Source: Podarcis muralis
Taxonomy: Eukaryota
Length of the DNA stretch: 64,000 nucleotides
Direction: 5' to 3'
Assembly: GCF_964188315.1 (NCBI RefSeq)
Contig: NC_135656.1
Coordinates: forward strand, 8,556,001-8,620,000
The notes below the pieces were generated by a model that worked only from the letters and a program-made list of their open reading frames with translations, did not search any database and had not been told where the DNA came from. The position numbers were made by a program, and so were the translations under genes. This document shows, in pieces, positions 1 to 64,000 of the stretch (the stretch's first letter is position 1; every line of letters starts with the position of its first letter).

Positions 1-210
1 CCATTTCCAAAGCTTGTGCACAGCTTATGCTTATCCACTGGCTCTATTGTGCAGTTGCTCCAGCAGGCATAAGACAACTAACTACCCGAGGGAACCAAAA
101 GCTCTCTAGAAAAGTGGAGGTGGGTGGAGAGAGGTGGCAGCTACTCTGGGGTAAGTGCTGCAGAGCCTAGCTGAGGTTCAAACACAGATAAGCAAAAACC
201 AAGTCCTTAC

Positions 211-260
211 TATACATAAGAAGATGGTCCGCCCATTTCAGCCTTCACTGTGAAGTTCAC
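211..260 (-). CDS. TMEM106C: TMEM106C coding exon 5 (VNFTVKAEMGGPSSYVY); gene continues beyond the window start
   Basis: 50-nt exon, ttccag|...|gtaagg. Confidence 0.9.
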
Positions 261-365
261 CTGGAAAAACAGGGCACAAGCAAAGCCGCATTAGTTTAAG
301 AGGCTGCATCTCCTCTCTCCCCACCATAAAGGCAAGACCCCTATTGCTTTTCCAGACTGCAGTAC

Positions 366-506
366 CAGCTGATCACTCAGTGCCTGGATACGGGTGACGT
401 TGTTGATCTGCCGAGTCCCAACCACAGTATTCATGTACTGCACCTGGCTGGCCAAGCTGGTTACTGCTACAGAGTAGAAATTGGAGTTTCTGATCCGGAG
501 AGTTGC
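366..506 (-). CDS. TMEM106C: TMEM106C coding exon 4 (ATLRIRNSNFYSVAVTSLASQVQYMNTVVG...SDQL)
   Basis: 141-nt exon, ttatag|...|gtactg, in frame. Confidence 0.93.
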
Positions 507-608
507 CTATAAAGTAGGGCAGAGGAAAAGAAAGCCAATAAGATTCTTAGCACCGATCCAGGAAACTACAGCTGCATTAAGTAATATATAGACACACTTG
601 GGTATTAC

Positions 609-768
609 CGTGATGGCAAGGACCACAAGGGAGTTTTTCTCGTCAAACCAGACCGTGACCACTTTGATGCCATTGTCATCCACAAGGACTGAGTGAGGAA
701 AGAGAAAGAAGACCACCAGCCCTGACACCAGGAGGCAGAGCAGCACCGACACCAAAACATAGAGTTTC
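609..768 (-). CDS. TMEM106C: TMEM106C coding exon 3, transmembrane helix (KLYVLVSVLLCLLVSGLVVFFLFPHSVLVDDNGIKVV...LAIT)
   Basis: 160-nt exon, ctgcag|...|gtaata; cumulative 411 nt gives phase 0. Confidence 0.95.
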
Positions 769-980
769 CTGCAGAGGACAAGAGCAACAGTTAGCCAGCT
801 TCCCTTCCTGGGCTCAGCTCCTGCTAACAGATCCACACTTTATATGCATAAGAACATAAGAAGGACCTAGCTAGATCAGGCCAAAGGCTTCCTGTTCTTA
901 CACTGGTCAACCAGATGCCTACAGGAAGCACATCAGCTAGCAGGGCCTGAGGGTAACAGCACTCTCCTTGTGATTCCCAT

Positions 981-2546
981 GAAAAATTAGAATATGATGG
1001 AAAAATTCATTTATTTCAGTAATTCAACTTAAAGGGTGAAACTAATATATGAGACAGACTCATGACATGCAAAGCAAAACATGTCAAGCCTTTATTTGTT
1101 ATAATTGTGATGATTATGGCATACAGCTGATGAAAACCCCAAATTAACAATCTCAGAAAATTAGAATATTGTGAAAAGGTGCAATAGCTATTCAATCCAT
1201 AACAACTGCAATGGGTTCCTGAGCCTTTAAATGGTCTCCCAGTCTGGCTCAGTAGGAAGCACAATCATGGGGATGGCTGCTGACCTGACAGTTGTGCAGA
1301 AAGCCAACATTGAGACCCTCCATAAGGAGGGAAAGCCTCAAAAGGTAATTGCAGAAGAAGTTGGATGTTCCCAAAGTGCTGTATCGAAGCACATTAATGA
1401 AAAGTTATGCGGAAGGGGAAAGTGTGGAAGGAAAAGGTGCACAAGCAGCAGGGATGACCGCAGCCTGGAGAGGATGGTTAGGAAAAGACCATTCAAATGT
1501 GCTTGGGACATTCACAAGGAGTGGACTGAGGCTGGAGTTAGTGCATCAAGAGCCACCACACAGAGACGGATCCTGGAGATGGGCTTCAAATGTCATATTC
1601 CTCTTGTCAAGCCGCTCCTGAACAAGAAACAACATCAGAAGCGTCTTACCTGGGCTAAAGAAAAAAAGGACTGGTCTGTTGCTCAGTGGTCCTAAGTCCT
1701 CTTTTCTGATGAGAGCAACTTTTGCATCTCATTTGGAAACCAAGGACCCAGAGAAGAAGAATGGGGAGGTACACAATGCCAGATGCTTGAAGTCCAGTGT
1801 GAAGTTTCCACAGTCTGTGTTGATTTGGGGAGCCATGTCACCAGCTGGTGTTGGTCCACTGTGCTTCATTAAGTCCAGGGTCAACTCAGCCATCTACCAG
1901 GAGATTTTGGAGCACTTCATGCTTCCTTCCAACAGACAAGCTTTATGGGGATGCTGACTTCATTTTCCAGCAGGACTTTGGCACCTGCCCACACTGCCAA
2001 AAGTACCAAAACCTGGTTCAATGCCCATAGGATTACTGTGCTTGATTGGCCAGCAAACTCGCCTGACCTGAACCCCATAGAGAATCTATGGGGCATTGCC
2101 AAGTGAAAGATGAGAGACATGAGACCAAGCAATGCAGAAGAGCTGAAGGCTGCTATTGAAGCATCCTGGTCTTCCATAATACCCTCAGCAGTGCCACAGG
2201 CTGATAGCATCCATGCCACGCCGCATTGAGGAAGTAATTGATGCAAAAGGGGCCCAAACCAAGTACTGAGTACATATGTATGCTTCTACTTCCCAGAGGT
2301 CCAATATTGCTCTATTTGCAATCCTTGTTTTGCTGATTTCATTTAATATTCTAATTTTCTGAGGTTGTTAATTTGGGGTTTTCATCAGCTGTATGCCATA
2401 ATCATCACAATTATAACAAATAAAGGCTTGACATATCTTGCTTTGCATGTCATGAGTGTATCTCATATATTAGTTTCACCTTTTAAGTTGAATTACTGAA
2501 ATAAATGAACTTTTCCACCATATTCTAATTTTTCGAGTTTCACCTG
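981..2546 (+). mobile_element. Defective Tc1/mariner (DD34E-type) transposon; transposase pseudogene 1267-2269
   Basis: About 190-200 bp inverted repeats (981-1170 and 2345-2546) containing direct repeats aaattagaatat; right end CACCTG+[36 protein letters not shown]; premature TAA at 1693 and frameshifts. The left outer ~12 bp is missing. Confidence 0.92.
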
Positions 2547-3943
2547 TAGTGAACACACCAAAGCACATCTCCATTTTGCAAAGGAAGTGCAAGGCACTGG
2601 ACTAGGCAGTCATATTTAATCCATCAGTTCAACTCCACACAAAGTCCTATCATTGCAAAATTCTCCCCTTGCCCTCCAAATCAGAAATAATAATTTAACT
2701 CTTCATTATACAAAAGCTCCTCAAAACATCCTTAAGATGCACCTCAGTATCTCTGGGGGCAGGCAACAGATAATGCACACTTTTTTTTGTTCAGGATATG
2801 CATCAAGCCAGGCAGCAAAACAAAGCACTACAGCTTTCCAGCACAAAGCCTGAAACAGGAAATTACGATGCTCAGACAATGCCATCTTTGGGCTCACCCC
2901 AACAAGGCAGAGAGAGGCCATGTACAAAGCTGGCTGCAATCTGAAGCACAACATTAGGATTTCACCCACAAGGCCTACAAGTCACTGTCTCCCTCTCCTT
3001 CCCTTCAAAGTCCAGCCACTGTGGTCAAAATGGCTGTTAAAGCCGAGAATGAATTTGTAAACAGGACTTCCAGAGTTTATTTTTACAGGGGAAACACAAC
3101 TTGGCCAAGAACAGTTTCAAGACTAAACATCTGCTCTCCCCATGAGTGGGTGCACATGTGCAAACATCTGCTGACCAAGGAAAACACTTCCAAGGAAGCA
3201 AACTCTTCTTCATGAAAGCTTCTGCCGCAATGCACCTGTCAGTCTTTAAAGTATTTAAAGACTCCTTTTGGTGGTTTGAAGGCCTTTCCACACATGGAAC
3301 TTAGAGCAGTTATTTCTCTAGTTCTATAAAAAACTACAGTAGCAAATCTGTGGTTTGCTCTCCCTGTATCCCCAAGCTTATGGAAGAGAGGTTTGATGGC
3401 TATGTAAACCTTTATGTGTGGGAAAGCCTTCAATATGAGAAGTTCTGCTTTGCTTCCACAACATATGTTTAAAGTGCATTCAGTGTACATGACTCCTCCC
3501 CAACAAATCCAGGGAACTGTAGTTCCCCCATCACAGACCTACAGTTCCACTGCTCTTACAACTAGTTTCCATGATCCTTTGGGGGGAAGCCATGTGCTTT
3601 AAATGTGTGTTTGGTGTGCTTTAAATGTATGGTGTGCATCTGCTAACACATTCAGCAAACTTGTTAAGACACCTGCCTTGCTAAACACCAGAAATACTGG
3701 AATTCACTTTGTAGAATGGGAACAAACTGAGTTGCATTTTTTTTATAGGCTCTGATTTATTCAGTAAACATTTCAGGTTACAATCAAGAAGTAGTCAAGG
3801 CATTTTGTAGATTAGAGTCGTTGGGCAGAAAGCAAACTGGACGCGGAGGTGAGATATCTCCTTTCAGCAGGATATTAATTCACTTCCATGTCAATTAGAA
3901 CATAAAGGCAGCAAGAGGAGTTAGAGACTTCATTTGTACTTAC

Positions 3944-4007
3944 GTCCTTTGAGGTTTTAACCTCTGGTCATGGTATGGTATTAGAGCTACCAATTCGTTG
4001 ACTTGCT
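3944..4007 (-). CDS. TMEM106C: TMEM106C coding exon 2 (EQVNELVALIPYHDQRLKPQRT)
   Basis: 64-nt exon, ttctag|...|gtaagt; phase joins the 187-nt exon in frame. Not in the ORF track. Confidence 0.93.
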
Positions 4008-5279
4008 CTAGAAGAAGAAAGCAAGAAGTAATTGCCAATGCTAGACGCTCTCAAGTCTTACAGGCTTGTTTTCAATGCACAAATATGTGAAAACTGTGAA
4101 ATCTGGGTTTCCATATGAAAAAGTCCTAAATACTTGAATTTCCTGTGAATTATCAACAGGACTGAGAAGTGAACAACTCTACAAGGACAGGTGGGATGGG
4201 GTAGGTGTTACCTAAGCCGTTTAAAAAAACAGGAGGATGTGATAACTCATACACAGCAAAACAACAGACTGGTTTCAAGTCCACCTTGGGAACCTTTAGT
4301 TTAAGTAAAATAAACAAACAAAATTGGGAAGGGGAACCTGAGGCCCTCCAGATATTATTGGACTACCACTCCCATCCCCTGTGGCCATTGGCCAGGCTTG
4401 TTGGGGCTGAGAGTTTGAATCCAACAATATCTAGAAGGCAACAGGTTCTTCACCCCTGCATAGGGTAGAAATAGAAATAAATGTAACTTGAACAAAATTA
4501 TACACTTGTGGCAGACATGAGTCTAGAATCACGACTGTGCCGCTGATCTAGAGGTGCTACCTAGCACTCCACAGAATCTGCCAAGTTTGCCACACCAGAG
4601 GCAGGCAACATCAGGTCTGCAGAGTGAGATTCAGTCTGTCCATGCTCACCTCTGAGAAACGAGGTGCACACCACGTCAGCATGTGACTGTTATTTATAAA
4701 GGACATAAACTACAAGTGGCAGGGAAATCACAAGGTTGGGGGGGGGGGAGCAGGGAAGATCCCACGGGATGAAACATGCTTTCAAAACCAATGGGAGCTG
4801 AAGCTTGTTATGGAGTCCACTGACAACAGCAGATTGCAAAAATGTATAGCAGCAAGGGGCCTGAAGGAAGCCCAGCCCAAGTCCTATGTTGGGGGTAGGA
4901 TTCTCTGGCTTCCAACAGCCCTCACTTATTAGGCATGACTGGTGTGCAACAAAAGCAAGTTGTGTGAATACCATGCCAGAGATTCCTGCAGGACAAGGGA
5001 TTGGTTTGCTCCACACAAATCCAGATAGATCAAAGTAGTAAGCCACAACATGCACAGGGGAAGCTCTCCAGGCCACTGGCCGGCCTGACCCAAGAGGAAC
5101 TTCTCAAATACAGTTATTGCACAGCCCAAGGTGAGATAATAGGAAATGCTAGAAGACAGGATTTGCAGGAGTAGGAAAAGGCACTTTAGGATGCCCTTAA
5201 GCTATGGCCTAGTAGTGCAAAAAGGTCACCGTCCTCTGGAAGTGAGATAGCAGGCTAAGGTATACAGAGCCAGAATTAC

Positions 5280-5466
5280 CTGTTGGGATGCAGCCAGTGC
5301 CTTGGCAGGAGGGGCAGGTGATGCTGTCTCGCCCAGTGAATTCAACATATGGAAACCTAGCAATGTCTTCCTCCCGATCCTTGTTGTCTAGCAAATCGTT
5401 GTCCTCTTCTCTCTGTTGTCGCCTGGAAGAGTAGGAGCTGGTGCCGACAGACTGCAAAGACCCCAT
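5280..5466 (-). CDS. TMEM106C: TMEM106C first coding exon (MGSLQSVGTSS...DIARFPYVEFTGRDSITCPSCQGTGCIPT); the exon begins at 5508 with 5'UTR
   Basis: TMEM106-family motif FPYVEFTGRDSITCPxCQGTG. Acceptor tttcag|G at 5509/5508, ATG at 5466, donor G|gtaatt at 5280/5279 (187 coding nt). Confidence 0.95.
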
Positions 5467-5773
5467 TGCACCAGGTTTTTTCGGGAAGGAGGGGGTTCCT
5501 AACGTGTCCTGAAATGGTGAAGGAGAGGACAAATGTTGACATAAAAAGCAGTATCTCTCCCACCCCAGGTTAATCTGCTTCAGAAAGGGACACCATCAGT
5601 GTCACATGTAATCCAAAAGAAAAGGTTAGAATTCTGCACCAAGATGGTGATGGGGAAATGAATGAATTCTGCAACCTGTATACAATCTATATTTTTGCAC
5701 TGTTTCCCTTCACGTTTACACCATGTATTATGGCTGTGCTAAAATTCAGCTTGCTTTGCCCAGGCATAAGAAA

Positions 5774-5818
<45 letters not shown>

Positions 5819-6822
5819 TGACAACCAAGTATCCTGTTTGATATTTAATTAATATGAGCAGGGTGCTAGCTCTTGAAATGTTTTAAGTTAACTGCCTTTT
5901 TTAAATTTGAAGTTAGGCTGCCTTGAGAAGGGTTTGCCCTAAAAAGACAGCCTAGAAATCATTAAAAGAAGATACAGTACTCGGAAACCAAAATTTATTG
6001 TCCAGTTCTACTTCCTGCACTTTATCTGGATCCCAAACAGCTTGCAGCATATAAACAGTTGCAGCACCTTTGTCTCCCTCTTGCTAATGCAATCACAATA
6101 GGAAAAAACAGCAAATGACGCTGTTTTCTCTGCACATGAATATATAGGTATACTGTATCATACAGATTCATATGTTTGGCCTGCCGCTGGTGGGGCTATG
6201 TTCCCGGGCAAGAAAAGGTATACTGTACACCTAGGAAGTGCTTGTGGATCCAGCATCATCCTTTGAAGTAAGTCTGGAAACTGCCATTGCTCCAGAATGC
6301 AGCAGCCAGACTGTTGCCTGCTGCAAGATGTTTTGGATTTCCATACAGCGTTGTTCCAGCTTCACTGAGTCCCTGTTTGTGTGAGTCTTAACTTTCAAAG
6401 CCCTAAAGAGTCTGGGACCAAGATTCTTCAGGAACTGCCTCCTTCGATATAAACTTGGTCGTGTGTACCATTCAAGAATTGCAGGTCTGCTGCCTGAACC
6501 CCTGTCATCTAAAGCAGGCATGGGAAAATCTGTGGCCCTCTGATATTGTCAGACTCAAACTCCCATCAGCCACAGCCAGCACAGCCAATGATCATGGGAC
6601 TTAGTCCAGCAACATGGGTGTGGGAGGGCGGGCACAAGTTCCTCACCCCTCACCTGAAGTAAGGCATGCACGAGACTTTCCCCAAGTGTAACATTTAAAC
6701 TATGGAACGCCCAGGGCACCGCTCACTTTGAGTCAAGCAGTTAAGGTTTGGATTTGTAAAAGAAGAATGTGGACAAGATTAACAACATTTTCTGATCAGC
6801 TGATGGTTTTTTTTGTGGTATT

Positions 6823-7462
6823 CAGGGTGGATAAAAATCAATGACTTAAAAAAAAAAAAGGATTTTTTGATTTAAAAAATCGCCCACTGGGTTCCAACAA
6901 CTGCACTGACACTTAACTGTACAGAATATACACAGGGCGATAGGGTAGAAATAGTAACTGGGATCTATAAGTCCTTGAAGTGCTTGCCAGTCAACTACTA
7001 AGAGTTCACTGGTTCCTGGCCCTTCTTCCCAGGACTTGCCTGACATTGTCTAAACAATAAAGTCTCTAACCACAGTAGTTAACAAATATGGATACATATG
7101 CTATAATGTTATTTTTTTAGTTAAATAAATTATTTAAATTGTTATTAAGGAAATGATTATTTTTCTCCTTCGAATAAAGTATAGCAGAAAAGTTGTCTAA
7201 ATATAAAAAGTTAACTTATTAAACCTCACAATAATTTCATAATTATGTCTATGTATTTCTAATAGTATAACCAAATCAGTAATTTTTTTATATAACTGTA
7301 AAAACTTCACTAAAAATTTATTAATCCAAAATCAAAACCTTCATCTGGTTGTAAATATTAAGATTATAGCAGCAAGAATGAGTCTTTATGTAGAATCTGA
7401 TTTAAATCAAGTCTTACTGACTAGTGATTTAAATCTATTTGATTTAAATCAAATCCACCCCA
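6823..7462. mobile_element. Non-autonomous hAT DNA transposon
   Basis: TIR CAGGGTGGAT / ATCCACCCCA; perfect 8-bp TSD GTGGTATT (6815-6822 and 7463-7470). Confidence 0.85.
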
Positions 7463-8549
7463 GTGGTATTGTTCTTAAAATGTGTTGTGGTCAGACATCT
7501 TAAGAGCCACCCAGAGACAAGACAGGGAAACATGTTTTAATAAATAAAACAAACAAGAACTAAGCTCTAGTTGTGGACATAACCTTAAAAGAAGCATACC
7601 CATGTCTAAAAAACAATAGCGCTATTTTTTGGATAGATAAAGAGAATGCGCACTGGTTAGGAGATGTTGGAAGAACAAACTTAAAACACATAACACAAAG
7701 AAAAACACGTAAAATCAAGACCAGCCCCTTCACCACTCAAGATGGGCAAAAAAGGAGCAAGACCAGAAACACTCATAACAGTATCTAATTAGACTTCTCC
7801 TAGAAAGTGAGGAAATCCAAGTTCCCTAAGCACAAGCCACACCCCCTTCCCTCCACTTAAACCCATTGCTTCTTCTTACCCCCACCCACCCACAAAGTAG
7901 CTTTGCTCAAGAGCATCTCTCTCATGGCCCTGACCCATTTCTCCCACAGGGCCTCCCACCCCATTTCTCTACAAGTAGCTCCCCTCCCCACCTACCCCAA
8001 GACAAAAACATTATTTACTAGCAAGATGAATGTCATTAGGACAATGTGTGACTGTAGGGATGACTGCAATAGTGTCATTGTGGGTCAGGCCTTTCAGCAG
8101 CAGGAATGAAAGGCCTTGATCACACTGTAACACTGCCCTTCCTCCCATATACTGTACAGCATTTTATATCCCCCAACAAAGATGGGATTATTCATCATTA
8201 TTTTACATGGGGGAGAGAGGGGGAGAGATTTATACAAGGGAGCATTCGGGGACACCACTGGGATAGGCCCTAAGACTTGGGCTACACTGGTGTATGACAG
8301 AGTATTGAGAGAAAATGTTAAGGACAGTCCTTTTTCACAGATTAAGTTCATGTTTTCAAATTCCTGTTAATTCAAGTAGGATACCTGGCCATTTTAAAAG
8401 GCCCTCAAGCGCACCTTACAAAACTTAAAAATTAACAGAACCAACCAACCAAAACAAGAAAATGTGTAGGGCACCTCCAGGCTATGTTTTTTGTTTGTTT
8501 GGGGGCGTGTTCTGCAATATGTCACTGCAGCAGTAACAGAACATTAGTA

Positions 8550-8785
8550 CAGTGGTACCTTGGTTTACGAACTTAATCTGTTCCGGAAGTCCGTTCTTAA
8601 ACCAAGCCGTACTTTCCCATAGAAGCGGGGGACTCAATTTACAAATGGAACACACTCAACAGGAAGCGGAACATGTTCTGCTTCCAAGGCAAAGTTCACA
8701 AACCAAAACACCTCCTTCCGGGTTTGCAGCGTTCTTAATCTAATTTGTTCATAAACTAAGCTGTTCTTAAACCAAGGTACCACTG
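8550..8785. mobile_element. Tc1/Tigger-like MITE
   Basis: TIR CAGTGGTACCTTGGTT / AACCAAGGTACCACTG with TA on both sides. Confidence 0.88.
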
Positions 8786-10056
8786 TAGTGGGTTTAAATT
8801 GGACAATCCACCCATCATTCCGCTTTGTAAGTTGTTCTGTGATGCTTCCCCAGTGCTACTGCATTGCTGCCATTTGGAGAGGCACTCTTGAACTATAAGG
8901 TAACAAGAGTGAGGGGGGGGGGGGAAGCCAGGACATTTATGGCATAAAAACTTACAGAATTTCAGGAGGAAGTTAAAGGACATGAACTGGCAGGAAACCA
9001 AGTTGTATGCCCAAAACTTTTGCACGTGCAAAAAGTACCAGAAAAACAGATCACATAACCACCTTGATACCATCATGAGCACAGATCATGAATGCAAACT
9101 AAAAAGGGCATCTGGAAGGGGCCATAATCAAACGCAACAGCATCTCAGCAATTTAAACGCTTTATAAGCAGCACAAACAGAAGTCAGGGAGCGAGCTATC
9201 CACACCTAAGGCATGACAAAACAACACAGCCTTTACAAGTCGTGGAAATACAGGTGGTGGTGGTGGGGCAAACAAATATTCAAGAGAGACTTCCACAAAA
9301 GAAGACCTTGTCCTATGTGGACTCCAGCCACACCTCTCATGGTCGCTAAACAGAGAGCCACCTCCACTGGGGACCACAATAGACAGGCAGGATCATACAG
9401 GAGGAGCTAGTTCTTAGAATTCCCATGCCCAACTATTCAGTACAATCCCACACACAAATTTAAAGTTGGAGGCACACGTCATTCTTCAACCTGAAAATGG
9501 CTATTCTGACGGCAGCTGATTTTTTTCTATAGGATGAGTGCACATTCACCTTTCTACAAGGACCGCTCACTTCATGCTTGCCTCCACCTTACAGTCAAGA
9601 GGCACTCAAAAGTGCAACTCTATATGTATTGGGGTAACCGAACGATGCCATCACACAACCCCATGCAGAGAGGTGGCAGGATTATCCTCTCACCCCTGGC
9701 AAAGAGACTAACTGAAAGGAGGCAAGACCCATATAGTGAATCATGCATTGCAGAGACACAACAGACGGCCTCTTTCGTGGATGCGCACAAACTTTACTTC
9801 TCATGGCACACAAGCAGTTTTCTCACAACGTGTGGCTTTTGAATTACTAAAACAGATAGCAAGACTACCATAAATGAGATACTTCACCTGGCGGGTTGAC
9901 AGCCAAAACTGGGGAACAGAAACATGTTGGATAGGCTGTGCAAAGGCAGGACCACCCTTTAATTTCTTTTTTAAAGGGGGGTGTCAGTTTCAAACAATGA
10001 GATGTAGGAGGAGAAAGAGGGTGGGGAGAGAAGACAAAGGTAGAAAGATGGCCATA

Positions 10057-10289
10057 CAGCGGCACCTCAGGTTAAGTACTTAATTCGTTCCAGAGGTCCG
10101 TACTTAACCTGAAACTGTTCTTAACCTGAAGCACCACTTTAGCTAATGGCTGCTACTGCGCCGCCGGAGCACGATTTCTGTTCTCATCCTGAAGCAAAGT
10201 TCTTAACCTGAAGCACTATTTCTGGGTTAGCGGAGTCTGTAAGCTGAAGCGTATGTAACCTGAAGCATATATAACCCGAGGTACCACTG
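10057..10289. mobile_element. Tc1/Tigger-like MITE
   Basis: TIR CAGCGGCACCTCAGGTTA / TAACCCGAGGTACCACTG with TA flanks. Confidence 0.82.
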
Positions 10290-10292
10290 TAT

Positions 10293-10420
10293 ATAGAATC
10301 ATAAGGGACCACAAGGGTCAATCTAGTCCAACCCCTTGAAATGCAGGAATCTTTTGCCCCGACGTGGGGCTTGAACCATGACCCTGAGATTAAGATTCGT
10401 GAGTTCCACCGACAGAGCTA
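10293..10420 (-). mobile_element. SINE with tRNA-Lys(CTT)-derived head and CR1-derived tail
   Basis: Minus strand tagctctgtcggtggaa...tcttaatctcagggtcatggttcaagccccacgtcgggc resembles tRNA-Lys-CTT, followed by a CR1 3' end (ggggttggactaga...atgattctat). Confidence 0.7.
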
Positions 10421-10559
10421 CTCCTAAAAAATAATAATTGAGGCCAGTCTCACATAGCAGGCAAGGTTAAAAGACTATTGGGACAGATACCAGAAGAAAG
10501 GCAGCGGGGTGGAAGGGTTAGGAGTGTCAAACTAGGGCTCAAGGGCTATTTTAATATTC

Positions 10560-10645
10560 TTTTGGAAGCCGCCCAGAGTGGCTGGGGAAGCCCAGCCAGA
10601 TGGGCGGGGTATAAATAATAAATTATTATTATTATTATTATTATT
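10560..10645 (+). mobile_element. L2-type LINE 3' tail with (TTA)n
   Basis: Same tail (gaagccgcccagagtggctggggaa...gggcggggtataaat) terminates the L2 relic at about 51505-51580. Confidence 0.6.
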
Positions 10646-10979
10646 GGCCGGCCAGCCCCACCCGCCACTGCCCCTCTCTAAGCAAAGCCTACCTCACAAG
10701 GGTGTTGTGGGAATAAAATAAAAAGACGTGAGAAGGGGGGGGGGGGGAGCGCCGGCCACGCCACCACCTTGAAGGAAAAGGAGAGGTATTTATTTATTTC
10801 ATCAAACTTACACACCGCCTGACTGCGAAACGACGACCCCAAAGCAGCTTACGAAAGATAAAACAGTGAAATGGAGAGAGAGAGAGAGAGAGAGAAATAC
10901 AAAAGTTAAAACGCTATTAAACCCTATTAAAAACCACCTCAGCTTTCTAAGCATCTGGGGGGAGGCTGGTGTCGTAGAA

Positions 10980-11600
10980 ACAGCAGGTGCTGAAAAGGGG
11001 TCTGGAAACCGCTTCGCCTCAGCTGAGGAAAACCCCGACCCGCTTCGGGCCACCCTCCCTTCCCTCTCCCGCGTCACACGTTCACACGTTCACCCTCCCA
11101 CCGCCCTACGCAGAGTCACCTCCGGGCTGAAAAGCTCCCCAGCTCCGGCCTCACCGGCGGCTCCTCGCCATCTGCTGAAGCCGCTTAGCGTCGCTACGAC
11201 ACCCAGCAGCGTCACAACGAGGGAGGGGGCGGTGCCGAGAGGAAGCCACGCCCCCACCCGGAGCCGCAAGACGCAACAGAAGAAGTTTTCAAGCCCGCCC
11301 CATATAAGGAGCCGCTCACCTCCCCGTGCGCAGGCGCGGCATACGGGCGTGAGACGGCAGCGCGCGTGCGCAGTCCCAGCACCGGCGTCAGCCCGTATCA
11401 CGAGGAGTAGGCGTAGCTGCAACGACGCGCTGAGACGCCGAAGCCTCGGCCCCCCACAAGGGAGCGCTGTTGGTTTCACTGCGCATGTGCGAACGATGGT
11501 TAAGCAGGGAAGGCTCTGTCTCTTGAGAGGGGCGGGCCCGCCCGTGAAGCAAAAGAAGGCGGGCGCAGGAGGCGCTGGGGCAGCAGATCCCAAGACCGTA
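10980..11600 (-). promoter_or_regulatory. CpG island, probable TMEM106C promoter and non-coding exon 1
   Basis: Very high GC/CpG density. Exact NRF1 consensus TGCGCACGCGCG (minus) at 11361-11372, a near match at 11480-11491, GC boxes near 11529-11545, and a candidate donor GAG|gtgact at 11120/11119. Confidence 0.75.
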
Positions 11601-11655
11601 TAGAGCTTAATTGAATCATTCCCGCCCATTATTCCCCGCCTTGTTCCATGCAGAT

Positions 11656-11791
11656 CAGTGTTTCCCAAACTTGGGGCGCTGGCTGATTTTGGACTACAAT
11701 TCCCATCATCCCTGACCACCGGTCTTGCTAGCTAGGCATGATGGGAGTTGTAGTCCAAAAACAGCTGGCGACCCGAGTTTGGGGAACGCGG
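11656..11791. mobile_element. Palindromic hAT MITE carrying two ZNF143-like motifs
   Basis: TIR CAGTGTTTCCCAAACT / AGTTTGGGGAACGCGG; 8-bp TSD ATGCAGAT / ATGCATAT (7 of 8); internal inverted GGACTACAA(T/C)TCCCATCAT. Confidence 0.8.
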
Positions 11792-12384
11792 ATGCATATC
11801 TTCACTCACCCCTTCTGCCTTGGCGTGGGCGGGGGGAACCATATTGTGGTTCGCCTCAGCTGCCCAAACTGTCTTGTATCTGAATACAGGTTGACACCAG
11901 TTTGCTCCAGTTCCATTAATTCAGTTTAATCTCACACACATGCACACCAGTGGTTCATATGAATTTAATTCCACAGTGGTAAGCGTTCTGTTGCATGAGC
12001 TGTAAAAGACCCAGCTGAATCCAGAATTAATTCTACAATGAGAGCAGACTCTTCAAATTCAGTGGGTCTCCTCTAAGCATGGCTATGTCCAAATCCAGCC
12101 TATTCCCTTTTAATGGGCTGCTTACCCTTCCTGGTTCTGGGATAAATCCTAAATCCACATATTCCCTGTTGAATCCTGCTGACCTTTGCCTCCAAAGTGA
12201 AGGTGCATAACACTACAATCCCATGACTACTCAGAAGCAACCCACTGAGTTCCATGGGCTTTACTCCCATGAGTGCGGAGAGTATTGCAACCTAAGAGTA
12301 AGGCAAATAAATGACTTATAGTGTGGCAATGAGGTGGCAGAGCTGGGCCTGCACCACTCCACTTCACAATAAGCACTCTATGGT

Positions 12385-12497
12385 TCTTTGGAAGGTTTTA
12401 AGCCAAGGTTGGATGGCCATCTATCACGTATGAGATTCCTACATCGCAGGGGGTTGGAATAGCTTGGGATCCCTTCTATCCCTATAATTCTATGACT
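12385..12497 (+). mobile_element. CR1 3' end fragment
   Basis: ctttggaaggttttaagccaaggttggatggccatct...ggggttgga...ttctatga. Confidence 0.6.
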
Positions 12498-12810
12498 GTA
12501 TTCTACTCTATGAGTCTATGTTTACTTAGAAATAAGACCCACTAAGTTCACTGGATTTCTGCACTTAAACCCTTAGGCCTCTTATGCATAGAGACAGGAA
12601 AAGATATAAGATTCAATTGTCTGGGATGGAATTTCCTGGTTCTTTTTTCTGCTGTTTCTTCCTCACCATCTACCTTGGTGGGGCAGAAGTGAGAACAATG
12701 GAAAACAATGTCGCAGTTCATGGCTTTAGGCTGCCTGACATTGACCAGTGGGGTGTCCATCCAGAAATAAAAGATAGCAGCAAAAAAGGGAACCTAAGCT
12801 CTTCCTAAAA

Positions 12811-13168
12811 GGGACGCGGGTGGCGCTGTGGGTAAAAGCCTCAGCGCCTAGGATTTGCCGATCGAAAGGTCGGCGGTTCGAATCCCCACGGCAGGGTGCG
12901 CTCCCGTCGTTCGGTCCCAGCGCCTGCCAACCTAGCAGTTCGAAAGCACCCCCGGGTGCAAGTAGATAAATAGGGACCGCTTACCAGCGGGAAGGTAAAC
13001 GGCGTTCTGTGTGCTGCGCTGGCTCGCCAGATGCAGCTTGTCACGCTGGCCACGTGACCCGGAAGTGTCTGCGGACAGCGCTGGCTCCCGGCCTATAGAG
13101 TGAGATGAGCGCACAACCCTAGAGTCTGGCAAGACTGGCCCGAACGGCAGGGGTACCTTTACCTTTAC
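12811..13168 (+). mobile_element. Full-length Sauria SINE
   Basis: tRNA-like head gggacgcgggtggcgctgtgg...ggttcgaatcc, (ACCTTT)n tail, 14-bp TSD TAAGCTCTTCCTAA (12795-12808 and 13173-13186). Confidence 0.92.
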
Positions 13169-14443
13169 TTTTTAAGCTCTTCCTAATTTACATCTTACTT
13201 CATTGGGAGAAAGGTTTGAGGATGGTTGGTTCTTTGCTTTTGCGTTTTGAGGTTGTTAAGCTTCTATAAATTGCCCTGTTGCCAAAGCCATACTATTATT
13301 CCCATACTGTATATTGCAAGTGTTAACAGCTCGAACTTCAAATGGCAGGTTGGAGACAAGGCCAAGTTTGGCTTGGATTACAAAATTCCTTGGAGGCTTC
13401 AATAATCTCTCAACTAAATGTCATTTGGAAATTTCCTGAAGCAAGCTCCTTAACCTTAATTTGGTTTCTTGGAGTCAGTCTGGTTAATAGCTCACCAGAT
13501 CAGGATGTTATACTTACCGTATACAAGCCCCTCCAAATACTGTACTAAGATTCCCAATTCCAGAATTCTATATTGTGGTTAAACTGTCCTCAAAGCAAAT
13601 AAGCATTCAGTTGTGTATTAAAATAAAAAGGGAAACGACACATTTCAAATAGCGGTATACCTTTAAAAATGTTACATCTTCTACCTGGTCAATCTTTTGA
13701 CAAAAGTTGATGTTTTGAAAAAATGGGCTCTTCAATAAAGCAATTAGTTACAAAGCTCTCAAAACCAGGAGCTACACTGAAGAACTGTAGTCTACAGACT
13801 GTAAGCTCTAAAATAAAAACAGAAAATTCTCAAACTCTTGTGAAGGTGTAGCTACAGATGCTGTTCCTTATTAGTTGTTCTTTTCAGTCTACAACTGCAG
13901 GTTCTCGGGAGTTGTGTCAATGAATTATCAGACTCCTTTTCAGATTATTTGGAAGAAATCTTTCAATGTTTGTTTCACTTCATATATATAGTAGGTTCAT
14001 TTTAATTGTTCAAAAATCTTAGACAAACTTTGTTTTGTTTTCAAATTCAGACTTTTACAGTATTAAACCACTCCTTAGAACTTTTAAGGTTCAAAGCACA
14101 AACTACTGATTTTGACAAATATCTGTGAGAGAAGCTATTGTTGTTTTTAACGTAACTGTAATAAGAACAGCTTGCAGAGAGGAGGCCGGTAATAATTTAA
14201 TATAAAGATAGCAGTTTCACATTTGTGTTTTTCATTCCCCCGTCCCCCTGCGAGGCACCTGTTTTGGAAAGTTGAACTTAGCAGTTTTGGGGAGAGGAGT
14301 GCAAGTAGCTAGCCATGCCTAGGGCAGAAAATAGCCTGGCACCAGCACAAGGCCAACAAACACAAAAAGGATAAACATCAATGGGGTACACGCCAGCTGG
14401 GTAACCCTAGCTTCTACTGAGAGCTCCTCACCCAAGCCGAGAA

Positions 14444-15411
14444 GGGTGCCACAGGGTTCTGTCTTGGGCCCGGTCTTATTCAACATCTTTATCAACGACT
14501 TGGATGATGGACTCAAGGGCATCCTGATCAAATTTGCAGATGACACCAAACTGGGAGGGGTGGCTAACACCCCAGAGGACAGGATCACACTTCAAAACGA
14601 CCTTGACAGATTAGAGAACTGGGCCAAAACAAACAAGATGAACTTTAACAGGGAGAAATGTAAAGTATTGTACTTGGGCAAAAAAAATGAGAGGCACAAA
14701 TACAAGATGGGTGACACCTGGTTTGAGAGCAGTACATGTGAAAAGGATCTAGGAGTCTTGGTTGACCACAAACTTGACATGAGCCAACAGTGTGTCGCGG
14801 CAGCTAAAAAAGCCAATGCAATTCTGGGCTGCATCAATAGGAGTATAGCATCTAGATCAAGGGAAGTAATAGTGCCACTGTATTCTGCTCTGGTCAGACC
14901 TCACCTGGAGTACTGTGTCCAGTTCTGGGCACCACAGTTCAAGAAGGACACTGACAAACTGGAACGTGTCCAGAGGAGGGCAACCAAAATGGTCAAAGGC
15001 CTGGAAACGATGCCTTATGAGGAACGGCTAAGGGAGTTGGGCATGTTTAGCCTGGAGAAGAGGAGGTTAAGGGGTGATATGATAGCCATGTTCAAAAATA
15101 TAAAAGGATGTCATATAGAGGAGGGAGAAAGGTTGTTTTCTGCTGCTCCAGAGAAGCGGACACGGAGCAATGGATCCAAACTACAAGAAAGAAGATTCCA
15201 CCTAAACATTAGGAAGAACTTCCTGACAGTAAGAGCTGTTCGACAGTGGAATTTGCTGCCAAGGAGTGTGGTGGAGTCTCCTTCTTTGGAGGTCTTTAAG
15301 CAGAGACTTGACAACCATATGTCAGGAGTGCTCTGATGGTGTTTCCTGCTTGGCAGGGGGTTGGACTCGATGGCCCTTGTGGTCTCTTCCAACTCTATGA
15401 TTCTATGATTC
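14444..15411 (+). mobile_element. 5'-truncated CR1 LINE; ORF2 reverse-transcriptase C-terminal part open at 14446-15336
   Basis: PQGSVLGP...FINDLD, KFADDTKLGG, PHLEYCVQFW; 3' (ATTCTATG)n tail; empty paralogous site at about 22721-22730. Confidence 0.95.
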
Positions 15412-15910
15412 CTGTGCTCTTCTGTGCAATGCTAAGTGCAAGATGTTGGCCTTTGTGACCTTGAGGCACATGCCAGAGGCACTGACGACAGAGAAGTAGC
15501 TGGTGAGTAGTTGCTTGACCGAGGGGGAGAGGACAGCAGAACAGGGGGCTCCTTCAGCTCCTCCCAAACACACTCCCACCATCCAATTATACGTTCACGT
15601 TCTAGAGATTGCATCTGCAGGTTCAGGTGACTCAAATCTATGTACAGTATTGACACGCACAGGGGACAGAAAATAGTTTAAAGATTCTGCCCCGCAACTA
15701 GTCGGGCTGAGCAATATATCGACCATATCGCCACTTTGGTTTCATAATATTTGACCTGCCAATAGATTGCGAATCATGAAGTGTGTGAGTGTGTGTTGTA
15801 CAAAAATCACAACGTGGGGAAAACTGTGAAGCCAGCCAATGCCTCTACATAGCTCCATCCTTATTTCAGATATTGCCATATATCAATATATTCCAATATT
15901 TAGCAGTTTG

Positions 15911-16017
15911 TTACTCCCTGTTGCAGGGAGTAACATGTATGATGGTATCTTTGGGGCTTTCCTCCATCTCCCCTTCGCAGGATTCCTCTGGAATGCCAAA
16001 ATCTCCTGCATGGCTTT
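15911..16017 (-). pseudogene. Claudin-34-like 3' fragment 1 (about the last 35 codons)
   Basis: Homologous to the tails of copies A-D (..IPEESCEGEMEE..); stop TAA at 15911-15913. Confidence 0.75.
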
Positions 16018-17292
16018 TTAAAAAATTACCCAAATACTTAAAATAACAACACCACATGCCTCCTCAGTGGATTTCAGAACAAATATGTCTCTCTCTTTTT
16101 AAATTACTCAAACACTGCAATGCAAGGAGTTGCAGTGACAATGCAGTGAGATTCTACTCAGAGTAAGCCTATTGGAATGAATGGGTTTGAATAAGTTGTG
16201 TCCTTTAGTTTTTGCTTTTTATCTGGATAATACCTAATTAGGGATAGGGATTGGTTTGCTTTCTTTCTGTTCTGGTTTTTATTAAGTATTGATTCCACAA
16301 ATTGCACATCAGGATTCATTACATAGTAAGTCCCCCCCCCCCCCCCCGTTCTATTATCAGCTTTCCATCCCATTTCCTAAGATGTTTTTTTTCTTTTCCA
16401 ACCTTAGCTGCAACTTATCTTCCCTCTTTTATATCGTAACTCTAATGCTCTATTAGAATTAAAAGAGGGGGAAACCCAGCCGGATGGGCGGGGTCTAACT
16501 AAATTATTATTATTATTGTCGTTTTATTTTTGTGTGTGTGTTTTTATCTTGTATAAAAGATTAAAACACACAAAAAAACAGAGTTGAAGCAAGAAGGCAT
16601 CTTCAAATATTAAATAAATGCAAGCAGTGAATTGCCAGGACTTGGAAGCCCCCTCCTAGTGATGAATTCACTCTTTCCACCCACCCACCCTTTCAAAAAT
16701 GTGCATGGAATGAATGAGCTGGCATTCAATTCTATTCTTTTAAAAGCATATTTTCTTTTATTATTGGGTCCATTCTGACAAATATTGGGTCCATTCTCTC
16801 ACTTCTGACCCTTCTTGATCCCCTCATTCCTGGGGGTTAGACTAGATGACCCATGGGGTCCCTTCCAACTCTTCCTTTCTACAATTCTCTCGCCTACAAT
16901 TCCGACACCCGCTTCAGGTGAACCTGCACAAACAACGCTGACACCAAACCCTACGTATAGTAAGGTAAAATAGAAAAATCGCCACCCGACCCCACCCCCA
17001 CCCATCTTCCCCCCCCCTCCACCTCTTTCCCCTTTTCTTCCTAATGTCTCAACAAATGAAAATGATTTGTAAAAATGTTACATGGGGGAAAATACATGAA
17101 AGAGAGACATTGCACACTTTTGTAAATCAACAAAATCTTTAATAAATAAATAAATACTATTCATAAAAAAGAGGCCTCCTCACCTGAAGGACATCAAAGC
17201 CCATCTGAAGTCCCAAAACAAAACTATCAGATCCTGATCCACGCAGATCCATGCGTGTATGGAGCGATCTGTGTGGATCTGCATCTGATAGT

Positions 17293-18288
17293 TTACGACT
17301 CCCTGTTGTAGGGAATCACATATATAATTGTATGTTTGGGGACATCAGGTGGGCTTTGATGTCCTTCAGGTGAGCTTTGGGGTGTATGGCTTTCCTCCAT
17401 CTCCTCTTCGCAGGATTCCTCTGGAATGACAAAATCTTCCGCATGGCTTTCCTCCATCTCATCTGTGGATTTCTCTTCAATTACGAGATCCAGCAGAGAA
17501 CCACACTTTCCACAAGTAGTTAGACTCTCGCTTTTTGCTGCGCTTCTTGGGGTAATCACCCTTACGGTCGCTATTTGACATTTATCTGTTGCGGTGGTCT
17601 TGACGCAAAATCTCTCAATCCCAACCAATGCTGCACTCAGCAGCTGGAAACCTGCAGCGATATAGCCTAGATAAATAGAAGGTCCAATATGCTGCTCGCT
17701 GGGAATTTGAGGCAATTCAAAAGCTTCAGGGAAGTCAATTTCCCCATTATGTAAGACGGCAGACATGTTCCATACCACGGAAATCAGGACGAGTATCCCT
17801 GCAACTAAGTTCAGGAAAGCTGCAAGCCTAAAAAAGGTTAACACAAAATTCTTATGTTTTCTGGGCTCGAACACATTGTACAAGGCAAATGAAATCAATC
17901 CCAGGGCCGTTGAATTCATAATGGACGCTAATGCCATTAAGTCCTGTGCAATAAAAATTTCCCTTGGGAGGCTTGGATGTTGCTCATTGAGATCTTCGCA
18001 ATGCCAAAAAGAGTTGCCGTCGTTAGAAGGGTCTTTCCAAAAGCAGACCTGCCAGATTCCAACCCAGATGTTTCCAGAGCCGATTCCCTTGATGTTTTCC
18101 ACACGCCACACTCGCCAGTTGACAACGGCTGTTGAGGCAATGCACATAATCCAGGCCGCAATATCTATCAGGAATGCACACAACTGGAGACCGGACACTA
18201 ATCTCAGCCACCTGACCACCAGGGAGCCTTCTTTCACCTGCATGGGGGGTTTGGAGAGCAGGGGACCAGGGGAGACCTTGGCAGACAT
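17293..18288 (-). CDS. CLDN34: Claudin-34-like gene, copy A (331 aa, single coding exon)
   Basis: Four hydrophobic helices and claudin ECL1 signature W..G[I/L]W-x2-C..C. Motifs WRVW, LPxEIxxAQ and LNxxAG...FPxxFxLP..P..QxIG match my recollection of CLDN34. ATG follows acceptor tttccag|G. Orthology is not tested. Confidence 0.88.
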   Translation of the reverse strand: MSAKVSPGPLLSKPPMQVKEGSLVVRWLRLVSGLQLCAFLIDIAAWIMCIASTAVVNWRVWRVENIKGIGSGNIWVGIWQVCFWKDPSNDGNSFWHCEDLNEQHPSLPREIFIAQDLMALASIMNSTALGLISFALYNVFEPRKHKNFVLTFFRLAAFLNLVAGILVLISVVWNMSAVLHNGEIDFPEAFELPQIPSEQHIGPSIYLGYIAAGFQLLSAALVGIERFCVKTTATDKCQIATVRVITPRSAAKSESLTTCGKCGSLLDLVIEEKSTDEMEESHAEDFVIPEESCEEEMEESHTPQSSPEGHQSPPDVPKHTIIYVIPYNRES

Positions 18289-18467
18289 CCTGGAAACAAA
18301 AGAGAAGACAAGATGCAGTGAGAGAGGGAATAACAAGCATGTCTAGTCATTGAAGGACATCCTCCCTCCTGCATTCTTCCTTCTATGCACAGAAAGAAGC
18401 AGCAAAAGAAAAAGTTCCTGCTCTCTCCCACCCCCTGGTTAGGTAGAGACATCTGATCCACACATAC

Positions 18468-18514
18468 TTTCTTCCAGCAAACTGCCACTGATTTAATATA
18501 CTCTTGCACTGTTC
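18468..18514 (-). other. Putative 47-nt non-coding 5'UTR exon of copy A, with equivalents in B, C and D
   Basis: ttttcacag|GAACAGTG...GGAAGAAA|gtatgt; a further donor CAC|gtaagt at 18665/18664 is conserved in all four copies. Confidence 0.5.
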
Positions 18515-18903
18515 CTGTGAAAATGGCCAGAACCTCAGCAACCTGTTGTGGATGGGAGCTGCTCATGATTCGCTGTTCTGCTATCTGCTGCTGAAGCTAT
18601 CCTTTTCCACCGAGCATAAACACAGCTGATGGCATAGTGAGGAATGTTTAATCCATAAACTTACGTGAAATGCCTTCCTCAGCTAGAGTCTAGCGTGCCA
18701 GGTATAGAGCAGGTATTTGCTAGGTGTTCCTGAGCCTCAAGAAGACTGAGCTGTTGGCCACTGAGCTGACGTTCGCCTGAGCAGCCAGCCAGCCACAGCA
18801 GCAACTGCCCTGCAGAATTCTTAGGTCAGTTACAGTTACAGTTAGAATCCTGACAACACCACAAATCATAACTCCAAGGTACTGGTCATTTGGAACATCA
18901 GGA

Positions 18904-19483
18904 TGTAGCCTTATGAGGCTTTGCCCTCGGGTGGGAAAAATATTGCGCCTGGGAAAGGGAAGTGGGAGTCAACAGACACTCAAGGAATAGTTTCGGAGAA
19001 AAAGGTTTATTTCTACCATCCATGAACTGGTAGAAGGAGCAAGTGTGATAGTCCACAAAAGCATGCACGAGTTCACAATCATGTGCACAAGCATATATAC
19101 CCCTTCCAGATGCCTCCCCCTTCTTCCAGAGTCCTGCCCCTGTTGAGGTTCCTCTGAGCATGAACAGAAAGCTGTCTTGGAACTATTGTGGACTCTTGGC
19201 AGGAAAGGGGGTGAGGGGGTTTTCAGAGTGTTCCCGTTGTTTCATTCTTGTGCTTGGCATGGTTCCCGGAGAGAAAGCAAGTTGCAATGTGGTTCTGAGA
19301 AAGGCCTGAGAAGACAATGGGCTCTGTTCTCTACCTTGTTGCAATCTTTTTAGTTACAGCAAGCGGAATGTTTCTGATGCTTAGCTACTGAGAAAATGAT
19401 TTTGAAAAGCTTTGAGAAGCTTTGAGCCTGTTTGGGGGGTGACTTCGGGCCTAGGTGAGGTCACCTGTCCTCACCTTCCTTCA
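18904..19483 (-). mobile_element. Solo LTR (580 bp) upstream of copy A
   Basis: TG...CA termini and 4-bp TSD AGGA (18900-18903 and 19484-19487). Single AGGA at the empty sites in B, C and D. Minus-strand TATATA at 19094-19099 and AATAAA at 19006-19011. Confidence 0.85.
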
Positions 19484-20303
19484 AGGAAAGTGGAAAATGG
19501 GAGGGAACTCAGTTCCCTTCTTTCCCAATGCAGAGTGTCTATTCCAGGACACTGTGCAGTTGAAACACGTTCTTCCTGAAGTCAGATTCAGAGCAGTTCC
19601 AGCAGTAAAAATGGTGATGTGTGTATCTCAGTACAGATTTGTTTGATGGGTCTGAATGCATTTCATAAAGGATCTCCATGTACAAGAAAGGCCAATAGCA
19701 TGAGCCATAAGAATTTCCTTGGCAAAATTATTGAAGACTCCTTACAAACCTATCCTTCTTCTTCCCCATCCCATCTTGTTTGGACATTATAGTAAAGGAG
19801 AAGATCTTAGCTCTTTTCCTTTGCACTGGGACCACATGGAATTTGTGCCATGGGACCCCATCCCTCACACCAATACAGGCAATACCATTTTCAGAACCTA
19901 GGTGTCCATGATTTAAAAGACACTTCCGTCAAAATATTTGTGTTGCTTTCTTTCTGTTCCTTTCTGTGTCGATGCTCCGAATGTGAGCTGCTCAGCTGCA
20001 TGCAGTGTCCACTGAAGTGTGTGTGTGATTAACATTTGGCCAAGCAATGGGCCTAAATCCATCTATTTCACCTGAAATAACTTTGGGAGCCAGCCTTTAA
20101 AAATCTAAAGGAGATAACAAATTCAGAGGAATTAAAAGCTGTCATCTTTTTGACTATTTTAAACATCTTAGAACATACACAAATGTTAATGTTTGAAGGA
20201 AGGCAGCAAATGGAGCATTGGAGCCATCCATTCATTTCAGGAGTTGTGACCATTGATAAGATGAAGCACTTTCATATCGCACGGCAGTGTGCAGTGCTTT
20301 TAA

Positions 20304-20590
20304 AAAGGTAAATGTAAAGGACCCCTGACAGTTCAGTCCAGTCACGGCTCTGGGGTTGTGCCACTCATTGGCTTTACTGGCCGAGGGAGCTGACATTGGT
20401 CTGCAGACAGTTTTTCCGGGTCATGTGGCCAGCAAGACTAAGCCACTTCTGGAAAAACCAGAGCAGCGCACAGAAACGCCGTTTACCGTCCCTCCAGAGC
20501 GGTACCTATTTATCTACTTGCACTTTGACATGGTTTGGAACTGCTAGGTTGGCAGGAGCTGGGACCGAGCAATGGGAGCTCACTCCATCA
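20304..20590 (-). mobile_element. 5'-truncated Sauria SINE; paralog of 28230-28480
   Basis: SINE body and tail, with flanks shared with the B arm. Confidence 0.85.
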
Positions 20591-21610
20591 AAGACGCAAG
20601 TCCAGTTCTGTATCTGCATGACATCCTCCACACCCAAATGCTCTCCCGTTCTGTTTCCCCCACTTAATCCGGATACACCATCTCCATTGAAAACTCTGCT
20701 CAGTGACACCCATCCAATAGAAAAGTGGTGACCGTCTTCATGCAGATACACTTCCGTGCAGGGGTTTGGCCGACAAGTTCTTCCCGAGTGTGGGGGTGTT
20801 TTCAGGGGCTCTTTGCTTTTCCCTGTCTCCCCTTTCATCCTCACCTGAGGAGATCTTGGCCATTCTCTTGACAGGGACCTCCGTTCTCAGGCCGGATTTC
20901 TGTTTTCCTTCATTCCTCCTTCTCCCCACCTGGTTCACTGAGCAAATAAGAGAGAGGAGGTTTCATGCAAGTCAAGGTGTGCAATGGATCTTCAGGGCAT
21001 TTGGGAGGAAGAAAAGGTTCAGGAACAAGCGACGCAGCCGCCCCCCAAGCGTAAAAACACATTTGGACACATCGCTCATGAGACACACACCCCCCCCCCC
21101 CCCGCGGATATAAATGCAGAACATCCCGTGCTCCTATTAATATAAATAGTGGGGTATTTCATATGATAAGAACAGAGGAAGCTGCCTTAGACGGAGCCAG
21201 ACCAATTTTGGGAAAGTGCTACATGGGCCAGTCCACCAATTGGCTACCAGTGAGAACATAGCAAAACACAAAATGGCTGCCATATGGTGTGGTATGAAAT
21301 AAATTTGCCTGGCTGTGGGGCGTGAAGGCCGCACCCTGCTAGACCCTTTCCACGTGGCCTAGGCCCACATTCGCTAGCCCCACAAAAGAGGCTCCTCATG
21401 AGGCCAGAGGAACGTGGCCTGGCTGTGGGGCATGATTCGAAACATCCAGTCCCAGTCCAGTGCTCTAACCACTAAACCACACTGCCCCCCATTGCAGTCT
21501 ATAACAGCCTGGAGGGCCACAGATGCCCCATATTCTCTGGCTCTGAGATTTCAAAAAGAAAAATGCCCATGACAAAATGTGACATTTTTGGTTCTTTGGA
21601 GACAGTTCTG

Positions 21611-21611
<1 letters not shown>

Positions 21612-21662
<51 letters not shown>
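21612..21662. repeat. (TC)n/(GA)n microsatellite in the duplicated upstream module; also at 27143-27181 and 37522-37571. An unrelated one is at 5778-5815.
   Basis: Direct observation. Confidence 0.95.
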
Positions 21663-21669
<7 letters not shown>

Positions 21670-23018
21670 AGGAGCCTCATCCCTTTTCCCACCCAACTTC
21701 CTCCTGCACACCCCCCCCCCCTAGCTTCAAGATTTCCATGAAGAACTAACTAACTAACCAACCCATGATTGGAATTTACAAGATTAAGGAGATAATTTAT
21801 TTTTATATAAGGAAAATAGATGGGAGGATAAATTAATTGCACAAGAAACAAAGATTATGATTTGGGTTCTTAAAATAACACCAACACATGCCTGCCCAGT
21901 GGATTTCAGAACAAATATGCCTCCGAGAACTACCATTCACAGAGTTCCCTGGGAAGTTGTGGGCATCTCTTTTGAGAGGCAATGGAGTGCGCCTCTGGGG
22001 GGTGAAATCAAAGGTTTTCAGCAGGCGCTAGAAGGAAAAACGAAGGAGACGCCTGCAAGAAGCCAAGTTACGGGGAACCAGGCAGAGGCCTTCTCGGTGG
22101 TGGCGCCTTCTTCATGGTGATCCACTACTGCTTTAAGGGAGGTCTTGGAATAAGTAGATTTCTTGCTGATCCAAAACACACACACCCCACACTCACACAT
22201 GGAAACAAAGACCACCACAGCCAACTACAAATGAATAACCACACCCTAGGCCAACCCCAACCTCTCTCACCACCAAAGGAACACAAGCGAACAGCAAAGA
22301 ACTTGCACAAACAACGCTGACACCAAACCCTACATATAGGAAGTAAAATAGAAAAATCACCATCCGACACCCCCCATCTCCCCCCCACCTCTTTCCCCTT
22401 TTCTTCCTAATGTCTCAACAAATGAAAATGATTTGTAAAAAATTTACATGGGGGGGGGGGAACATGAGAGAGAGACATTGCACATGGGGGGGGGGAACAT
22501 GAGAGAGAGACATTGCATTGTAAATCAACAAAATTTTTAATAAATAAATAAATAAATACTAGTTTTTGGGAGAGTGGTGCAAGTAGCTAGCCATGCCTAG
22601 GGCACAAAATAGCCTGGCACCAGCACAAGGCCAACAAACACAAAAAGGATAAACATCAATGGGGTACACGCCAGCTGGGTAACCCTAGCTTCCACTGAGA
22701 GCTCCTCACCCAAGCCGAGAAGGGCTCCTGTGCTCTTCTGTGCAATGCTAAGTGCAAGATGTTGGCCTTTGTGACCTTGAGGCACATGCCAGAGGCACTG
22801 ACGACAGAGAAGTAGCTGGTGAGTAGTTGCTTGACCGAGGGGGAGAGGACAGCAGAACAGGGGGCTCCTTCAGCTCCTCCCAAACACACTCCCACCATCC
22901 AATTATACATTCACGTTCCAGAGATTGCACAATGTGGGAAAAACTGTGAAGCCAGCCAATGCCTCTACATAGCTCCATCCTTATTTCAGATATTGCCATA
23001 TATCAATATATTCCAATA

Positions 23019-23858
23019 CAGTGGTGCCTCGCAAGACGAAATTAATTCGTTCCGCAAGTTTTTTCTTCTTGCGAGTTTTTCATCTTGCGAAGCACGGTTT
23101 CCCATAGGAATGCATTGAAAATCAATCAATGCGTTCCTATGGAAACCGACTTCAGACTAGGTCTGGGGACAGTCTGTCCCCCGACCTCTTCTGAAGGCTG
23201 GGGGGGGGGACAAGGGCTTTTCTTCCCACCCCCAGCATTTTAAAAAACCCTGGGACAGCGGAGGACTTCTCCGCTGTCCGGGGCGAACTTAAAATGCTGG
23301 CGGGCGGCAGCGAAGCCTCCGCTGCCGCCCGCCAGCATTTTAAAAAATCCCGGGACAGCGGAGGACTTCTCCGCTGTCCGGGGCAATCTTAAAATGCTGG
23401 CGGGCGGCAGCGAAGCCTCCGCTGCCGCCCGCCAGCATTTTAAAAAACCCCGGGACAGCGGAGGACTTCTCGATTTAAAAGCCCCCGGGAAGGCAGGCAG
23501 GGGAGAGCAAAGACTTTTGCCCCCCGCCGGCCTTCAGAAGAGGTCCTTCAGAAGAGGGAGCGAAAGTCTTTGCTCCCCCCCCCGCCTGCCTTCAAAAGCC
23601 GTCCGGGATAGCGGAGAAACGAAGGCTGGCGGCGGGAGGAGGTCTCTCCGCCCCGCCGCCAGCCTTCAGAGGAGGTCCGAGGACAGTGGGGAAGACGCGC
23701 TGCGCTTCCCCGCTGTCCCGGAGATTTCCCTATGGGCTTTCGTCTTGCGAAGGAAGCCCATAGGGGAATTCGTTTTGCGAAGCGCCTCCAAAACGGAAAA
23801 CCCTTTCGTCTAGCGGGTTTTCCGTCTTGCGAGGCGTTCGTCTTGCGGGGCACCACTG
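23019..23858. mobile_element. Tigger-like non-autonomous DNA transposon (840 bp) with internal 100-bp GC-rich hairpin repeats
   Basis: TIR CAGTGGTGCCTCGCAAGACG / CGTCTTGCGGGGCACCACTG, TA TSD; the empty site ttccaaTAtttagc lies at about 15891-15905. Confidence 0.9.
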
Positions 23859-23872
23859 TATTTAGCAGTTTG

Positions 23873-24154
23873 CTACTCCCTGTTGCAGGGAGTAACCTGT
23901 ATGATGGTATGTTTGGGGTTTTCCTCCATCTCCACTTCGCAGGATTCCTCTGGAATGATAAAATCTTCCGCATGGCTTTCCTCCATCTCAAGTGCGGAGG
24001 ATTTCTCTTCAATTACCAGATCCAGCAGAGAACCACACTTTCCACAAGGAGTTAGACTCTCGCTTTTTACCGCGCTTCTTGGGGTGATCAGCCTTACAGT
24101 TGCTATTTGACATTTATCTGTTGCGGTGGTCTTGGCGCAAAATCTCTCCGTCCC
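23873..24154 (-). pseudogene. Claudin-34-like 3' fragment 2 (ERFCAKTTATDKCQ...PCGKCGSLLDLV...NPKHTIIQVTPCNRE*)
   Basis: Open 3' frame homologous to the copy A tail; the 5' part with the TM domains is replaced by unrelated duplicated sequence. Confidence 0.85.
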
Positions 24155-25205
24155 TACAGAACCTAGAGAAAATTTATCTCCGAAGGTGTTACGGAATTAC
24201 GGGGGGGGGGGGGGACATCTTTAAAGTTGTTAAATGTTACAAATATTAAGCCTGGACGTATCCTTTCGACTTGACAACTCAGGGAAGATACCAAGCTTTA
24301 TGAATCCTATAAAATCAACCCCTTTGACAAGTTCCTCCATTCCAGCACCATTTTGCCCTTGGAAAAAAGACTCTTTCCCCTTCCAACTCCCCAAGCTTGA
24401 AGACATGGGTACACACCTCCTGCCCCAGGAAATGCCCAGAGGTGACAATTGCTGGGCTCCTGGTTCTCCAAATCTCATCCCCAGACTTGCCTCCGGCTCC
24501 AGAGATGCCAAGGAAGTTCTGTTGTACTTTGGGTGGTGGGTACTTAAGACATGTTTGCCTATGATGCTAAGCTTATACTGTACTTGGGTGTTGCCCTGAC
24601 ATAGCTGTCTAGGCTACTATTGTGTAACCCTCCCCTTTTGTGACATGTTAGTGATGTATCAATGATGTATTGATGATGCTGTGCAAACTGTATTCTGATA
24701 TATGGTGGGAAAGTTTTCAAAGTCAATGTGGCCCCATGCTCTGGGTTCACTGGCTTCTGTTGAACCTGTTGCGCAACAATAAAGGCTCTGAGTCTACTGA
24801 CTGCTGTTTTGCTCCAAATTGCTTGCTTGCTGGAATTTCCTTCTTTTACTGACCACATGGACCTGCGGGGGGGGGGGGGGACCTGTACCCCGAGGAGCTG
24901 GGCTGTTGAGTAGTCTCTCAACCCGGATTTTTCCTTAACAGTGTGGAACCTCTAATGGAGCAATCTCCCCACTCCCCCCCAAAATATTGTTCCTTAGACT
25001 GTCCCTGTGGCCGGATTTTTGGTTTTGTAAGAAAAGCACATTTCACATCAAATTTAGCTGCGGATTAAGCTGGGGTAAGGGAGGGGCCACTCTTTCTCTC
25101 CTAAACCTCTCCTGTCCACCACCACCCTTTTCTGGGCACAATTATTTTAGACAGCCCACCCCTGTTTCCTCCCTATGCAGAGTTAAGGCCCAATAAACTG
25201 CTATT

Positions 25206-25551
25206 AAAGGTAAAGGTAAAGGGACTATTAGGTCCAGTCGTGGCCGACTCTGGGGTTGCGGTGCTCATCTCGCTTTATTGGCCGAGGGAGCCGGCGTACA
25301 GCTTCCGGGTCATGTGGCCAGCATGACTAAGCCGCTTCTGGCAAACCAGAGCAGTGCACGGAAACGCCGTTTACCTTCCCACCGGAGCGGTACCTATTTA
25401 CTTGCACTTTGACGTGTTTTTGAACTGCTAGGTTGGCAGGATTTGGGACTGAGCAACGGGAGCTCACCCCGTCGCGGGGATTCGAACCTCCGACCTTCTG
25501 ATCAGCAAGTCTTAGGCTCTGTGGTTTAACCCACAGCGCCACCCGCGTCCC
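25206..25551 (-). mobile_element. Full-length Sauria SINE; same insertion as 41008-41373
   Basis: Identical flanks with short TSD TGCTATT; empty site at about 34245-34270. Confidence 0.9.
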
Positions 25552-26293
25552 TATGTTGCTATTCTTCTTCTTCTTCCTCTTCTTCTTATTATTATTACTA
25601 TTACTATTAGCTTTGGAATGGTCATGGGGCGTAATTTGCAGGAAATGTGTGGCTTACTGTGTTTCCTTTTTTAAAAAGATCTGTTTGCAAAAGGTATGTA
25701 TAGAAAATCAATCAATCAATTAGTAATAGGTCCTCAAAGCACCAGGGGAGGTACTGCTGCTAGAAACTATTCCCCCTCCCCGCCCGTCCCACTTCTAATG
25801 CAAACCCCCTTCCACAATCAAGATGGGATTTCAGTTGAAGGTCTTGCTAAAATAGAGTTTGACAACTTGGGTGTTTCAGCAGGAAATTCAAGGCAGCCCC
25901 CTGCCTGAATCCCGCCCAACTGAGCAGAATTTAAGCCCTGCTCATCGGCTGACGTTGAAAACCAGACATCGCCCAGCCCTGGGCAGAACAGCACAATAAG
26001 CCTCCTCACATCTGTTCAAAGGAGGCTTCAAAGCGGCGGGACACGCTTGTATCATTTCGTGGTCTTGTTTATTTCTATGCTCTTTTAGATGTGGCTTCAT
26101 AGCTGAGAGGGGGATTTGAACCCCGGTGCATCCCAGGTGCTAGTTTGGCAGTCTTACCACTAGGCCGCACTGCCTCTACACCTTCCTGCTTGAAGCAGCC
26201 CTTAATTGGGAATCTATATTCCTGCTTAAGCCAGCTTTCTTTTTAGGACTGTGAACTTGGCTTTGCAACCCTGGTAGCCGCACCCTAAGAATC

Positions 26294-26850
26294 CCTAAGC
26301 CGCGCGGTCACAATTTCAGCAAAAATCTGAGTTTCTGCAATTCACTCAAAAATGGTGCCAAAATGTTGCAAATGCTCCCCTGAAAGGTTTTCCGTGGAAA
26401 CAGAAGGGTTTCTATCATGAGAAAAAGAATTAGCTCTTGACGTCTGAACTTGCGGAAAAACTTTTTTTTTGAAAATTTTCCTAAGCTGCACGGTCACAAT
26501 TTCAGCAAAAATCTGACGTTCAGCAATTCACTCAAAAATGGTGCCAAAATGTTGCAACTGCTCCCCTGAAAGCTTTTTCGGTGGAAACAGAAGCGTTTCT
26601 ATCATCGGGAAAAGAATTAGCCGTCGACGTCTGAACCTGCGGAAAAACATTTTTTAAAAAAATCCCTAAGCCGCGCGGTCACAATTTCAGGAAAAATCTT
26701 ACATTCTGCAGTTCACTTAAAAATGGTGTCAAACTGTTGCAAATGCTCCCCTGAAAGGTTTTTCGGCGGAAGCAGAAGGGTTTCTCTCCTCGGAAAAAGA
26801 ATTAGCCCTCGACGTCTGAAGTTGCGGAAAAACTTTTTTTAAAAAAAACA
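26294..26850. repeat. Tandem array of three ~185-bp AT-rich satellite-like monomers
   Basis: Monomer starts (cctaagc) at 26294, 26480 and 26665; A/T tracts; TCGA in two monomers. Confidence 0.9.
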
Positions 26851-27137
26851 ACAGAGACATATTTGTTCTGAAATCCACTGGGCAGGCATGTGTTGGTGTT
26901 ATTTTAAGAACCCAAATCATAATCTTTGTTTCTTTTGATTTTTGCCATCCTATATATTCTTGACTTGCGCAATTAACTTATCCTCCCATCTATTTTCATT
27001 ATATAAAAATAAATTATCTGCTTAATCTCGTAAATTCCAATTATGGGTGATTGGTTAGTTAGTTCTTCATGGAAATCTTGAAGCTGGGGGGGGGGGTGTG
27101 CAGGAGGAAGTTGGGTGGGAAAAGGGATGAGGCTCCT

Positions 27138-27182
<45 letters not shown>

Positions 27183-28229
27183 CAGAACTGTCTCCAAAGA
27201 ACCAAAAATGTCACATTTTTTCATGGGCATTTTTCTTTTTGCACAACAAGGGATAGAAAGGAAACTTTGGCCAATCTCAGAGCCAGAGAATATGGGGCAT
27301 CTGTGGCCCTCCAGGCTGTTATAGACTGCAATGGGGGGCAGTGTGGTTTAGTGGTTAGAGCACTGGACTGGGACTGGAGGTTTCGAATCATGCCCCACAG
27401 CCAGGCCATGTTCCTCTGGCCTCATGAGGAGCCTCTTTTGTGGGGCTAGCGAGTCTGGGCCTAGGCCACGTGGAAAGGGTCTAGCAGGGTGCGGCCTTCA
27501 CGCCCCACAGCCAGGCAAATTTATTTCATACCACACCATATGGCAGCCATTTTGTGTTTTGCTATGTTTGGTAGCCAATTGGTGGACTGGCCCATGTAGC
27601 ACTTTCCCAAAATTGGTCTGGCTCCGTCTAAGGCAGCTGCCTCTGTTCTTATCATATGAAATACCCCACTTTGTATATTAGTAGGAGCGTAGGATGTTCT
27701 GCATTTATATCCGCGGGGGGGGGGGGGGGGGGCGAATCTCATGAGCGATATGTCAAATGTGTTTTTACGCTTGGGGGGCTGCTGCGTTGCTTGTTCCTGA
27801 ACCTTTTCTTCCTACCAAATGCCCTGAAGATCCATTGCACACCTTGACTTGCATGAAACCTCCTCTCTCTTATTTTCTCAGTGAACCAGGCGGGGAGAAG
27901 GAGGAATGAAGGAAAACAGAAATCCGGCCTGAGAAGGGAGGTCCCTGTCAAGAGAATGGCCAAGATCTCCTCAGGTGAGGATGAAAGGGGAGGCAGGGAA
28001 AAGCAAAGAGCCCCTGAAAACATCCCCCCACTCGGGAAGAACTTGTCGGCCAAACCCCTGCACGGAAGTGTATCTGCATGAAGACGGTCAGCACTTTTCT
28101 ATTGGATGGGTCTCACTGAGCAGAGTTTTCAATGGAGATGGTGTATCCGGATTAAGTGGGGGAAACAGAACGGGAGAGCATTTGGGTGCGGAGGATGTCA
28201 TGCAGATACAGAACTGGACTTGCGTCTTT

Positions 28230-28480
28230 GACGGGGTGAGCTCCCGTTGCTCGGTCCCTGCTCCTGCCAACCTAGCAGTTCCAAACCACGTCAAAGTGCA
28301 AGTAGATAAATAGGTACCGCTCTGGAGGGAAGGTAAACGGCGTTTCTGTGCACTGCTGGCCACATGACCCGGAAAAACTGTCTGCGGACCAACGTCGGCT
28401 CCCTCGGCCAGATAAGTGCCGCAACCCCAGAGGTGTTTGCGACTGGCCTTAACTGTCAGGGGTCCTTTACCTTTACCTTT
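28230..28480 (+). mobile_element. 5'-truncated Sauria SINE; paralog of 20304-20590
   Basis: SINE body plus (ACCTTT)n. Confidence 0.85.
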
Positions 28481-29917
28481 TTAAAAGCACTGCACACTGC
28501 CATGCGATGTGAAAGTGCTTCATCTTATCAATGGTCACAACTCCTGAAATGAATGGATGGCTCCAATGCTCCATTTGCTGCCTTCCTTCAAACATTAACA
28601 TTTGTGTATGTTCTAAGATGTTTAAAATAGTCAAAAAGATGACAGCTTTTAATTCCTCTGAATTTGTTATCTCCTTTAGATTTTTAAAGGCTGGCTCCCA
28701 AAGTTATTTCAAGTGAAATAGATGGATTTAGGCCCATTGCTTGGCCGAATGTTAATCACACACACACACACTTCAGTGGAAACTGCATGCAGCTGAGCAG
28801 CTCACATTCGGAGCATCAACACAGAAAGGAACAGGAAGGAAGCAACACAAATATTTTGACTGAAGTGTCTTAGGAAAGCGATTTTAAATCATGGGCACCT
28901 AGGTTCTGAAAATGGTGTTGCCCGTATTGGTGTGAGTGATGGGGTCCCATGGCACAAATTTCATGTAATCCCAGTGCAAAGGAAAGAGCTAAGATCTTCT
29001 CCCTTACTATAATGTCCAAACAAGATGGGATGGGGAAGAAGGAGAGGTTTGTAAGGAGTCTTCAATAATTTTGCCAAGACAATTCTTATTGTTCAGGGCC
29101 TCATGCTATTAGCCTTTCTTGTACATGGAGATCCTTTATGAAATGCATTCAGGACCATCAAACAAATCTGTACTGAGATACACACATCCCCATTTTTACT
29201 GCTGGAACTGCTCTGAATCTGACTTCAGGAAGAACGTGTTTTAACTGCACAGTGTCCTGGAATAGACACTCTGCATTGGGAAAGAAGGGAACTGAGTTCC
29301 CTCCCATTTTCCACTTTCCTGATGTTCCAAATGACCAGTACCTTGGAGTTATGATTTGTGGTGTTGTCAGGATTCTAGCTGGCCTGTAACTGACCTAAGA
29401 ATTCTGCAGAGCAGTTGCTGCTGTGGCTGGCCGGCTGCTCAGGCGAACGTCAGCTCAGTGGCCAACAGCTCAGTCTTCTTGAGGCTCAGGAACACCTAGC
29501 AAACACCTGCTCTGTTCCTGGCACGCTAGACTCTAGCTGAGGAAGGCATTTCACGTAAGTTTATGGATTAAACATTCCTCACTATGCCATAGCTGAGTTT
29601 ATGCTCGGTGGAACAGGATAGCTGCAGTAGAAGATAGCAGAACAGCGAAACATGAGCAGCTCCCATCCACAACAGGTTGCTGAGGTTCTGGCCATTTTCA
29701 CAGCAACAGTGCAAGAGTATATTAAATCAGTAGCAGTTTGCTGGAAGAAAGTATGTGTGGCTCAGATGTCTATACCTAACCGGGGGGGGGGGGGGGGAGA
29801 GCAGAGGAACTCTTTCTTTTGCTGCTTCTTTCTGTGCATGGAAGGATGTCCTTCAATGACTAGACATGCTTGTTATTCCCTCTCTCACTGCATCTTGTCT
29901 TCTCTTTTGTTTCCAGG

Positions 29918-31225
29918 ATGTCTTCCAAGGTCTCCCCTGCTCCCCTCCTCTCCAAACCCCCCCTGCGGGTGAAAGAAGGCTCCCTGGTAGTCAGATGGCT
30001 GAGATTAGTGTCCTGCCTCCGGTTGTGTGCATTCCTGATGGATATTATGGCCTGGATGATGTGCATTGCCTCAATAGCCATTGTCAACTGGCGAGTGTGG
30101 CGTGTAGAAAACATAAAGGGAATTGGCTCTGGAAACATCTGGATCGGAATCTGGCAGGTCTGTTTTTTGAAAGACCCTTCGAACGACGGAAACTATTATT
30201 ACCATTGTGAAGAGCTCCATGAACAACATCCAAACCTCCCGAGGGAAATTTTTATGGCTCAGGACTTAATGGCCTTAGCTGCCATTATGAATTCAGCGGC
30301 CCTTGGATTGCAGTCATTTGCCCTCTGCAATGTGTTCGAGCCCAGAAAACATAAGGATTTTCTCTCAACCTTTTTTGGGCTTGGAGCTCTGCTGAACTTA
30401 CCAGCAGGGATACTCATCCTGATTTCCGTGATATGGAACATGTCTGCTGTCTTACAAAATGGGGGAATTGACTTCCCTGAAACTTTTGAATTGCCTCAAA
30501 TTCCCAGCGAGCAGCATATTGGACCTTCTATTTATCTAGGCTATATCGCTGCAGGTTTCCAGCTGCTGAGTGCAGCATTGGTTGGGATGGAGAGATGTTG
30601 CATCAGGACCACCACAACAGATACATCTCAAATAGAAACTGTAGTGGTGATTACCCCAGGAAGTGCGGTGAAAAGCGAGAGTCTAACTACTTGTTCAAAT
30701 TGTGGTTCTCTGCTGGACCTGGTAATTCAAGAGAAATCCTCCACAGTGGAGATGGAGGAAACCCATGTGGAAGATCTTGTCAAATCCTGCGCAGTTGAGA
30801 TGGAGGAAGGCTGTACAAGTGATCTTGTCATTCCAGAGGAATCCTGCACAGTTGAGATGGAGGAAAGCTGTGCAAGTGATCTTGTCATTCCAGAGGAATC
30901 CTGCACAGTTGAGATGGAGGAAAGCTGTGCAAGTGATCTTGTCATTCCAGAGGAATCCTGCACAGTTGAGATGGAGGAAAGCTGTGCAAGTGATCTTGTC
31001 ATTCCAGAGGAATCCTGCGCAGTGGAGATGGAGGAAAGCTGTGCAAGTGATCTTGTCATTCCAGAGGAATCCTGCACAGTTGAGATGGAGGAAAGCTGTG
31101 CAAGTGATCTTGTCATTCCAGAGGAATCCTGCGCAGTGGAGATGGAGGAAAGCCATACACCCAAAGGTTACCTGAAGGACATCAAAGGCCACCTGATGTC
31201 CCCAAACATACCATTATACATGTGA
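29918..31225 (+). CDS. CLDN34: Claudin-34-like gene, copy B (435 aa; VNTR-expanded tail, frameshifted C-terminus)
   Basis: Same claudin core as copy A; ATG after tttccag|G at 29916/29917; open to TGA at 31223-31225. Confidence 0.85.
   Translation: MSSKVSPAPLLSKPPLRVKEGSLVVRWLRLVSCLRLCAFLMDIMAWMMCIASIAIVNWRVWRVENIKGIGSGNIWIGIWQVCFLKDPSNDGNYYYHCEELHEQHPNLPREIFMAQDLMALAAIMNSAALGLQSFALCNVFEPRKHKDFLSTFFGLGALLNLPAGILILISVIWNMSAVLQNGGIDFPETFELPQIPSEQHIGPSIYLGYIAAGFQLLSAALVGMERCCIRTTTTDTSQIETVVVITPGSAVKSESLTTCSNCGSLLDLVIQEKSSTVEMEETHVEDLVKSCAVEMEEGCTSDLVIPEESCTVEMEESCASDLVIPEESCTVEMEESCASDLVIPEESCTVEMEESCASDLVIPEESCAVEMEESCASDLVIPEESCTVEMEESCASDLVIPEESCAVEMEESHTPKGYLKDIKGHLMSPNIPLYM
30784..31153 (+). 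repeat. Coding minisatellite: six full 57-bp units plus a partial (19-aa SC[T/A]VEMEESCASDLVIPEE)
   Basis: Units start at 30784, 30841, 30898, 30955, 31012 and 31069, with a partial at 31126. Confidence 0.97.
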
Positions 31226-32766
31226 TTCCCTACAACAGGGAGTCGTAAACTATCAGATGCAGATCCACGCAGATCGCTCCATACACGCATAGATCTGTGT
31301 GGATCAGGACTTCAGGGATTTTGGGACTTCAGGTGGGCTTTGATGTCCTTCAGGTGAGGAGGCCTCTTTTTTGTGATTTTTTTAAAAAAGTATTTATTTA
31401 TTTATTAAAGATTTTGTTGATTTACAAAAGTGTGCAATGTCTCTCTCTCATGTTTTTCCCCCCATGTAACATTTTTACAAATCATTTTCATTTGTTGAGA
31501 CATTAGGAAGGAAAGGGGAAAGAGGTGGAGGGGGGGAAAGATGGGTGGGGGTGGGGTCGGGTGGCCTATGGTGTGGTTATTCATTTGTAGTTGGCTGTGG
31601 TGGTCTTTGTTTTCATGTGTGAGTGGGGTGGGTGGGTGTTTTGGATCAGCAACAAATCTACTTATTCCAAGACCTCCCTTAAAGCGGTAGTGGATCACCA
31701 TGAAGAAGGCGCCACCACTGAGAAGGCCTCTGCCTGGTTCCCTGTAACTTGGCTGCTCCCAGAGATGGGGGGGGGGGTCATATTATTTCCCTTGATTTCC
31801 CCCTCTGAAAACTAGGTGCGCCCTATGGTCAGGTGAGCCCTATAGAGCGAAAAATACTGTAATAATAATTTAGTTAGACCCCGCCCATCCGGCTGGGTTT
31901 TCCCCTCTTTTAATTCTAATAGCGCATTAGAGTTCTGATATAAAAAAGGTTTGTCCTGGAATATCAGTTCTGGGAGGGGGGAAGAGCTAAGTGCCTTCAT
32001 GCCCTGCCTGGAAGCTTCCTTGAATCATCCGTCCGGTTTTTGTGGACATCAGTGCATTGGACTAGAATGGGCTATCGGTCTGTTTGCATGATCTTAAGCA
32101 ATTGTGAGGTTGGGTAACTCGCAATCTGAACAGCAGTGCCATTTCCTAGAAAGTCAAACATATTTTCTGTTTCTGTGATATTAAGCTTTACTTAGAATAA
32201 GATACATTCTCCCCAAATCGCAGTCTCCCTCTGTCCTCATCTGCCACAGTCCACAAAAGTCTGGGTGTCTTTTTCTGTCGACCTTGTGCTTTCCAAACAA
32301 CTGGCCTCCTCCCAAACCGTAGTGCTTATATACTGGGATGGATCTCGTACACGGAAAACCACAAGAAGAATTCATTTCCGCAGCATCTGTTAACAGCCCT
32401 CCCCCCCAATCTCTGAAATTCCAAAGAGCTCAATATGGTTTCCAGAACCCTGAGAAAGCTGCAGTTCCCAGCACCTTTAACAAACTACAGTTCCCAGGAT
32501 TCTTGGTGGGGGCGCCTTAAATGTACGGTGCGGCTACCAGTGTTGCAAAGCAAAGTTCACAGTCCTAAAAAGAAAGCTGGCTTAAGCAGGAATATAGGTC
32601 CCCAATTAAGGGCTGCTTCAAGCAGGAAGGTAGAGAGGCAGTGCGGCCTAGTGGTAAGACTGCCAAACTAGCACCTGGGAGGCACTGGGGCTCAAATCCC
32701 CCACTCGGCTATGAAGCCACATCTAAAAGAGCATAGAAATAAACAAGACCGCGAAATGATACAAAC

Positions 32767-33760
32767 AAACAAACAAATCTTTATTACGGTCATAGACCAG
32801 CATTTAAAATCTAAACAGGTATTAAAACACAAGGTGAATGTAAAAATCTATAAGAATTTAAAAGAAGCTAAAAGAATCCAAAATAAGGGTCAGGAACATT
32901 GGACGGGTGTGGAAGAGCACAAAAGGTTTTTTTTGTTTTTATTTTAAATTGCGGGAAAAGCCAGTGACACTAGACACCCCAAGATCAAACAAAAAGAGAT
33001 CAACAACAACATCAGAAAAGAAAGAAAAAAAGAAAAAAGGATTACACAGGGGAACTTCGCAGAGTGCCGTTCAACAGAGGAGATTTGCGCTTCCTGATTA
33101 CTAAAGTGCAAAATTTGGCCACCTCATATGATATTGAGCTTGAGGAATCTTCCAGAAGGTATTTTCGTAGAATTTCGGGGGAGGATTCCAAATAATGTTG
33201 TAGGGGTATAAATTTTGATAAAAGCGGCAAAATAAGTTGAGCTCGTTCTTTACTATAAAATTCGCAAAATAGAAGGATGTGTGTAACAGATTCTACCTTA
33301 TTAGACATACAGGGGCAGAGACGCGCATGCATTGGTACCCGCGTGAATTTGCCGTGCAGCACTGCTGAGGGCATTGTCTCAAAGCGGGCTCTAGAGAAAG
33401 CCCATCTATAAGCTTCGTTAGTGATGTTAGTTAAGTAAGGGGCAGCTGCAAAATTAGGCCAAGCTTTTAAACATCTATACGACTCCGGGAGTAGGGCATC
33501 TTCTTGTTGTAATTCGACATCGTAAAGTCTCTGAGTGATAATTGCTTTTGCCTTGTTCAGAGTTCCAATAAAAAGATTTTCAGGGTTTAAGCCAATTTGT
33601 TTGATCTTGTTAGTTATTTGCATAAGCCAAGGAGGGTAGGGAACTGCGGCCAGGAAGCAAGGTAACAGTCCCTTAGGATTGTAATGGATTTTCAGCCAGA
33701 GGGATATTGCTTGCTCCCAGACTTTTAATTCCACTCTGGACAGTCCTGCCTCTTACCTTA
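32767..33760 (-). mobile_element. 5'-truncated non-LTR retrotransposon, ORF2 C-terminus with CCHC knuckle (RTE-X-like by inference)
   Basis: ORF 33042-33734 contains RLCPCMSNKVESVTHILLFCEFY; 3' aataaaga(tttg)n tail; ~8-bp TSD ATACAAAC; empty sites at about 26050 and 41950. Confidence 0.8.
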
Positions 33761-36364
33761 ATACAAACATGCCCCCCCTCCCGCTTTGCAGCCTCCTTTG
33801 AACAGATGTGAGTCAGCCGATGAGCAGGGCTTAAATTCTGCTCAGTTGGGCGGGATTCCAAGCAAACCCCTTCCTGATTCAGAAGCGGGTTTGTCCCCTA
33901 AACAGTCCCCCTTCTTCGTTTTAGCAGGGGAATCCAGTCTCTTTCAGGGTGGGGGCTGCCTTGAATTTCCTGCTGAAACCCCCAAGTTGTCCAACTCTCT
34001 TTTAGCAGAAATCCCATCTTGACTGAGGAAGGGGGTTTGCATTAGAAGTGGGACGGGTGGGGAGGGGGAATAGTTTCTAGCAGCAGTACCTCCCCAGGTG
34101 TTTTGAGGACCTATTAGTAATTGATTGATTGTTTTCTATACATACCTTTTGCAAACAGATCTTTTTTAAAAAAGAAACACAGTAAGCCACACATTTCCTG
34201 CAAATTATCCCCCATGACCATTGCAAAGCTCACAATAATAACAGTAATAGCAGTGTATTGGACCTTAACTCTGCATAGGGAGGAAAGAGGGGTGGGCTGT
34301 CTAAAATACTTGTGCCCAGAAAAGGGTGGTGGTGGAGAAGGAGAGGTTTAGGAGAGAGAGAGAGTGACCCCTCCCTTCCTCCAGCTTAATCTGCAGCTAA
34401 ATTTGATGTGAAATGTGCTTTTCTTAAAAAACCAAAAAGCCAGCCACAGGGACAGTCTAAAGAAGAATATTTTTGGGGGGAGTGGGGAGATAGCTCCATT
34501 AGAGGTTCCACACTGGTAAGGAAAATTCCGGGTTGAGAGACTACTCAACAGCCCAGCTCCTCGGGGTACAGGTCTGCCCCCCCCCCCGCAGGTCCATGTG
34601 GTCAGTAAAAGACGGAAATCCCAGCAAGCAAGCAATTTGGAGCAAAACAGCAGTCAGTAGCCTCAGAGCCTTTATTGTTGCGCAACAGGTTCAACAGCAG
34701 CCAGTGAACCCAGAGCATGGGGCAGCATTGACTTTGAAAACTTTCCCACCATATGTCAGTATACAGTTTGCACAGCATCATCAATACATCATTGCCACAT
34801 CACTCACATGTCACAAAAGGGGAGGGTTACACAAGATTAGCATAGACAGCTATGTCAGGGCAACACCCAAGTACAGTATAAGCTTAGCATCATAGGCAAA
34901 CATGTCTTAAGTACCCACCACCCAAAGTACAACAGAACTTCCTTGGCATCTCTGGAGCCAGAGGCAAGTCTGGGGATGAGATTCGGCATCCCTTGGAGAA
35001 CAAGGATCTCAGCAATTGCCACCTCTGGGCATTTCCTGGGGCAGGAGGTGTGTACCCATGTCTTCAAGCTTGGGGAGTTGGAAGGGGAAAGAGTCTTTTT
35101 TCCAAGGGCAAAATGGTGCTGGAATGGAGGAACTTGTCAAAGGGGTTGATTTTATAGGATTCATAAAGCTTGGTATCTTCCCTGAGCTGTCAAGTCGAAA
35201 GGATACGTTCAGGCCTAATATTTGTAACATTTAACAACTGTAAAGATGTGCCCCCCCTCCGTAGGTCCCGTAGGAACTGCAAATATTTTCTCCGCATTTA
35301 ACTACAGTTCAGACGTAGACATATTTCCCACCCCCTTTGGTCCCATATGTTATATAGATATGCACTTAAAAACAACCTGGTACATCACAATACTCAAGTC
35401 CCTTCCAAGCAAACCTACACTTTCAATTTTAAAAAAATATATAAACGAAGGGTTCTGTAATTTCAATTCCGTGCACAAGAGTGTAGTCCTCATTATAAAC
35501 CTTCTTTTGGGTTGCGGAATTGCGTTTAAAGCAAACGCGTGCATACGCACATCCTGGGAGCTACAGGTCCCAGCACCCTTAAACTACAGTTCCCAGCTCC
35601 CTTGGCACACTGCACTTTCCAGAGCCCCGAAGAAACTACAGTTCCCGACGCCCTTAACAAACTGTAGAGATCTGCATGGATCTGGATCTGATAGTTTGCT
35701 CTTTACGGTGGAAGGTAATAGGGGGTCTCCAAACGGCTCTCAGCACTACAGCTCCCAGAATCCTTTTGGGGGAAGCGTTTCAAGGTACCATATGGCTTTT
35801 AAGTGGATGTTGGGCGTGTAACGTCAGCTGTCATGCGTTCCCCATCCACTGGATGTCAGGATTTCCTAACAAAAACCTCCAAAACAAACCCACACTCCTT
35901 TCTACCCCCTAAAAAAAGACCATCAACTGGAGAAAATGCGGTTTATCTGCTGGTATGATTGGTACAACCTGAAGCGGGTGTCGGAATTGTAGGCGAGAGA
36001 ATCGTAGAACGGAAGAGTTGGAAGGGACCCCATGGGTCATCTAGTCCAACCCCCAGGAATGAGGGAATCAAGAAGGGTCAGAAGTGAGAGAATGGACCCA
36101 ATATTTGTCAGAATGGACCCAATAATAATAGAAGATATGCTTTTAAAAGAATAGATTTGAATGCCAGCTCATTCATTCCATGCACATTTTTGAAAGGGGG
36201 TGGGTGGGTGGGTGGGTGGCTGGGTGGAATGAGTGAATTCATTATTAGGAGGGGGCTTCCAAGTCCTGGCAATTCACTGCTTGGATTTATTTAACATTTG
36301 AAGATGACTTCTTGCTTCAACTTTGGGTTTTTTTGTTTTTATCTTTTATACAAGATAAAAACAC

Positions 36365-36413
<49 letters not shown>

Positions 36414-36710
36414 TTAGTTAGACCCCGCCCATCCGGCTGGGTTTCCCCCTCTTTTAATTCTAATAGAGCAGTAGAGTTCTGATATAAAAGAGGGAAGATA
36501 AGTTGCAGCTAAGGGTGGAAAAGGAAAAAAACATCTTAGGAAATGGGATGGGAAGCAGATAATAGAAAGGGGGGGGGGACTTACTATGTAACGAATCCTG
36601 ATGTGCAATTTGTGGAATTTCAACAACAACAACAATAACACAACAAAATACTTAATAAAAACCAGAACAGAAAGAAAGCAAACCAATCCCTACCCCTAAT
36701 TAGGTATTAA

Positions 36711-37066
36711 AAAGGTAAAGGTACCCCTGCCCGTTCGGGCCAGTCTTGCCAGACTCTAGGGTTGTGCGCTCATCTCACTCTATAGGCTGGGAGCCAGCGC
36801 TGTCCGCAGACACTTCCGGGTCACGTGGCCAGCGTGACAAGCTGCATCTGGTGAGCCAGCGCAGCACACAAAACGCCGTTTACCTTCCCGCTAGTAAGCG
36901 GTCCCTATTTATCTACTTGCACCCGGGGGTGCTTTCGAACTGCTAGGTTGGCAGGCGCTGGGACCGAACGACAGGAGCGCACCCCGCCGCGGGGATTCGA
37001 ACCGCCGACCATGCGATCGGCAAGTCCTAGGCGCTGAGGTTTCACCCACAGCGCCACCCGCGTCCC
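36711..37066 (-). mobile_element. Full-length Sauria SINE, private to this block copy
   Basis: 12-bp TSD AATTAGGTATTA (36698-36709 and 37070-37081); empty sites at about 16230 and 62405. Confidence 0.92.
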
Positions 37067-37515
37067 TACAATTAGGTATTATTAGATAATAATTATTAGA
37101 TAATAATTAGGTATTATCCAGATAAAAAGCAAAAACTAAAGGACACAACTAATTCAAACCCATTCATTCCAATAGGCTTACTCTGAGTAGAATCTCACTG
37201 CATTGTCACTGCAACTCCTTGCATTGCAGTGTTTGAGTAATTTAAAAAGAGAGAGACATATTTGTTCTGAAATCCACTGAGGAGGCATGTGGTGTTGTTA
37301 TTTTAAGAACCCAACTCATAATCTTTGTTTCTTTTGATTTTTGCCATCCTATATATTCTTGCCTTGCGCAATTAACTTATCCTCCCATCTAATAATTTAT
37401 CTCCTTAATCTCGTAAATTCCAATTATGGGTTGGTTGGTTAGTTAGTTAGTTCTTCATGGAAATCTTGAAGCTGTGTGCAGGAGGAAGTTGGGTGGGAAA
37501 AGGGATGAGGCTCCT

Positions 37516-37572
<57 letters not shown>

Positions 37573-37725
37573 CAGAACTGTCTCCAAAGAACCAAAAATG
37601 TCACATTTTGTCATGGGCATTTTTCTTTTTGCACAACAAGGGAGGGAAAGGAAACTTTGGCCAATCTCAGAGCCAGAGAATATGGGGCATCTGTGGCCCT
37701 CCAGCTGTTATAAACTGCAATGGGG

Positions 37726-37915
37726 GGCAGTGTGGTTTAGTGGTTAGAGCACTGGACTGGGACTGGAGATTTCGAATCCTTGCCCCTCCTCTGCTCCCTG
37801 GTCAGCCCTGAAACTCACCCACGGGGACGTTGGGAGGGTGGCCGTCAGTTCTCTCAGCCCAGCCTCCCTCACAGGGTCATTGTGAGGATGGCAGAGATAA
37901 GCACGTAGGCCGCCT
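37726..37915 (+). mobile_element. MIR/CORE-type tRNA-derived SINE; intact here, truncated to its head in the A, B and D arms
   Basis: A-box gtggtttagtgg, B-box-like ttcgaatcc, CORE-like ctccctcacagggtcattgtgaggat. Confidence 0.65.
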
Positions 37916-38378
37916 GGAGAAAAGATGGGACATGGTCGCCCCTAACCATTGGCCCTGCTGGCTGCAAGCAGAGCGGTGGCTGGGACCCAAAATGTCACCC
38001 AGTGAGGTTTATAGCCAAGCAGAAGATTTGAACCCCTGTGCCTCCCAGATCCTAGTCTGGCAGTCTAACCACTGGGCCACACTCCCTCTCCACCTTCCTG
38101 CTTAAAGCAGCCCTTAATTGGGGACCTATATTACTGCTTAAACCAGCTTCCTTTTTAGGACTGTGAAGTTCGCTTTGCAATGCTGGTAGCCGCACCGTAC
38201 ATTTAAGGCGCCCCCACCAGGGAACTGTAGATTGTTAAAGGTGCTGGGAACTGCAGTTTTCTCAGGGTTCTAGAAACCAAAGCCTGCCAAGGGGTCAGGG
38301 AACTGCAGTTTCTTCGGTGCTCTGGGAAAAACAGTGTGCCAAGGGAGCTGGGAACTGTAGTTTAAGGGTGCTGGGACC

Positions 38379-38525
38379 CAGTGGCGTAGCGTGGGTTGTC
38401 AGCACCCGGGGCAAGGCAAGTAATTTGTGCCCCCTAACCCGTGGATTTGCGCCCCCTAACCCTAACCCCCAGATGTTGCGCCCGGTGCGGCCGGCCCCCC
38501 CTGCACCCCCCACACTACGCCACTG
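38379..38525. mobile_element. hAT MITE (147 bp)
   Basis: TIR CAGTGGCGTAG / CTACGCCACTG; perfect 8-bp TSD CTGGGACC; empty site at about 35562-35572. Confidence 0.92.
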
Positions 38526-41007
38526 CTGGGACCTGTAGCTCCCGGGGTGTGCGTGTGCACCCGTTTGCTTTAAACACATTCCCACAACCCAAAAGAAGGT
38601 TCATCTTGAGGACTACACTCTTGTGCACGGAAATGAAATTGCAAAACCCTTTTCTCTCTCTCCTTTCCCAGAGCGGAATTGGGCGACGTCCGCTTGGGGA
38701 CCCAACCCTCTCCAGTGTCTGGGCCTTGATTCACAGCTAGGGATTTGCATCTGATTGCTATTTTGTCATCCTAGGATTTGTCTCTCCAGCCTTCGGCACA
38801 GAGCGACCCAGCAGGAGGTGGAGGAGGTGACAAGGAGCCCCAGCCAGTCGCTTGTAGGAAACTTGCAGATGGGAGCCCGAGCAAGGAGGCTGCTCTGAAA
38901 CCAAAGAAGGGAGGCGCAGCTTCCACACGCGCAGAACAAGGGCAAAAGGCGACAAACACGGAATAACCTCAACCTGGTGGATCAATCAGGACTGGTCTCT
39001 TGGAGAGGGAATTTTTTTGGGGGGGGGGGGAGCCCGCTTGGATCACCTGTTTGGGCCGAGGGCCTGCGTAATTTTTTTATTTCAGCCTGGAAGGGAAGAG
39101 AGGGGAAATGAAGCTGCTGTGTGGAAGTCAAATTTGTCTTAACCAGGAACAGATGCATGCATGAGTAAGTATTGGCCACAGAAAAAAGCAGGGTTAACGG
39201 GAACCTTTCAATATTTATTGATTTTTAAATGATACTTTCTTGCAGTGGGTTAGGATTTTTGCATGCAGTGTATTTACTTAAGATAAAATATTTGTTAACG
39301 TATTTGCTGAGACCTGCTAAAGGAATTTAAAGATATGTGTGTGGCTCTTGCATACATTTTGGCAAACAAACGAACAAGCTTAAGTGCAAGTGCACAATTA
39401 TCGCGAACTGAATCCTACACAGGAGTAGACCCACCAGTTAGGCTTAAGTGGGTCTGCTCTGGAGGAGGCTCTGAAAAACGGGACTAGAGCGTGCATTAAG
39501 ACCGGCCAAGTTCATGCGAACAGAGTCGATATTTTAATTAATATTGGTTTATATATTTTTTAAAAATTGAAAGTGTAGGTTTGCTTGGAAGGGACTTGAG
39601 TGTTGTTATGTACCAGGTTGTTATTTATTGCATATCTATACAACATGTGGGACCCAAGGGGGTGGGAAATATGTCTACGTCTGAACTGTAGTTAAATGCG
39701 GAGAAAATATTTGCAGTTCCTACAGAACCTAAGCAAATTTATCTCCAAAGGTGTTACAGAAATTACAGGGGGGGGGGGGATCTTTAAAGTTGTTAAATGG
39801 TACAATACAGCATGCACAGCATCATCAATACATCATTGCTACATCACTAACATGTCACAAAAGGGGGGGGGGGTTACTCAAGATTAGCATAGGCAGCTGT
39901 GTCAGGGCAACACCCAAGGAGCCCAGCAATGGTCACCTCTGGGCATTTCCTGGGGCAGGAAGTGTGTACCCATGTCCTCAAGCTTGGGGAGTTGGAAGGG
40001 GAAAGAGTCTTTTTCCCAAGGGCAAAATGGAGCTGGAATGGAAGAACTTGGCAAAGGGGTTGATTTTATGTGATTCATAAAGCTTGGTATCTTCCCTGAG
40101 CTGTCAGGTCGAAAGGATACGTTCAGGCCTAATATTTCTGACATATGGTGGGAACGTTTTCAAAGTCAATGTGGCCCCATGCTCTGGGTTCACTGGCTGC
40201 TGTTGAACCTGTTGCGCAACAATAAAGGCTCTGAGTCTACTGCTTGCGGGCACACGCGCTACCCCTGTCTGTGGTGCCCACCCCTTTTCTCCAAATGATG
40301 AGACAAGAGACCAGAATATGGGTTCTAATTGGCCACAACTTTATTGAACTTCAGAAGTGGGAAACTTGGCACAGGCCTTGGCAGATAAGCCTCTCAGCCC
40401 GCCTGATCCTGGAAGGAAGAACAGCAAAAGAGGCTTGAGCCATGGAGTCAGCCTCTTTGCTTTTGGCCTTAGGCCCACCCCTGGCCGGCCAGCCATTGTC
40501 CTCCCTGGCCAAGGGCGGGTTACAGGCTGGCTCAAGCAGGAGGGTGAGCCCCGCTCGGTGCCGCAGACCCTGACCACCTGTGGGGAACGGAGGGCGGATA
40601 CTGCTGTTTTGCTCCAAATTGCTTGCTTGCTCAAATTTCCTTCTTTTACTGACCACATGGACCTGCGGGGGGGGGGGGGCGGACCTGTACCCCGACAAGC
40701 TGGGCTGTTGAGTAGTCTCTCAACCCGGATTTTTCCTTAACAGTGTGGAACCTCTAATGGAGCAATCTCCCCACTCCCCCCCAAAATATTGTTCCTTAGA
40801 CTGTCCCTGTGGCCGGCTTTTTGGTTTTGTAAGAAAAGCACATTTCACATCAAATTTAGCTGCGGATTAAGCTGGGGGAAGGGAGGGGCCACTCTTTCTC
40901 TCCTAAACCTCTCCTGTTCACCACCACCCTTTTCTGGGCACAATTATTTTAGACAGCCCACCCCTGTTTCCTCCCTATGCAGAGTTAAGGCCCAATAAAC
41001 TGCTATT

Positions 41008-41373
41008 AAAGGTAAAGGTAAAGGGACCCCTGACCATTAGGTCCAGTCGCGGACAACTCTGGGGTTGCGGCGCTCATCTCACTTTATTGGCCGAGGGAGC
41101 CGGCGTACAGCTTCCAGGTCATGTGGCCAGCATGACTAAGCCGCTTCTGGCAAACCAGAGCAGCGCACGGAAACGCCGTTTACCTTCCCACCGGAGCGGT
41201 ACCTATTTATCTACTTGCACTGCACTACTTGCACAGTGTTTTTGAACTGCTAGGTTGGCAGGATTTGGGACCGAGCAACGGGAGCTCACCCCGTCGCGGG
41301 GATTTGAACCTCCGACCTTCTGATCAGCAAGTCTTAGGCTCTGTGGTTTAACCCACAGCGCCACCTGCGTCCC
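41008..41373 (-). mobile_element. Full-length Sauria SINE; duplicate of 25206-25551
   Basis: Same flanks. Confidence 0.9.
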
Positions 41374-44114
41374 TATGTTGCTATTACTATTATTATTATT
41401 ATTATTACTATTACTATTAGCTTTGGAATGGTCATGGGGGGTAATTTGCAGGAAATGTGTGGCTTACTGTGTTTCTTTTTTAAAAAAGATCTGTTTGCAA
41501 AAGGTATGTATAGAAAATCAATCAATCAATTAGTAATAGGTCCTCAAAGCACCAGGGGAGGTACTGCTGCTAGAAACTATTCCCCCTCCCCGCCCGTCCC
41601 ACTTCTAATGCAAACCCCCTTCCTCAATCAAGATGGGATTTCAGTTGAAGGTCTTGCTAAAATAGAGTTTGACAACTTGGGGGTTTCAGCAGGAAATTCA
41701 AGGGAGCCCCCTGCCTGAATGAGACTGGATTCCCCTGCTAAAACGAAGAAGGGGGACTGTTAAGGAGACAAACCCATTTCTGAATCAAGAAGGGGTTCGC
41801 TTGGAATCCCGCCCAACTGAGCAGAATTTAAGCCCTGCTCATCGGCTGACGTTGAAAACCAGACATCGCCCAGCCCTGGGCAGGATGGCACACCGAGCCT
41901 CCTCACATCTGTTCAAAGGAGGCTGCATAGCGGGGGGGGGGGCATGCTTGTATCATTTCGTGGTCTTCTTTATTTCTATGCTCTTTTAGATGTGGCTTCA
42001 TAGCTGAGAGGGGGATTTGAACCCCGGTGCCTCCCAGGTGCTAGTTTGGCAGTCTTACCACTAGGCCGCACTGCCTCTCCACCTTCCTGCTTGAAGCAGC
42101 CCTTAATTGGGAATCTATATTGCTGCTTAAGCCAGCTTTCTTTTTAGGACTGTGAACTTGGCTTTGCAACCCTGGTAGCCGCACCCTACATTTAAGGCGC
42201 CCCCACCAAGAATCCTGGGAACTGTAGTTTGTTAAAGGTGCTGGGAACTGCAGCTTTCTCAGGGTTCTGGAAACCATATTGAGCTCTTTGGAATTTTCAG
42301 AGATTTGTGGGGGGCTGTTAATTGTTGCTGCGGAAATGAATTCTTCTTGTGGTTTTCCGTGTACGAGATCCATCCCAGTATATAAGCACTACGGTTTGGG
42401 AGGAGGCCAGTTGTTTAGAAAGCACAAGGTCAACAGAAAAAGACACCCAGACTTCTGTGGACTGTGGCAGATGAGGACAGAGGGAGACTGCGATTTGGGG
42501 AGAATGTATCTTATTCTAAGTAAAGCTTAATATCACAGAAACAGAAAATATGTTTGACTTTCTAGGAAATGGCACTGCGGTTCAGATTGCGAGTTACCCA
42601 ACCTCACAATTGCTTAAGATCATGCAAACAGACCGATAGCCCATTCTAGTCCAATGCACTGATGTCCACAAAAACCGGACGGATGGTTCAAGGAAGCTTC
42701 CAGGCAGGGCATGAAGGCACTTAGCTCTTTCCCGCTCCCAGAACTGATATTCCAGGACAAACCTTTGTTTTGATCCTGCAAATGCATCTCTTGCTCATCT
42801 TTTGGGTTAACTGTGCAAATCGTTCCTGGCATCCTGAAAACTCAAAGAGTTACAAAGGCACTTCTCCAATTGTGCACTCTGTGGAGAATTCTGCTGCAGA
42901 AACCACCTTCATGCCTACAGCTGCCTAGAGTGACGTGCAGAGAAGATGTCAGGATCTTCCAAATTACTGCTTCAAAGGAGCATCTGAGGCCACTGTAACT
43001 GTTTTTGTTCTTCGGGAAATTTTCTAATCACAAAGCCAGGATTCCCAAGAACTAAAAAGGTGGAGATCTTGCAGGGGAGGGAGAACTTGGTGCTGCTCCC
43101 TTAGGTTCCAATATTCCCAGAAACTGCAGAGAAGGAGGAGCCAGGAGATTTGGAATATTACCCAAAGAAAAATAAGCAGATGAAGGGCCTGTGGCAGAGG
43201 GGGGGACGGGGACCTGGCACCCTACTCTGCTGCCTATTTGCACAATTCATGTAGCAGTATAGAGCATGCGCAGCAGAACTTCACTGCCTTTTGGAATACT
43301 GCTTTTGCTGCTTCCCGTTTAATACCACCAGCCTAATCCCACACAAGTTTTGAATCATGCCCCACAGCCGGGCGATGTTCCTCCCGCCTCAAGGGGAGCC
43401 TCTTTTGCAGGGCTAGTGAGTCTGGGCCTAGGCCAGGTGAAAAGGGTTGTGCAGGGTGCGGCCTTCACGCCCAACAGCCAGGCAATTTTATGTCATACCA
43501 CACCATATGGCAGCCATTTTGTGTTTTGCTTTGTTCTCACTGGTAGCCAATTGGTGGACTGGCCCATGTAGCACTTTCCCAAAATTGGTCTGCCTCCATA
43601 TAAGACAGCTTCCTCTGTTCTTATCATATGAAATACGCCACTTTGTATATTAATAAGAGCACAGGATGTTCTGCATTTATATCCTAAAAGGGTGGGGGGC
43701 GAATCTCATGAGCGATATGTCCAAATGTGTTTTTACACTTGGGGGGCTGCTGCGTCGCTTGTTCCTGAACCTTTTCTTCCTCCCAAATGCCCTGAAGATC
43801 CATTGCACACCTTGACTTGCATGAAACCTCCTCTCTCTTATTTTCTCAGGGAACCAGACTGGGAGAAGGAGGAATGAAGGAAAACAGAAATCCGGCCTGA
43901 GAACGGAGGTCCCTGTCAAGAGAATGGCCAAGATCTCCTCAGGTGAGGATGAAAGGGGAGGCAGGGAAAAGCAAAGAGCCCCTGAAAACATCCCCCCACT
44001 CGGGAAGAAGCTTTTAATTCCTCTGAATTTGATATCTCCTTTAGATTTTTAAAGGCTGGCTCCCAGAATTATTTCAGGTGAAATAGATGGATTTAGGCCC
44101 CTTGCTTGTGAATG

Positions 44115-44730
44115 GGCATATTACAATATTGTTCTATATTATCCCAAAGGGGGGAGGTTTCTACACCAGCCAGCGGGACAGGATTTTTTCTGTTGCTTAA
44201 ATGTTACAGTAAAATGGGCCTCTCTTTGGAATGTCTGGCTTAGAGGGGTAAAAGATAAGAGCAAGGTTGAATGGGTGTTATTGTGGCCCCAGACGGGGGG
44301 AGACTGAAGACAAGGAGGCAAGTTGAAAGGGAGGAGGATAACGCAGGAGACAAAGCCCCATCTTAATGCTATTAGTACAAATCACATGTTTTACATTTGA
44401 ACACGTGTCGAGGTTCATGGCGTGGAGAGGCTGGTGCAGGAAGAAAAGGGGGGGGGGCAAGCCCATGTAAGGACATTGGAAGTTGCCATAACTTTCGGTT
44501 TACAAGAAATCAGGTGGCTTACAAGAGATCAGGTGGTATTCTATTCTGCAAATCTATATCAAGGGGGCGCACCCAGACTGGGTGTGCAGGTTGCGTACTT
44601 ATCGCCCTGTACCTTTGTTCTGCATATATGCACTTCAAATAAAATCCTGTTAATAACCTGCAAGGACGTTTTGCCGCTTTGTGTGAATCTGTGCTTCAGG
44701 GACCCAATAGCAGATGTGGTTGGTCCTTCA
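44115..44730 (+). mobile_element. LTR-like segment upstream of copy C; mirrored at about 60392-61007 upstream of D
   Basis: Replaces about 90 bp present in A and B; AATAAA at 44638-44643, ends in CA; no TSD found. Confidence 0.4.
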
Positions 44731-45543
44731 AAAGGAACAGAAAGAAAGCAACACAAATATTTTGATGGAAGTGTCTTAGGAAAGCGATTTTAAATCATGG
44801 ACACCTAGGTTCTGAAAATGGTATAGCCTATATTGGTGTGAGGGATGGGGTCCCATGGCACAAATTCCATGTGGTCCCAGTGCAAAGGAAAAGAGCTAAG
44901 ATCTTCTCCCTTACTATAACGTCCAAACAAGATGGGATGGGGAAGAAGAAGGATAGGTTTGTAAGGAGTCTTCAATAATTTTGCCAAGGAAATTCTTATG
45001 GTTCAGGGCCTCACTCTATTAGCCTTTCTTGTACATGGAGATCCTTTATGAAATGCATTCAGACCCATCAAACAAATCTGTACTGAGATACACATACTGT
45101 ATCACCATTTTTACTGCTGGAACTGCTCTGAATCTGACTTCAGGAAGAACGCGTTTTACCTGCACAGTGTCCTGGAATAGACACTCTGCATTGGGAAAGA
45201 AGGGAACTGAGTTCCCTCCCATTTTCCACTTTCCTGATGTTCCAAATGACCAGTACCTTGGAGTTATGATTTGTGGTGTTGTCAGGATTCTAACTGGCCT
45301 GTAACTGACCTAAGAATTCTGCAGAGCAGTTGCTGCTGTGGCTGGCCGGCTGCTCAGGCGAACATCAGCTCAGTGGCCAACAGCTCAGTCTTCTTGAGGC
45401 TCAGGAACACCTAGCAAATACCTGCTCTGTTCCTGGCACGCTAGACTCTAGCTGAGGAAGGCATTTCACGTAAGTTTATGGATTAAACATTCCTCACTAT
45501 GCCATCAGGTGTGCTTATGTTCAGTGGAAAAAGATAGGTGCAG

Positions 45544-45867
45544 TAAAGGTAAAGGGACCCCGACCATTAGGTCCAGTCGTGACCGACTCTGGGGTTGTGG
45601 CGCTCATCTCGCTTTATTGGCCGAGGGAGCCGGCATACAGCTTCTGGGTCATTATTAAGCTGCTTCTGGCAAACCAGAGCAGTGCACAGAAACGCCGCTT
45701 ACCTTCCCGCCGAAGCGGTACCTATTTATCTACTTGCACTTTGACGTGCTTTCGAACTGCTAGGTTGGCAGGAGCAGGGACCGAGCAACGGGAGCTCACC
45801 CCATCGCGGGGATTCGAACCGCCAACCTTCTGATCGGCAAGTCCTAGGCTCTGTGGTTTAACCCACA
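45544..45867 (-). mobile_element. Sauria SINE in the putative 5'UTR intron of C; mirrored at 59264-59588 in D
   Basis: Near full length; absent from A and B. Confidence 0.88.
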
Positions 45868-46172
45868 AAACAGCAAAATCATGAGCAGCTTTCCATCCAC
45901 AACAGCTTGCTGAGGTTCTGGCCATTTTCACAGGAACAATGCAACAGTAGATTAAATCAGTAGCAGTGTGCTGGAAGAAAGTATGAGTGTCGGCTTCTCT
46001 GGATCAGATGTCTCTACCTAACCAGGGGGTGGGAGAGAGCAGGAACTCTTTTCTTTTGCTGCTTCTTTCTGTGCATGGAAGGAAGAATGCAGGAGGGAGG
46101 ATGTCCTTCAATGACTAGACATGCTTGTTATTCCCTCTCTCACTGCATCTTGTCTTCTCTTTTGTTTCCAGG

Positions 46173-47171
46173 ATGTCTGCCAATGTCTCCCCTGGTCCCC
46201 TCCTCTCCAAACCCCCCATGTGGGTGAAAGAAGGCTCCCTGGTGGTCCAATGGCTGAGCTTAGTTTCCGGCCTCCAGATATCTGCATTCCTGGTGGATAT
46301 TTTGGCCTTGTCAATGTGCATTTTGTCAACACTCAGTGTCAACTGGCGAGTGTGGAGTGTGGAAAACATCGAGGGAATCGGCTCTGGAAACATCTGGATT
46401 GGAATCTGGGATGTCTGCTTTTGGAAAGACCCTGCTAACGACGGCAACTCTTTTTGGCATTGCGAAGACCTCAATGAGCAGCATCCAACCCTCCCGAAGG
46501 AAATTTTTATTGCACAGGATTTAATGGCATTAGCTTCAATTATGAATTCAGTGGCCCTGGGATTAATTTCATTTGCCTTGTACAACGTGTTCAAGCCCAG
46601 AAAACATAAGGATTTTCTCTTTCGCTTTTTTAGGCTTGGAGCTTTCCTGAACTTAGTTGCAGGGATACTCGTCCTGATTTCTGTAGTATGGAACACGTCT
46701 GCTGTCTTGCAAAATGGGGAAATTGACTTCCCTGAAACTTTTGAATTGCCTCAAATTCCCAGCGAGCAGCATATTGGACCTTCCATTTATCTAGGCTATA
46801 TCGCTGCAGGTTTCCAGCTGCTGAGTGCAGCATTGGTTGGGATTGAGAGATGTTGCATCAGGACCACCACAACAGATACATCTCTAATAGAAACTGTAGT
46901 GGTGATTACCCCAGGAAGCGCGGTGAAAAGCGAGAGTCTAACTACTTGTTCGAAGTGTGGTTCTCTGCTGGATCTGGTAATTCAAGAGAAATCCTCCACA
47001 GTGGAGATGGAGGAAAGCTGTGCAAAAGATCTTGTAATTCCAGAGGAATCCTGCGCAGTAGAGATGGAGGAAAGCCGTACGCCCCAAAGCTCACCTGAAG
47101 GACATCAAAGTCCACCTGAAGTCCCAAAACATACTATTATACATGTTATACCCTACAACAGGGAGTCGTAA
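46173..47171 (+). CDS. CLDN34: Claudin-34-like gene, copy C (332 aa)
   Basis: Intact ORF with claudin signature; ATG after tttccag|G. Confidence 0.88.
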   Translation: MSANVSPGPLLSKPPMWVKEGSLVVQWLSLVSGLQISAFLVDILALSMCILSTLSVNWRVWSVENIEGIGSGNIWIGIWDVCFWKDPANDGNSFWHCEDLNEQHPTLPKEIFIAQDLMALASIMNSVALGLISFALYNVFKPRKHKDFLFRFFRLGAFLNLVAGILVLISVVWNTSAVLQNGEIDFPETFELPQIPSEQHIGPSIYLGYIAAGFQLLSAALVGIERCCIRTTTTDTSLIETVVVITPGSAVKSESLTTCSKCGSLLDLVIQEKSSTVEMEESCAKDLVIPEESCAVEMEESRTPQSSPEGHQSPPEVPKHTIIHVIPYNRES

Positions 47172-47904
47172 ACTATCAGATCCAGATCAACGCAGATCGC
47201 TCCATACACGCATGGATCTGCGTGGATCATGGTTTTGATAGTTTTGTTTTGGGACTTCAGGTGGGCTTTGATGTCCTTCAGGTGAGGAGGCCCTTTTTTA
47301 TGACTAGTAGTTATTTATTTATTTGTTAAAGATTTTGTTGATTTACAAAAAGGGGGAAGAGGTGGGGGGGGGAGATGGGGGGGTCGGGTGGCGATTTTTC
47401 TATTTTACTTACTATACGTAGGGTTTGGTGTCAGCATTGTTTGTGCAGGTTCTTTGCTGTCTGCTTGTAATTAATAAACCAATTAATAAACCAATATTAA
47501 TTAAAATATTGACTCTGTTCGCACGCTCTCGTCCCATTTTTCAGAGCCTCCTCCAGAGCAGACCCACTAATGCCTAACCGGTAGGTCTACTCCTGTGTAG
47601 GATTCAGTTCTTGATAATTGTGCACTTGGGTCTGGGTTAAAGGCGGATCTACACGGATCCTCATGGATCCTCCACTTTTTAAAAAATAACTCCAACAAAT
47701 GCAGTGTCAAATCACACCTGGAAGGCACGCCTACAGACTGGACTATCAAAAACGTGGATGCAGCACCACAAAAACATGGACTCGAGGCATGGATCCTCAT
47801 GAATTCATATGATTTTTATAGTGAAACAAAATAAAACACCATGATACTGTAGACCGCTTTTTAGTCTGTAAGCAGAACCAAAAAAATCACGCATCCACTG
47901 TTTC

Positions 47905-48700
47905 GTGCTGCCGAAATGGAGCAAAAACATGGTTAAAAAAACACGGATCCTGATGGATCCTCATGATTTTTGCATTAGATCAGGCCAAAGTCACCATCAG
48001 ATCAAATATCATGGCCATGGGCACAGTATCCACCACAAAAATCACGAATCCACGGCTTCGTGGCGACACCGTAGCCCAAAAACGTGGTTTTGAAGCACGG
48101 ATCCTCCTGGATCCTCACGCTTTTTGCATTGGGCCACCCCAAACTCACCGTCAAATCACACATCATGTCCAGCGGCACAGCCTGCATCACAAAAAACTCA
48201 GATCCACAGCTTCCTGGTCATACCATGGCCCAAAAACGTGGTTTTGAAGCACGGATCCTCATGGATCCTCACGCTTTTTCCATTGGGCCACCCCAAGGTA
48301 AAGGTAAAGGGACCCCTGACCATTAGGTCCAGTCGTGACCGACTCTGGGGTTGTGGCACTCATCTCGCTTTATTGGCTGAGGGAGCCGGCCTACAGCTTC
48401 CGGGTCATGTGGCCAGCATGACTAAGCCGCTTCTGGCACCGTAGTCCAAAAACGTGGTTTTGAAGCACGGATCCTCCTGGATCCTCACGCTTTTTGCATT
48501 GGGCCACCCCAAACTCACCGTCAAATCACACGTCATAGCCAGGGGCACAGCCTGCACCACAAAAAAACTCGGACCCACGGATTCCTGGCCACTGCATGGC
48601 TCAAAAACGTGGTTTTGAAGCACGGATCCTCATGGATCCTCACTCTTTTCACATTGGGGTTCCCTAAACTCACCGTCAAATCACACACCATAGCCATCAG
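47905..48700. repeat. ~154-bp GGATCC-rich tandem repeat array, left arm, with a SINE 3' fragment at 48297-48438
   Basis: Monomer period 153-154 bp (e.g. aacgtgg at 48081 and 48235). Confidence 0.88.
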
Positions 48701-49560
48701 TGAAAAGACTGAATTTGAGTCCATCATAACAGAGTTCTACCTTTTGGGTAAAATTTATAAACTATTACTCAAATATGACACCGAGCCCGAACAAGCAAAA
48801 CCTTATATGACAAAATGGATGCAAAAAATTTAAGAGCAGTTTACAGTGGAACAATGAGAACAATTATGAATAAAGGAATAAAATTTACTGCAAGTTAAGC
48901 CCTAAAACAAAATTGGTACAGTGGAACCTCGGGTTGCAGACATAACCCATGACTGAGGCACGTCCGCAACCTACAGCGTTCGCATCCTGAAGCGCCACGT
49001 CTGCACAGGGCAATTTGGCGCTTCTGCGCATGTGCAAGTGGCGGAACCCGGATGTAACCCGTTCCGGTACTTCCAGGTTTCCCGCCGTCCGCAACCCAAA
49101 AGCATGTAACCTGAAGCGGTTGTAACATGAGGTATGAGTGTACAAAAATGTTCTTTCGGTGGTATATAACTTAGAAAAATATACAGAAGATGAATAATGC
49201 AATGAATGGACATTGCTGGAAATGTGATAGACCTTAAGGAATCTTCTTCCATTTATGGTGCACTTGTGAAAAGACCAAAAAGTTTTGGAGGAAAGTTCAT
49301 TTCAAAATGAAAAAATGTAAAAAAACCACACCTAAATTTGCATTGGACCCCAACACTATGCTGTTGGGGATGACTCCTTCAGCTACTGTATTATGAAATC
49401 GTCTATGGAACTATTTAGTTATATGACCATAGCAGTTAAAAATGGTGTTGGCTAACATATGGAAATCTGACATATGTCCTGAAATAGATGCATGAAAAGA
49501 GAAACTATCAGAATATGCAGTAATGGCAAAACTCGCCAATTTAGTAAATAATTGACTCAT
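48700..49560 (+). mobile_element. L1-like LINE ORF2 3' relic; related fragment inverted at about 54420-54710
   Basis: Degenerate ..NWYKMFFRWYIT..HCWKCDRP.GIFFHLWCTCEKTKKFW, a CCHC domain. Confidence 0.75.
48919..49140. mobile_element. Tigger-like MITE nested in the L1 relic
   Basis: CAGTGGAACCTC... with a degenerate right TIR; TA flanks; removing it restores the NWYKM frame. Confidence 0.75.
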
Positions 49561-49914
49561 CTTTATAATTTGTATACAACTTAACAGAACTGTAAGAAAA
49601 TGAACATCTGTATGGATTTGTATAGTAGACCTTAGTTACAAAAATATTTCCTGTTTAAAAATAGAAGCTTTGTGTGTATATGATAAAGAAAGAAATATAT
49701 AGTAGAAGAAATCTTGTCTGTCTGATCTAGAATTGAAATCATATTTTAAAATAATTCTTGCTTTAGATTTTTATAATCATATATGGTATTTCTCCAATAG
49801 CAAACTTCCTAGAATTGGAAATAATATTTAGTACACTAACCTTTGTTTAACTCTTGATAAATGTCAGCTTGCTGAGTTATTTTGTACCATTGTGATTCAA
49901 TGTTATATTTGCGC

Positions 49915-51580
49915 TCAACAAGGGAAACCCACATGACCTGAAGGTGTTGCTGTGCAATGCTAGGTCAATGATTCATAAGACCACTGCCATCCATGACTTG
50001 ATCGTGGATGGAGGATTTGTCCTGGCATGTGTAACAGAGACTTGGTTGGATGAAGCAGATGGTTCTGTCCTAGCTGCTGCTTGTCCACTAGGTTTCTCTT
50101 ACACACAGCAACCCAGGTCATGTGGGCGGGGGGGGGGGGGTTGCAGTGATTTTTAGAAAGTCACTAGCTTGCATCAGGCGTCCTACTGGGAAGACCCAGT
50201 TCTCTGAGTGCATGTTCTGGAAGCTGGGCAATAGGGGCAGTACAGGATTCCTTTTGGTGTACTGACCTCCCCACTGCACCAAGGATTCCCTGCCCGAGCT
50301 GCTTCAGGTCATGGCGGATGTTCTCCTGGAGACACCTAGTTTGGTTGTCCTAGGGGATTTTAACATCCATGCCAACACGACCTTACAAGGGGCTGCTTGG
50401 GACTTCGTGGAAAGCATGGCCTCCATGGGGCTGTCCCTGAATAAGTTTGGCCCAACTCATAGTCACGGACATGCCTTAGACCTGGTGTTCACCTCTAGTG
50501 ATGTGGATGATCTGACACTAGGTAAAAGTGGAACAAAAGAAGTGCCATGGTCAGATCACTTCCTGGTGCAACTGGACTTCTCTGTGACCCTTCTCCTCTG
50601 CAGGGAGGTGGGGCCAATTCGGATGGTTCGCCCCCGCCACTTAATGGATCCAAATGGTTTCCAGAGAGTGGTAGGGCATGCTTTATCCCATGTTGATGGC
50701 CTTTCAGCTGATTCCCTGGTGGCCCACTGGAATGCGGAGTTAACCAGGGCTATCAACTGTCTGGCTCCAAAGCGCCCTCTCCGATTGCATGGAGCCCAGA
50801 CAGCCCCATGTTTTTCTTTTCAGCTGAGGGAGAGGAAACAATCGCTGAGACGGCTAGAGTGCCGGTGGCAGAAAACTCATTCTGAATTGGACCGGACACA
50901 GGTTAGAGCTCAACGTTGAGCCTATCAAGTGGCGATAGCGACGGTGAAGAAGACTTTCTTCACCGCCTCTATTGCATCTGAAGAAAATAGTAGCAGGAGA
51001 CTCTTTCAGGTGGTTTGCAATTTAACGGAACCACCTTTACCACCAGGGCCTTGTAAAGACCCCAAGATCTCCTGCAACGATTTTGCAAATTTTTTTGCAG
51101 ATAAAGTCGCTCATATTCGGAAGGAGGTAGACACCACCGTGGGAGCAGGGCCGGGGCGGGAGAGTGCTAGAGCCCTGTCTGGTCAAGTTGCATGGAATCA
51201 ATTTTAATCCGTTAGCCCCGAGAATGTGGTCCTGTGTGAGTGCTTAGAGGCGGTTGGAGGATGGGTGGCAGCTAATGGATTGAGGTTGAATCCTGACAAT
51301 ATAGATGTACTGTTCTTGGGGGACAGGAGGTGGGCTGGTGTGAAGGACTCCCTGGTCCTGCATGGGGTAACTGTGCCCCTGAAGGACCAGGTGCGCAGCC
51401 TGGGAGTCATTTTGGACTCACAGCTGTCCATGGAGGCACAGGTCAATTCTGTATCCAGGGCATTTTTAATGTGTGACTTTTTAATGTATTTTTATTTCAT
51501 TTTTTTGGAAGCCGTCCAGAGTGGCTGGGGAAATCCAGCCAGATGGGCAGGGTACAAATATATTATTATTATTATTATCT
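49915..51580 (+). mobile_element. Internally deleted L2-clade LINE ORF2 (APE endonuclease plus post-RT region plus 3' tail)
   Basis: CNARS, CVTETWL, VVLGDFNIH, GHALDLVF, SDHFLV; jumps at about 51215 to GLRLNPD...VRSLGVILDSQLSME; frameshifts and stops. Confidence 0.85.
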
Positions 51581-52217
51581 ATCTATCATCTATCTATCCC
51601 CTCCCCCTTTTCCCTTTCTGTACTTCCCCATCCTTATAAAATTGAATATATATATATATTTTAAAAAGTTACAGCTCCACAGTTTTCTGTTTTTTTATGT
51701 TTGGTCACCCTGAAATCACTATCAAATCACACATGATGAATATGACCACAGAATGAACCACAAAACCCACAGAGCACAGCCAAGGAACAAACACTATATT
51801 AAAAACATTAATCCTCATGGATCGTCATGATTGTTAAATGGACTCCACCAAATTATATTGTAAGATCACACCAATGTCTATAGAATGACCGAAATAAAAA
51901 CACTATTGAAATGGTTCTGCATTAGCAAGAACCATTTGCTAATGTATTGAAATGACATTCATATTCATAGCTTCCACTGTGAAGAACTGCACCTGGAAAT
52001 TTTTGACGCTGCTAAACTTCAAGAATATCCAAGGCAGAGATTGTGATGATCTTACCTGTGAATGTAATTATCAAACCAACTAGATGGAGACCACCAAAGT
52101 AACCATGAAAAACAATCACCTGTCTTGTGTCAATTCAGCTACAAATGGTTTTGGGACAAGAGTTTGTTGTTTTGGGGGGGGGGGTAATTATAAATGGAGG
52201 TTTAACCGCAAGTTTTC

Positions 52218-52883
52218 TTGCCGACAGATTTTGTCAGTGCAAACTTTGAAATAGGGGGTCACAAACATGGATTGAACCACTCTGTGATTGATGCAATAAC
52301 ATCCTTCTTAGAATGTCTGTATGAGATGGATTCAAAATATCTCTATAGTTTTGCGGACTGGTCATTTTTTGCACCAACTGATATACCCAGGCAACGTAAT
52401 TCCAGTGACTACGGTCCTTTCACATGTACCATTGCCCATCTGATTGCTTCTGCTGCCCAATAACAGTTCATACAAAGGGATATGGCTGCCATTAGACCCT
52501 GGATTGCAAAAGAAATAAAACAGTACAGTGGGAAAACCTATTTTGAAGGACAAGACAAATATTTTCAAGTGGAAATTGATGCTGTTCCTCCCAAGAAGAG
52601 ACAAATCTTGAAAGAGAGTCACATTACTGTGTCTCGATCATGCCCAGAGGGATGGAAGGATACACTAACCTATTGCTCAGATATTTTACCTTCCTTGTTT
52701 GAAGGCTGCTGGACACTATGTTTTTTGAAGGAAGGGGGCAGGAGGTCCAGTGGTGACCTAACTGTGGTTTACTGTGAAGGAAACTGCAAGGACTGGTACC
52801 ACTGCTTTCGCATAGGCATTGATTCAAAAGATCTTCCAGAGGTTTTCGTGTGTCCAGACTGTCAATCCACTGTGGCCAAATAG
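52218..52883 (+). pseudogene. Decayed Ulp1/C48 protease C-terminus fused to a PHD finger, probably transposon-derived
   Basis: DIPRQRNSSDYGPF.C...F.Q.DM..IR.WIA.EI (catalytic Cys codon now TAC) with in-frame TAA at 52461, then CEGNC..WYH..(R)IGI...LPE.F.CPDC. Confidence 0.65.
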
Positions 52884-53029
52884 ATTTTAAAACAGCGAAC
52901 TGTCATATTCCACAGGTTGGTATAATGCAGCAAAATCCAAACATATAGTTTTCATCATCATGGCAGGGATGGTCCTTTTCCATAGAATTCTTATTCATGG
53001 AGTTGGTTTTTATATCCTGCTTTTCTCTA

Positions 53030-53228
53030 CTTGAAGGAATCTCAAAGTGGCTAAAAATCTCCTTTCCCTTCCACCCCCACAACAGACACCTTGTGAGGTA
53101 GGTGGGGCTGAGAGAGTTCAGAGAGAAGTGTGACTGGCCCAAGGTCACCCAGCAGCTGCATGTGGAGGAGCGGGGAAGCGAACCCAGCTCACCAGATTAG
53201 AGTCCACCGCTCTTAACCACTACACCAC
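53030..53228 (-). mobile_element. MIR/Ther1-like tRNA-CORE SINE (Squam3-like)
   Basis: gtggtgtagtggttaagagc...ggttcgcttcc...gctgggtgaccttgggccagtcac...cctacctcacaagg. Confidence 0.75.
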
Positions 53229-54257
53229 AGAAACGTATCTCTTAAAACTCTGGAGCAAGCTGTTCAGTTCAGCCTCATAGTGATACTGATTTGCGGAGGG
53301 AAGGTTGGTGATGAGCAAGATCTGTTCCCATTGCCCAACACAGAGACCATAGAGCAGTTTCTGTTGGGGGCTGAACCTGCAGAGTGTTTCTGTTCAGAAT
53401 TTCCGTGGCAGAAATCGGCTAAGTGCCTTTATAAACATTCAGCTTCTCAAATCGAACACCATCGTGAATCTTTCAGGTGTAGCTGTTGGAGGTGGAGGGC
53501 AGAGAAGGTGCTAGTCCTTACCTCCCTCCTCCCAGCCCCATGATCAGTTGCCCAATGGGCTGAATTTCAGGGCTTTTGCATGTAAAGGGCAAGCTTATTC
53601 TTTACTTGTTTAGACTCTTTAAACTTGGGAAGAGATATTTGGCTCCATGACCACAATGACCAAAAGGGTCAGCTTCTAGAGATCATGGAAAGATCATGAT
53701 TGTACTTCCCCTACCCTCAGCCCTAACTCCGTTGAGTATTTTTTGTTATGAGACTGAGTGTTTGGGGCTGATGCTGTAGCATTCTTGTCTGGGGACTTGG
53801 TGGAAAAACAGAAAAGTGACCCTCACCTAACTCTCCAATGCCCTTCAACAAGAATGCTGTAGGAAGTATTGCTAAGCCCAAAGGGAGGCAAGAATTTGCT
53901 TCAGCTCACCCTGTTAATGGAAGAGCAAAAGCTATGTGTGTGTCATTCTCAATCAGTCTACTACTTTCAGGACTGATTTTAGAACCCTCTTACATCAGGC
54001 CCCATGGTCACTGGAGGTGGCCCCATCATGCAGACTTGACTATCCACACAGGGACCATCTATTTTTATTTTTTCCTGATACTGGATTTTAAGTTACAGTT
54101 ACATCTTTTAAAACAGCTGTCCGTATATCGCACTGTATTCCACCTGCCTTCCAAAGGAACACGTGGCTCTCCCCACATAGCAGGTTAGGTTGAGACTGCT
54201 GATCCAAAATGATCAGTAATTTTTACGGTAATTACAATCCTGCTTTCCCTTGTACCA

Positions 54258-54420
54258 GCTTACCTTGACTTCAGTAAGGCCTTTGAAAAGGTCCCCCATG
54301 ATATTATTGCAAAAAAGCTAGTAAAATGTGGGCTAGACAAAGCTACTGTTAGGTGGATTTGTAATTGGTTGACGGGCTGAACCCAAAGAGTGCTCATCAG
54401 TGGCTCATCTTCATCCTGGA
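54258..54420 (+). mobile_element. CR1 reverse-transcriptase fragment
   Basis: YLDFSKAFEKVPH..KLVKCGLD..VRWI.NWL..QRV. Confidence 0.8.
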
Positions 54421-55116
54421 AAAAAATGATAGTTTATAAATTTTACCCAAAAGGTAGAACTCTGTTATGATGGACTCAAATCCTGTCTTTTCACTGATTT
54501 AAATGTTTGCCATACAGTCTTTCTTGAATCTGGATATTAGTTGACAGTATGTAAGCAGTTTCATATTTTTTCTCCTCTTTAATACTTTGGCGTGTATTTG
54601 ATCTGTTCTTGAAGATGAACCATATCCTGGTACAATATATAGTCATATATTCTCCTATCGGCTCTAATAATAATGTTCCAGTGGTGACATTAACAGTGCA
54701 GGTAAGGACATTTTTGTGATTTTTGTAGTGCAACTCATGATTTTTGTGGTGCAGGGTGTGCCCCTGGCTACGATGTGTGATTTGACGGGGAGTTTGGGGA
54801 GCCCCAATGTGAAAAGAGTGAGGATCCATGAGGATCCGTGCTTCAAAACCACATTTTTGGGCCATGGAGTGGCCAGGAAGCTGTGGGTCCTAGCTTTTGT
54901 GTTGCAGGCTGTGCCCCTGGCTATGACGTGTGATTTGACGGTGATTTAGGGATGGCCCAATGCAAAAAGCATGAGGATCCATGAGGATCCGTGCTTCAAA
55001 ACCACGTTTTTGGGCCACGGTATGACCATGGCCGTGGATCCGAGTTATTTGTGGTGCAGGCTGTGCCGCTGGACATGATGTGTGATTTGATGGTGAGTTT
55101 GGGGTGGCCCAGGGAC

Positions 55117-55117
<1 letters not shown>

Positions 55118-55158
<41 letters not shown>

Positions 55159-56057
55159 CTTTATTCGGCTATAAGCCCACAAGGTAAAACCAATCAATAA
55201 ATAAAATAGCATTTTACATTCTAAAATATCAACTAAAATATTTCAACGCATAATCTCCTTCACGTTACATACAATCTCTAGATGTACCATATTGTGGCCT
55301 TGAATATAACGATGGTGGATAAAGTTTACTAGATTTTTAATAGTCATGCAGCATTCCATGAAGTCTTTTATATGAAAGAACTGAATTCAGGAATCTGGCA
55401 ACCTGTAATGTTCTATAAGAGTCAATGTCCTGAAGTAGATAGGCTAGATGCAATTCAGGTGGTTTAGCAACAGTTTCCAAAATGATTGAACTCAGAATCC
55501 TTGATCGGGGAACAATATATAAAGGACAATTGAACAAGATATGATAAAGGGATTCTATTGATTTGTTGTCACATGCGCATAAAACAGAGGTTTTACCGTT
55601 AGAAAATCTATTGCTCAGCACATTTGAGGGGAATACATTAAATCTGGCTCTAACAAAAGCGAATCTATGCGATGCAACCAATAAGGTAGACAGATATCGA
55701 GGTATCTGGGACATAAATGTAATGCACTGATTTATCGGGGAACATGTACCTCCACCTGTAGTAAGATTTTGTTGCAAATCAACCTCCTCCAATCTTTGAT
55801 GACCTTTTTTGCTGTAATTAGATCTAAGTTTAGTATATCGGAAGGCGACATTCCATAAGACAACAGTTTGGAATGGATTTTTGTTGCCCATGGGCTGGTA
55901 AATTCATCTCTCCAAAGGCACTGAATAAGATGGTAATTGGGCAATTTATGCCAAAGGGACAGCCAGTAATTAAAGGCATGTCTCCACAACAGGATCTCTA
56001 AGGAGGGGGTATTAAGTTCTAAGCGAATAGCCGAGTTGCTTACACAGGAGGGTAGTT
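55118..56057 (-). mobile_element. 5'-truncated non-LTR retrotransposon with CCHC knuckle (RTE-X-like), inserted into a SINE head
   Basis: RFAFVRARF...LCACDNKSIESLYHILFNCPLY; aataaagt(atct)n tail; 11-bp TSD GCCCAGGGACA (55107-55117 and 56058-56068). Confidence 0.82.
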
Positions 56058-56062
56058 GCCCA

Positions 56063-56404
56063 GGGACACAGGTGGCGCTGTGGGTTAAACCACAGAGCCT
56101 AGGACTTGCCGATCAGAAGGTCGGCGGTTCGACTCCCCGCAACGGGGTGAGCCCCCCTTGCTCGGTCCCTGCTTCTGCCAACCTAGCAGTTCGAAAGCAC
56201 GTCAAAGTGCAAGTAGATAAATAGGCGGGAAGGTAAAGGGCATTTCGGTGCGCTGCTCTGGTTTGCCAGAAGCGGCTTAGTCATGCTGGCACATGACCTG
56301 GAAGCTGTACGCCGGCTCCCTCGGCCAATAAAGCGAGATGAGTGCCGCAACCCCAGAGTCGGTCACGACTGGACCTAATGGTCAGGGGTCCCTTTACCTT
56401 TACC
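56063..56404 (+). mobile_element. Full-length Sauria SINE inserted in the satellite
   Basis: 13-bp TSD TTGGGGTGGCCCA (55099-55111 and 56405-56417). Confidence 0.9.
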
Positions 56405-57960
56405 TTGGGGTGGCCCAATGGAAAAAGCGTGAGGGTCCATGAGGATCCGTGCTTCAAAACCACGTTTTGGGGCCATGGTATGACCAGGAAGCCGTGGATC
56501 CGAGTTTTTTGTGGTGCAAGCTATGCCCCTGGGCATGATGTGTGATTTGATGGTGATTTAGGGGTGGCCCAGAGCAAAAAGCGTGAGGATCCGTGAGGAT
56601 CTGTGCTTCAAAACCACGTTTTTGGGCCATGGGGTGGCCAGCAAGCTGTGGGTCCGAGTTTTTGTGTTGCAGCCTGTGCCCCTGGCTATGACGTGTGATT
56701 TGATGGTGATTTAGGGGTGGCCCAATGCAAGAAGCATGAGGATCCAGGAGGATCCGTGCTTCAAAACCACGTTTTTGGGCCATGGTATGACCAGGAAGCC
56801 GTGGATCCGAGTTTTTTGTGGTGCAGGCTGTGCCGCTGGACATGATGTGTGATTTGACGGTGAGTTTGGGGTGGCCCAATGCAAAAAGTGTGAGGATCCA
56901 GGAGGATCCGTGCTTCAAAACCACGTTTTTGGGCTACGGTGTCGCCAGGAAGCTGTGGATTCGTGATTTTTGTGATGGATACTATGCCCATGGCCATGAT
57001 ATTTGATCTGATGGTGACTTTGGCCTGATCTAATGCAAAAATCATGAGGATCCATCAGGATCCGTGTTTTTTAACCATGTTTTTGCTCCATTTCGGCAGC
57101 ACGAAACAGTGGGTGCGTGCTTTTTTTGGTTCTGCTTACAGACTAAAAAGTGGTCTACAGTATCATGGTGTTTTTATTTTGTTTCACTATAAAAATCATA
57201 TGAATTCATGAGGATCTATGCCTCGGATCCATGTTTTTGTGGTGCTGCATACACATTTTTGATAGTCCAGTCTGTAGGCGTGCCTTCCAGGTGTGATTTG
57301 ACACTGCATTTGTTGGAGTTATTTTTTAAAAAGTGGAGGATCCATGAGGATCCGTGTAGATCGGCCTTTAACTCAGACCCAAGTGCACAATTTATCAAGA
57401 ACTGAATCCTACACAGGAGTAGACCCACCGGTTAGGCTTTAGTGGGTCTGCTCTGGAGGAGGCTCTGAAAAACAGGATGACAGCGTGCCTTAAGACCGGC
57501 CAAGATCATGTGAACAGAGTCAATATTTTAATTAATATTGGTTTATTAATTGGTTTATTAATTACAAGCAAACAGCAAAGAACCTGCACAAACAATGCTG
57601 ACACCGAACCCTACGTATAGTAAGTAAAGTAGAAAAATCGCCACCCGACCCCACCCCCACCCATCTTTCCCCCCCTCCAACTCTTTCCCCTTTTCTTCCT
57701 AATGTCTCAACAAATGAAAATGATTTATAAAAATGTTACATAGGGGGGGAAATACATGAGAGACATTGCACACTTTTGTAAATCAACAAAAGCTTAAATA
57801 AATAAATAAATAAATAAATAACTACTAGTCATAAAAAAGCGCCTCCTCACCTGAAGGACATCAAAGCCCACCTGAAGTCCCAAAACAAAACTATCAAAAC
57901 CATGATCCACGCAGATCCATGCGTGTATGGAGCGATCTGCGTTGATCTGGATCTGATAGT

Positions 57961-58959
57961 TTACGACTCCCTGTTGTAGGGTATAACATGTATAATAGTA
58001 TGTTTTGGGACTTCAGGTGGACTTTGATGTCCTTCAGGTGAGCTTTGGGGCGTACGGCTTTCCTCCATCTCTACTGCGCAGGATTCCTCTGGAATTACAA
58101 GATCTTTTGCACATCTTTCCTCCATCTCCACTGTGGAGGATTTCTCTTGAATTACCAGGTCCAGCAGAGAACCACACTTCGAACAAGTAGTAAGACTCTC
58201 GCTTTTCACCGCGCTTCCTGGGGTAATCACCACTACAGTTTCTATTAGAGATGTATCTGTTGTGGTGGTCCTGATGCAACATCTCTCAATCCCAACCAAT
58301 GCTGCACTCAGCAGCTGGAAACCTGCAGCGATATAGCCTAGATAAATAGAAGGTCCAATATGCTGCTCGCTGGGAATTTGAGGCAATTCAAAAGTTTCAG
58401 GGAAGTCAATTTCCCCATTTTGCAAGACAGCAGACATGTTCCATACCACAGAAATCAGGACGAGTATCCCTGCAACTAAGTTCAGGAAAGCTCCAAGCCT
58501 AAAAAAGCGAAAGAGAAAATCCTTATGTTTTCTGGGCTTGAACACATTGTACAAGGCAAATGAAATTAATCCCAGGGCCACTGAATTCATAATTGAAGCT
58601 AGTGCCATTAAATCCTGTGCAATAAAAATTTCCTTCGGGAGGGTTGGATGCTGCTCATCGAGGTCTTCGCAATGCCAAAAAGAGTTTCCGTCGTTAGAAG
58701 GGTCTTTCCAAAAGCAGACATCCCAGATTCCAATCCAGATGTTTCCAGAGCCGATTCCCTCGATGTTTTCCACACTCCACACTCGCCAGTTGACACTGAG
58801 TGTTGACAAAATGCACATTGACAAGGCCAAAATATCCACCAGGCATGCAGATATCTGGAGGCCGGAAACTAAGCTCAGCCATTGGACCACCAGGGAGCCT
58901 TCTTTCACCCACATGGGGGGTTTGGAGAGGAGGGGACCAGGGGAGACATTGGCAGACAT
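57961..58959 (-). CDS. CLDN34: Claudin-34-like gene, copy D (332 aa; 5 aa differences from C)
   Basis: Intact ORF; differences from C counted by eye: F/C, A/S, N/D, T/M, S/R. Confidence 0.88.
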   Translation of the reverse strand: MSANVSPGPLLSKPPMWVKEGSLVVQWLSLVSGLQISACLVDILALSMCILSTLSVNWRVWSVENIEGIGSGNIWIGIWDVCFWKDPSNDGNSFWHCEDLDEQHPTLPKEIFIAQDLMALASIMNSVALGLISFALYNVFKPRKHKDFLFRFFRLGAFLNLVAGILVLISVVWNMSAVLQNGEIDFPETFELPQIPSEQHIGPSIYLGYIAAGFQLLSAALVGIERCCIRTTTTDTSLIETVVVITPGSAVKSESLTTCSKCGSLLDLVIQEKSSTVEMEERCAKDLVIPEESCAVEMEESRTPQSSPEGHQSPPEVPKHTIIHVIPYNRES

Positions 58960-59263
58960 CCTGGAAACAAAAGAGAAGACAAGATGCAGTGAGAGAGGGA
59001 ATAACAAGCATGTCTAGTCATTGAAGGACATCCTCCCTCCTGCATTCTTCCTTCCATGCACAAAAAGAAGCAGCAAAAGAAAAAGTTCCTGCTCTCTCCC
59101 ACCCCCTGGTTAGGTAGAGACATCTGATCCAGAGAAGCCGACACTCATACTTTCTTCCAGCACACTGCTACTGATTTAATCTACTGTTGCATTGTTCCTG
59201 TGAAAATGGCCAGAACCTCAGCAAGCTGTTGTGGATGGGAAGCTGCTCATGATTTTGCTGTTT

Positions 59264-59588
59264 TGTGGGTTAAACCACAGAGCCTAGGACTTGCCGATCA
59301 GAAGGTTGGTGGTTTGAATCCCCGTGACGGGGTGAGCTCCCGTTGCTCGGTCCCTGCTCCTGCCAACCTAGCAGTTTGAAAGCACGTCAAAGTGCAAGTA
59401 GATAAATAGGTACCGCTCCGTTGGGAAGGTAAGCGGCGTTTCTGTGCACTGCTCTGGTTTGCCAGAAGCAGCTTAATAATGACCCAGAAGCTGTATGCCG
59501 GCTCCCTCGGCCAATAAAGCGAGATGAGCACCACAACCCCAGAGTCGGTCACAACTGGACCTAATGGTCGGGGTCCCTTTACCTTTAC
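59264..59588 (+). mobile_element. Sauria SINE; mirror of 45544-45867
   Basis: Same junctions. Confidence 0.88.
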
Positions 59589-62500
59589 TGCACCTATCTT
59601 TTCCCACTGAACATAAACACACCTGATGGCATAGTGAGGAATGTTTAATCCATAAACTTACGTGAAATGCCTTCCTCAGCTAGAGTCTAGCGTGCCAGGA
59701 ACAGAGCAGGTATTTGCTAGGTGCTCCTGAGCCTCAAGAAGACAGAGCGAGCTATTGGCCACTGAGCTGACGTTCGCCTGAGCAGCCGGCCAGCCACAGC
59801 AGCAACTGCTCTGCTGAATTCTTAGGTCAGTTACAGGCCAGTTAGAATCCTGACAACACCACAAATCATAACTCCAAGGTACTGGTCATTTGGAACATCA
59901 GGAAAGTGGAAAATGGGAGGGAACTCAGTTCCTTTCTTTCCCAATGCAGAGTGTCTATTCCAGGACACTGTGCAGTTAAAACGCGTTCTTCCTGAAGTCA
60001 GATTCAGAGCAGTTCCAGCAGTAAAAATGGTGATACAGTATGTGTATCTCAGTACAGATTTGTTTGATGGGTCTGAATGCATTTCATAAAGGATCTCCAT
60101 GTACAAGAAAGGCTAATAGAGTGAGGCCCTGAACCATAAGAATTTCCTTGGCAAAATGATTGAAGACTCCTTACCAACCTATCCTTCTTCTTCCCCATCC
60201 CATCTTGTTTGGACGTTATAGTAAGGGAGAAGATCTTAGCTCTTTTCCTTTGCACTGGGACCACATGGAATTTGTGCCATGCGACCCCATCCCTCACACC
60301 AATATAGGCTATACCATTTTCAGAACCTAGGTGTCCATGATTTAAAATCGCTTTCCTAAAAATATTTGTGTTGCTTTCTTTCTGTTCCTTTTGAAGGACC
60401 AACCACATCTGCTCTTGGGTCCCTGAAGCACAGATTCACACAAAGCGGCAAAACATCCTTGCAGGTTATTAACAGGATTTTATTTGAAGTGCATATGCAG
60501 AACAAAGGTACAGGGCGATAAGTACGCAACCTGCACACCCAGTCAGGGTGCGCCCCCTTGATATAGATTTGCAGAATAGAATACCACCTGATCTCTTGTA
60601 AGCCACCTGATTTCTTGTAAACCGAAAGTTATGGCAACTTCCAATGTCCTTACATGGGCTTGCCCCCCCCACCTTTTCCTTCCTGCACCAGCCTTTCCAC
60701 GCCATGAACCTCGACACGTGTTCAAATGTAAAACATGTGCTTTGTACTAATAGCATTAAGATGGGGCTTTGTCTCCTGCGTTATCCTCCTCCCTTTCAAC
60801 TTGCCTCCTTGTCTTCAGTCTCCCCCCGTCTGGGGCCACAATAACACCCATTCAACCTTGCTCTTATCTTTTACCCCTCTAAGCCAGACATTCCAAAGAG
60901 AGGCCCATTTTACTGTAACATTTAAGCAACAGAAAAAATCCTGTCCCGCTGGCTGGTGTAGAAACCTCCCCCCTTGGGGATAATATAGAACAATATTGTA
61001 ATATGCCCATTCACAAGCAAGGGGCCTAAATCCATCTATTTCACCTGAAATAATTCTGGGAGCCAGCCTTTAAAAATCTAAAGGAGATATCAAATTCAGA
61101 GGAATTAAAAGCTTCTTCCCGAGTGTGGGGATGTTTTCAGGGGCTCTTTGCTTTTCCCTGCCTCCCCTTTCATCCTCACCTGAGGAGATCTTGGCCATTC
61201 TCTTGACAGGGACCTCCCTTCTCAGGCCGGATTTCTGTTTTCCTTCATTCCTCCTTCTCCCCGCCTGGTTCCCTGAGCAAATAAGAGAGAGGAGGTTTCA
61301 TGCAAGTCAAGGTGTGCAATGGATCTTCAGGGCATTTGGGAGGAAGAAAAGGTTCAGGAACAAGCGACGCAGCCGCTCCCCAAGCGGAAAAACACATTTG
61401 GACACATCGCTCATGAGATCTGCCCCCCACCCTTTTAGGATATATATGCAGAACATCCTGTGCTCCTATTAATATACAAAGTGGGGTATTTCATATGATA
61501 AGAACAGAGAAAGCTGTCTTATACGGAGCCAGACCAATTTTGGGAAAGTGCTACATGGGCCAGTCCACCAATTGGCTACCAGTGATAACATAGCAAAACA
61601 CAAAATGGCTGCCATATGGTGAGGTATGAAATAAATTTGCCTGGCTGTGGGGCGTGAAGGCCGCACCCTGCAAGACCCTTTCCACGTGGCCTAGGCCCAG
61701 ACTCGCTAGCCCCACAAAAGAGGCTCCTCATGAGGCCAGAGGAACATGGCCTGGCTGTGGGGCATGATTCGAAACCTCCAGTCCCAGTCCGGTGCTCTAA
61801 CCACTAAACCACACTGCCCCCCCATTGCAGTCTATAACAGCCTGAAGGGCCACAGATGCCCCATATTCTCTGGCTCTGAGATTGTCAACTGTTCCCTCCC
61901 TTTCCCTTGTTGTGCAAAAAGAAAAATGCCCATGAGAAAATGTGACCTTTTTGGTTCTTTGGAGACAGTTCTGCTCCCCCGCCTCTCCAATTAAAGGAGC
62001 CTCATTCCTTTTCCCACCCAACTTCCTCCTGCGCGCAGCTTCAAAATTTCCATAAAGAACTAACTAACTAACCAACCATAATTGGAATGTACGAGATTAA
62101 GGAGATAATTTATTTTTATATAATGAAAATAAATGGGAGGATAAATTAATTGTGCAAGACAAGAATATATAGGATGGCAAAAATCAAAAGAAACAAAGAT
62201 TATGAGTTGGGTTCTTAAAATAACAACACCACATGCCTCCTCAGTGGATTTCAGAACAAATATGTCTCTCTTTTTTTAAATTACCCAAACACTGTAATGC
62301 AAGGAGTTGTAGTGACAATGCAGTGAGATTCTACTCAGAGTATGCCTATTGGAATGAATGGGTTTGAATTAGTTGTGTCCTTTAGTTTTTGCTTTTTATC
62401 TAGATAATACCTAATAAGGGATAGGGATTGGTTTGCTTTCTTTCTGTTCTTGTTTTTATTAAGTATTTTGTTGTGTTGTTGTTGAAATTCCACAAATTGC

Positions 62501-63499
62501 ACATCAGGATTCATTACATAGTAAGTCCCCCCCCCCCCTCTATTATCTGCTTCCCATCCCATTTCCTAGGATTTTTTTTTCTTTTCCACCCTTAGCTGCA
62601 ACTTATCTTCCCTCTTTTATATCGTAACTCTAATGCTCTATTAGAATTAAAAGAGGGGGAAACCCAGCCGGATGGGCAGGGTCTAAATAAATTATTATTA
62701 TTGTCTTATTTATTTATTTGCGTTTTTATCTTGTGTAAAAAATAAAACTCCCAAAAACCCAAAGTTGAAGCAAGAAGGAATTGTCAAATATTACCACCCA
62801 CCCCCTTTCAAAAATGTGCATGGAATGAATGAGCTGGCATTCAAATCTATTCTTTTAAAAGCATATTTTCTATTATTATTGGGTCCATTCTGACAAATAT
62901 TGGGTCCATTCTCTCACTTCTGACCCTTCTTGATTCCATCATTCCTGGGGGTTGGGCTAGATGACCCATGGGGTCCCTTCCAACTCTTCCGTTCTTCGAT
63001 TCTCTCGCCTACAATTCCGACACCCGCTTCAGGTTGTACCAATCATACCAGCAGATAAACCGCATTTTCTCCAGTTGATGGTCTTTTTTTAGGGGGTAGA
63101 AAGGAGCGTGGGTTTGTTTTGGAGGTTTTTGTTAGGAAATCCTGACATCCAGTGGATGGGGAACGCATGACAGCTGACGTTACACGCCCAACATCCACTT
63201 AAAAGCCATATGGTACCTTGAAACGCTTCCCCCAAAAGGATTCTGGGAGCTGTAGTGCTGAGAGCCGTTAGGAGACCCCCTATTACCCTCCCAGAACTCC
63301 CATTCCCAGAGTTCCCTGGGAAGTTGTGGGCATCTCTTTCGAGAGGCAATGGAGTGCGCCTCTGGGGGGTGAAATCAAAAGTTTTCAGCAGGCGCTGGAA
63401 GGAATAACGAAGGAGACGCCTGCGAGAAGCCAAGCTACGGGGAACCAGGCAGACGCCTTCTCGGTGGTGGCGCCTTCTTCATGGTGATCCACTACTGCT

Positions 63500-64000
63500 T
63501 TATTTATTTATTTTTATAATTTTTGTTATATTTTATACAATTGTAACACATACTGCAACAAACATTGCACAACCCAAAAAAAAAAAACCAAAACAAAGAT
63601 TACAAAAGGAAAAAGGAAAAAAAGAAAGAAAAAGATAAAGAATACATCTATAACAAACAACAACAGACAAATAAACCACACAAACAAGCTTAGTTATTTA
63701 AAAATCTAATCTTCTAGACACATTACTTGACTTCCTCTAACCCCTCCCTTCTGAGTTTCTTTGTGTCTGAATGTAACAGTTTTCCAATATCATTATTAAA
63801 GCACAATATTCCAGTTATAATCAAATTTCTTCACTTTTCTTAATGTTCTAAATCCCATTTATTGAAATAAATCCTAATTTAATCCTAGGCCTGTTAGGTA
63901 CTTTCAAGTAACTTCTAATTTTTAATATTACAATATTTATTCAAATGGTCCTTAAATTTCCTCAAATCTTCTTGATATTTCTCTTCTTTCTGGTCGCAGA
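63500..64000 (-). mobile_element. L1-like 3' end (ORF2 terminus, 3'UTR and A-rich tail)
   Basis: Minus frame ..DQKEEKYQEDLRKFKDHLNKYC.. followed by an AT-rich UTR ending in (aaat)n. Confidence 0.55.

What the first reader, a model, noticed from the sequence alone, without database searches (positions are those of the whole stretch)
14280..63500. Palindromic amplicon of four intact claudin-34-like genes (A-, B+, C+, D-) plus two fragments
Seen: about 49 kb of almost wholly duplicated sequence, with a head-to-head pair (A/B) and a tail-to-tail pair (C/D). All four ORFs stay open while neighbouring TEs decay. Established: CLDN34 is a single X-linked gene in human and is multicopy on the mouse X; palindromic amplicons are typical of germline-expressed families. 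Inference: an independent lizard amplification of a claudin-34 lineage, kept under selection and possibly testis- or skin-related.
Basis: partly seen in the sequence, partly recalled or inferred. Interest (0 to 1): 0.85.

Follow-up and report, generated by a model that had tools for sequence, protein, structure and literature searches.

The report
Wall-lizard claudin-34-like gene cluster
This stretch of a common wall lizard chromosome holds four working copies of a claudin-34-like membrane-protein gene, arranged as two inverted pairs; they belong to a family of at least 19 copies that grew within wall lizards, echoing the repeated amplification of CLDN34 on mammalian sex chromosomes.

Summary
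Four intact claudin ORFs lie at A 17296-18288(-), B 29918-31222(+), C 46173-47168(+) and D 57964-58959(-): a head-to-head pair and a tail-to-tail pair. 72% of 14280-63500 is duplicated within the window, so "almost wholly duplicated" is overstated. I found one clear tail fragment, not two, plus an old claudin relic in intron 1 of each copy.

The window is Podarcis muralis OZ076955.1, about 8.556-8.620 Mb. NCBI already calls all four genes. The scan also noted a tandem array of the same family 5 Mb upstream (s1-152641). The family has at least 19 distinct products on three or more chromosomes.

The proteins have a claudin fold, and their best Swiss-Prot match is human CLDN34. They sit in a reptile sister clade with turtle "claudin-34-like" genes, an old tandem paralogue at the SHROOM2-CLDN34 locus.

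Copy C is transcribed and spliced (GT..AG, 43942 to 46172). Between species dN/dS is 0.27-0.38. The C/D pair and its spacer are also present in P. raffonei with two different genes, so P. muralis homogenised its arms by gene conversion. B is a mosaic.

Coding sequence is two to three times more diverged than the flanking non-coding DNA, and I cannot explain this. The tissue of expression is unknown. No paper in the searched library describes this expansion.

The parts
17293..18289 (-). Gene A coding exon: CDS 17296-18288, stop 17293-17295, 331 aa, one 19-aa tail repeat.
   Evidence: ORF and Pfam hits. Splice acceptor immediately before the ATG. It is the positional orthologue of P. lilfordi P0059, because L007 is collinear with window 21550 to 6513.
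20845..20937 (-). Gene A non-coding exon 1. Inferred only; its donor ...CCTCAG|GTGAGG is conserved.
   Evidence: Alignment of the four exon-1 regions, mean column identity 95%. Motif positions. Splicing was not observed for A.
27882..27974 (+). Gene B non-coding exon 1 (inferred).
   Evidence: The NCBI isoform-X1 N-terminal extension (MAKISS...) maps to 27956-28087.
29917..31225 (+). Gene B coding exon: CDS 29918-31222, 435 aa, B-type. It has an expanded acidic repeat and an alternative C-terminus.
   Evidence: The same C-terminal frame (...KGYLKDIKGHLMSPNI.LYM) occurs in B-type proteins of P. muralis, P. raffonei and P. lilfordi. B-type 31-mers are held by RNA runs. B is a mosaic of an A-like 5' half and a C-like 3' half.
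30783..31153 (+). Coding tandem repeat in the tail of B: 57 bp x 6.5 copies, 97% matches. It encodes the 19-aa unit CASDLVIPEESC(T/A)VEMEES.
   Evidence: Tandem Repeats Finder. Protein tails.
43850..43942 (+). Gene C non-coding exon 1. The 3' end was observed in RNA; the 5' end is not fixed. It carries an upstream ATG (MAKISS) at 43924 in strong context.
   Evidence: RNA contigs of runs X1 and X2 join 43939/43942 to 46169/46172 with GT..AG ends. An X2 contig covers 43861-43942. uORF analysis.
43943..46171 (+). Intron 1 of gene C, 2229 nt. It contains a claudin relic and a high-copy expressed repeat at 45455-46045.
   Evidence: Apart from that repeat, RNA depth in the intron is zero in most bins and about 2 or less in the rest.
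46172..47171 (+). Gene C coding exon: CDS 46173-47168, 332 aa. The 3'UTR continues, with poly(A) signals about 302-329 nt after the stop.
   Evidence: RNA contigs cover 46169-47276 and are C-like at 6 of 8 C/D diagnostic sites.
57961..58960 (-). Gene D coding exon: CDS 57964-58959, 332 aa, 98.5% identical to C.
   Evidence: Positional orthologue of P. raffonei P0001.
61180..61272 (-). Gene D non-coding exon 1 (inferred).
23876..24157 (-). Claudin tail fragment covering aa 222-331 and closest to A. It lies 2.9 kb upstream of A exon 1 on the same strand.
   Evidence: tblastn E=1e-35. The P. raffonei gene model P0076 joins such a fragment to exon 1.
44977..45271 (+). Old claudin-like relic in intron 1 of C. 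Equivalent relics: A 19484-19729(-), B 29186-29356(+), D 59873-60040(-).
   Evidence: tblastn, 30-35% identity to aa ~106-205. The best blastx matches are squamate clade II proteins, with Rhineura P0023 at 47-50%.
43347..48294 (+). C arm of the tail-to-tail inverted repeat. Its inner end is a 154-bp satellite at 47942-48296.
   Evidence: Self-BLAST. TRF.
56714..61775 (-). D arm of the tail-to-tail inverted repeat, with the 154-bp satellite at 56405-57085.
48295..56713 (.). Spacer between the C and D arms, with LINE remnants. It is orthologous to the spacer in P. raffonei and partly to that in P. lilfordi.
   Evidence: L001 12075-14289 matches 55111-52897 at 97.4%. L006 12485-15739 matches 48789-54429. 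LINE endonuclease ORF.
16981..21550 (-). A arm of the head-to-head inverted pair.
   Evidence: Self-BLAST, 90-96% to 31565-27273.
27273..31565 (+). B arm of the head-to-head inverted pair. The spacer 21551-27272 holds the tail fragment.

Best explanation
The window holds one cluster of a large, Podarcis-grown family of functional claudin-34-like genes.

Gene structure. Each copy is a two-exon gene: a short non-coding exon 1, an intron of about 2-2.5 kb, and a single coding exon. It sits in a duplicon of about 5-7 kb that carries its own upstream region. Because the copies keep the intron, they arose by DNA-level segmental duplication, in both orientations, and not by retroposition.

Origin of the lineage. 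It is the reptile-specific tandem paralogue (here called clade II) of CLDN34, which arose beside SHROOM2. Turtles keep both genes. Among the squamate proteins the searches returned, only clade II was found, and Elgaria has a clade-I-like relic. In lacertids, copies moved away from that locus and multiplied.

Mode of evolution. The family evolves by birth and death plus frequent gene conversion:
- The C/D inverted pair predates the split of P. muralis and P. raffonei, yet the P. muralis arms were homogenised afterwards.
- B is a mosaic of A-like and C-like halves.
- The non-coding flanks of all four copies are much more alike than the coding exons.

The proteins. They are four-helix claudin-fold membrane proteins. 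They have a long, disordered, acidic, cysteine-bearing cytoplasmic tail whose 19-aa repeat number varies from 1 to about 8. They lack the classic C-terminal YV PDZ-binding motif.

What is shown: the fold, family placement, arrangement, splicing of copy C, purifying selection, conversion and mosaicism. What is inferred: that all four copies are expressed; that they act as cell-cell contact or membrane-organising proteins; and any link to the germline, which rests only on analogy with mammalian CLDN34 amplicons.
For: - ORFs and Pfam hits.
- AF2 model with 4 TM helices and a 5-strand extracellular sheet, pLDDT above 88 in most blocks of the core.
- Best Swiss-Prot structural hit is human CLDN34: E=1e-13, 28% identity, against 15-23% for other claudins.
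- Named homologues.
- Tree: lacertids monophyletic at 100/100; clade II = turtle L + squamates at 100/99.
- Tandem order of clade I then clade II in Platysternon.
- Elgaria: Shroom-type gene, then a clade-I-like relic, then clade II. Human SHROOM2-CLDN34 adjacency is documented in PMC13634048.
- All four window proteins are in NCBI gene calls on a 126.8-Mb record; the four 90% clusters hold 32, 13, 17 and 12 members.
- Other clusters at about 3.5 and 13.2 Mb.
- Spliced RNA contigs from two studies, carrying C-type SNPs.
- dN/dS 0.27-0.38 between species.
- Stop-codon and indel arithmetic.
- P. raffonei collinearity and arm comparison.
- Mosaic test, p<=0.001.
- Flank K 0.038-0.057 against CDS dS 0.18-0.24 and dN 0.09-0.13.
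Against: - Only copy C was shown to be spliced. A, B and D are inferred from conserved splice sites and, for B-type, from 31-mer presence in RNA runs.
- The observed C transcript carries a strong out-of-frame upstream ATG that overlaps the main start. This could limit translation.
- No protein-level evidence exists.
- Two RNA data sets (X22, X20) show almost no reads on the CDS.
- Young paralogue pairs have dN/dS 0.66-1.15, not different from neutrality. Some copies may be drifting.
- The clade I/II split relies on a fish root and long branches. The AU test rejects the alternative only marginally (p=0.0455).
- The arrangement was not checked with long reads.
Confidence: 0.85

Rival explanations
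1. Germline (testis or ovary) ampliconic family. As with CLDN34 on the bat Y, carnivore Y and mouse X, the copies would be expressed in germ or supporting cells. Copy number and inverted arms with gene conversion would then be maintained by reproductive selection or genetic conflict.
For: - CLDN34 has 52 testis-specific Y copies in Rhinolophus sinicus (PMC13715679).
- CLDN34Y (formerly TETY2) is multicopy in carnivores (PMC6280758).
- Cldn34c4 knock-down lowers testis weight and sperm number in mouse (PMC10943590).
- Here: inverted pairs, arm-to-arm conversion, expression restricted to some RNA libraries, and several upstream ATGs.
Against: - The tissue of the positive RNA runs is unknown.
- The cluster lies on a 127-Mb chromosome that is very probably an autosome.
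- Arms are 97% identical, not above 99.9%.
- Most of the family is in tandem arrays, not palindromes.
- The lizard genes are a paralogous clade to the mammalian gene.
Confidence: 0.35
2. Somatic epithelial barrier family (skin, gut, kidney or glands). The paralogues would diversify tight-junction-like contacts in a lizard-specific epithelium.
For: - Claudin fold with the W-G(L/I)W-C-C signature conserved.
- Fish and chicken papers use claudin-34 as an intestinal barrier marker (titles).
- Purifying selection between species.
Against: - No C-terminal YV PDZ-binding motif.
- The extracellular loops are the least variable part, and the variation sits in TM1 and the cytoplasmic tail.
- Bulk and single-cell RNA sets X22 and X20 show almost no reads.
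Confidence: 0.25
3. The copies are decaying. They would be young duplicates that have simply not yet acquired stop codons, and the RNA signal would be read-through or noise.
For: - Young pairs have dN/dS 0.66-1.15, not significantly below 1.
- An out-of-frame uORF overlaps the start.
- Overall paralogue dN/dS is about 0.5.
Against: - About 195 substitutions with no stop (P about 5e-4), and 10-20 frame-breaking indels per pair in 2.8 kb of flank against one in the CDS.
- Orthologue-level dN/dS 0.27-0.38, p down to 2e-5.
- All 14 CDS read from three species are intact.
- A precise GT..AG splice seen in two independent studies, with a largely empty intron.
Confidence: 0.05
4. Assembly artefact: the inverted pairs would come from mis-joined haplotigs or collapsed and expanded repeats.
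For: The region is repeat-rich. No long reads were inspected here.
Against: - An independent P. raffonei assembly has the same tail-to-tail pair with the same spacer.
- P. lilfordi shares A and its left flank, and C with its spacer.
- Copies differ by 3-13%, too much for haplotypes.
- Whole-genome runs of other individuals hold 64-72% of the C and B 31-mers.
Confidence: 0.03

Closest known systems
Mammalian CLDN34 amplicons: Rhinolophus sinicus Y (52 copies), carnivore CLDN34Y/TETY2, mouse X Cldn34 genes (Cldn34c4, Cldn34d appear)
   Same: - Same gene family in the broad sense.
- The whole protein is encoded in one exon here (mammalian gene structure was not checked).
- Lineage-specific multiplication to tens of copies.
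- Divergence between copies.
- Expression limited to some tissues.
   Different: - The mammalian amplicons are sex-linked and testis-specific. The lizard copies lie on a 127-Mb, very probably autosomal chromosome and on at least two others, and their tissue is unknown.
- The lizard genes are a paralogous clade (II) with a long acidic repeat tail of 100-200 aa that the bear, bird and alligator clade I CLDN34 proteins of about 214-228 aa lack.
Turtle 'claudin-34-like' (339 aa) and single-copy squamate 'claudin-34' (Elgaria, Varanus, Anolis, Pogona and others)
   Same: - Same clade II (100/99 support).
- Same position downstream of clade I and Shroom.
- Squamate members share the CxxCGS tail motif.
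   Different: - One copy was returned for each of the other squamate species. Rhineura has 3 and Zootoca 2, against at least 19 products in P. muralis.
- The 19-aa acidic repeat occurs only in the Podarcis proteins.
- In Zootoca the copy lies between MFS_5, HAD and separase genes, not next to Shroom.
Sex-chromosome palindromes with arm-to-arm gene conversion (human Y P1-P8, X-linked cancer-testis palindromes; own knowledge)
   Same: - Inverted arms of 4-5 kb, each carrying a gene, around a unique spacer.
- Arms within a species are more alike than positional orthologues between species, which implies conversion.
   Different: - Arms are short, and only 97% (C/D) or 90-96% (A/B) identical.
- The A/B arms carry different, old gene types.
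- In P. lilfordi the second gene is in direct orientation.
Gene families whose coding exons diverge faster than their introns and flanks (snake-venom PLA2 isozymes, some immune receptor families; own knowledge)
   Same: Total CDS divergence is 10-14%, against 4-6% in 1.6 kb of aligned upstream non-coding DNA.
   Different: Synonymous sites are elevated too (dS 0.18-0.24) and overall dN/dS is below 1. Protection of coding 'types' from homogenisation, or mosaic conversion, fits at least as well as classic positive selection.

Membership tests
Claudin / PMP22-EMP-MP20 superfamily | Profile match above the curated cut-off (PF13903, PF00822) | tested here: met
   All four copies score 40-47 bits against a cut-off of 29.1, and 28.5-35 against 26.7.
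Claudin / PMP22-EMP-MP20 superfamily | Four transmembrane helices with a beta-sheet built from ECL1 and ECL2 | tested here: met
   AF2 model: helices 20-54, 109-139, 146-179, 203-236; strands 59-62, 69-76, 80-85, 94-99, 198-201. PDB claudin-4, -3, -9 and -19 hit by sequence at E=1e-5 to 1e-2.
Claudin / PMP22-EMP-MP20 superfamily | ECL1 signature W-G(L/I)W-C-C | tested here: met
   W58, W61, W79, C82 and C97 are invariant, and G77 and I78 are present in at least 90%, across 48 sequences from fish to mammal.
Classic claudins | C-terminal YV PDZ-binding motif | tested here: not met
   C-termini are ...NRES (A, C, D) and ...PLYM (B).
CLDN34 (orthologues of human CLDN34) | Closer to CLDN34 than to any other claudin | tested here: met
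   The top Foldseek Swiss-Prot hit is human CLDN34 H7C241: 28% identity, TM by hit 0.81, rmsd 2.1. Other claudins reach 23% or less. Nearly all named sequence hits that carry a claudin name are claudin-34 or claudin-34-like; three entries are auto-named claudin-3-, -4- or -7-like. No tree with other claudins as outgroup was built.
CLDN34 (orthologues of human CLDN34) | Groups with the mammal, bird and crocodile CLDN34 clade | tested here: not met
   The genes fall in sister clade II with turtle claudin-34-like (100/99). Forcing turtle L into the bird/crocodile/turtle clade costs 27.5 lnL, AU p=0.0455.
CLDN34 (orthologues of human CLDN34) | Position next to SHROOM2 | tested here: not met
   Met for the single Elgaria clade II gene, which lies 7.9 kb downstream of a PDZ-ASD1-ASD2 gene; the human order is given in PMC13634048. 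No Shroom exon is in this window, and the Zootoca copy lies between MFS_5, HAD and separase genes.
CLDN34 (orthologues of human CLDN34) | Whole protein encoded in one exon | tested here: met
   Uninterrupted ORFs, with an acceptor directly before the ATG. The observed splice joins a non-coding exon to it.
Palindromic ampliconic gene families | Inverted arms carrying the gene around a unique spacer | tested here: met
   C/D arms of about 5 kb around an 8.4-kb spacer; A/B arms of about 4.5 kb around a 5.7-kb spacer.
Palindromic ampliconic gene families | Near-identity of the arms (above 99%) kept by ongoing conversion | tested here: not met
   Arm identity is 97.2% (C/D) and 90-96% (A/B). One conversion event after the P. 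raffonei split is inferred.
Palindromic ampliconic gene families | Germline-restricted expression | not testable with these tools
   Run and sample names are coded and carry no tissue. Expression is present in X1 and X2 and almost absent in X22 and X20.

The most novel reading that the evidence does not exclude
CLDN34-type tetraspanins would be a recurrent target of copy-number and sequence arms races in amniote reproduction, whatever the sex-chromosome system. In a ZW lizard the same family (its tandem paralogue) would have become an autosomal, partly palindromic, gene-converting amplicon. Its coding 'types' would be actively kept different (TM1 and the acidic Cys-repeat tail) while the surrounding DNA is homogenised. 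This would be a signature of diversifying or type-preserving selection on a germline membrane protein.
Probability: 0.25. Interest if true: 0.75.

Novelty: new member of a known kind. Interest (0 to 1): 0.55.

Why it matters
CLDN34 has no established function, yet it has been amplified independently on the mouse X, the carnivore Y and a bat Y, and linked to testis. A further independent expansion, in a reptile, off the ancestral locus and very probably autosomal, shows that the tendency to amplify belongs to the gene family and not to mammalian sex chromosomes. It also offers a second system in which to ask what these proteins do.

The locus is a compact natural example of three processes side by side: concerted evolution of flanks, preservation of distinct coding types, and variation in a coding tandem repeat. 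Three sequenced Podarcis species make it tractable.

The work also clarifies annotation. The 'claudin-34' of the squamates sampled here falls in the turtle 'claudin-34-like' clade. By the tree and gene order (the AU test rejects the alternative only marginally), that clade is an old tandem sister of bird and mammal CLDN34.

Tried and rejected
- Retrocopy origin: rejected. Every copy keeps intron 1 and the non-coding exon 1.
- Second coding fragment: not found. Sensitive tblastn gives one tail fragment, four intron relics and short antisense tail copies.
- Shroom exons in the window: tblastx and blastn with the Elgaria locus found none.
- Anchoring the window to the Zootoca locus: only a 210-bp match at 10055-10263, too little to decide orthology.
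- Look-ups of P0018 and P0060 returned nothing.
- Rfam scan of the whole window: no family.
- The Pfam NPH3 and PspAA hits of B fall on the acidic repeat and lie below cut-off, so I treat them as spurious.
- The 193-aa antisense ORF over the 5' half of A, C and D: I treat it as a by-product of codon usage. It is absent in B and has no support.
- Classic ECL-driven diversifying selection: not supported. The ECLs have dN/dS about 0.3, and ECL2 plus TM4 are nearly invariant.
- Tissue of expression: could not be obtained, because run metadata are coded.


Full report
**Observation.** From the first ATG they are:
- A: 17296-18288(-), 331 aa
- B: 29918-31222(+), 435 aa
- C: 46173-47168(+), 332 aa
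- D: 57964-58959(-), 332 aa

All four pass the Pfam cut-offs for Claudin_2 and PMP22_Claudin. Self-BLAST shows two inverted arrangements:
- C/D, tail-to-tail: 43347-47350 against 61775-57774 at 97.2%, continuing to 48294 against 56714 at 93%.
- A/B, head-to-head: 17427-21550 against 30782-27273 at 90-96%.

Intra-window duplicates cover 72% of 14280-63500, against 5% of the first 14 kb, so "almost wholly duplicated" overstates it. Unique stretches include an 8-kb LINE-bearing spacer between C and D.

I find one clear coding fragment, at 23876-24157(-), matching aa 222-331. There is also an old claudin-like relic in intron 1 of every copy. The neighbouring TE ORFs are truncated.

**Where it is and what is already annotated.** Exact-sequence look-up shows that all four proteins are NCBI gene products on a 126,814,402-bp record. 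B maps to Podarcis muralis GCA_964188315.1 OZ076955.1 at 8,585,918. The window is therefore about 8,556,001-8,620,000.

The four 90%-identity clusters that contain the window proteins hold 32, 13, 17 and 12 members from P. muralis, P. raffonei and P. lilfordi. I count at least 19 distinct products in the new P. muralis annotation, on records of 126.8, 83.7 and 43.0 Mb.

Other clusters lie on the same chromosome:
- At about 3.5 Mb there is a direct tandem array with 7-kb spacing and dS of 0.004-0.02 between copies. The scan noted this array as s1-152641.
- At about 13.2 Mb.

**Family and fold.** The AF2 model of C has four helices (20-54, 109-139, 146-179, 203-236) and a five-strand extracellular sheet, with high confidence in the core. 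The tail, 237-332, is disordered.

The best Swiss-Prot structural match is human claudin-34 (E=1e-13, 28% identity, TM by hit 0.81). All other claudins reach 15-23% identity. In the ECL1 signature, W, W, C and C are invariant and G and I near-invariant across 48 sequences from fish to mammal. The classic C-terminal YV is absent.

**Phylogeny and synteny.** In a 66-sequence ML tree rooted on fish:
- Bear, birds, alligator and the turtle claudin-34 sequences of 212-274 aa form clade I.
- Turtle "claudin-34-like" (325-339 aa) plus every squamate "claudin-34" sampled form clade II (100/99).
- Forcing the turtle long form into clade I costs 27.5 lnL, with AU p=0.0455, which is only marginal.

Gene order agrees with the tree. 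In Platysternon a clade I gene lies 9.3 kb upstream of the clade II gene on the same strand. In Elgaria the order is a PDZ-ASD1-ASD2 (Shroom-type) gene, then a clade-I-like relic (52% to Pelodiscus CLDN34 over 102 aa), then the clade II gene. Human TBL1X-GPR143-SHROOM2-CLDN34 are contiguous (PMC13634048).

So clade II is an old tandem sister of CLDN34 at the ancestral locus. All 33 lacertid sequences form one clade (100/100). The three Rhineura genes branch just outside it, and the two Zootoca genes pair with each other within it.

The window holds no Shroom exon. The Zootoca gene P0008 lies between MFS_5, HAD and separase genes, 8.7 Mb from a chromosome end. Lacertid copies have therefore left the ancestral neighbourhood.

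**Gene anatomy and expression.** A polypyrimidine tract and CAG acceptor abut the ATG of each copy. Logan contigs of RNA runs from two studies (X1, 2025; X2, 2017) cover 46169-47276. They carry a GT..AG joint from 43939/43942 to 46169/46172. Intron depth is zero in most bins and about 2 or less in the rest, apart from a high-copy repeat at 45455-46045.

Those contigs are C-like at 6 of 8 sites that distinguish C from D. Raw RNA reads of two other data sets (X22, X20) barely touch the CDS, so expression is restricted to some samples. The tissue labels are hidden.

Exon 1 and its donor are nearly invariant in all four copies. Exon 1 carries an ATG (MAKISS) in strong context. With the observed splice this gives a 24-codon uORF that overlaps the main start. 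NCBI isoform X1 (375 aa) instead reads on to a donor 132 nt further downstream.

B-type 31-mers are also held by RNA runs. Splicing of A, B and D was not examined.

**History of the arrangement.** The P. raffonei locus L001 is collinear, in reverse, with window 60359 to 44846, including the spacer at 97%. The tail-to-tail pair therefore predates the split of the two species.

In P. raffonei the two genes differ: P0001 is D-type and P0007 is a mosaic type. Their arms are 96-99% alike in the intron but only 86-90% in most of the CDS. In P. muralis, C and D are 98.5% alike throughout, and both resemble the P. raffonei D-side gene (92-94%) more than the C-side gene (87-90%). The simplest reading is arm-to-arm conversion (D onto C) in the P. 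muralis lineage.

In P. lilfordi:
- A and its left flank are collinear with the window.
- A C-type gene with the same spacer is present.
- The next gene is in direct orientation.

A maximum chi-square test shows that B is a mosaic. Its 5' half is nearer A (39 against 16 informative sites) and its 3' half nearer C (31 against 6), with a breakpoint near nt 539 and permutation p<=0.001.

**Selection.**

| Comparison | dN/dS | p (against neutrality) |
|---|---|---|
| A vs P. lilfordi orthologue | 0.38 | 0.002 |
| C and D vs P. raffonei or P. lilfordi counterparts | 0.27-0.28 | 2e-5 to 1e-4 |
| C vs D | 0.21 | 0.008 |
| Young pairs | 0.66-1.15 | not significant |

All 14 CDS read from three species are intact.

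The four copies differ by about 195 substitutions, and 3.9% of random substitutions would create a stop, so the chance of none is about 5e-4. The 2.8 kb upstream carries 10-20 frame-breaking short indels per pair among A, B and C/D (5 between C and D). The CDS carries one, and that one is the B-type terminal frameshift. This frameshift is shared by B-type proteins of all three species, so it is old and defines the subfamily.

**An unexplained pattern.** Across 1,638 four-way aligned upstream non-coding sites, A, B and C differ by K=0.038-0.057. The CDS has dS 0.18-0.24 and dN 0.09-0.13. For the recently homogenised C/D pair, K=0.031, dS=0.031 and dN=0.007.

Divergence is patchy. TM1 (dN up to 0.26, dN/dS about 0.9-1.4) and the tail are most different. 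ECL2 and TM4 are almost identical, with dS near 0.

Because synonymous sites are elevated too, I favour one reading: the flanks are homogenised by conversion, while distinct coding types persist and exchange segments. Positive selection on TM1 and the tail is not excluded.

**Tail.** The 19-aa unit CASDLVIPEESC(T/A)VEMEES (57 bp) occurs:
- once in A, C and D;
- 6.5 times in B;
- one to about eight times across the family.

A CxxCGS motif about 23 residues after TM4 is conserved in all squamate clade II proteins examined. It is absent from the turtle, alligator and bear proteins examined.

**Comparison and novelty.** CLDN34 is multicopy and testis-linked on mammalian sex chromosomes:
- 52 Y copies in a bat (PMC13715679).
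- CLDN34Y in carnivores (PMC6280758).
- Mouse Cldn34c4, expressed in adult testis, whose knock-down lowers testis weight and sperm number (PMC10943590).

Full-text searches found no paper linking claudin-34 to lizards or Podarcis. The lizard expansion exists in automatic annotation but appears undescribed in the searched library. It is a new, independent member of a known kind of event.

**Limits.**
- No long reads were checked.
- Only copy C was laid against RNA.
- The tissue of expression is unknown.
- NG86 estimates ignore recombination and transition bias.
- The tree has no non-CLDN34 outgroup.
- Chromosome identity (probably autosome 3) is inferred only from size and accession order.

Noticed in passing
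window 44977-45271(+), 29186-29356(+), 19484-19729(-), 59873-60040(-): Each copy carries, inside intron 1 and in gene orientation, a decayed claudin-like stretch covering aa ~106-205. It resembles squamate clade II proteins, best Rhineura P0023. This suggests an older upstream tandem copy died and that its exon 1 and promoter may now serve the downstream coding exon.
   Followed up: partly
L009 (Elgaria) about 5477-5902: Between the Shroom-type gene and the annotated claudin-34 lies a 141-aa ORF covering TM3-ECL2-TM4. It is 52% identical to turtle and bird clade I CLDN34. This looks like a remnant of the true CLDN34 orthologue in a squamate.
   Followed up: partly
window 43924-43942 joined to 46172 onward (the same site exists in A, B and D): An upstream ATG (MAKISS) in strong context in exon 1. 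With the observed splice it opens a 24-codon uORF overlapping the claudin start. With a donor 132 nt downstream it gives the 44-aa N-terminal extension of NCBI isoform X1.
   Followed up: partly
window 47093-47130 vs 47246-47285 (also downstream of A, B and D: 17177-17251, 31319-31360, 57844-57891): The last codons are repeated in antisense in the 3'UTR, forming an inverted repeat across the stop codon. The scan already noted this as s1-175908 and s1-152540. The RNA contig of X1 ends at 47276, inside it.
   Followed up: no
window 47942-48296 and 56405-57085: A 154-bp satellite (2.3 and 4.4 copies) forms the inner ends of the C and D arms, next to the spacer.
   Followed up: no
window 45455-46045 and 48213-48400: A high-copy repeat with very high depth in all four RNA data sets and many loose ends at 45867 and 48295. 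It is an expressed interspersed element inside intron 1 and at the arm boundary. No Rfam family matches it.
   Followed up: no
window 17765-18346(+), 46115-46696(-), 58436-59017(+): A 193-aa ORF antisense to the 5' half of the CDS stays open in A, C and D but not in B. It is probably a by-product of codon usage.
   Followed up: no
window 10600-11750: A GC-rich stretch (53% GC across 10001-12000) with long overlapping ORFs on both strands and no Pfam match. It is conserved in P. lilfordi (L007 14857-16564, 92%). It may be a CpG island or the first exon of a neighbouring gene.
   Followed up: no
window 23232-23471: A 100-bp tandem repeat (2.4 copies, 96% matches) sits beside the tail fragment in the A/B spacer. 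A 185-bp repeat x3 lies at 26290-26847.
   Followed up: no
L002/L003 (P. muralis OZ076955.1, 3.48-3.52 Mb): A direct tandem array of 368-aa and 330-aa claudin-34-like genes about 7 kb apart, with dS of 0.004-0.02 between copies. This shows very recent amplification elsewhere on the same chromosome.
   Followed up: partly
L010 (Zootoca vivipara OY735903.1, 114.87 Mb): The Zootoca claudin-34-like gene lies between an MFS_5 transporter gene, a HAD-hydrolase gene and a separase gene. It is therefore away from the Shroom neighbourhood seen in Elgaria.
   Followed up: partly
window 46434 and 46445: RNA contigs from another individual are C-like overall but carry the D letters at these two sites. This could be a short C/D conversion tract segregating in the population.
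   Followed up: no

What the first reader, a model, noticed from the sequence alone, without database searches (positions are those of the whole stretch)
47090..47286. Built-in ~200-nt fold-back across the last codons, stop and 3'UTR of every intact paralog (candidate hairpin-RNA or self-silencing module)
Seen in C: coding 47090-47131 is the reverse complement of 3'UTR 47245-47286 (41 of 42). Nested inside are a 9-bp stem (47170-47178 / 47236-47244) and a 14-bp stem (47185-47198 / 47215-47228, 1 mismatch). The same structure occurs in A (17179-17374, with a near-perfect 74-nt hairpin at 17221-17294), B (31170-31358) and D (57846-58042). Both 3' fragments lack the coding arm and the hairpin. 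Inference: the mRNA can form long dsRNA over its own C-terminal codons, making it a possible Dicer/ADAR substrate or termination/stability element. Any siRNAs would match all paralogs, reminiscent of hpRNA control of amplified germline genes in Drosophila. It may instead be only a template-switch scar.
Basis: partly seen in the sequence, partly recalled or inferred. Interest (0 to 1): 0.8.

Follow-up and report, generated by a model that had tools for sequence, protein, structure and literature searches.

The report
Fold-back across lizard claudin stop codon
Each copy of an amplified wall-lizard claudin-34-like gene carries, just after its stop codon, a backwards copy of its own last codons that can fold into a long RNA hairpin; it looks like the slowly decaying leftover of one old copying accident, with no proven function.

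Summary
In copy C, 47090-47131 pairs with 47245-47286 (41/42), enclosing a 75-nt inner hairpin. As RNA it folds at -124.5 kcal/mol (z = -15.8). Copies A (minus strand), B and D (minus strand) carry the same structure. So do 12 more copies from three Podarcis species.

The gene is a single-exon claudin-34-like gene. The coding arm, the last 12 codons and the left side of the inner hairpin are ancestral: they are recognisable in Rhineura, and the coding arm also in Zootoca. The right half is missing at all three loci examined in those two species. The fold-back is therefore an inverted duplication of the gene's own 3' end, most likely a replication template switch, made before the family amplified. 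It is not a transposon.

Among 13 copies there is no compensatory change: 16 of 67 stem pairs vary only by breaking and 5 only by wobble. The longest uninterrupted helix has eroded from 42 bp to about 15 bp in some subfamilies. Fragments without a coding sequence keep the fold-back.

One oddity remains: the UTR arm alone evolves 3-4 times more slowly than its surroundings.

No poly(A) signal lies upstream of the UTR arm, so it is probably transcribed. This is an inference.

The scan noted this structure before on another window of this genome (s1-152540), with the same reading.

The parts
46173..47171 (+). Copy C: single-exon claudin-34-like coding sequence (332 aa from the MSANV start, stop TAA at 47169-47171)
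   Evidence: ORF found. Pfam Claudin_2 E = 7.8e-12. 93% identical to P. raffonei claudin-34-like.
47090..47131 (+). Copy C: coding arm (codons for SPEGHQSPPEVPKH), 5' strand of the outer stem
   Evidence: Inverted repeat 41/42. The peptide is conserved in Podarcis and recognisable in Rhineura. The same DNA is present in Zootoca L007 without any fold-back.
47132..47169 (+). Copy C: 38-nt unpaired stretch (last 12 codons TIIHVIPYNRES and the first base of the stop) with no counterpart in the 3' half
   Evidence: Fold; alignments. It is the fastest-evolving part of the element.
47170..47244 (+). Copy C: inner hairpin (29/30-nt stems, 16-nt loop at 47199-47214)
   Evidence: -35.8 kcal/mol, z = -8.0. 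The left stem is homologous to the Rhineura 3'UTR, which does not fold.
47245..47286 (+). Copy C: 3'UTR arm, the reverse complement of the coding arm; it ends in CAG|GTGAG
   Evidence: It keeps the ancestral states C22, A31 and A37 of the coding arm. It is the slowest-evolving segment: 4 steps over 41-42 sites.
47473..47478 (+). Copy C: first AATAAA after the stop. The ATTAAA that other copies have about 40 nt after the arm reads GTTAAA here.
17179..17374 (-). Copy A fold-back (gene on the minus strand): UTR arm 17179-17220, inner hairpin 17221-17294, 38-nt stretch 17295-17332, coding arm 17333-17374
   Evidence: Three non-pairs in the outer stem. Coding sequence 17293-18288. ATTAAA at 17138-17143.
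31167..31358 (+). Copy B fold-back, the most degraded; the coding arm is read in a different frame (…GYLKDIKGHLMSPNIPLYM, stop at 31223-31225)
   Evidence: Six outer-stem non-pairs; MFE -99.3. ATTAAA at 31404-31409.
57846..58042 (-). Copy D fold-back (gene on the minus strand), 197/197 identical to C
   Evidence: Coding sequence 57961-58959. C and D are arms of a large inverted duplication.
23867..23953 (-). 3' fragment of a paralog type that lacks the coding arm (48-nt in-frame gap) and the hairpin
   Evidence: The same type is seen in P. lilfordi (P0075) and in a Logan contig (L011).
15913..15991 (-). Second 3' fragment of the arm-less type

Best explanation
The fold-back is the product of one old inverted duplication of the gene's own 3' end, most likely a replication template switch in which the new strand folded back and copied itself. 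The source was the last codons plus the first ~30 nt of the 3'UTR of a claudin-34-like gene. The copy lies immediately downstream in reverse complement and lacks a 38-nt stretch. The event happened in the lineage leading to Podarcis, shortly before the gene family amplified, so every descendant copy inherited it, including fragments with no coding sequence. The copy lies upstream of the first poly(A) signal, so the mRNA should carry a 42-bp plus 29-bp hairpin across its stop codon. Nothing in the sequences shows that the pairing is maintained by selection: it erodes by uncompensated substitutions. What is shown: the structure, its presence in all copies, that the left half is ancestral, that the right half is absent from the outgroup loci, and that covariation is lacking. 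What is inferred: the template-switch mechanism, transcription of the UTR arm, and neutrality.
For: 1. The structure is real and far beyond chance. 2. The coding arm encodes a tail that is conserved in Podarcis and recognisable in Rhineura. Rhineura DNA aligns through the coding arm, the 38 nt, the stop and the left inner stem, then loses homology. It has no inverted repeat there and no excess folding, z = 0.31. 3. Zootoca L007 has the coding arm at 95.6% identity (43 of 45 nt) but no UTR arm. Zootoca L002 has neither. 4. The UTR arm preserves the states C22, A31 and A37, which match the Zootoca coding arm, while most Podarcis coding arms have since changed to T31 and C37. The UTR arm is thus a fossil copy of the ancestral coding arm. 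5. All 16 copies share the same asymmetry (38 nt missing from the 3' half) and the same A·A mismatch in the inner stem, which points to a single origin. 6. No compensatory change was found. Of 42 outer-stem pairs, 31 are invariant, 2 vary by wobble only and 9 by breaking only. Of 25 inner-stem pairs the counts are 15, 3 and 7. The covariation score is 0.016 against 0.018 for shuffles. 7. Non-pairs in the outer stem range from 0 to 6 per copy. 8. Fragments without a coding sequence (mur_3, mur_4, lil_2) keep the fold-back. 9. Template switching is a documented way to create perfect hairpins in one event (PMC8794818, PMC10710096). 10. No AATAAA or ATTAAA lies inside the fold-back. A conserved ATTAAA followed by a GU-rich block lies 32-53 nt after it in 11 of 13 copies.
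Against: The UTR arm has only 4 parsimony steps over 41-42 sites, against about 12 expected from the non-CpG rate of the coding sequence (Poisson P about 0.009; about 16 expected from third codon positions). That hints at constraint on this arm. C and D are identical over all 197 nt, although their 4-kb arms differ at 2.2% of sites (about 4 differences expected, P about 0.014). Both Zootoca loci have rearranged 3' ends, so loss there cannot be told from absence, and the dating rests mainly on Rhineura. The 38-nt gap in the copy needs a second step. No RNA data were available, so transcription of the arm is inferred, not shown.
Confidence: 0.7

Rival explanations
1. The hairpin is a functional cis-acting dsRNA element of the mRNA, kept by weak purifying selection. 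It could be a guide for ADAR editing of the C-terminal codons, a Drosha/Dicer-cleaved element that destabilises or silences the message, or a Staufen/PKR-type dsRNA signal. It would be too young to show covariation.
For: A 42-bp near-perfect duplex plus a 29-bp inner stem is predicted in every copy, with MFE from -97 to -124 kcal/mol. The arm lies upstream of the first poly(A) signal. Stem segments together evolve more slowly than the unpaired 38 nt, loop and flank: 24 steps over 138 sites against 27 over 67. The UTR arm is 3-4 times slower than its surroundings. The family is highly amplified in Podarcis, the setting in which hairpin-RNA control is known in flies (my own knowledge, not tested). 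The inner hairpin has pre-miRNA-like size and energy (PMC10710096).
Against: There are no compensatory changes, and 16 stem pairs vary only by breaking. The coding arm evolves at roughly the background rate (0.26 against 0.29-0.37 steps per site), and the inner right stem evolves fast (0.46), so the slow-down is not symmetrical as selection on pairing would predict. The longest perfect helix has shrunk to about 15-25 bp in most subfamilies. Fragments without a coding sequence keep the structure equally well. One copy (lil_2) has lost the inner hairpin entirely. There is no Rfam match. Ribosomes must unwind the outer stem on every pass, because its 5' strand is coding.
Confidence: 0.17
2. The UTR arm is conserved for a sequence-specific role unrelated to pairing. 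Candidates are an upstream element of the nearby poly(A) site, a binding site, or its CAG|GTGAG match to a 5' splice site. On this reading the fold-back itself is incidental.
For: Only the UTR arm is slow, not its partner. The neighbouring ATTAAA/GU-rich block is conserved to a similar degree. The arm ends in a consensus donor-like CAGGTGAG.
Against: No transcript or splice evidence could be obtained. The deficit of substitutions rests on 42 sites and one family tree. About 9% of all 42-nt windows in the locus are equally conserved.
Confidence: 0.1
3. The element is a miniature inverted-repeat or foldback transposon that inserted into the 3' end of the ancestral gene and supplied its last codons.
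For: It has 42-nt terminal inverted repeats around a 113-nt core, about 197 nt in all.
Against: The flanks show no target-site duplication (…CCCCAAAG | element | GAGGCC…). All copies in the window and in 11 fetched loci sit at this gene's 3' end. The 5' arm, the 38 nt and the left inner stem are ancestral gene sequence in species that lack the repeat.
Confidence: 0.02

Closest known systems
Hairpins created by replication template-switch mutations (Monttinen & Loytynoja 2022, PMC8794818; Monttinen et al. 2023, PMC10710096)
   Same: A reverse-complement copy of adjacent, pre-existing sequence appears in one lineage inside a transcribed region and gives a near-perfect stem at once. Outgroups lack the copy.
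   Different: The copied tract is long (about 71 nt retained, about 109 nt if the 38 nt were first included), whereas the events described in those papers are short. It spans coding sequence, stop codon and UTR. It was then multiplied by gene amplification. No small-RNA product is known.
Drosophila hairpin-RNA (hpRNA) loci that silence amplified, fast-evolving testis genes (from my own knowledge, not checked here)
   Same: An inverted duplication derived from the sequence of the gene family it could target; the family is amplified and fast-evolving.
   Different: hpRNAs are separate non-coding loci with arms of hundreds of bp, processed by Dcr-2/AGO2. Here the arms are 42 + 29 bp, lie in cis in the mRNA itself, and occur in a vertebrate. 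No siRNAs are shown, and the pairing decays without compensation.
Intramolecular dsRNA in vertebrate mRNAs: inverted Alu pairs in 3'UTRs, and exon/editing-complementary-sequence hairpins such as Kv1.1 and GluA2 (from my own knowledge)
   Same: A duplex of 30 bp or more within one transcript, with one strand in or next to coding sequence. In principle it is a substrate for ADAR, Staufen or PKR.
   Different: The arms derive from the gene's own codons rather than from repeats, or from long-conserved complementary sequences. Editing was not tested, and there is no conservation beyond one genus.
MITEs and foldback transposons
   Same: An element of about 200 bp with long terminal inverted repeats.
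   Different: No target-site duplication, no dispersed copies, and one arm is ancestral coding sequence.

Membership tests
Template-switch / inverted-duplication hairpin | The new arm is the reverse complement of adjacent, pre-existing sequence | tested here: met
   The right half is the reverse complement of the coding arm plus the left inner stem. The left half is ancestral, present in Rhineura, and the coding arm also in Zootoca.
Template-switch / inverted-duplication hairpin | Outgroups lack the inverted copy at the orthologous place | tested here: met
   No inverted repeat in Rhineura L001, Zootoca L002 or Zootoca L007. The Rhineura UTR folds no better than shuffles. Caveat: both Zootoca 3' ends are rearranged.
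Template-switch / inverted-duplication hairpin | Explained by a single event with defined switch points | tested here: inconclusive
   The copy lacks 38 nt of the source, so a second step or a double switch is needed. No close outgroup was available for ancestral reconstruction.
hpRNA / endo-siRNA hairpin | Long inverted repeat homologous to the target gene family | tested here: inconclusive
   The homology is perfect because the hairpin is part of the gene itself, but the arms are only 42 + 29 bp.
hpRNA / endo-siRNA hairpin | Pairing maintained over time (compensatory or co-evolving changes) | tested here: not met
   No compensatory pair in the two long stems; 16 pairs vary only by breaking; covariation is at or below shuffles.
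hpRNA / endo-siRNA hairpin | Dicer-dependent 21-23-nt small RNAs from the stem | not testable with these tools
   No small-RNA data could be reached.
MITE / foldback transposon | Target-site duplication flanking the terminal inverted repeats | tested here: not met
   Flanks are CCCCAAAG and GAGGCC.
MITE / foldback transposon | Dispersed copies independent of one host gene; an empty site in relatives | tested here: not met
   All copies are at the claudin-34-like 3' end. The 5' arm is ancestral coding sequence.
Canonical pri-miRNA | A stem of about 35 bp, an apical loop of 10 nt or more, and single-stranded basal flanks (PMC10710096) | tested here: inconclusive
   The inner hairpin has a 29-bp stem and a 16-nt loop, z about -8. 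Its base continues into a 42-bp helix, with a 38-nt bulge on one side only.
Canonical pri-miRNA | Match to a described miRNA family | tested here: not met
   Rfam scan at E of 1 or less over 46000-48000: no hit inside 47090-47286.
ADAR / dsRNA-binding-protein substrate in an mRNA | An intramolecular duplex of about 30 bp or more within the mature transcript | tested here: inconclusive
   The duplex is predicted in all copies. That the UTR arm is in the transcript is inferred only from poly(A) signal positions.
ADAR / dsRNA-binding-protein substrate in an mRNA | A-to-I editing or protein binding observed | not testable with these tools
   No RNA-seq was accessible.
Claudin / PMP22 family (host gene) | Pfam Claudin_2 / PMP22_Claudin domain above the gathering score | tested here: met
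   45.8 bits against a cut-off of 29.1, and 30.5 against 26.7. The nearest named proteins are claudin-34-like of Podarcis.

The most novel reading that the evidence does not exclude
The inverted copy was co-opted. The UTR arm would be kept (it evolves 3-4 times more slowly than its neighbours) because it pairs with the last codons in the nuclear transcript. That pairing would make the mRNAs of a 50-plus-copy claudin-34-like family either ADAR-recoded in their cytoplasmic tail or self-limiting through Drosha/Dicer cleavage. This would be a vertebrate, in-cis counterpart of hairpin-RNA control of amplified genes, born by a single template switch just before the family expanded.
Probability: 0.12. 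Interest if true: 0.7.

Novelty: new member of a known kind. Interest (0 to 1): 0.3.

Why it matters
The locus is a clean natural example of how one replication error can write a very stable, roughly 70-bp hairpin across the stop codon of a working gene. It also shows how gene amplification can then spread that hairpin to dozens of mRNAs. The ancestral half, the derived half and the outgroup state can all be read directly from sequence.

If the hairpin turned out to be processed or edited, it would be a rare vertebrate case of a gene family carrying its own dsRNA trigger. As the evidence stands, it is mainly a caution. A striking fold with z about -16, shared by all paralogs, is explained by common descent and need not be functional.

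The dozens of copies per genome make selection on pairing testable from sequence alone, once they are all collected.

Tried and rejected
- **Transposon (MITE/foldback) origin: rejected.** There is no target-site duplication, no dispersed copies, and the arm is ancestral coding sequence.
- **Known RNA family: none.** The Rfam scan at E of 1 or less over 46000-48000 gave no hit in the fold-back.
- **Covariation support: none**.
- **Arm-to-arm gene conversion: not seen.** No derived state is shared by both arms of a copy. T31 and C37 in the coding arm persist against the unchanged UTR arm in 11-12 of 16 copies.
- **Regional homogenisation among paralogs as the cause of UTR-arm conservation: unlikely.** The 38 nt and the inner right stem next to it are among the fastest segments.
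- **Transcript evidence: not obtained.** A search with the C-terminal 110 aa for short products from sequencing-run assemblies found one Logan contig (L011). It is a genomic-looking fragment of the arm-less type with no poly(A) tail, so it says nothing about the UTR arm.
- **Dating with Zootoca: ambiguous.** One locus lacks the arm region and the other has unrelated sequence right after the stop.
- **Literature: nothing on reptiles.** A search for claudin-34 found nothing about reptile copies or this hairpin.
- **Assembly artefact: rejected.** The structure recurs in three independent assemblies.

Full report
**1. What is there**

Copy C has a 42-nt inverted repeat, 47090-47131 against 47245-47286, with 41 of 42 positions complementary and 113 nt between the arms. 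Nested inside are the stems 47170-47184/47230-47244 and 47185-47198/47215-47228. The arm sequence occurs seven times in the window at three or fewer mismatches, against none expected, and always at four places.

As RNA, 47080-47296 folds at -124.5 kcal/mol. Shuffled sequences give -54.2 +/- 4.5, so z = -15.8.

The same anatomy is found in three other copies:

| Copy | Coordinates | Strand | Outer arms |
|---|---|---|---|
| A | 17179-17374 | minus | 93% complementary, plus a 29-bp inner stem |
| B | 31167-31358 | plus | 37 nt, 92% |
| D | 57846-58042 | minus | 98% |

Read in the direction of the gene, every copy has the same order of parts:
- a coding arm of 42 nt;
- a 38-nt unpaired stretch, which holds the last 12 codons and the stop in A, C and D;
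- an inner hairpin with stems of about 29 bp and a 16-nt loop;
- a UTR arm of 42 nt.

C and D are identical over all 197 nt. They sit in the arms of a large inverted duplication, 43347-48294 against 61775-56714.

**2. The host gene**

The ORF ending at 47171 has a Claudin_2/PMP22_Claudin domain. Its nearest relatives are 'claudin-34-like' proteins of Podarcis raffonei (93%), P. lilfordi and P. muralis, followed by Zootoca, Rhineura, Elgaria, Varanus and Paroedura.

Cluster listings show dozens of such proteins per Podarcis genome. They also mask four members as the window's own, on a contig of 126,814,402 bp. That is the length of the P. muralis record OZ076955.1, so the window is from P. muralis.

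**3. Which half is old**

The peptide encoded by the coding arm and the 38 nt, SPEGHQSPPEVPKHTIIHVIPYNRES, is conserved in all Podarcis sequences. It is recognisable in Rhineura as SAESPEDPPVHIPKHSVIFVTPCK.

Rhineura DNA aligns with Podarcis through the coding arm, the 38 nt, the stop and the left inner stem (…GTAAAGTATCAGATCCTTATCAAAACAGATC). Homology then fades. Rhineura has no inverted repeat there, and its UTR folds no better than shuffles, z = 0.31.

The two Zootoca loci differ from each other:
- L007 has the coding arm at 95.6% identity (43 of 45 nt) but unrelated sequence after the stop, and no UTR arm.
- L002 lacks the arm region altogether.

The reverse complement of the UTR arm carries C22, A31 and A37. 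These are the states of the Zootoca coding arm. Most Podarcis coding arms have since changed to T31 and C37.

So the right half is a derived reverse-complement copy of the gene's own 3' end, and it preserves the ancestral state of its source. All 16 copies share the missing 38 nt and one A·A mismatch in the inner stem, which points to a single origin before the family diversified.

This is the pattern produced by replication template switching, which can create a perfect hairpin in one event (PMC8794818, PMC10710096). The mechanism itself is inferred. The 38-nt gap needs a second step.

**4. Not a transposon**

- The flanks carry no target-site duplication.
- Every copy in the window and in the fetched loci sits at this gene's 3' end.
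- One 'terminal repeat' is ancestral coding sequence.

**5. Is the pairing kept?**

I collected 16 copies:
- four from the window;
- eight more from P. muralis (L003, L005, L008-L010);
- two from P. raffonei (L004);
- two from P. lilfordi (L006).

On 13 of them, pair counts for the two long stems were as follows:

| Stem | Pairs | Invariant | Wobble only | Broken only | Compensatory |
|---|---|---|---|---|---|
| Outer | 42 | 31 | 2 | 9 | 0 |
| Inner | 25 | 15 | 3 | 7 | 0 |

The covariation score is 0.016, against 0.018 for shuffles.

Non-pairs in the outer stem run from 0 (C, D, lil_1) to 6 (the B type). The longest uninterrupted helix falls from 42 bp to about 15 bp in the mur_1-5 subfamily.

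Three copies without any coding sequence upstream (mur_3, mur_4, lil_2) still carry the fold-back. In lil_2 the inner hairpin has been cleanly deleted.

This is what an inherited, slowly decaying inverted duplication looks like.

**6. One thing that does not fit simple decay**

Parsimony steps per non-CpG site, on a tree of 12 copies:

| Segment | Steps per site |
|---|---|
| Coding sequence | 0.29-0.37 |
| Coding arm | 0.26 |
| 38-nt stretch | 0.57 |
| Inner left stem | 0.19 |
| Inner right stem | 0.46 |
| UTR arm | 0.098 (4 steps over 41 sites) |

Against the non-CpG rate of the coding sequence, the UTR arm has 4 steps where about 12 are expected (Poisson P about 0.009). Against third codon positions the deficit is larger. 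About 9% of all 42-nt windows in the locus are as conserved, mostly in the fourth membrane span.

Because the partner coding arm is not slowed, selection on pairing is a poor explanation. Possible explanations are chance, a sequence-specific role of this arm, or low mutability. For a sequence-specific role, note that the arm lies about 40 nt upstream of a conserved ATTAAA/GU-rich block and ends in CAG|GTGAG. I leave this open and count it against full neutrality.

**7. Is the arm transcribed?**

No AATAAA or ATTAAA lies inside the fold-back in any of 13 copies. In 11 of them a conserved ATTAAA follows 32-53 nt after the UTR arm, with a CA and a GU-rich tract behind it. C and D have lost that hexamer and have AATAAA 187 nt and 287 nt downstream.

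The arm is therefore very probably inside the 3'UTR, but this is an inference. My attempt to find transcript contigs gave only a genomic-looking fragment of another paralog type.

**8. How it would work if it did anything**

A 42-bp near-perfect duplex plus a 29-bp stem in a nuclear transcript is, from general knowledge, long enough for ADAR editing and for dsRNA-binding proteins. The inner hairpin has pre-miRNA-like dimensions. Against a cytoplasmic role, the 5' strand of the outer stem is translated, so ribosomes must open it on every pass. None of this can be tested here.

**9.

The two 3' fragments in the window (about 15913-15991 and 23867-23953, minus strand) do lack 48 nt covering the coding arm and have no hairpin. 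They belong to an arm-less paralog type that also exists in P. lilfordi and in a Logan contig.

**10. Verdict**

The hpRNA/self-silencing reading is unsupported.

I reached mine from my own tests before seeing it, and I do not count it as evidence.

Noticed in passing
window 43347-48294 and 56714-61775: Copies C (+) and D (-) are convergent genes in the arms of a large inverted duplication. The arms are 97% identical over about 5 kb (2.2% substitutions), with a spacer of roughly 8.4 kb. The fold-back itself is 197/197 identical between them, where about 4 differences would be expected.
   Followed up: partly
window 31167-31225; L008 11193-11384; L010 11079-11270: In the B-type paralogs a 1-nt deletion upstream makes the coding arm read in another frame (…GYLKDIKGHLMSPNI(P/Q)LYM, stopping 25 nt earlier). 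The same type, with the same rewritten right inner stem (GGACTTCAGGG), occurs at two other P. muralis loci on two chromosomes. It is therefore an established subfamily, not a one-off pseudogene.
   Followed up: partly
window 15750-16050 and 23700-24060 (minus strand); L011: An arm-less paralog type has a 48-nt in-frame gap that removes PQSSPEGHQSPPEV, and different sequence after the stop. In the Logan contig L011 the tail-coding piece is preceded by a splice-acceptor-like ttctgtag|G, so these 'fragments' might be used as exons.
   Followed up: no
L005 4414-4609 and 15258-15453; L006 16444-16578: These 3' fragments begin about 16 nt upstream of the coding arm. They keep the fold-back but have no claudin coding sequence upstream. 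Their shared breakpoint lies next to the palindrome. In L006 the inner hairpin is cleanly deleted.
   Followed up: partly
window 47279-47291 and the equivalent positions in all copies: The end of the UTR arm reads TTCAG|GTGAGGAGG, a consensus-like 5' splice site created as the reverse complement of CTCACCTG. A second site, TTCAG|GTGGGC, lies 20 nt upstream.
   Followed up: no
L003 4169-4184 / 4225-4240; window about 17040-17125 (copy A, minus strand): A second, smaller inverted repeat (TGATTTACAAAAGTGT / ACACTTTTACAAATCA) brackets the presumed poly(A) site just downstream of the fold-back in most copies.
   Followed up: no
window 30726-31238: A 57-nt coding tandem repeat (19-aa units, about 8 copies in B and 2 in C) lies directly upstream of the coding arm. 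Copy number varies between paralogs and species (proteins of 332 to 470 aa).
   Followed up: no
window 47939-48616, 54642-55051, 56407-57124: Arrays of a tandem repeat of about 154 nt lie in the spacer between C and D.
   Followed up: no
window 46173-47089 and its paralogs: Parsimony steps per codon position are 0.34, 0.24 and 0.44. The ratio of non-synonymous to synonymous change is therefore high, suggesting relaxed or diversifying selection in this amplified family.
   Followed up: partly
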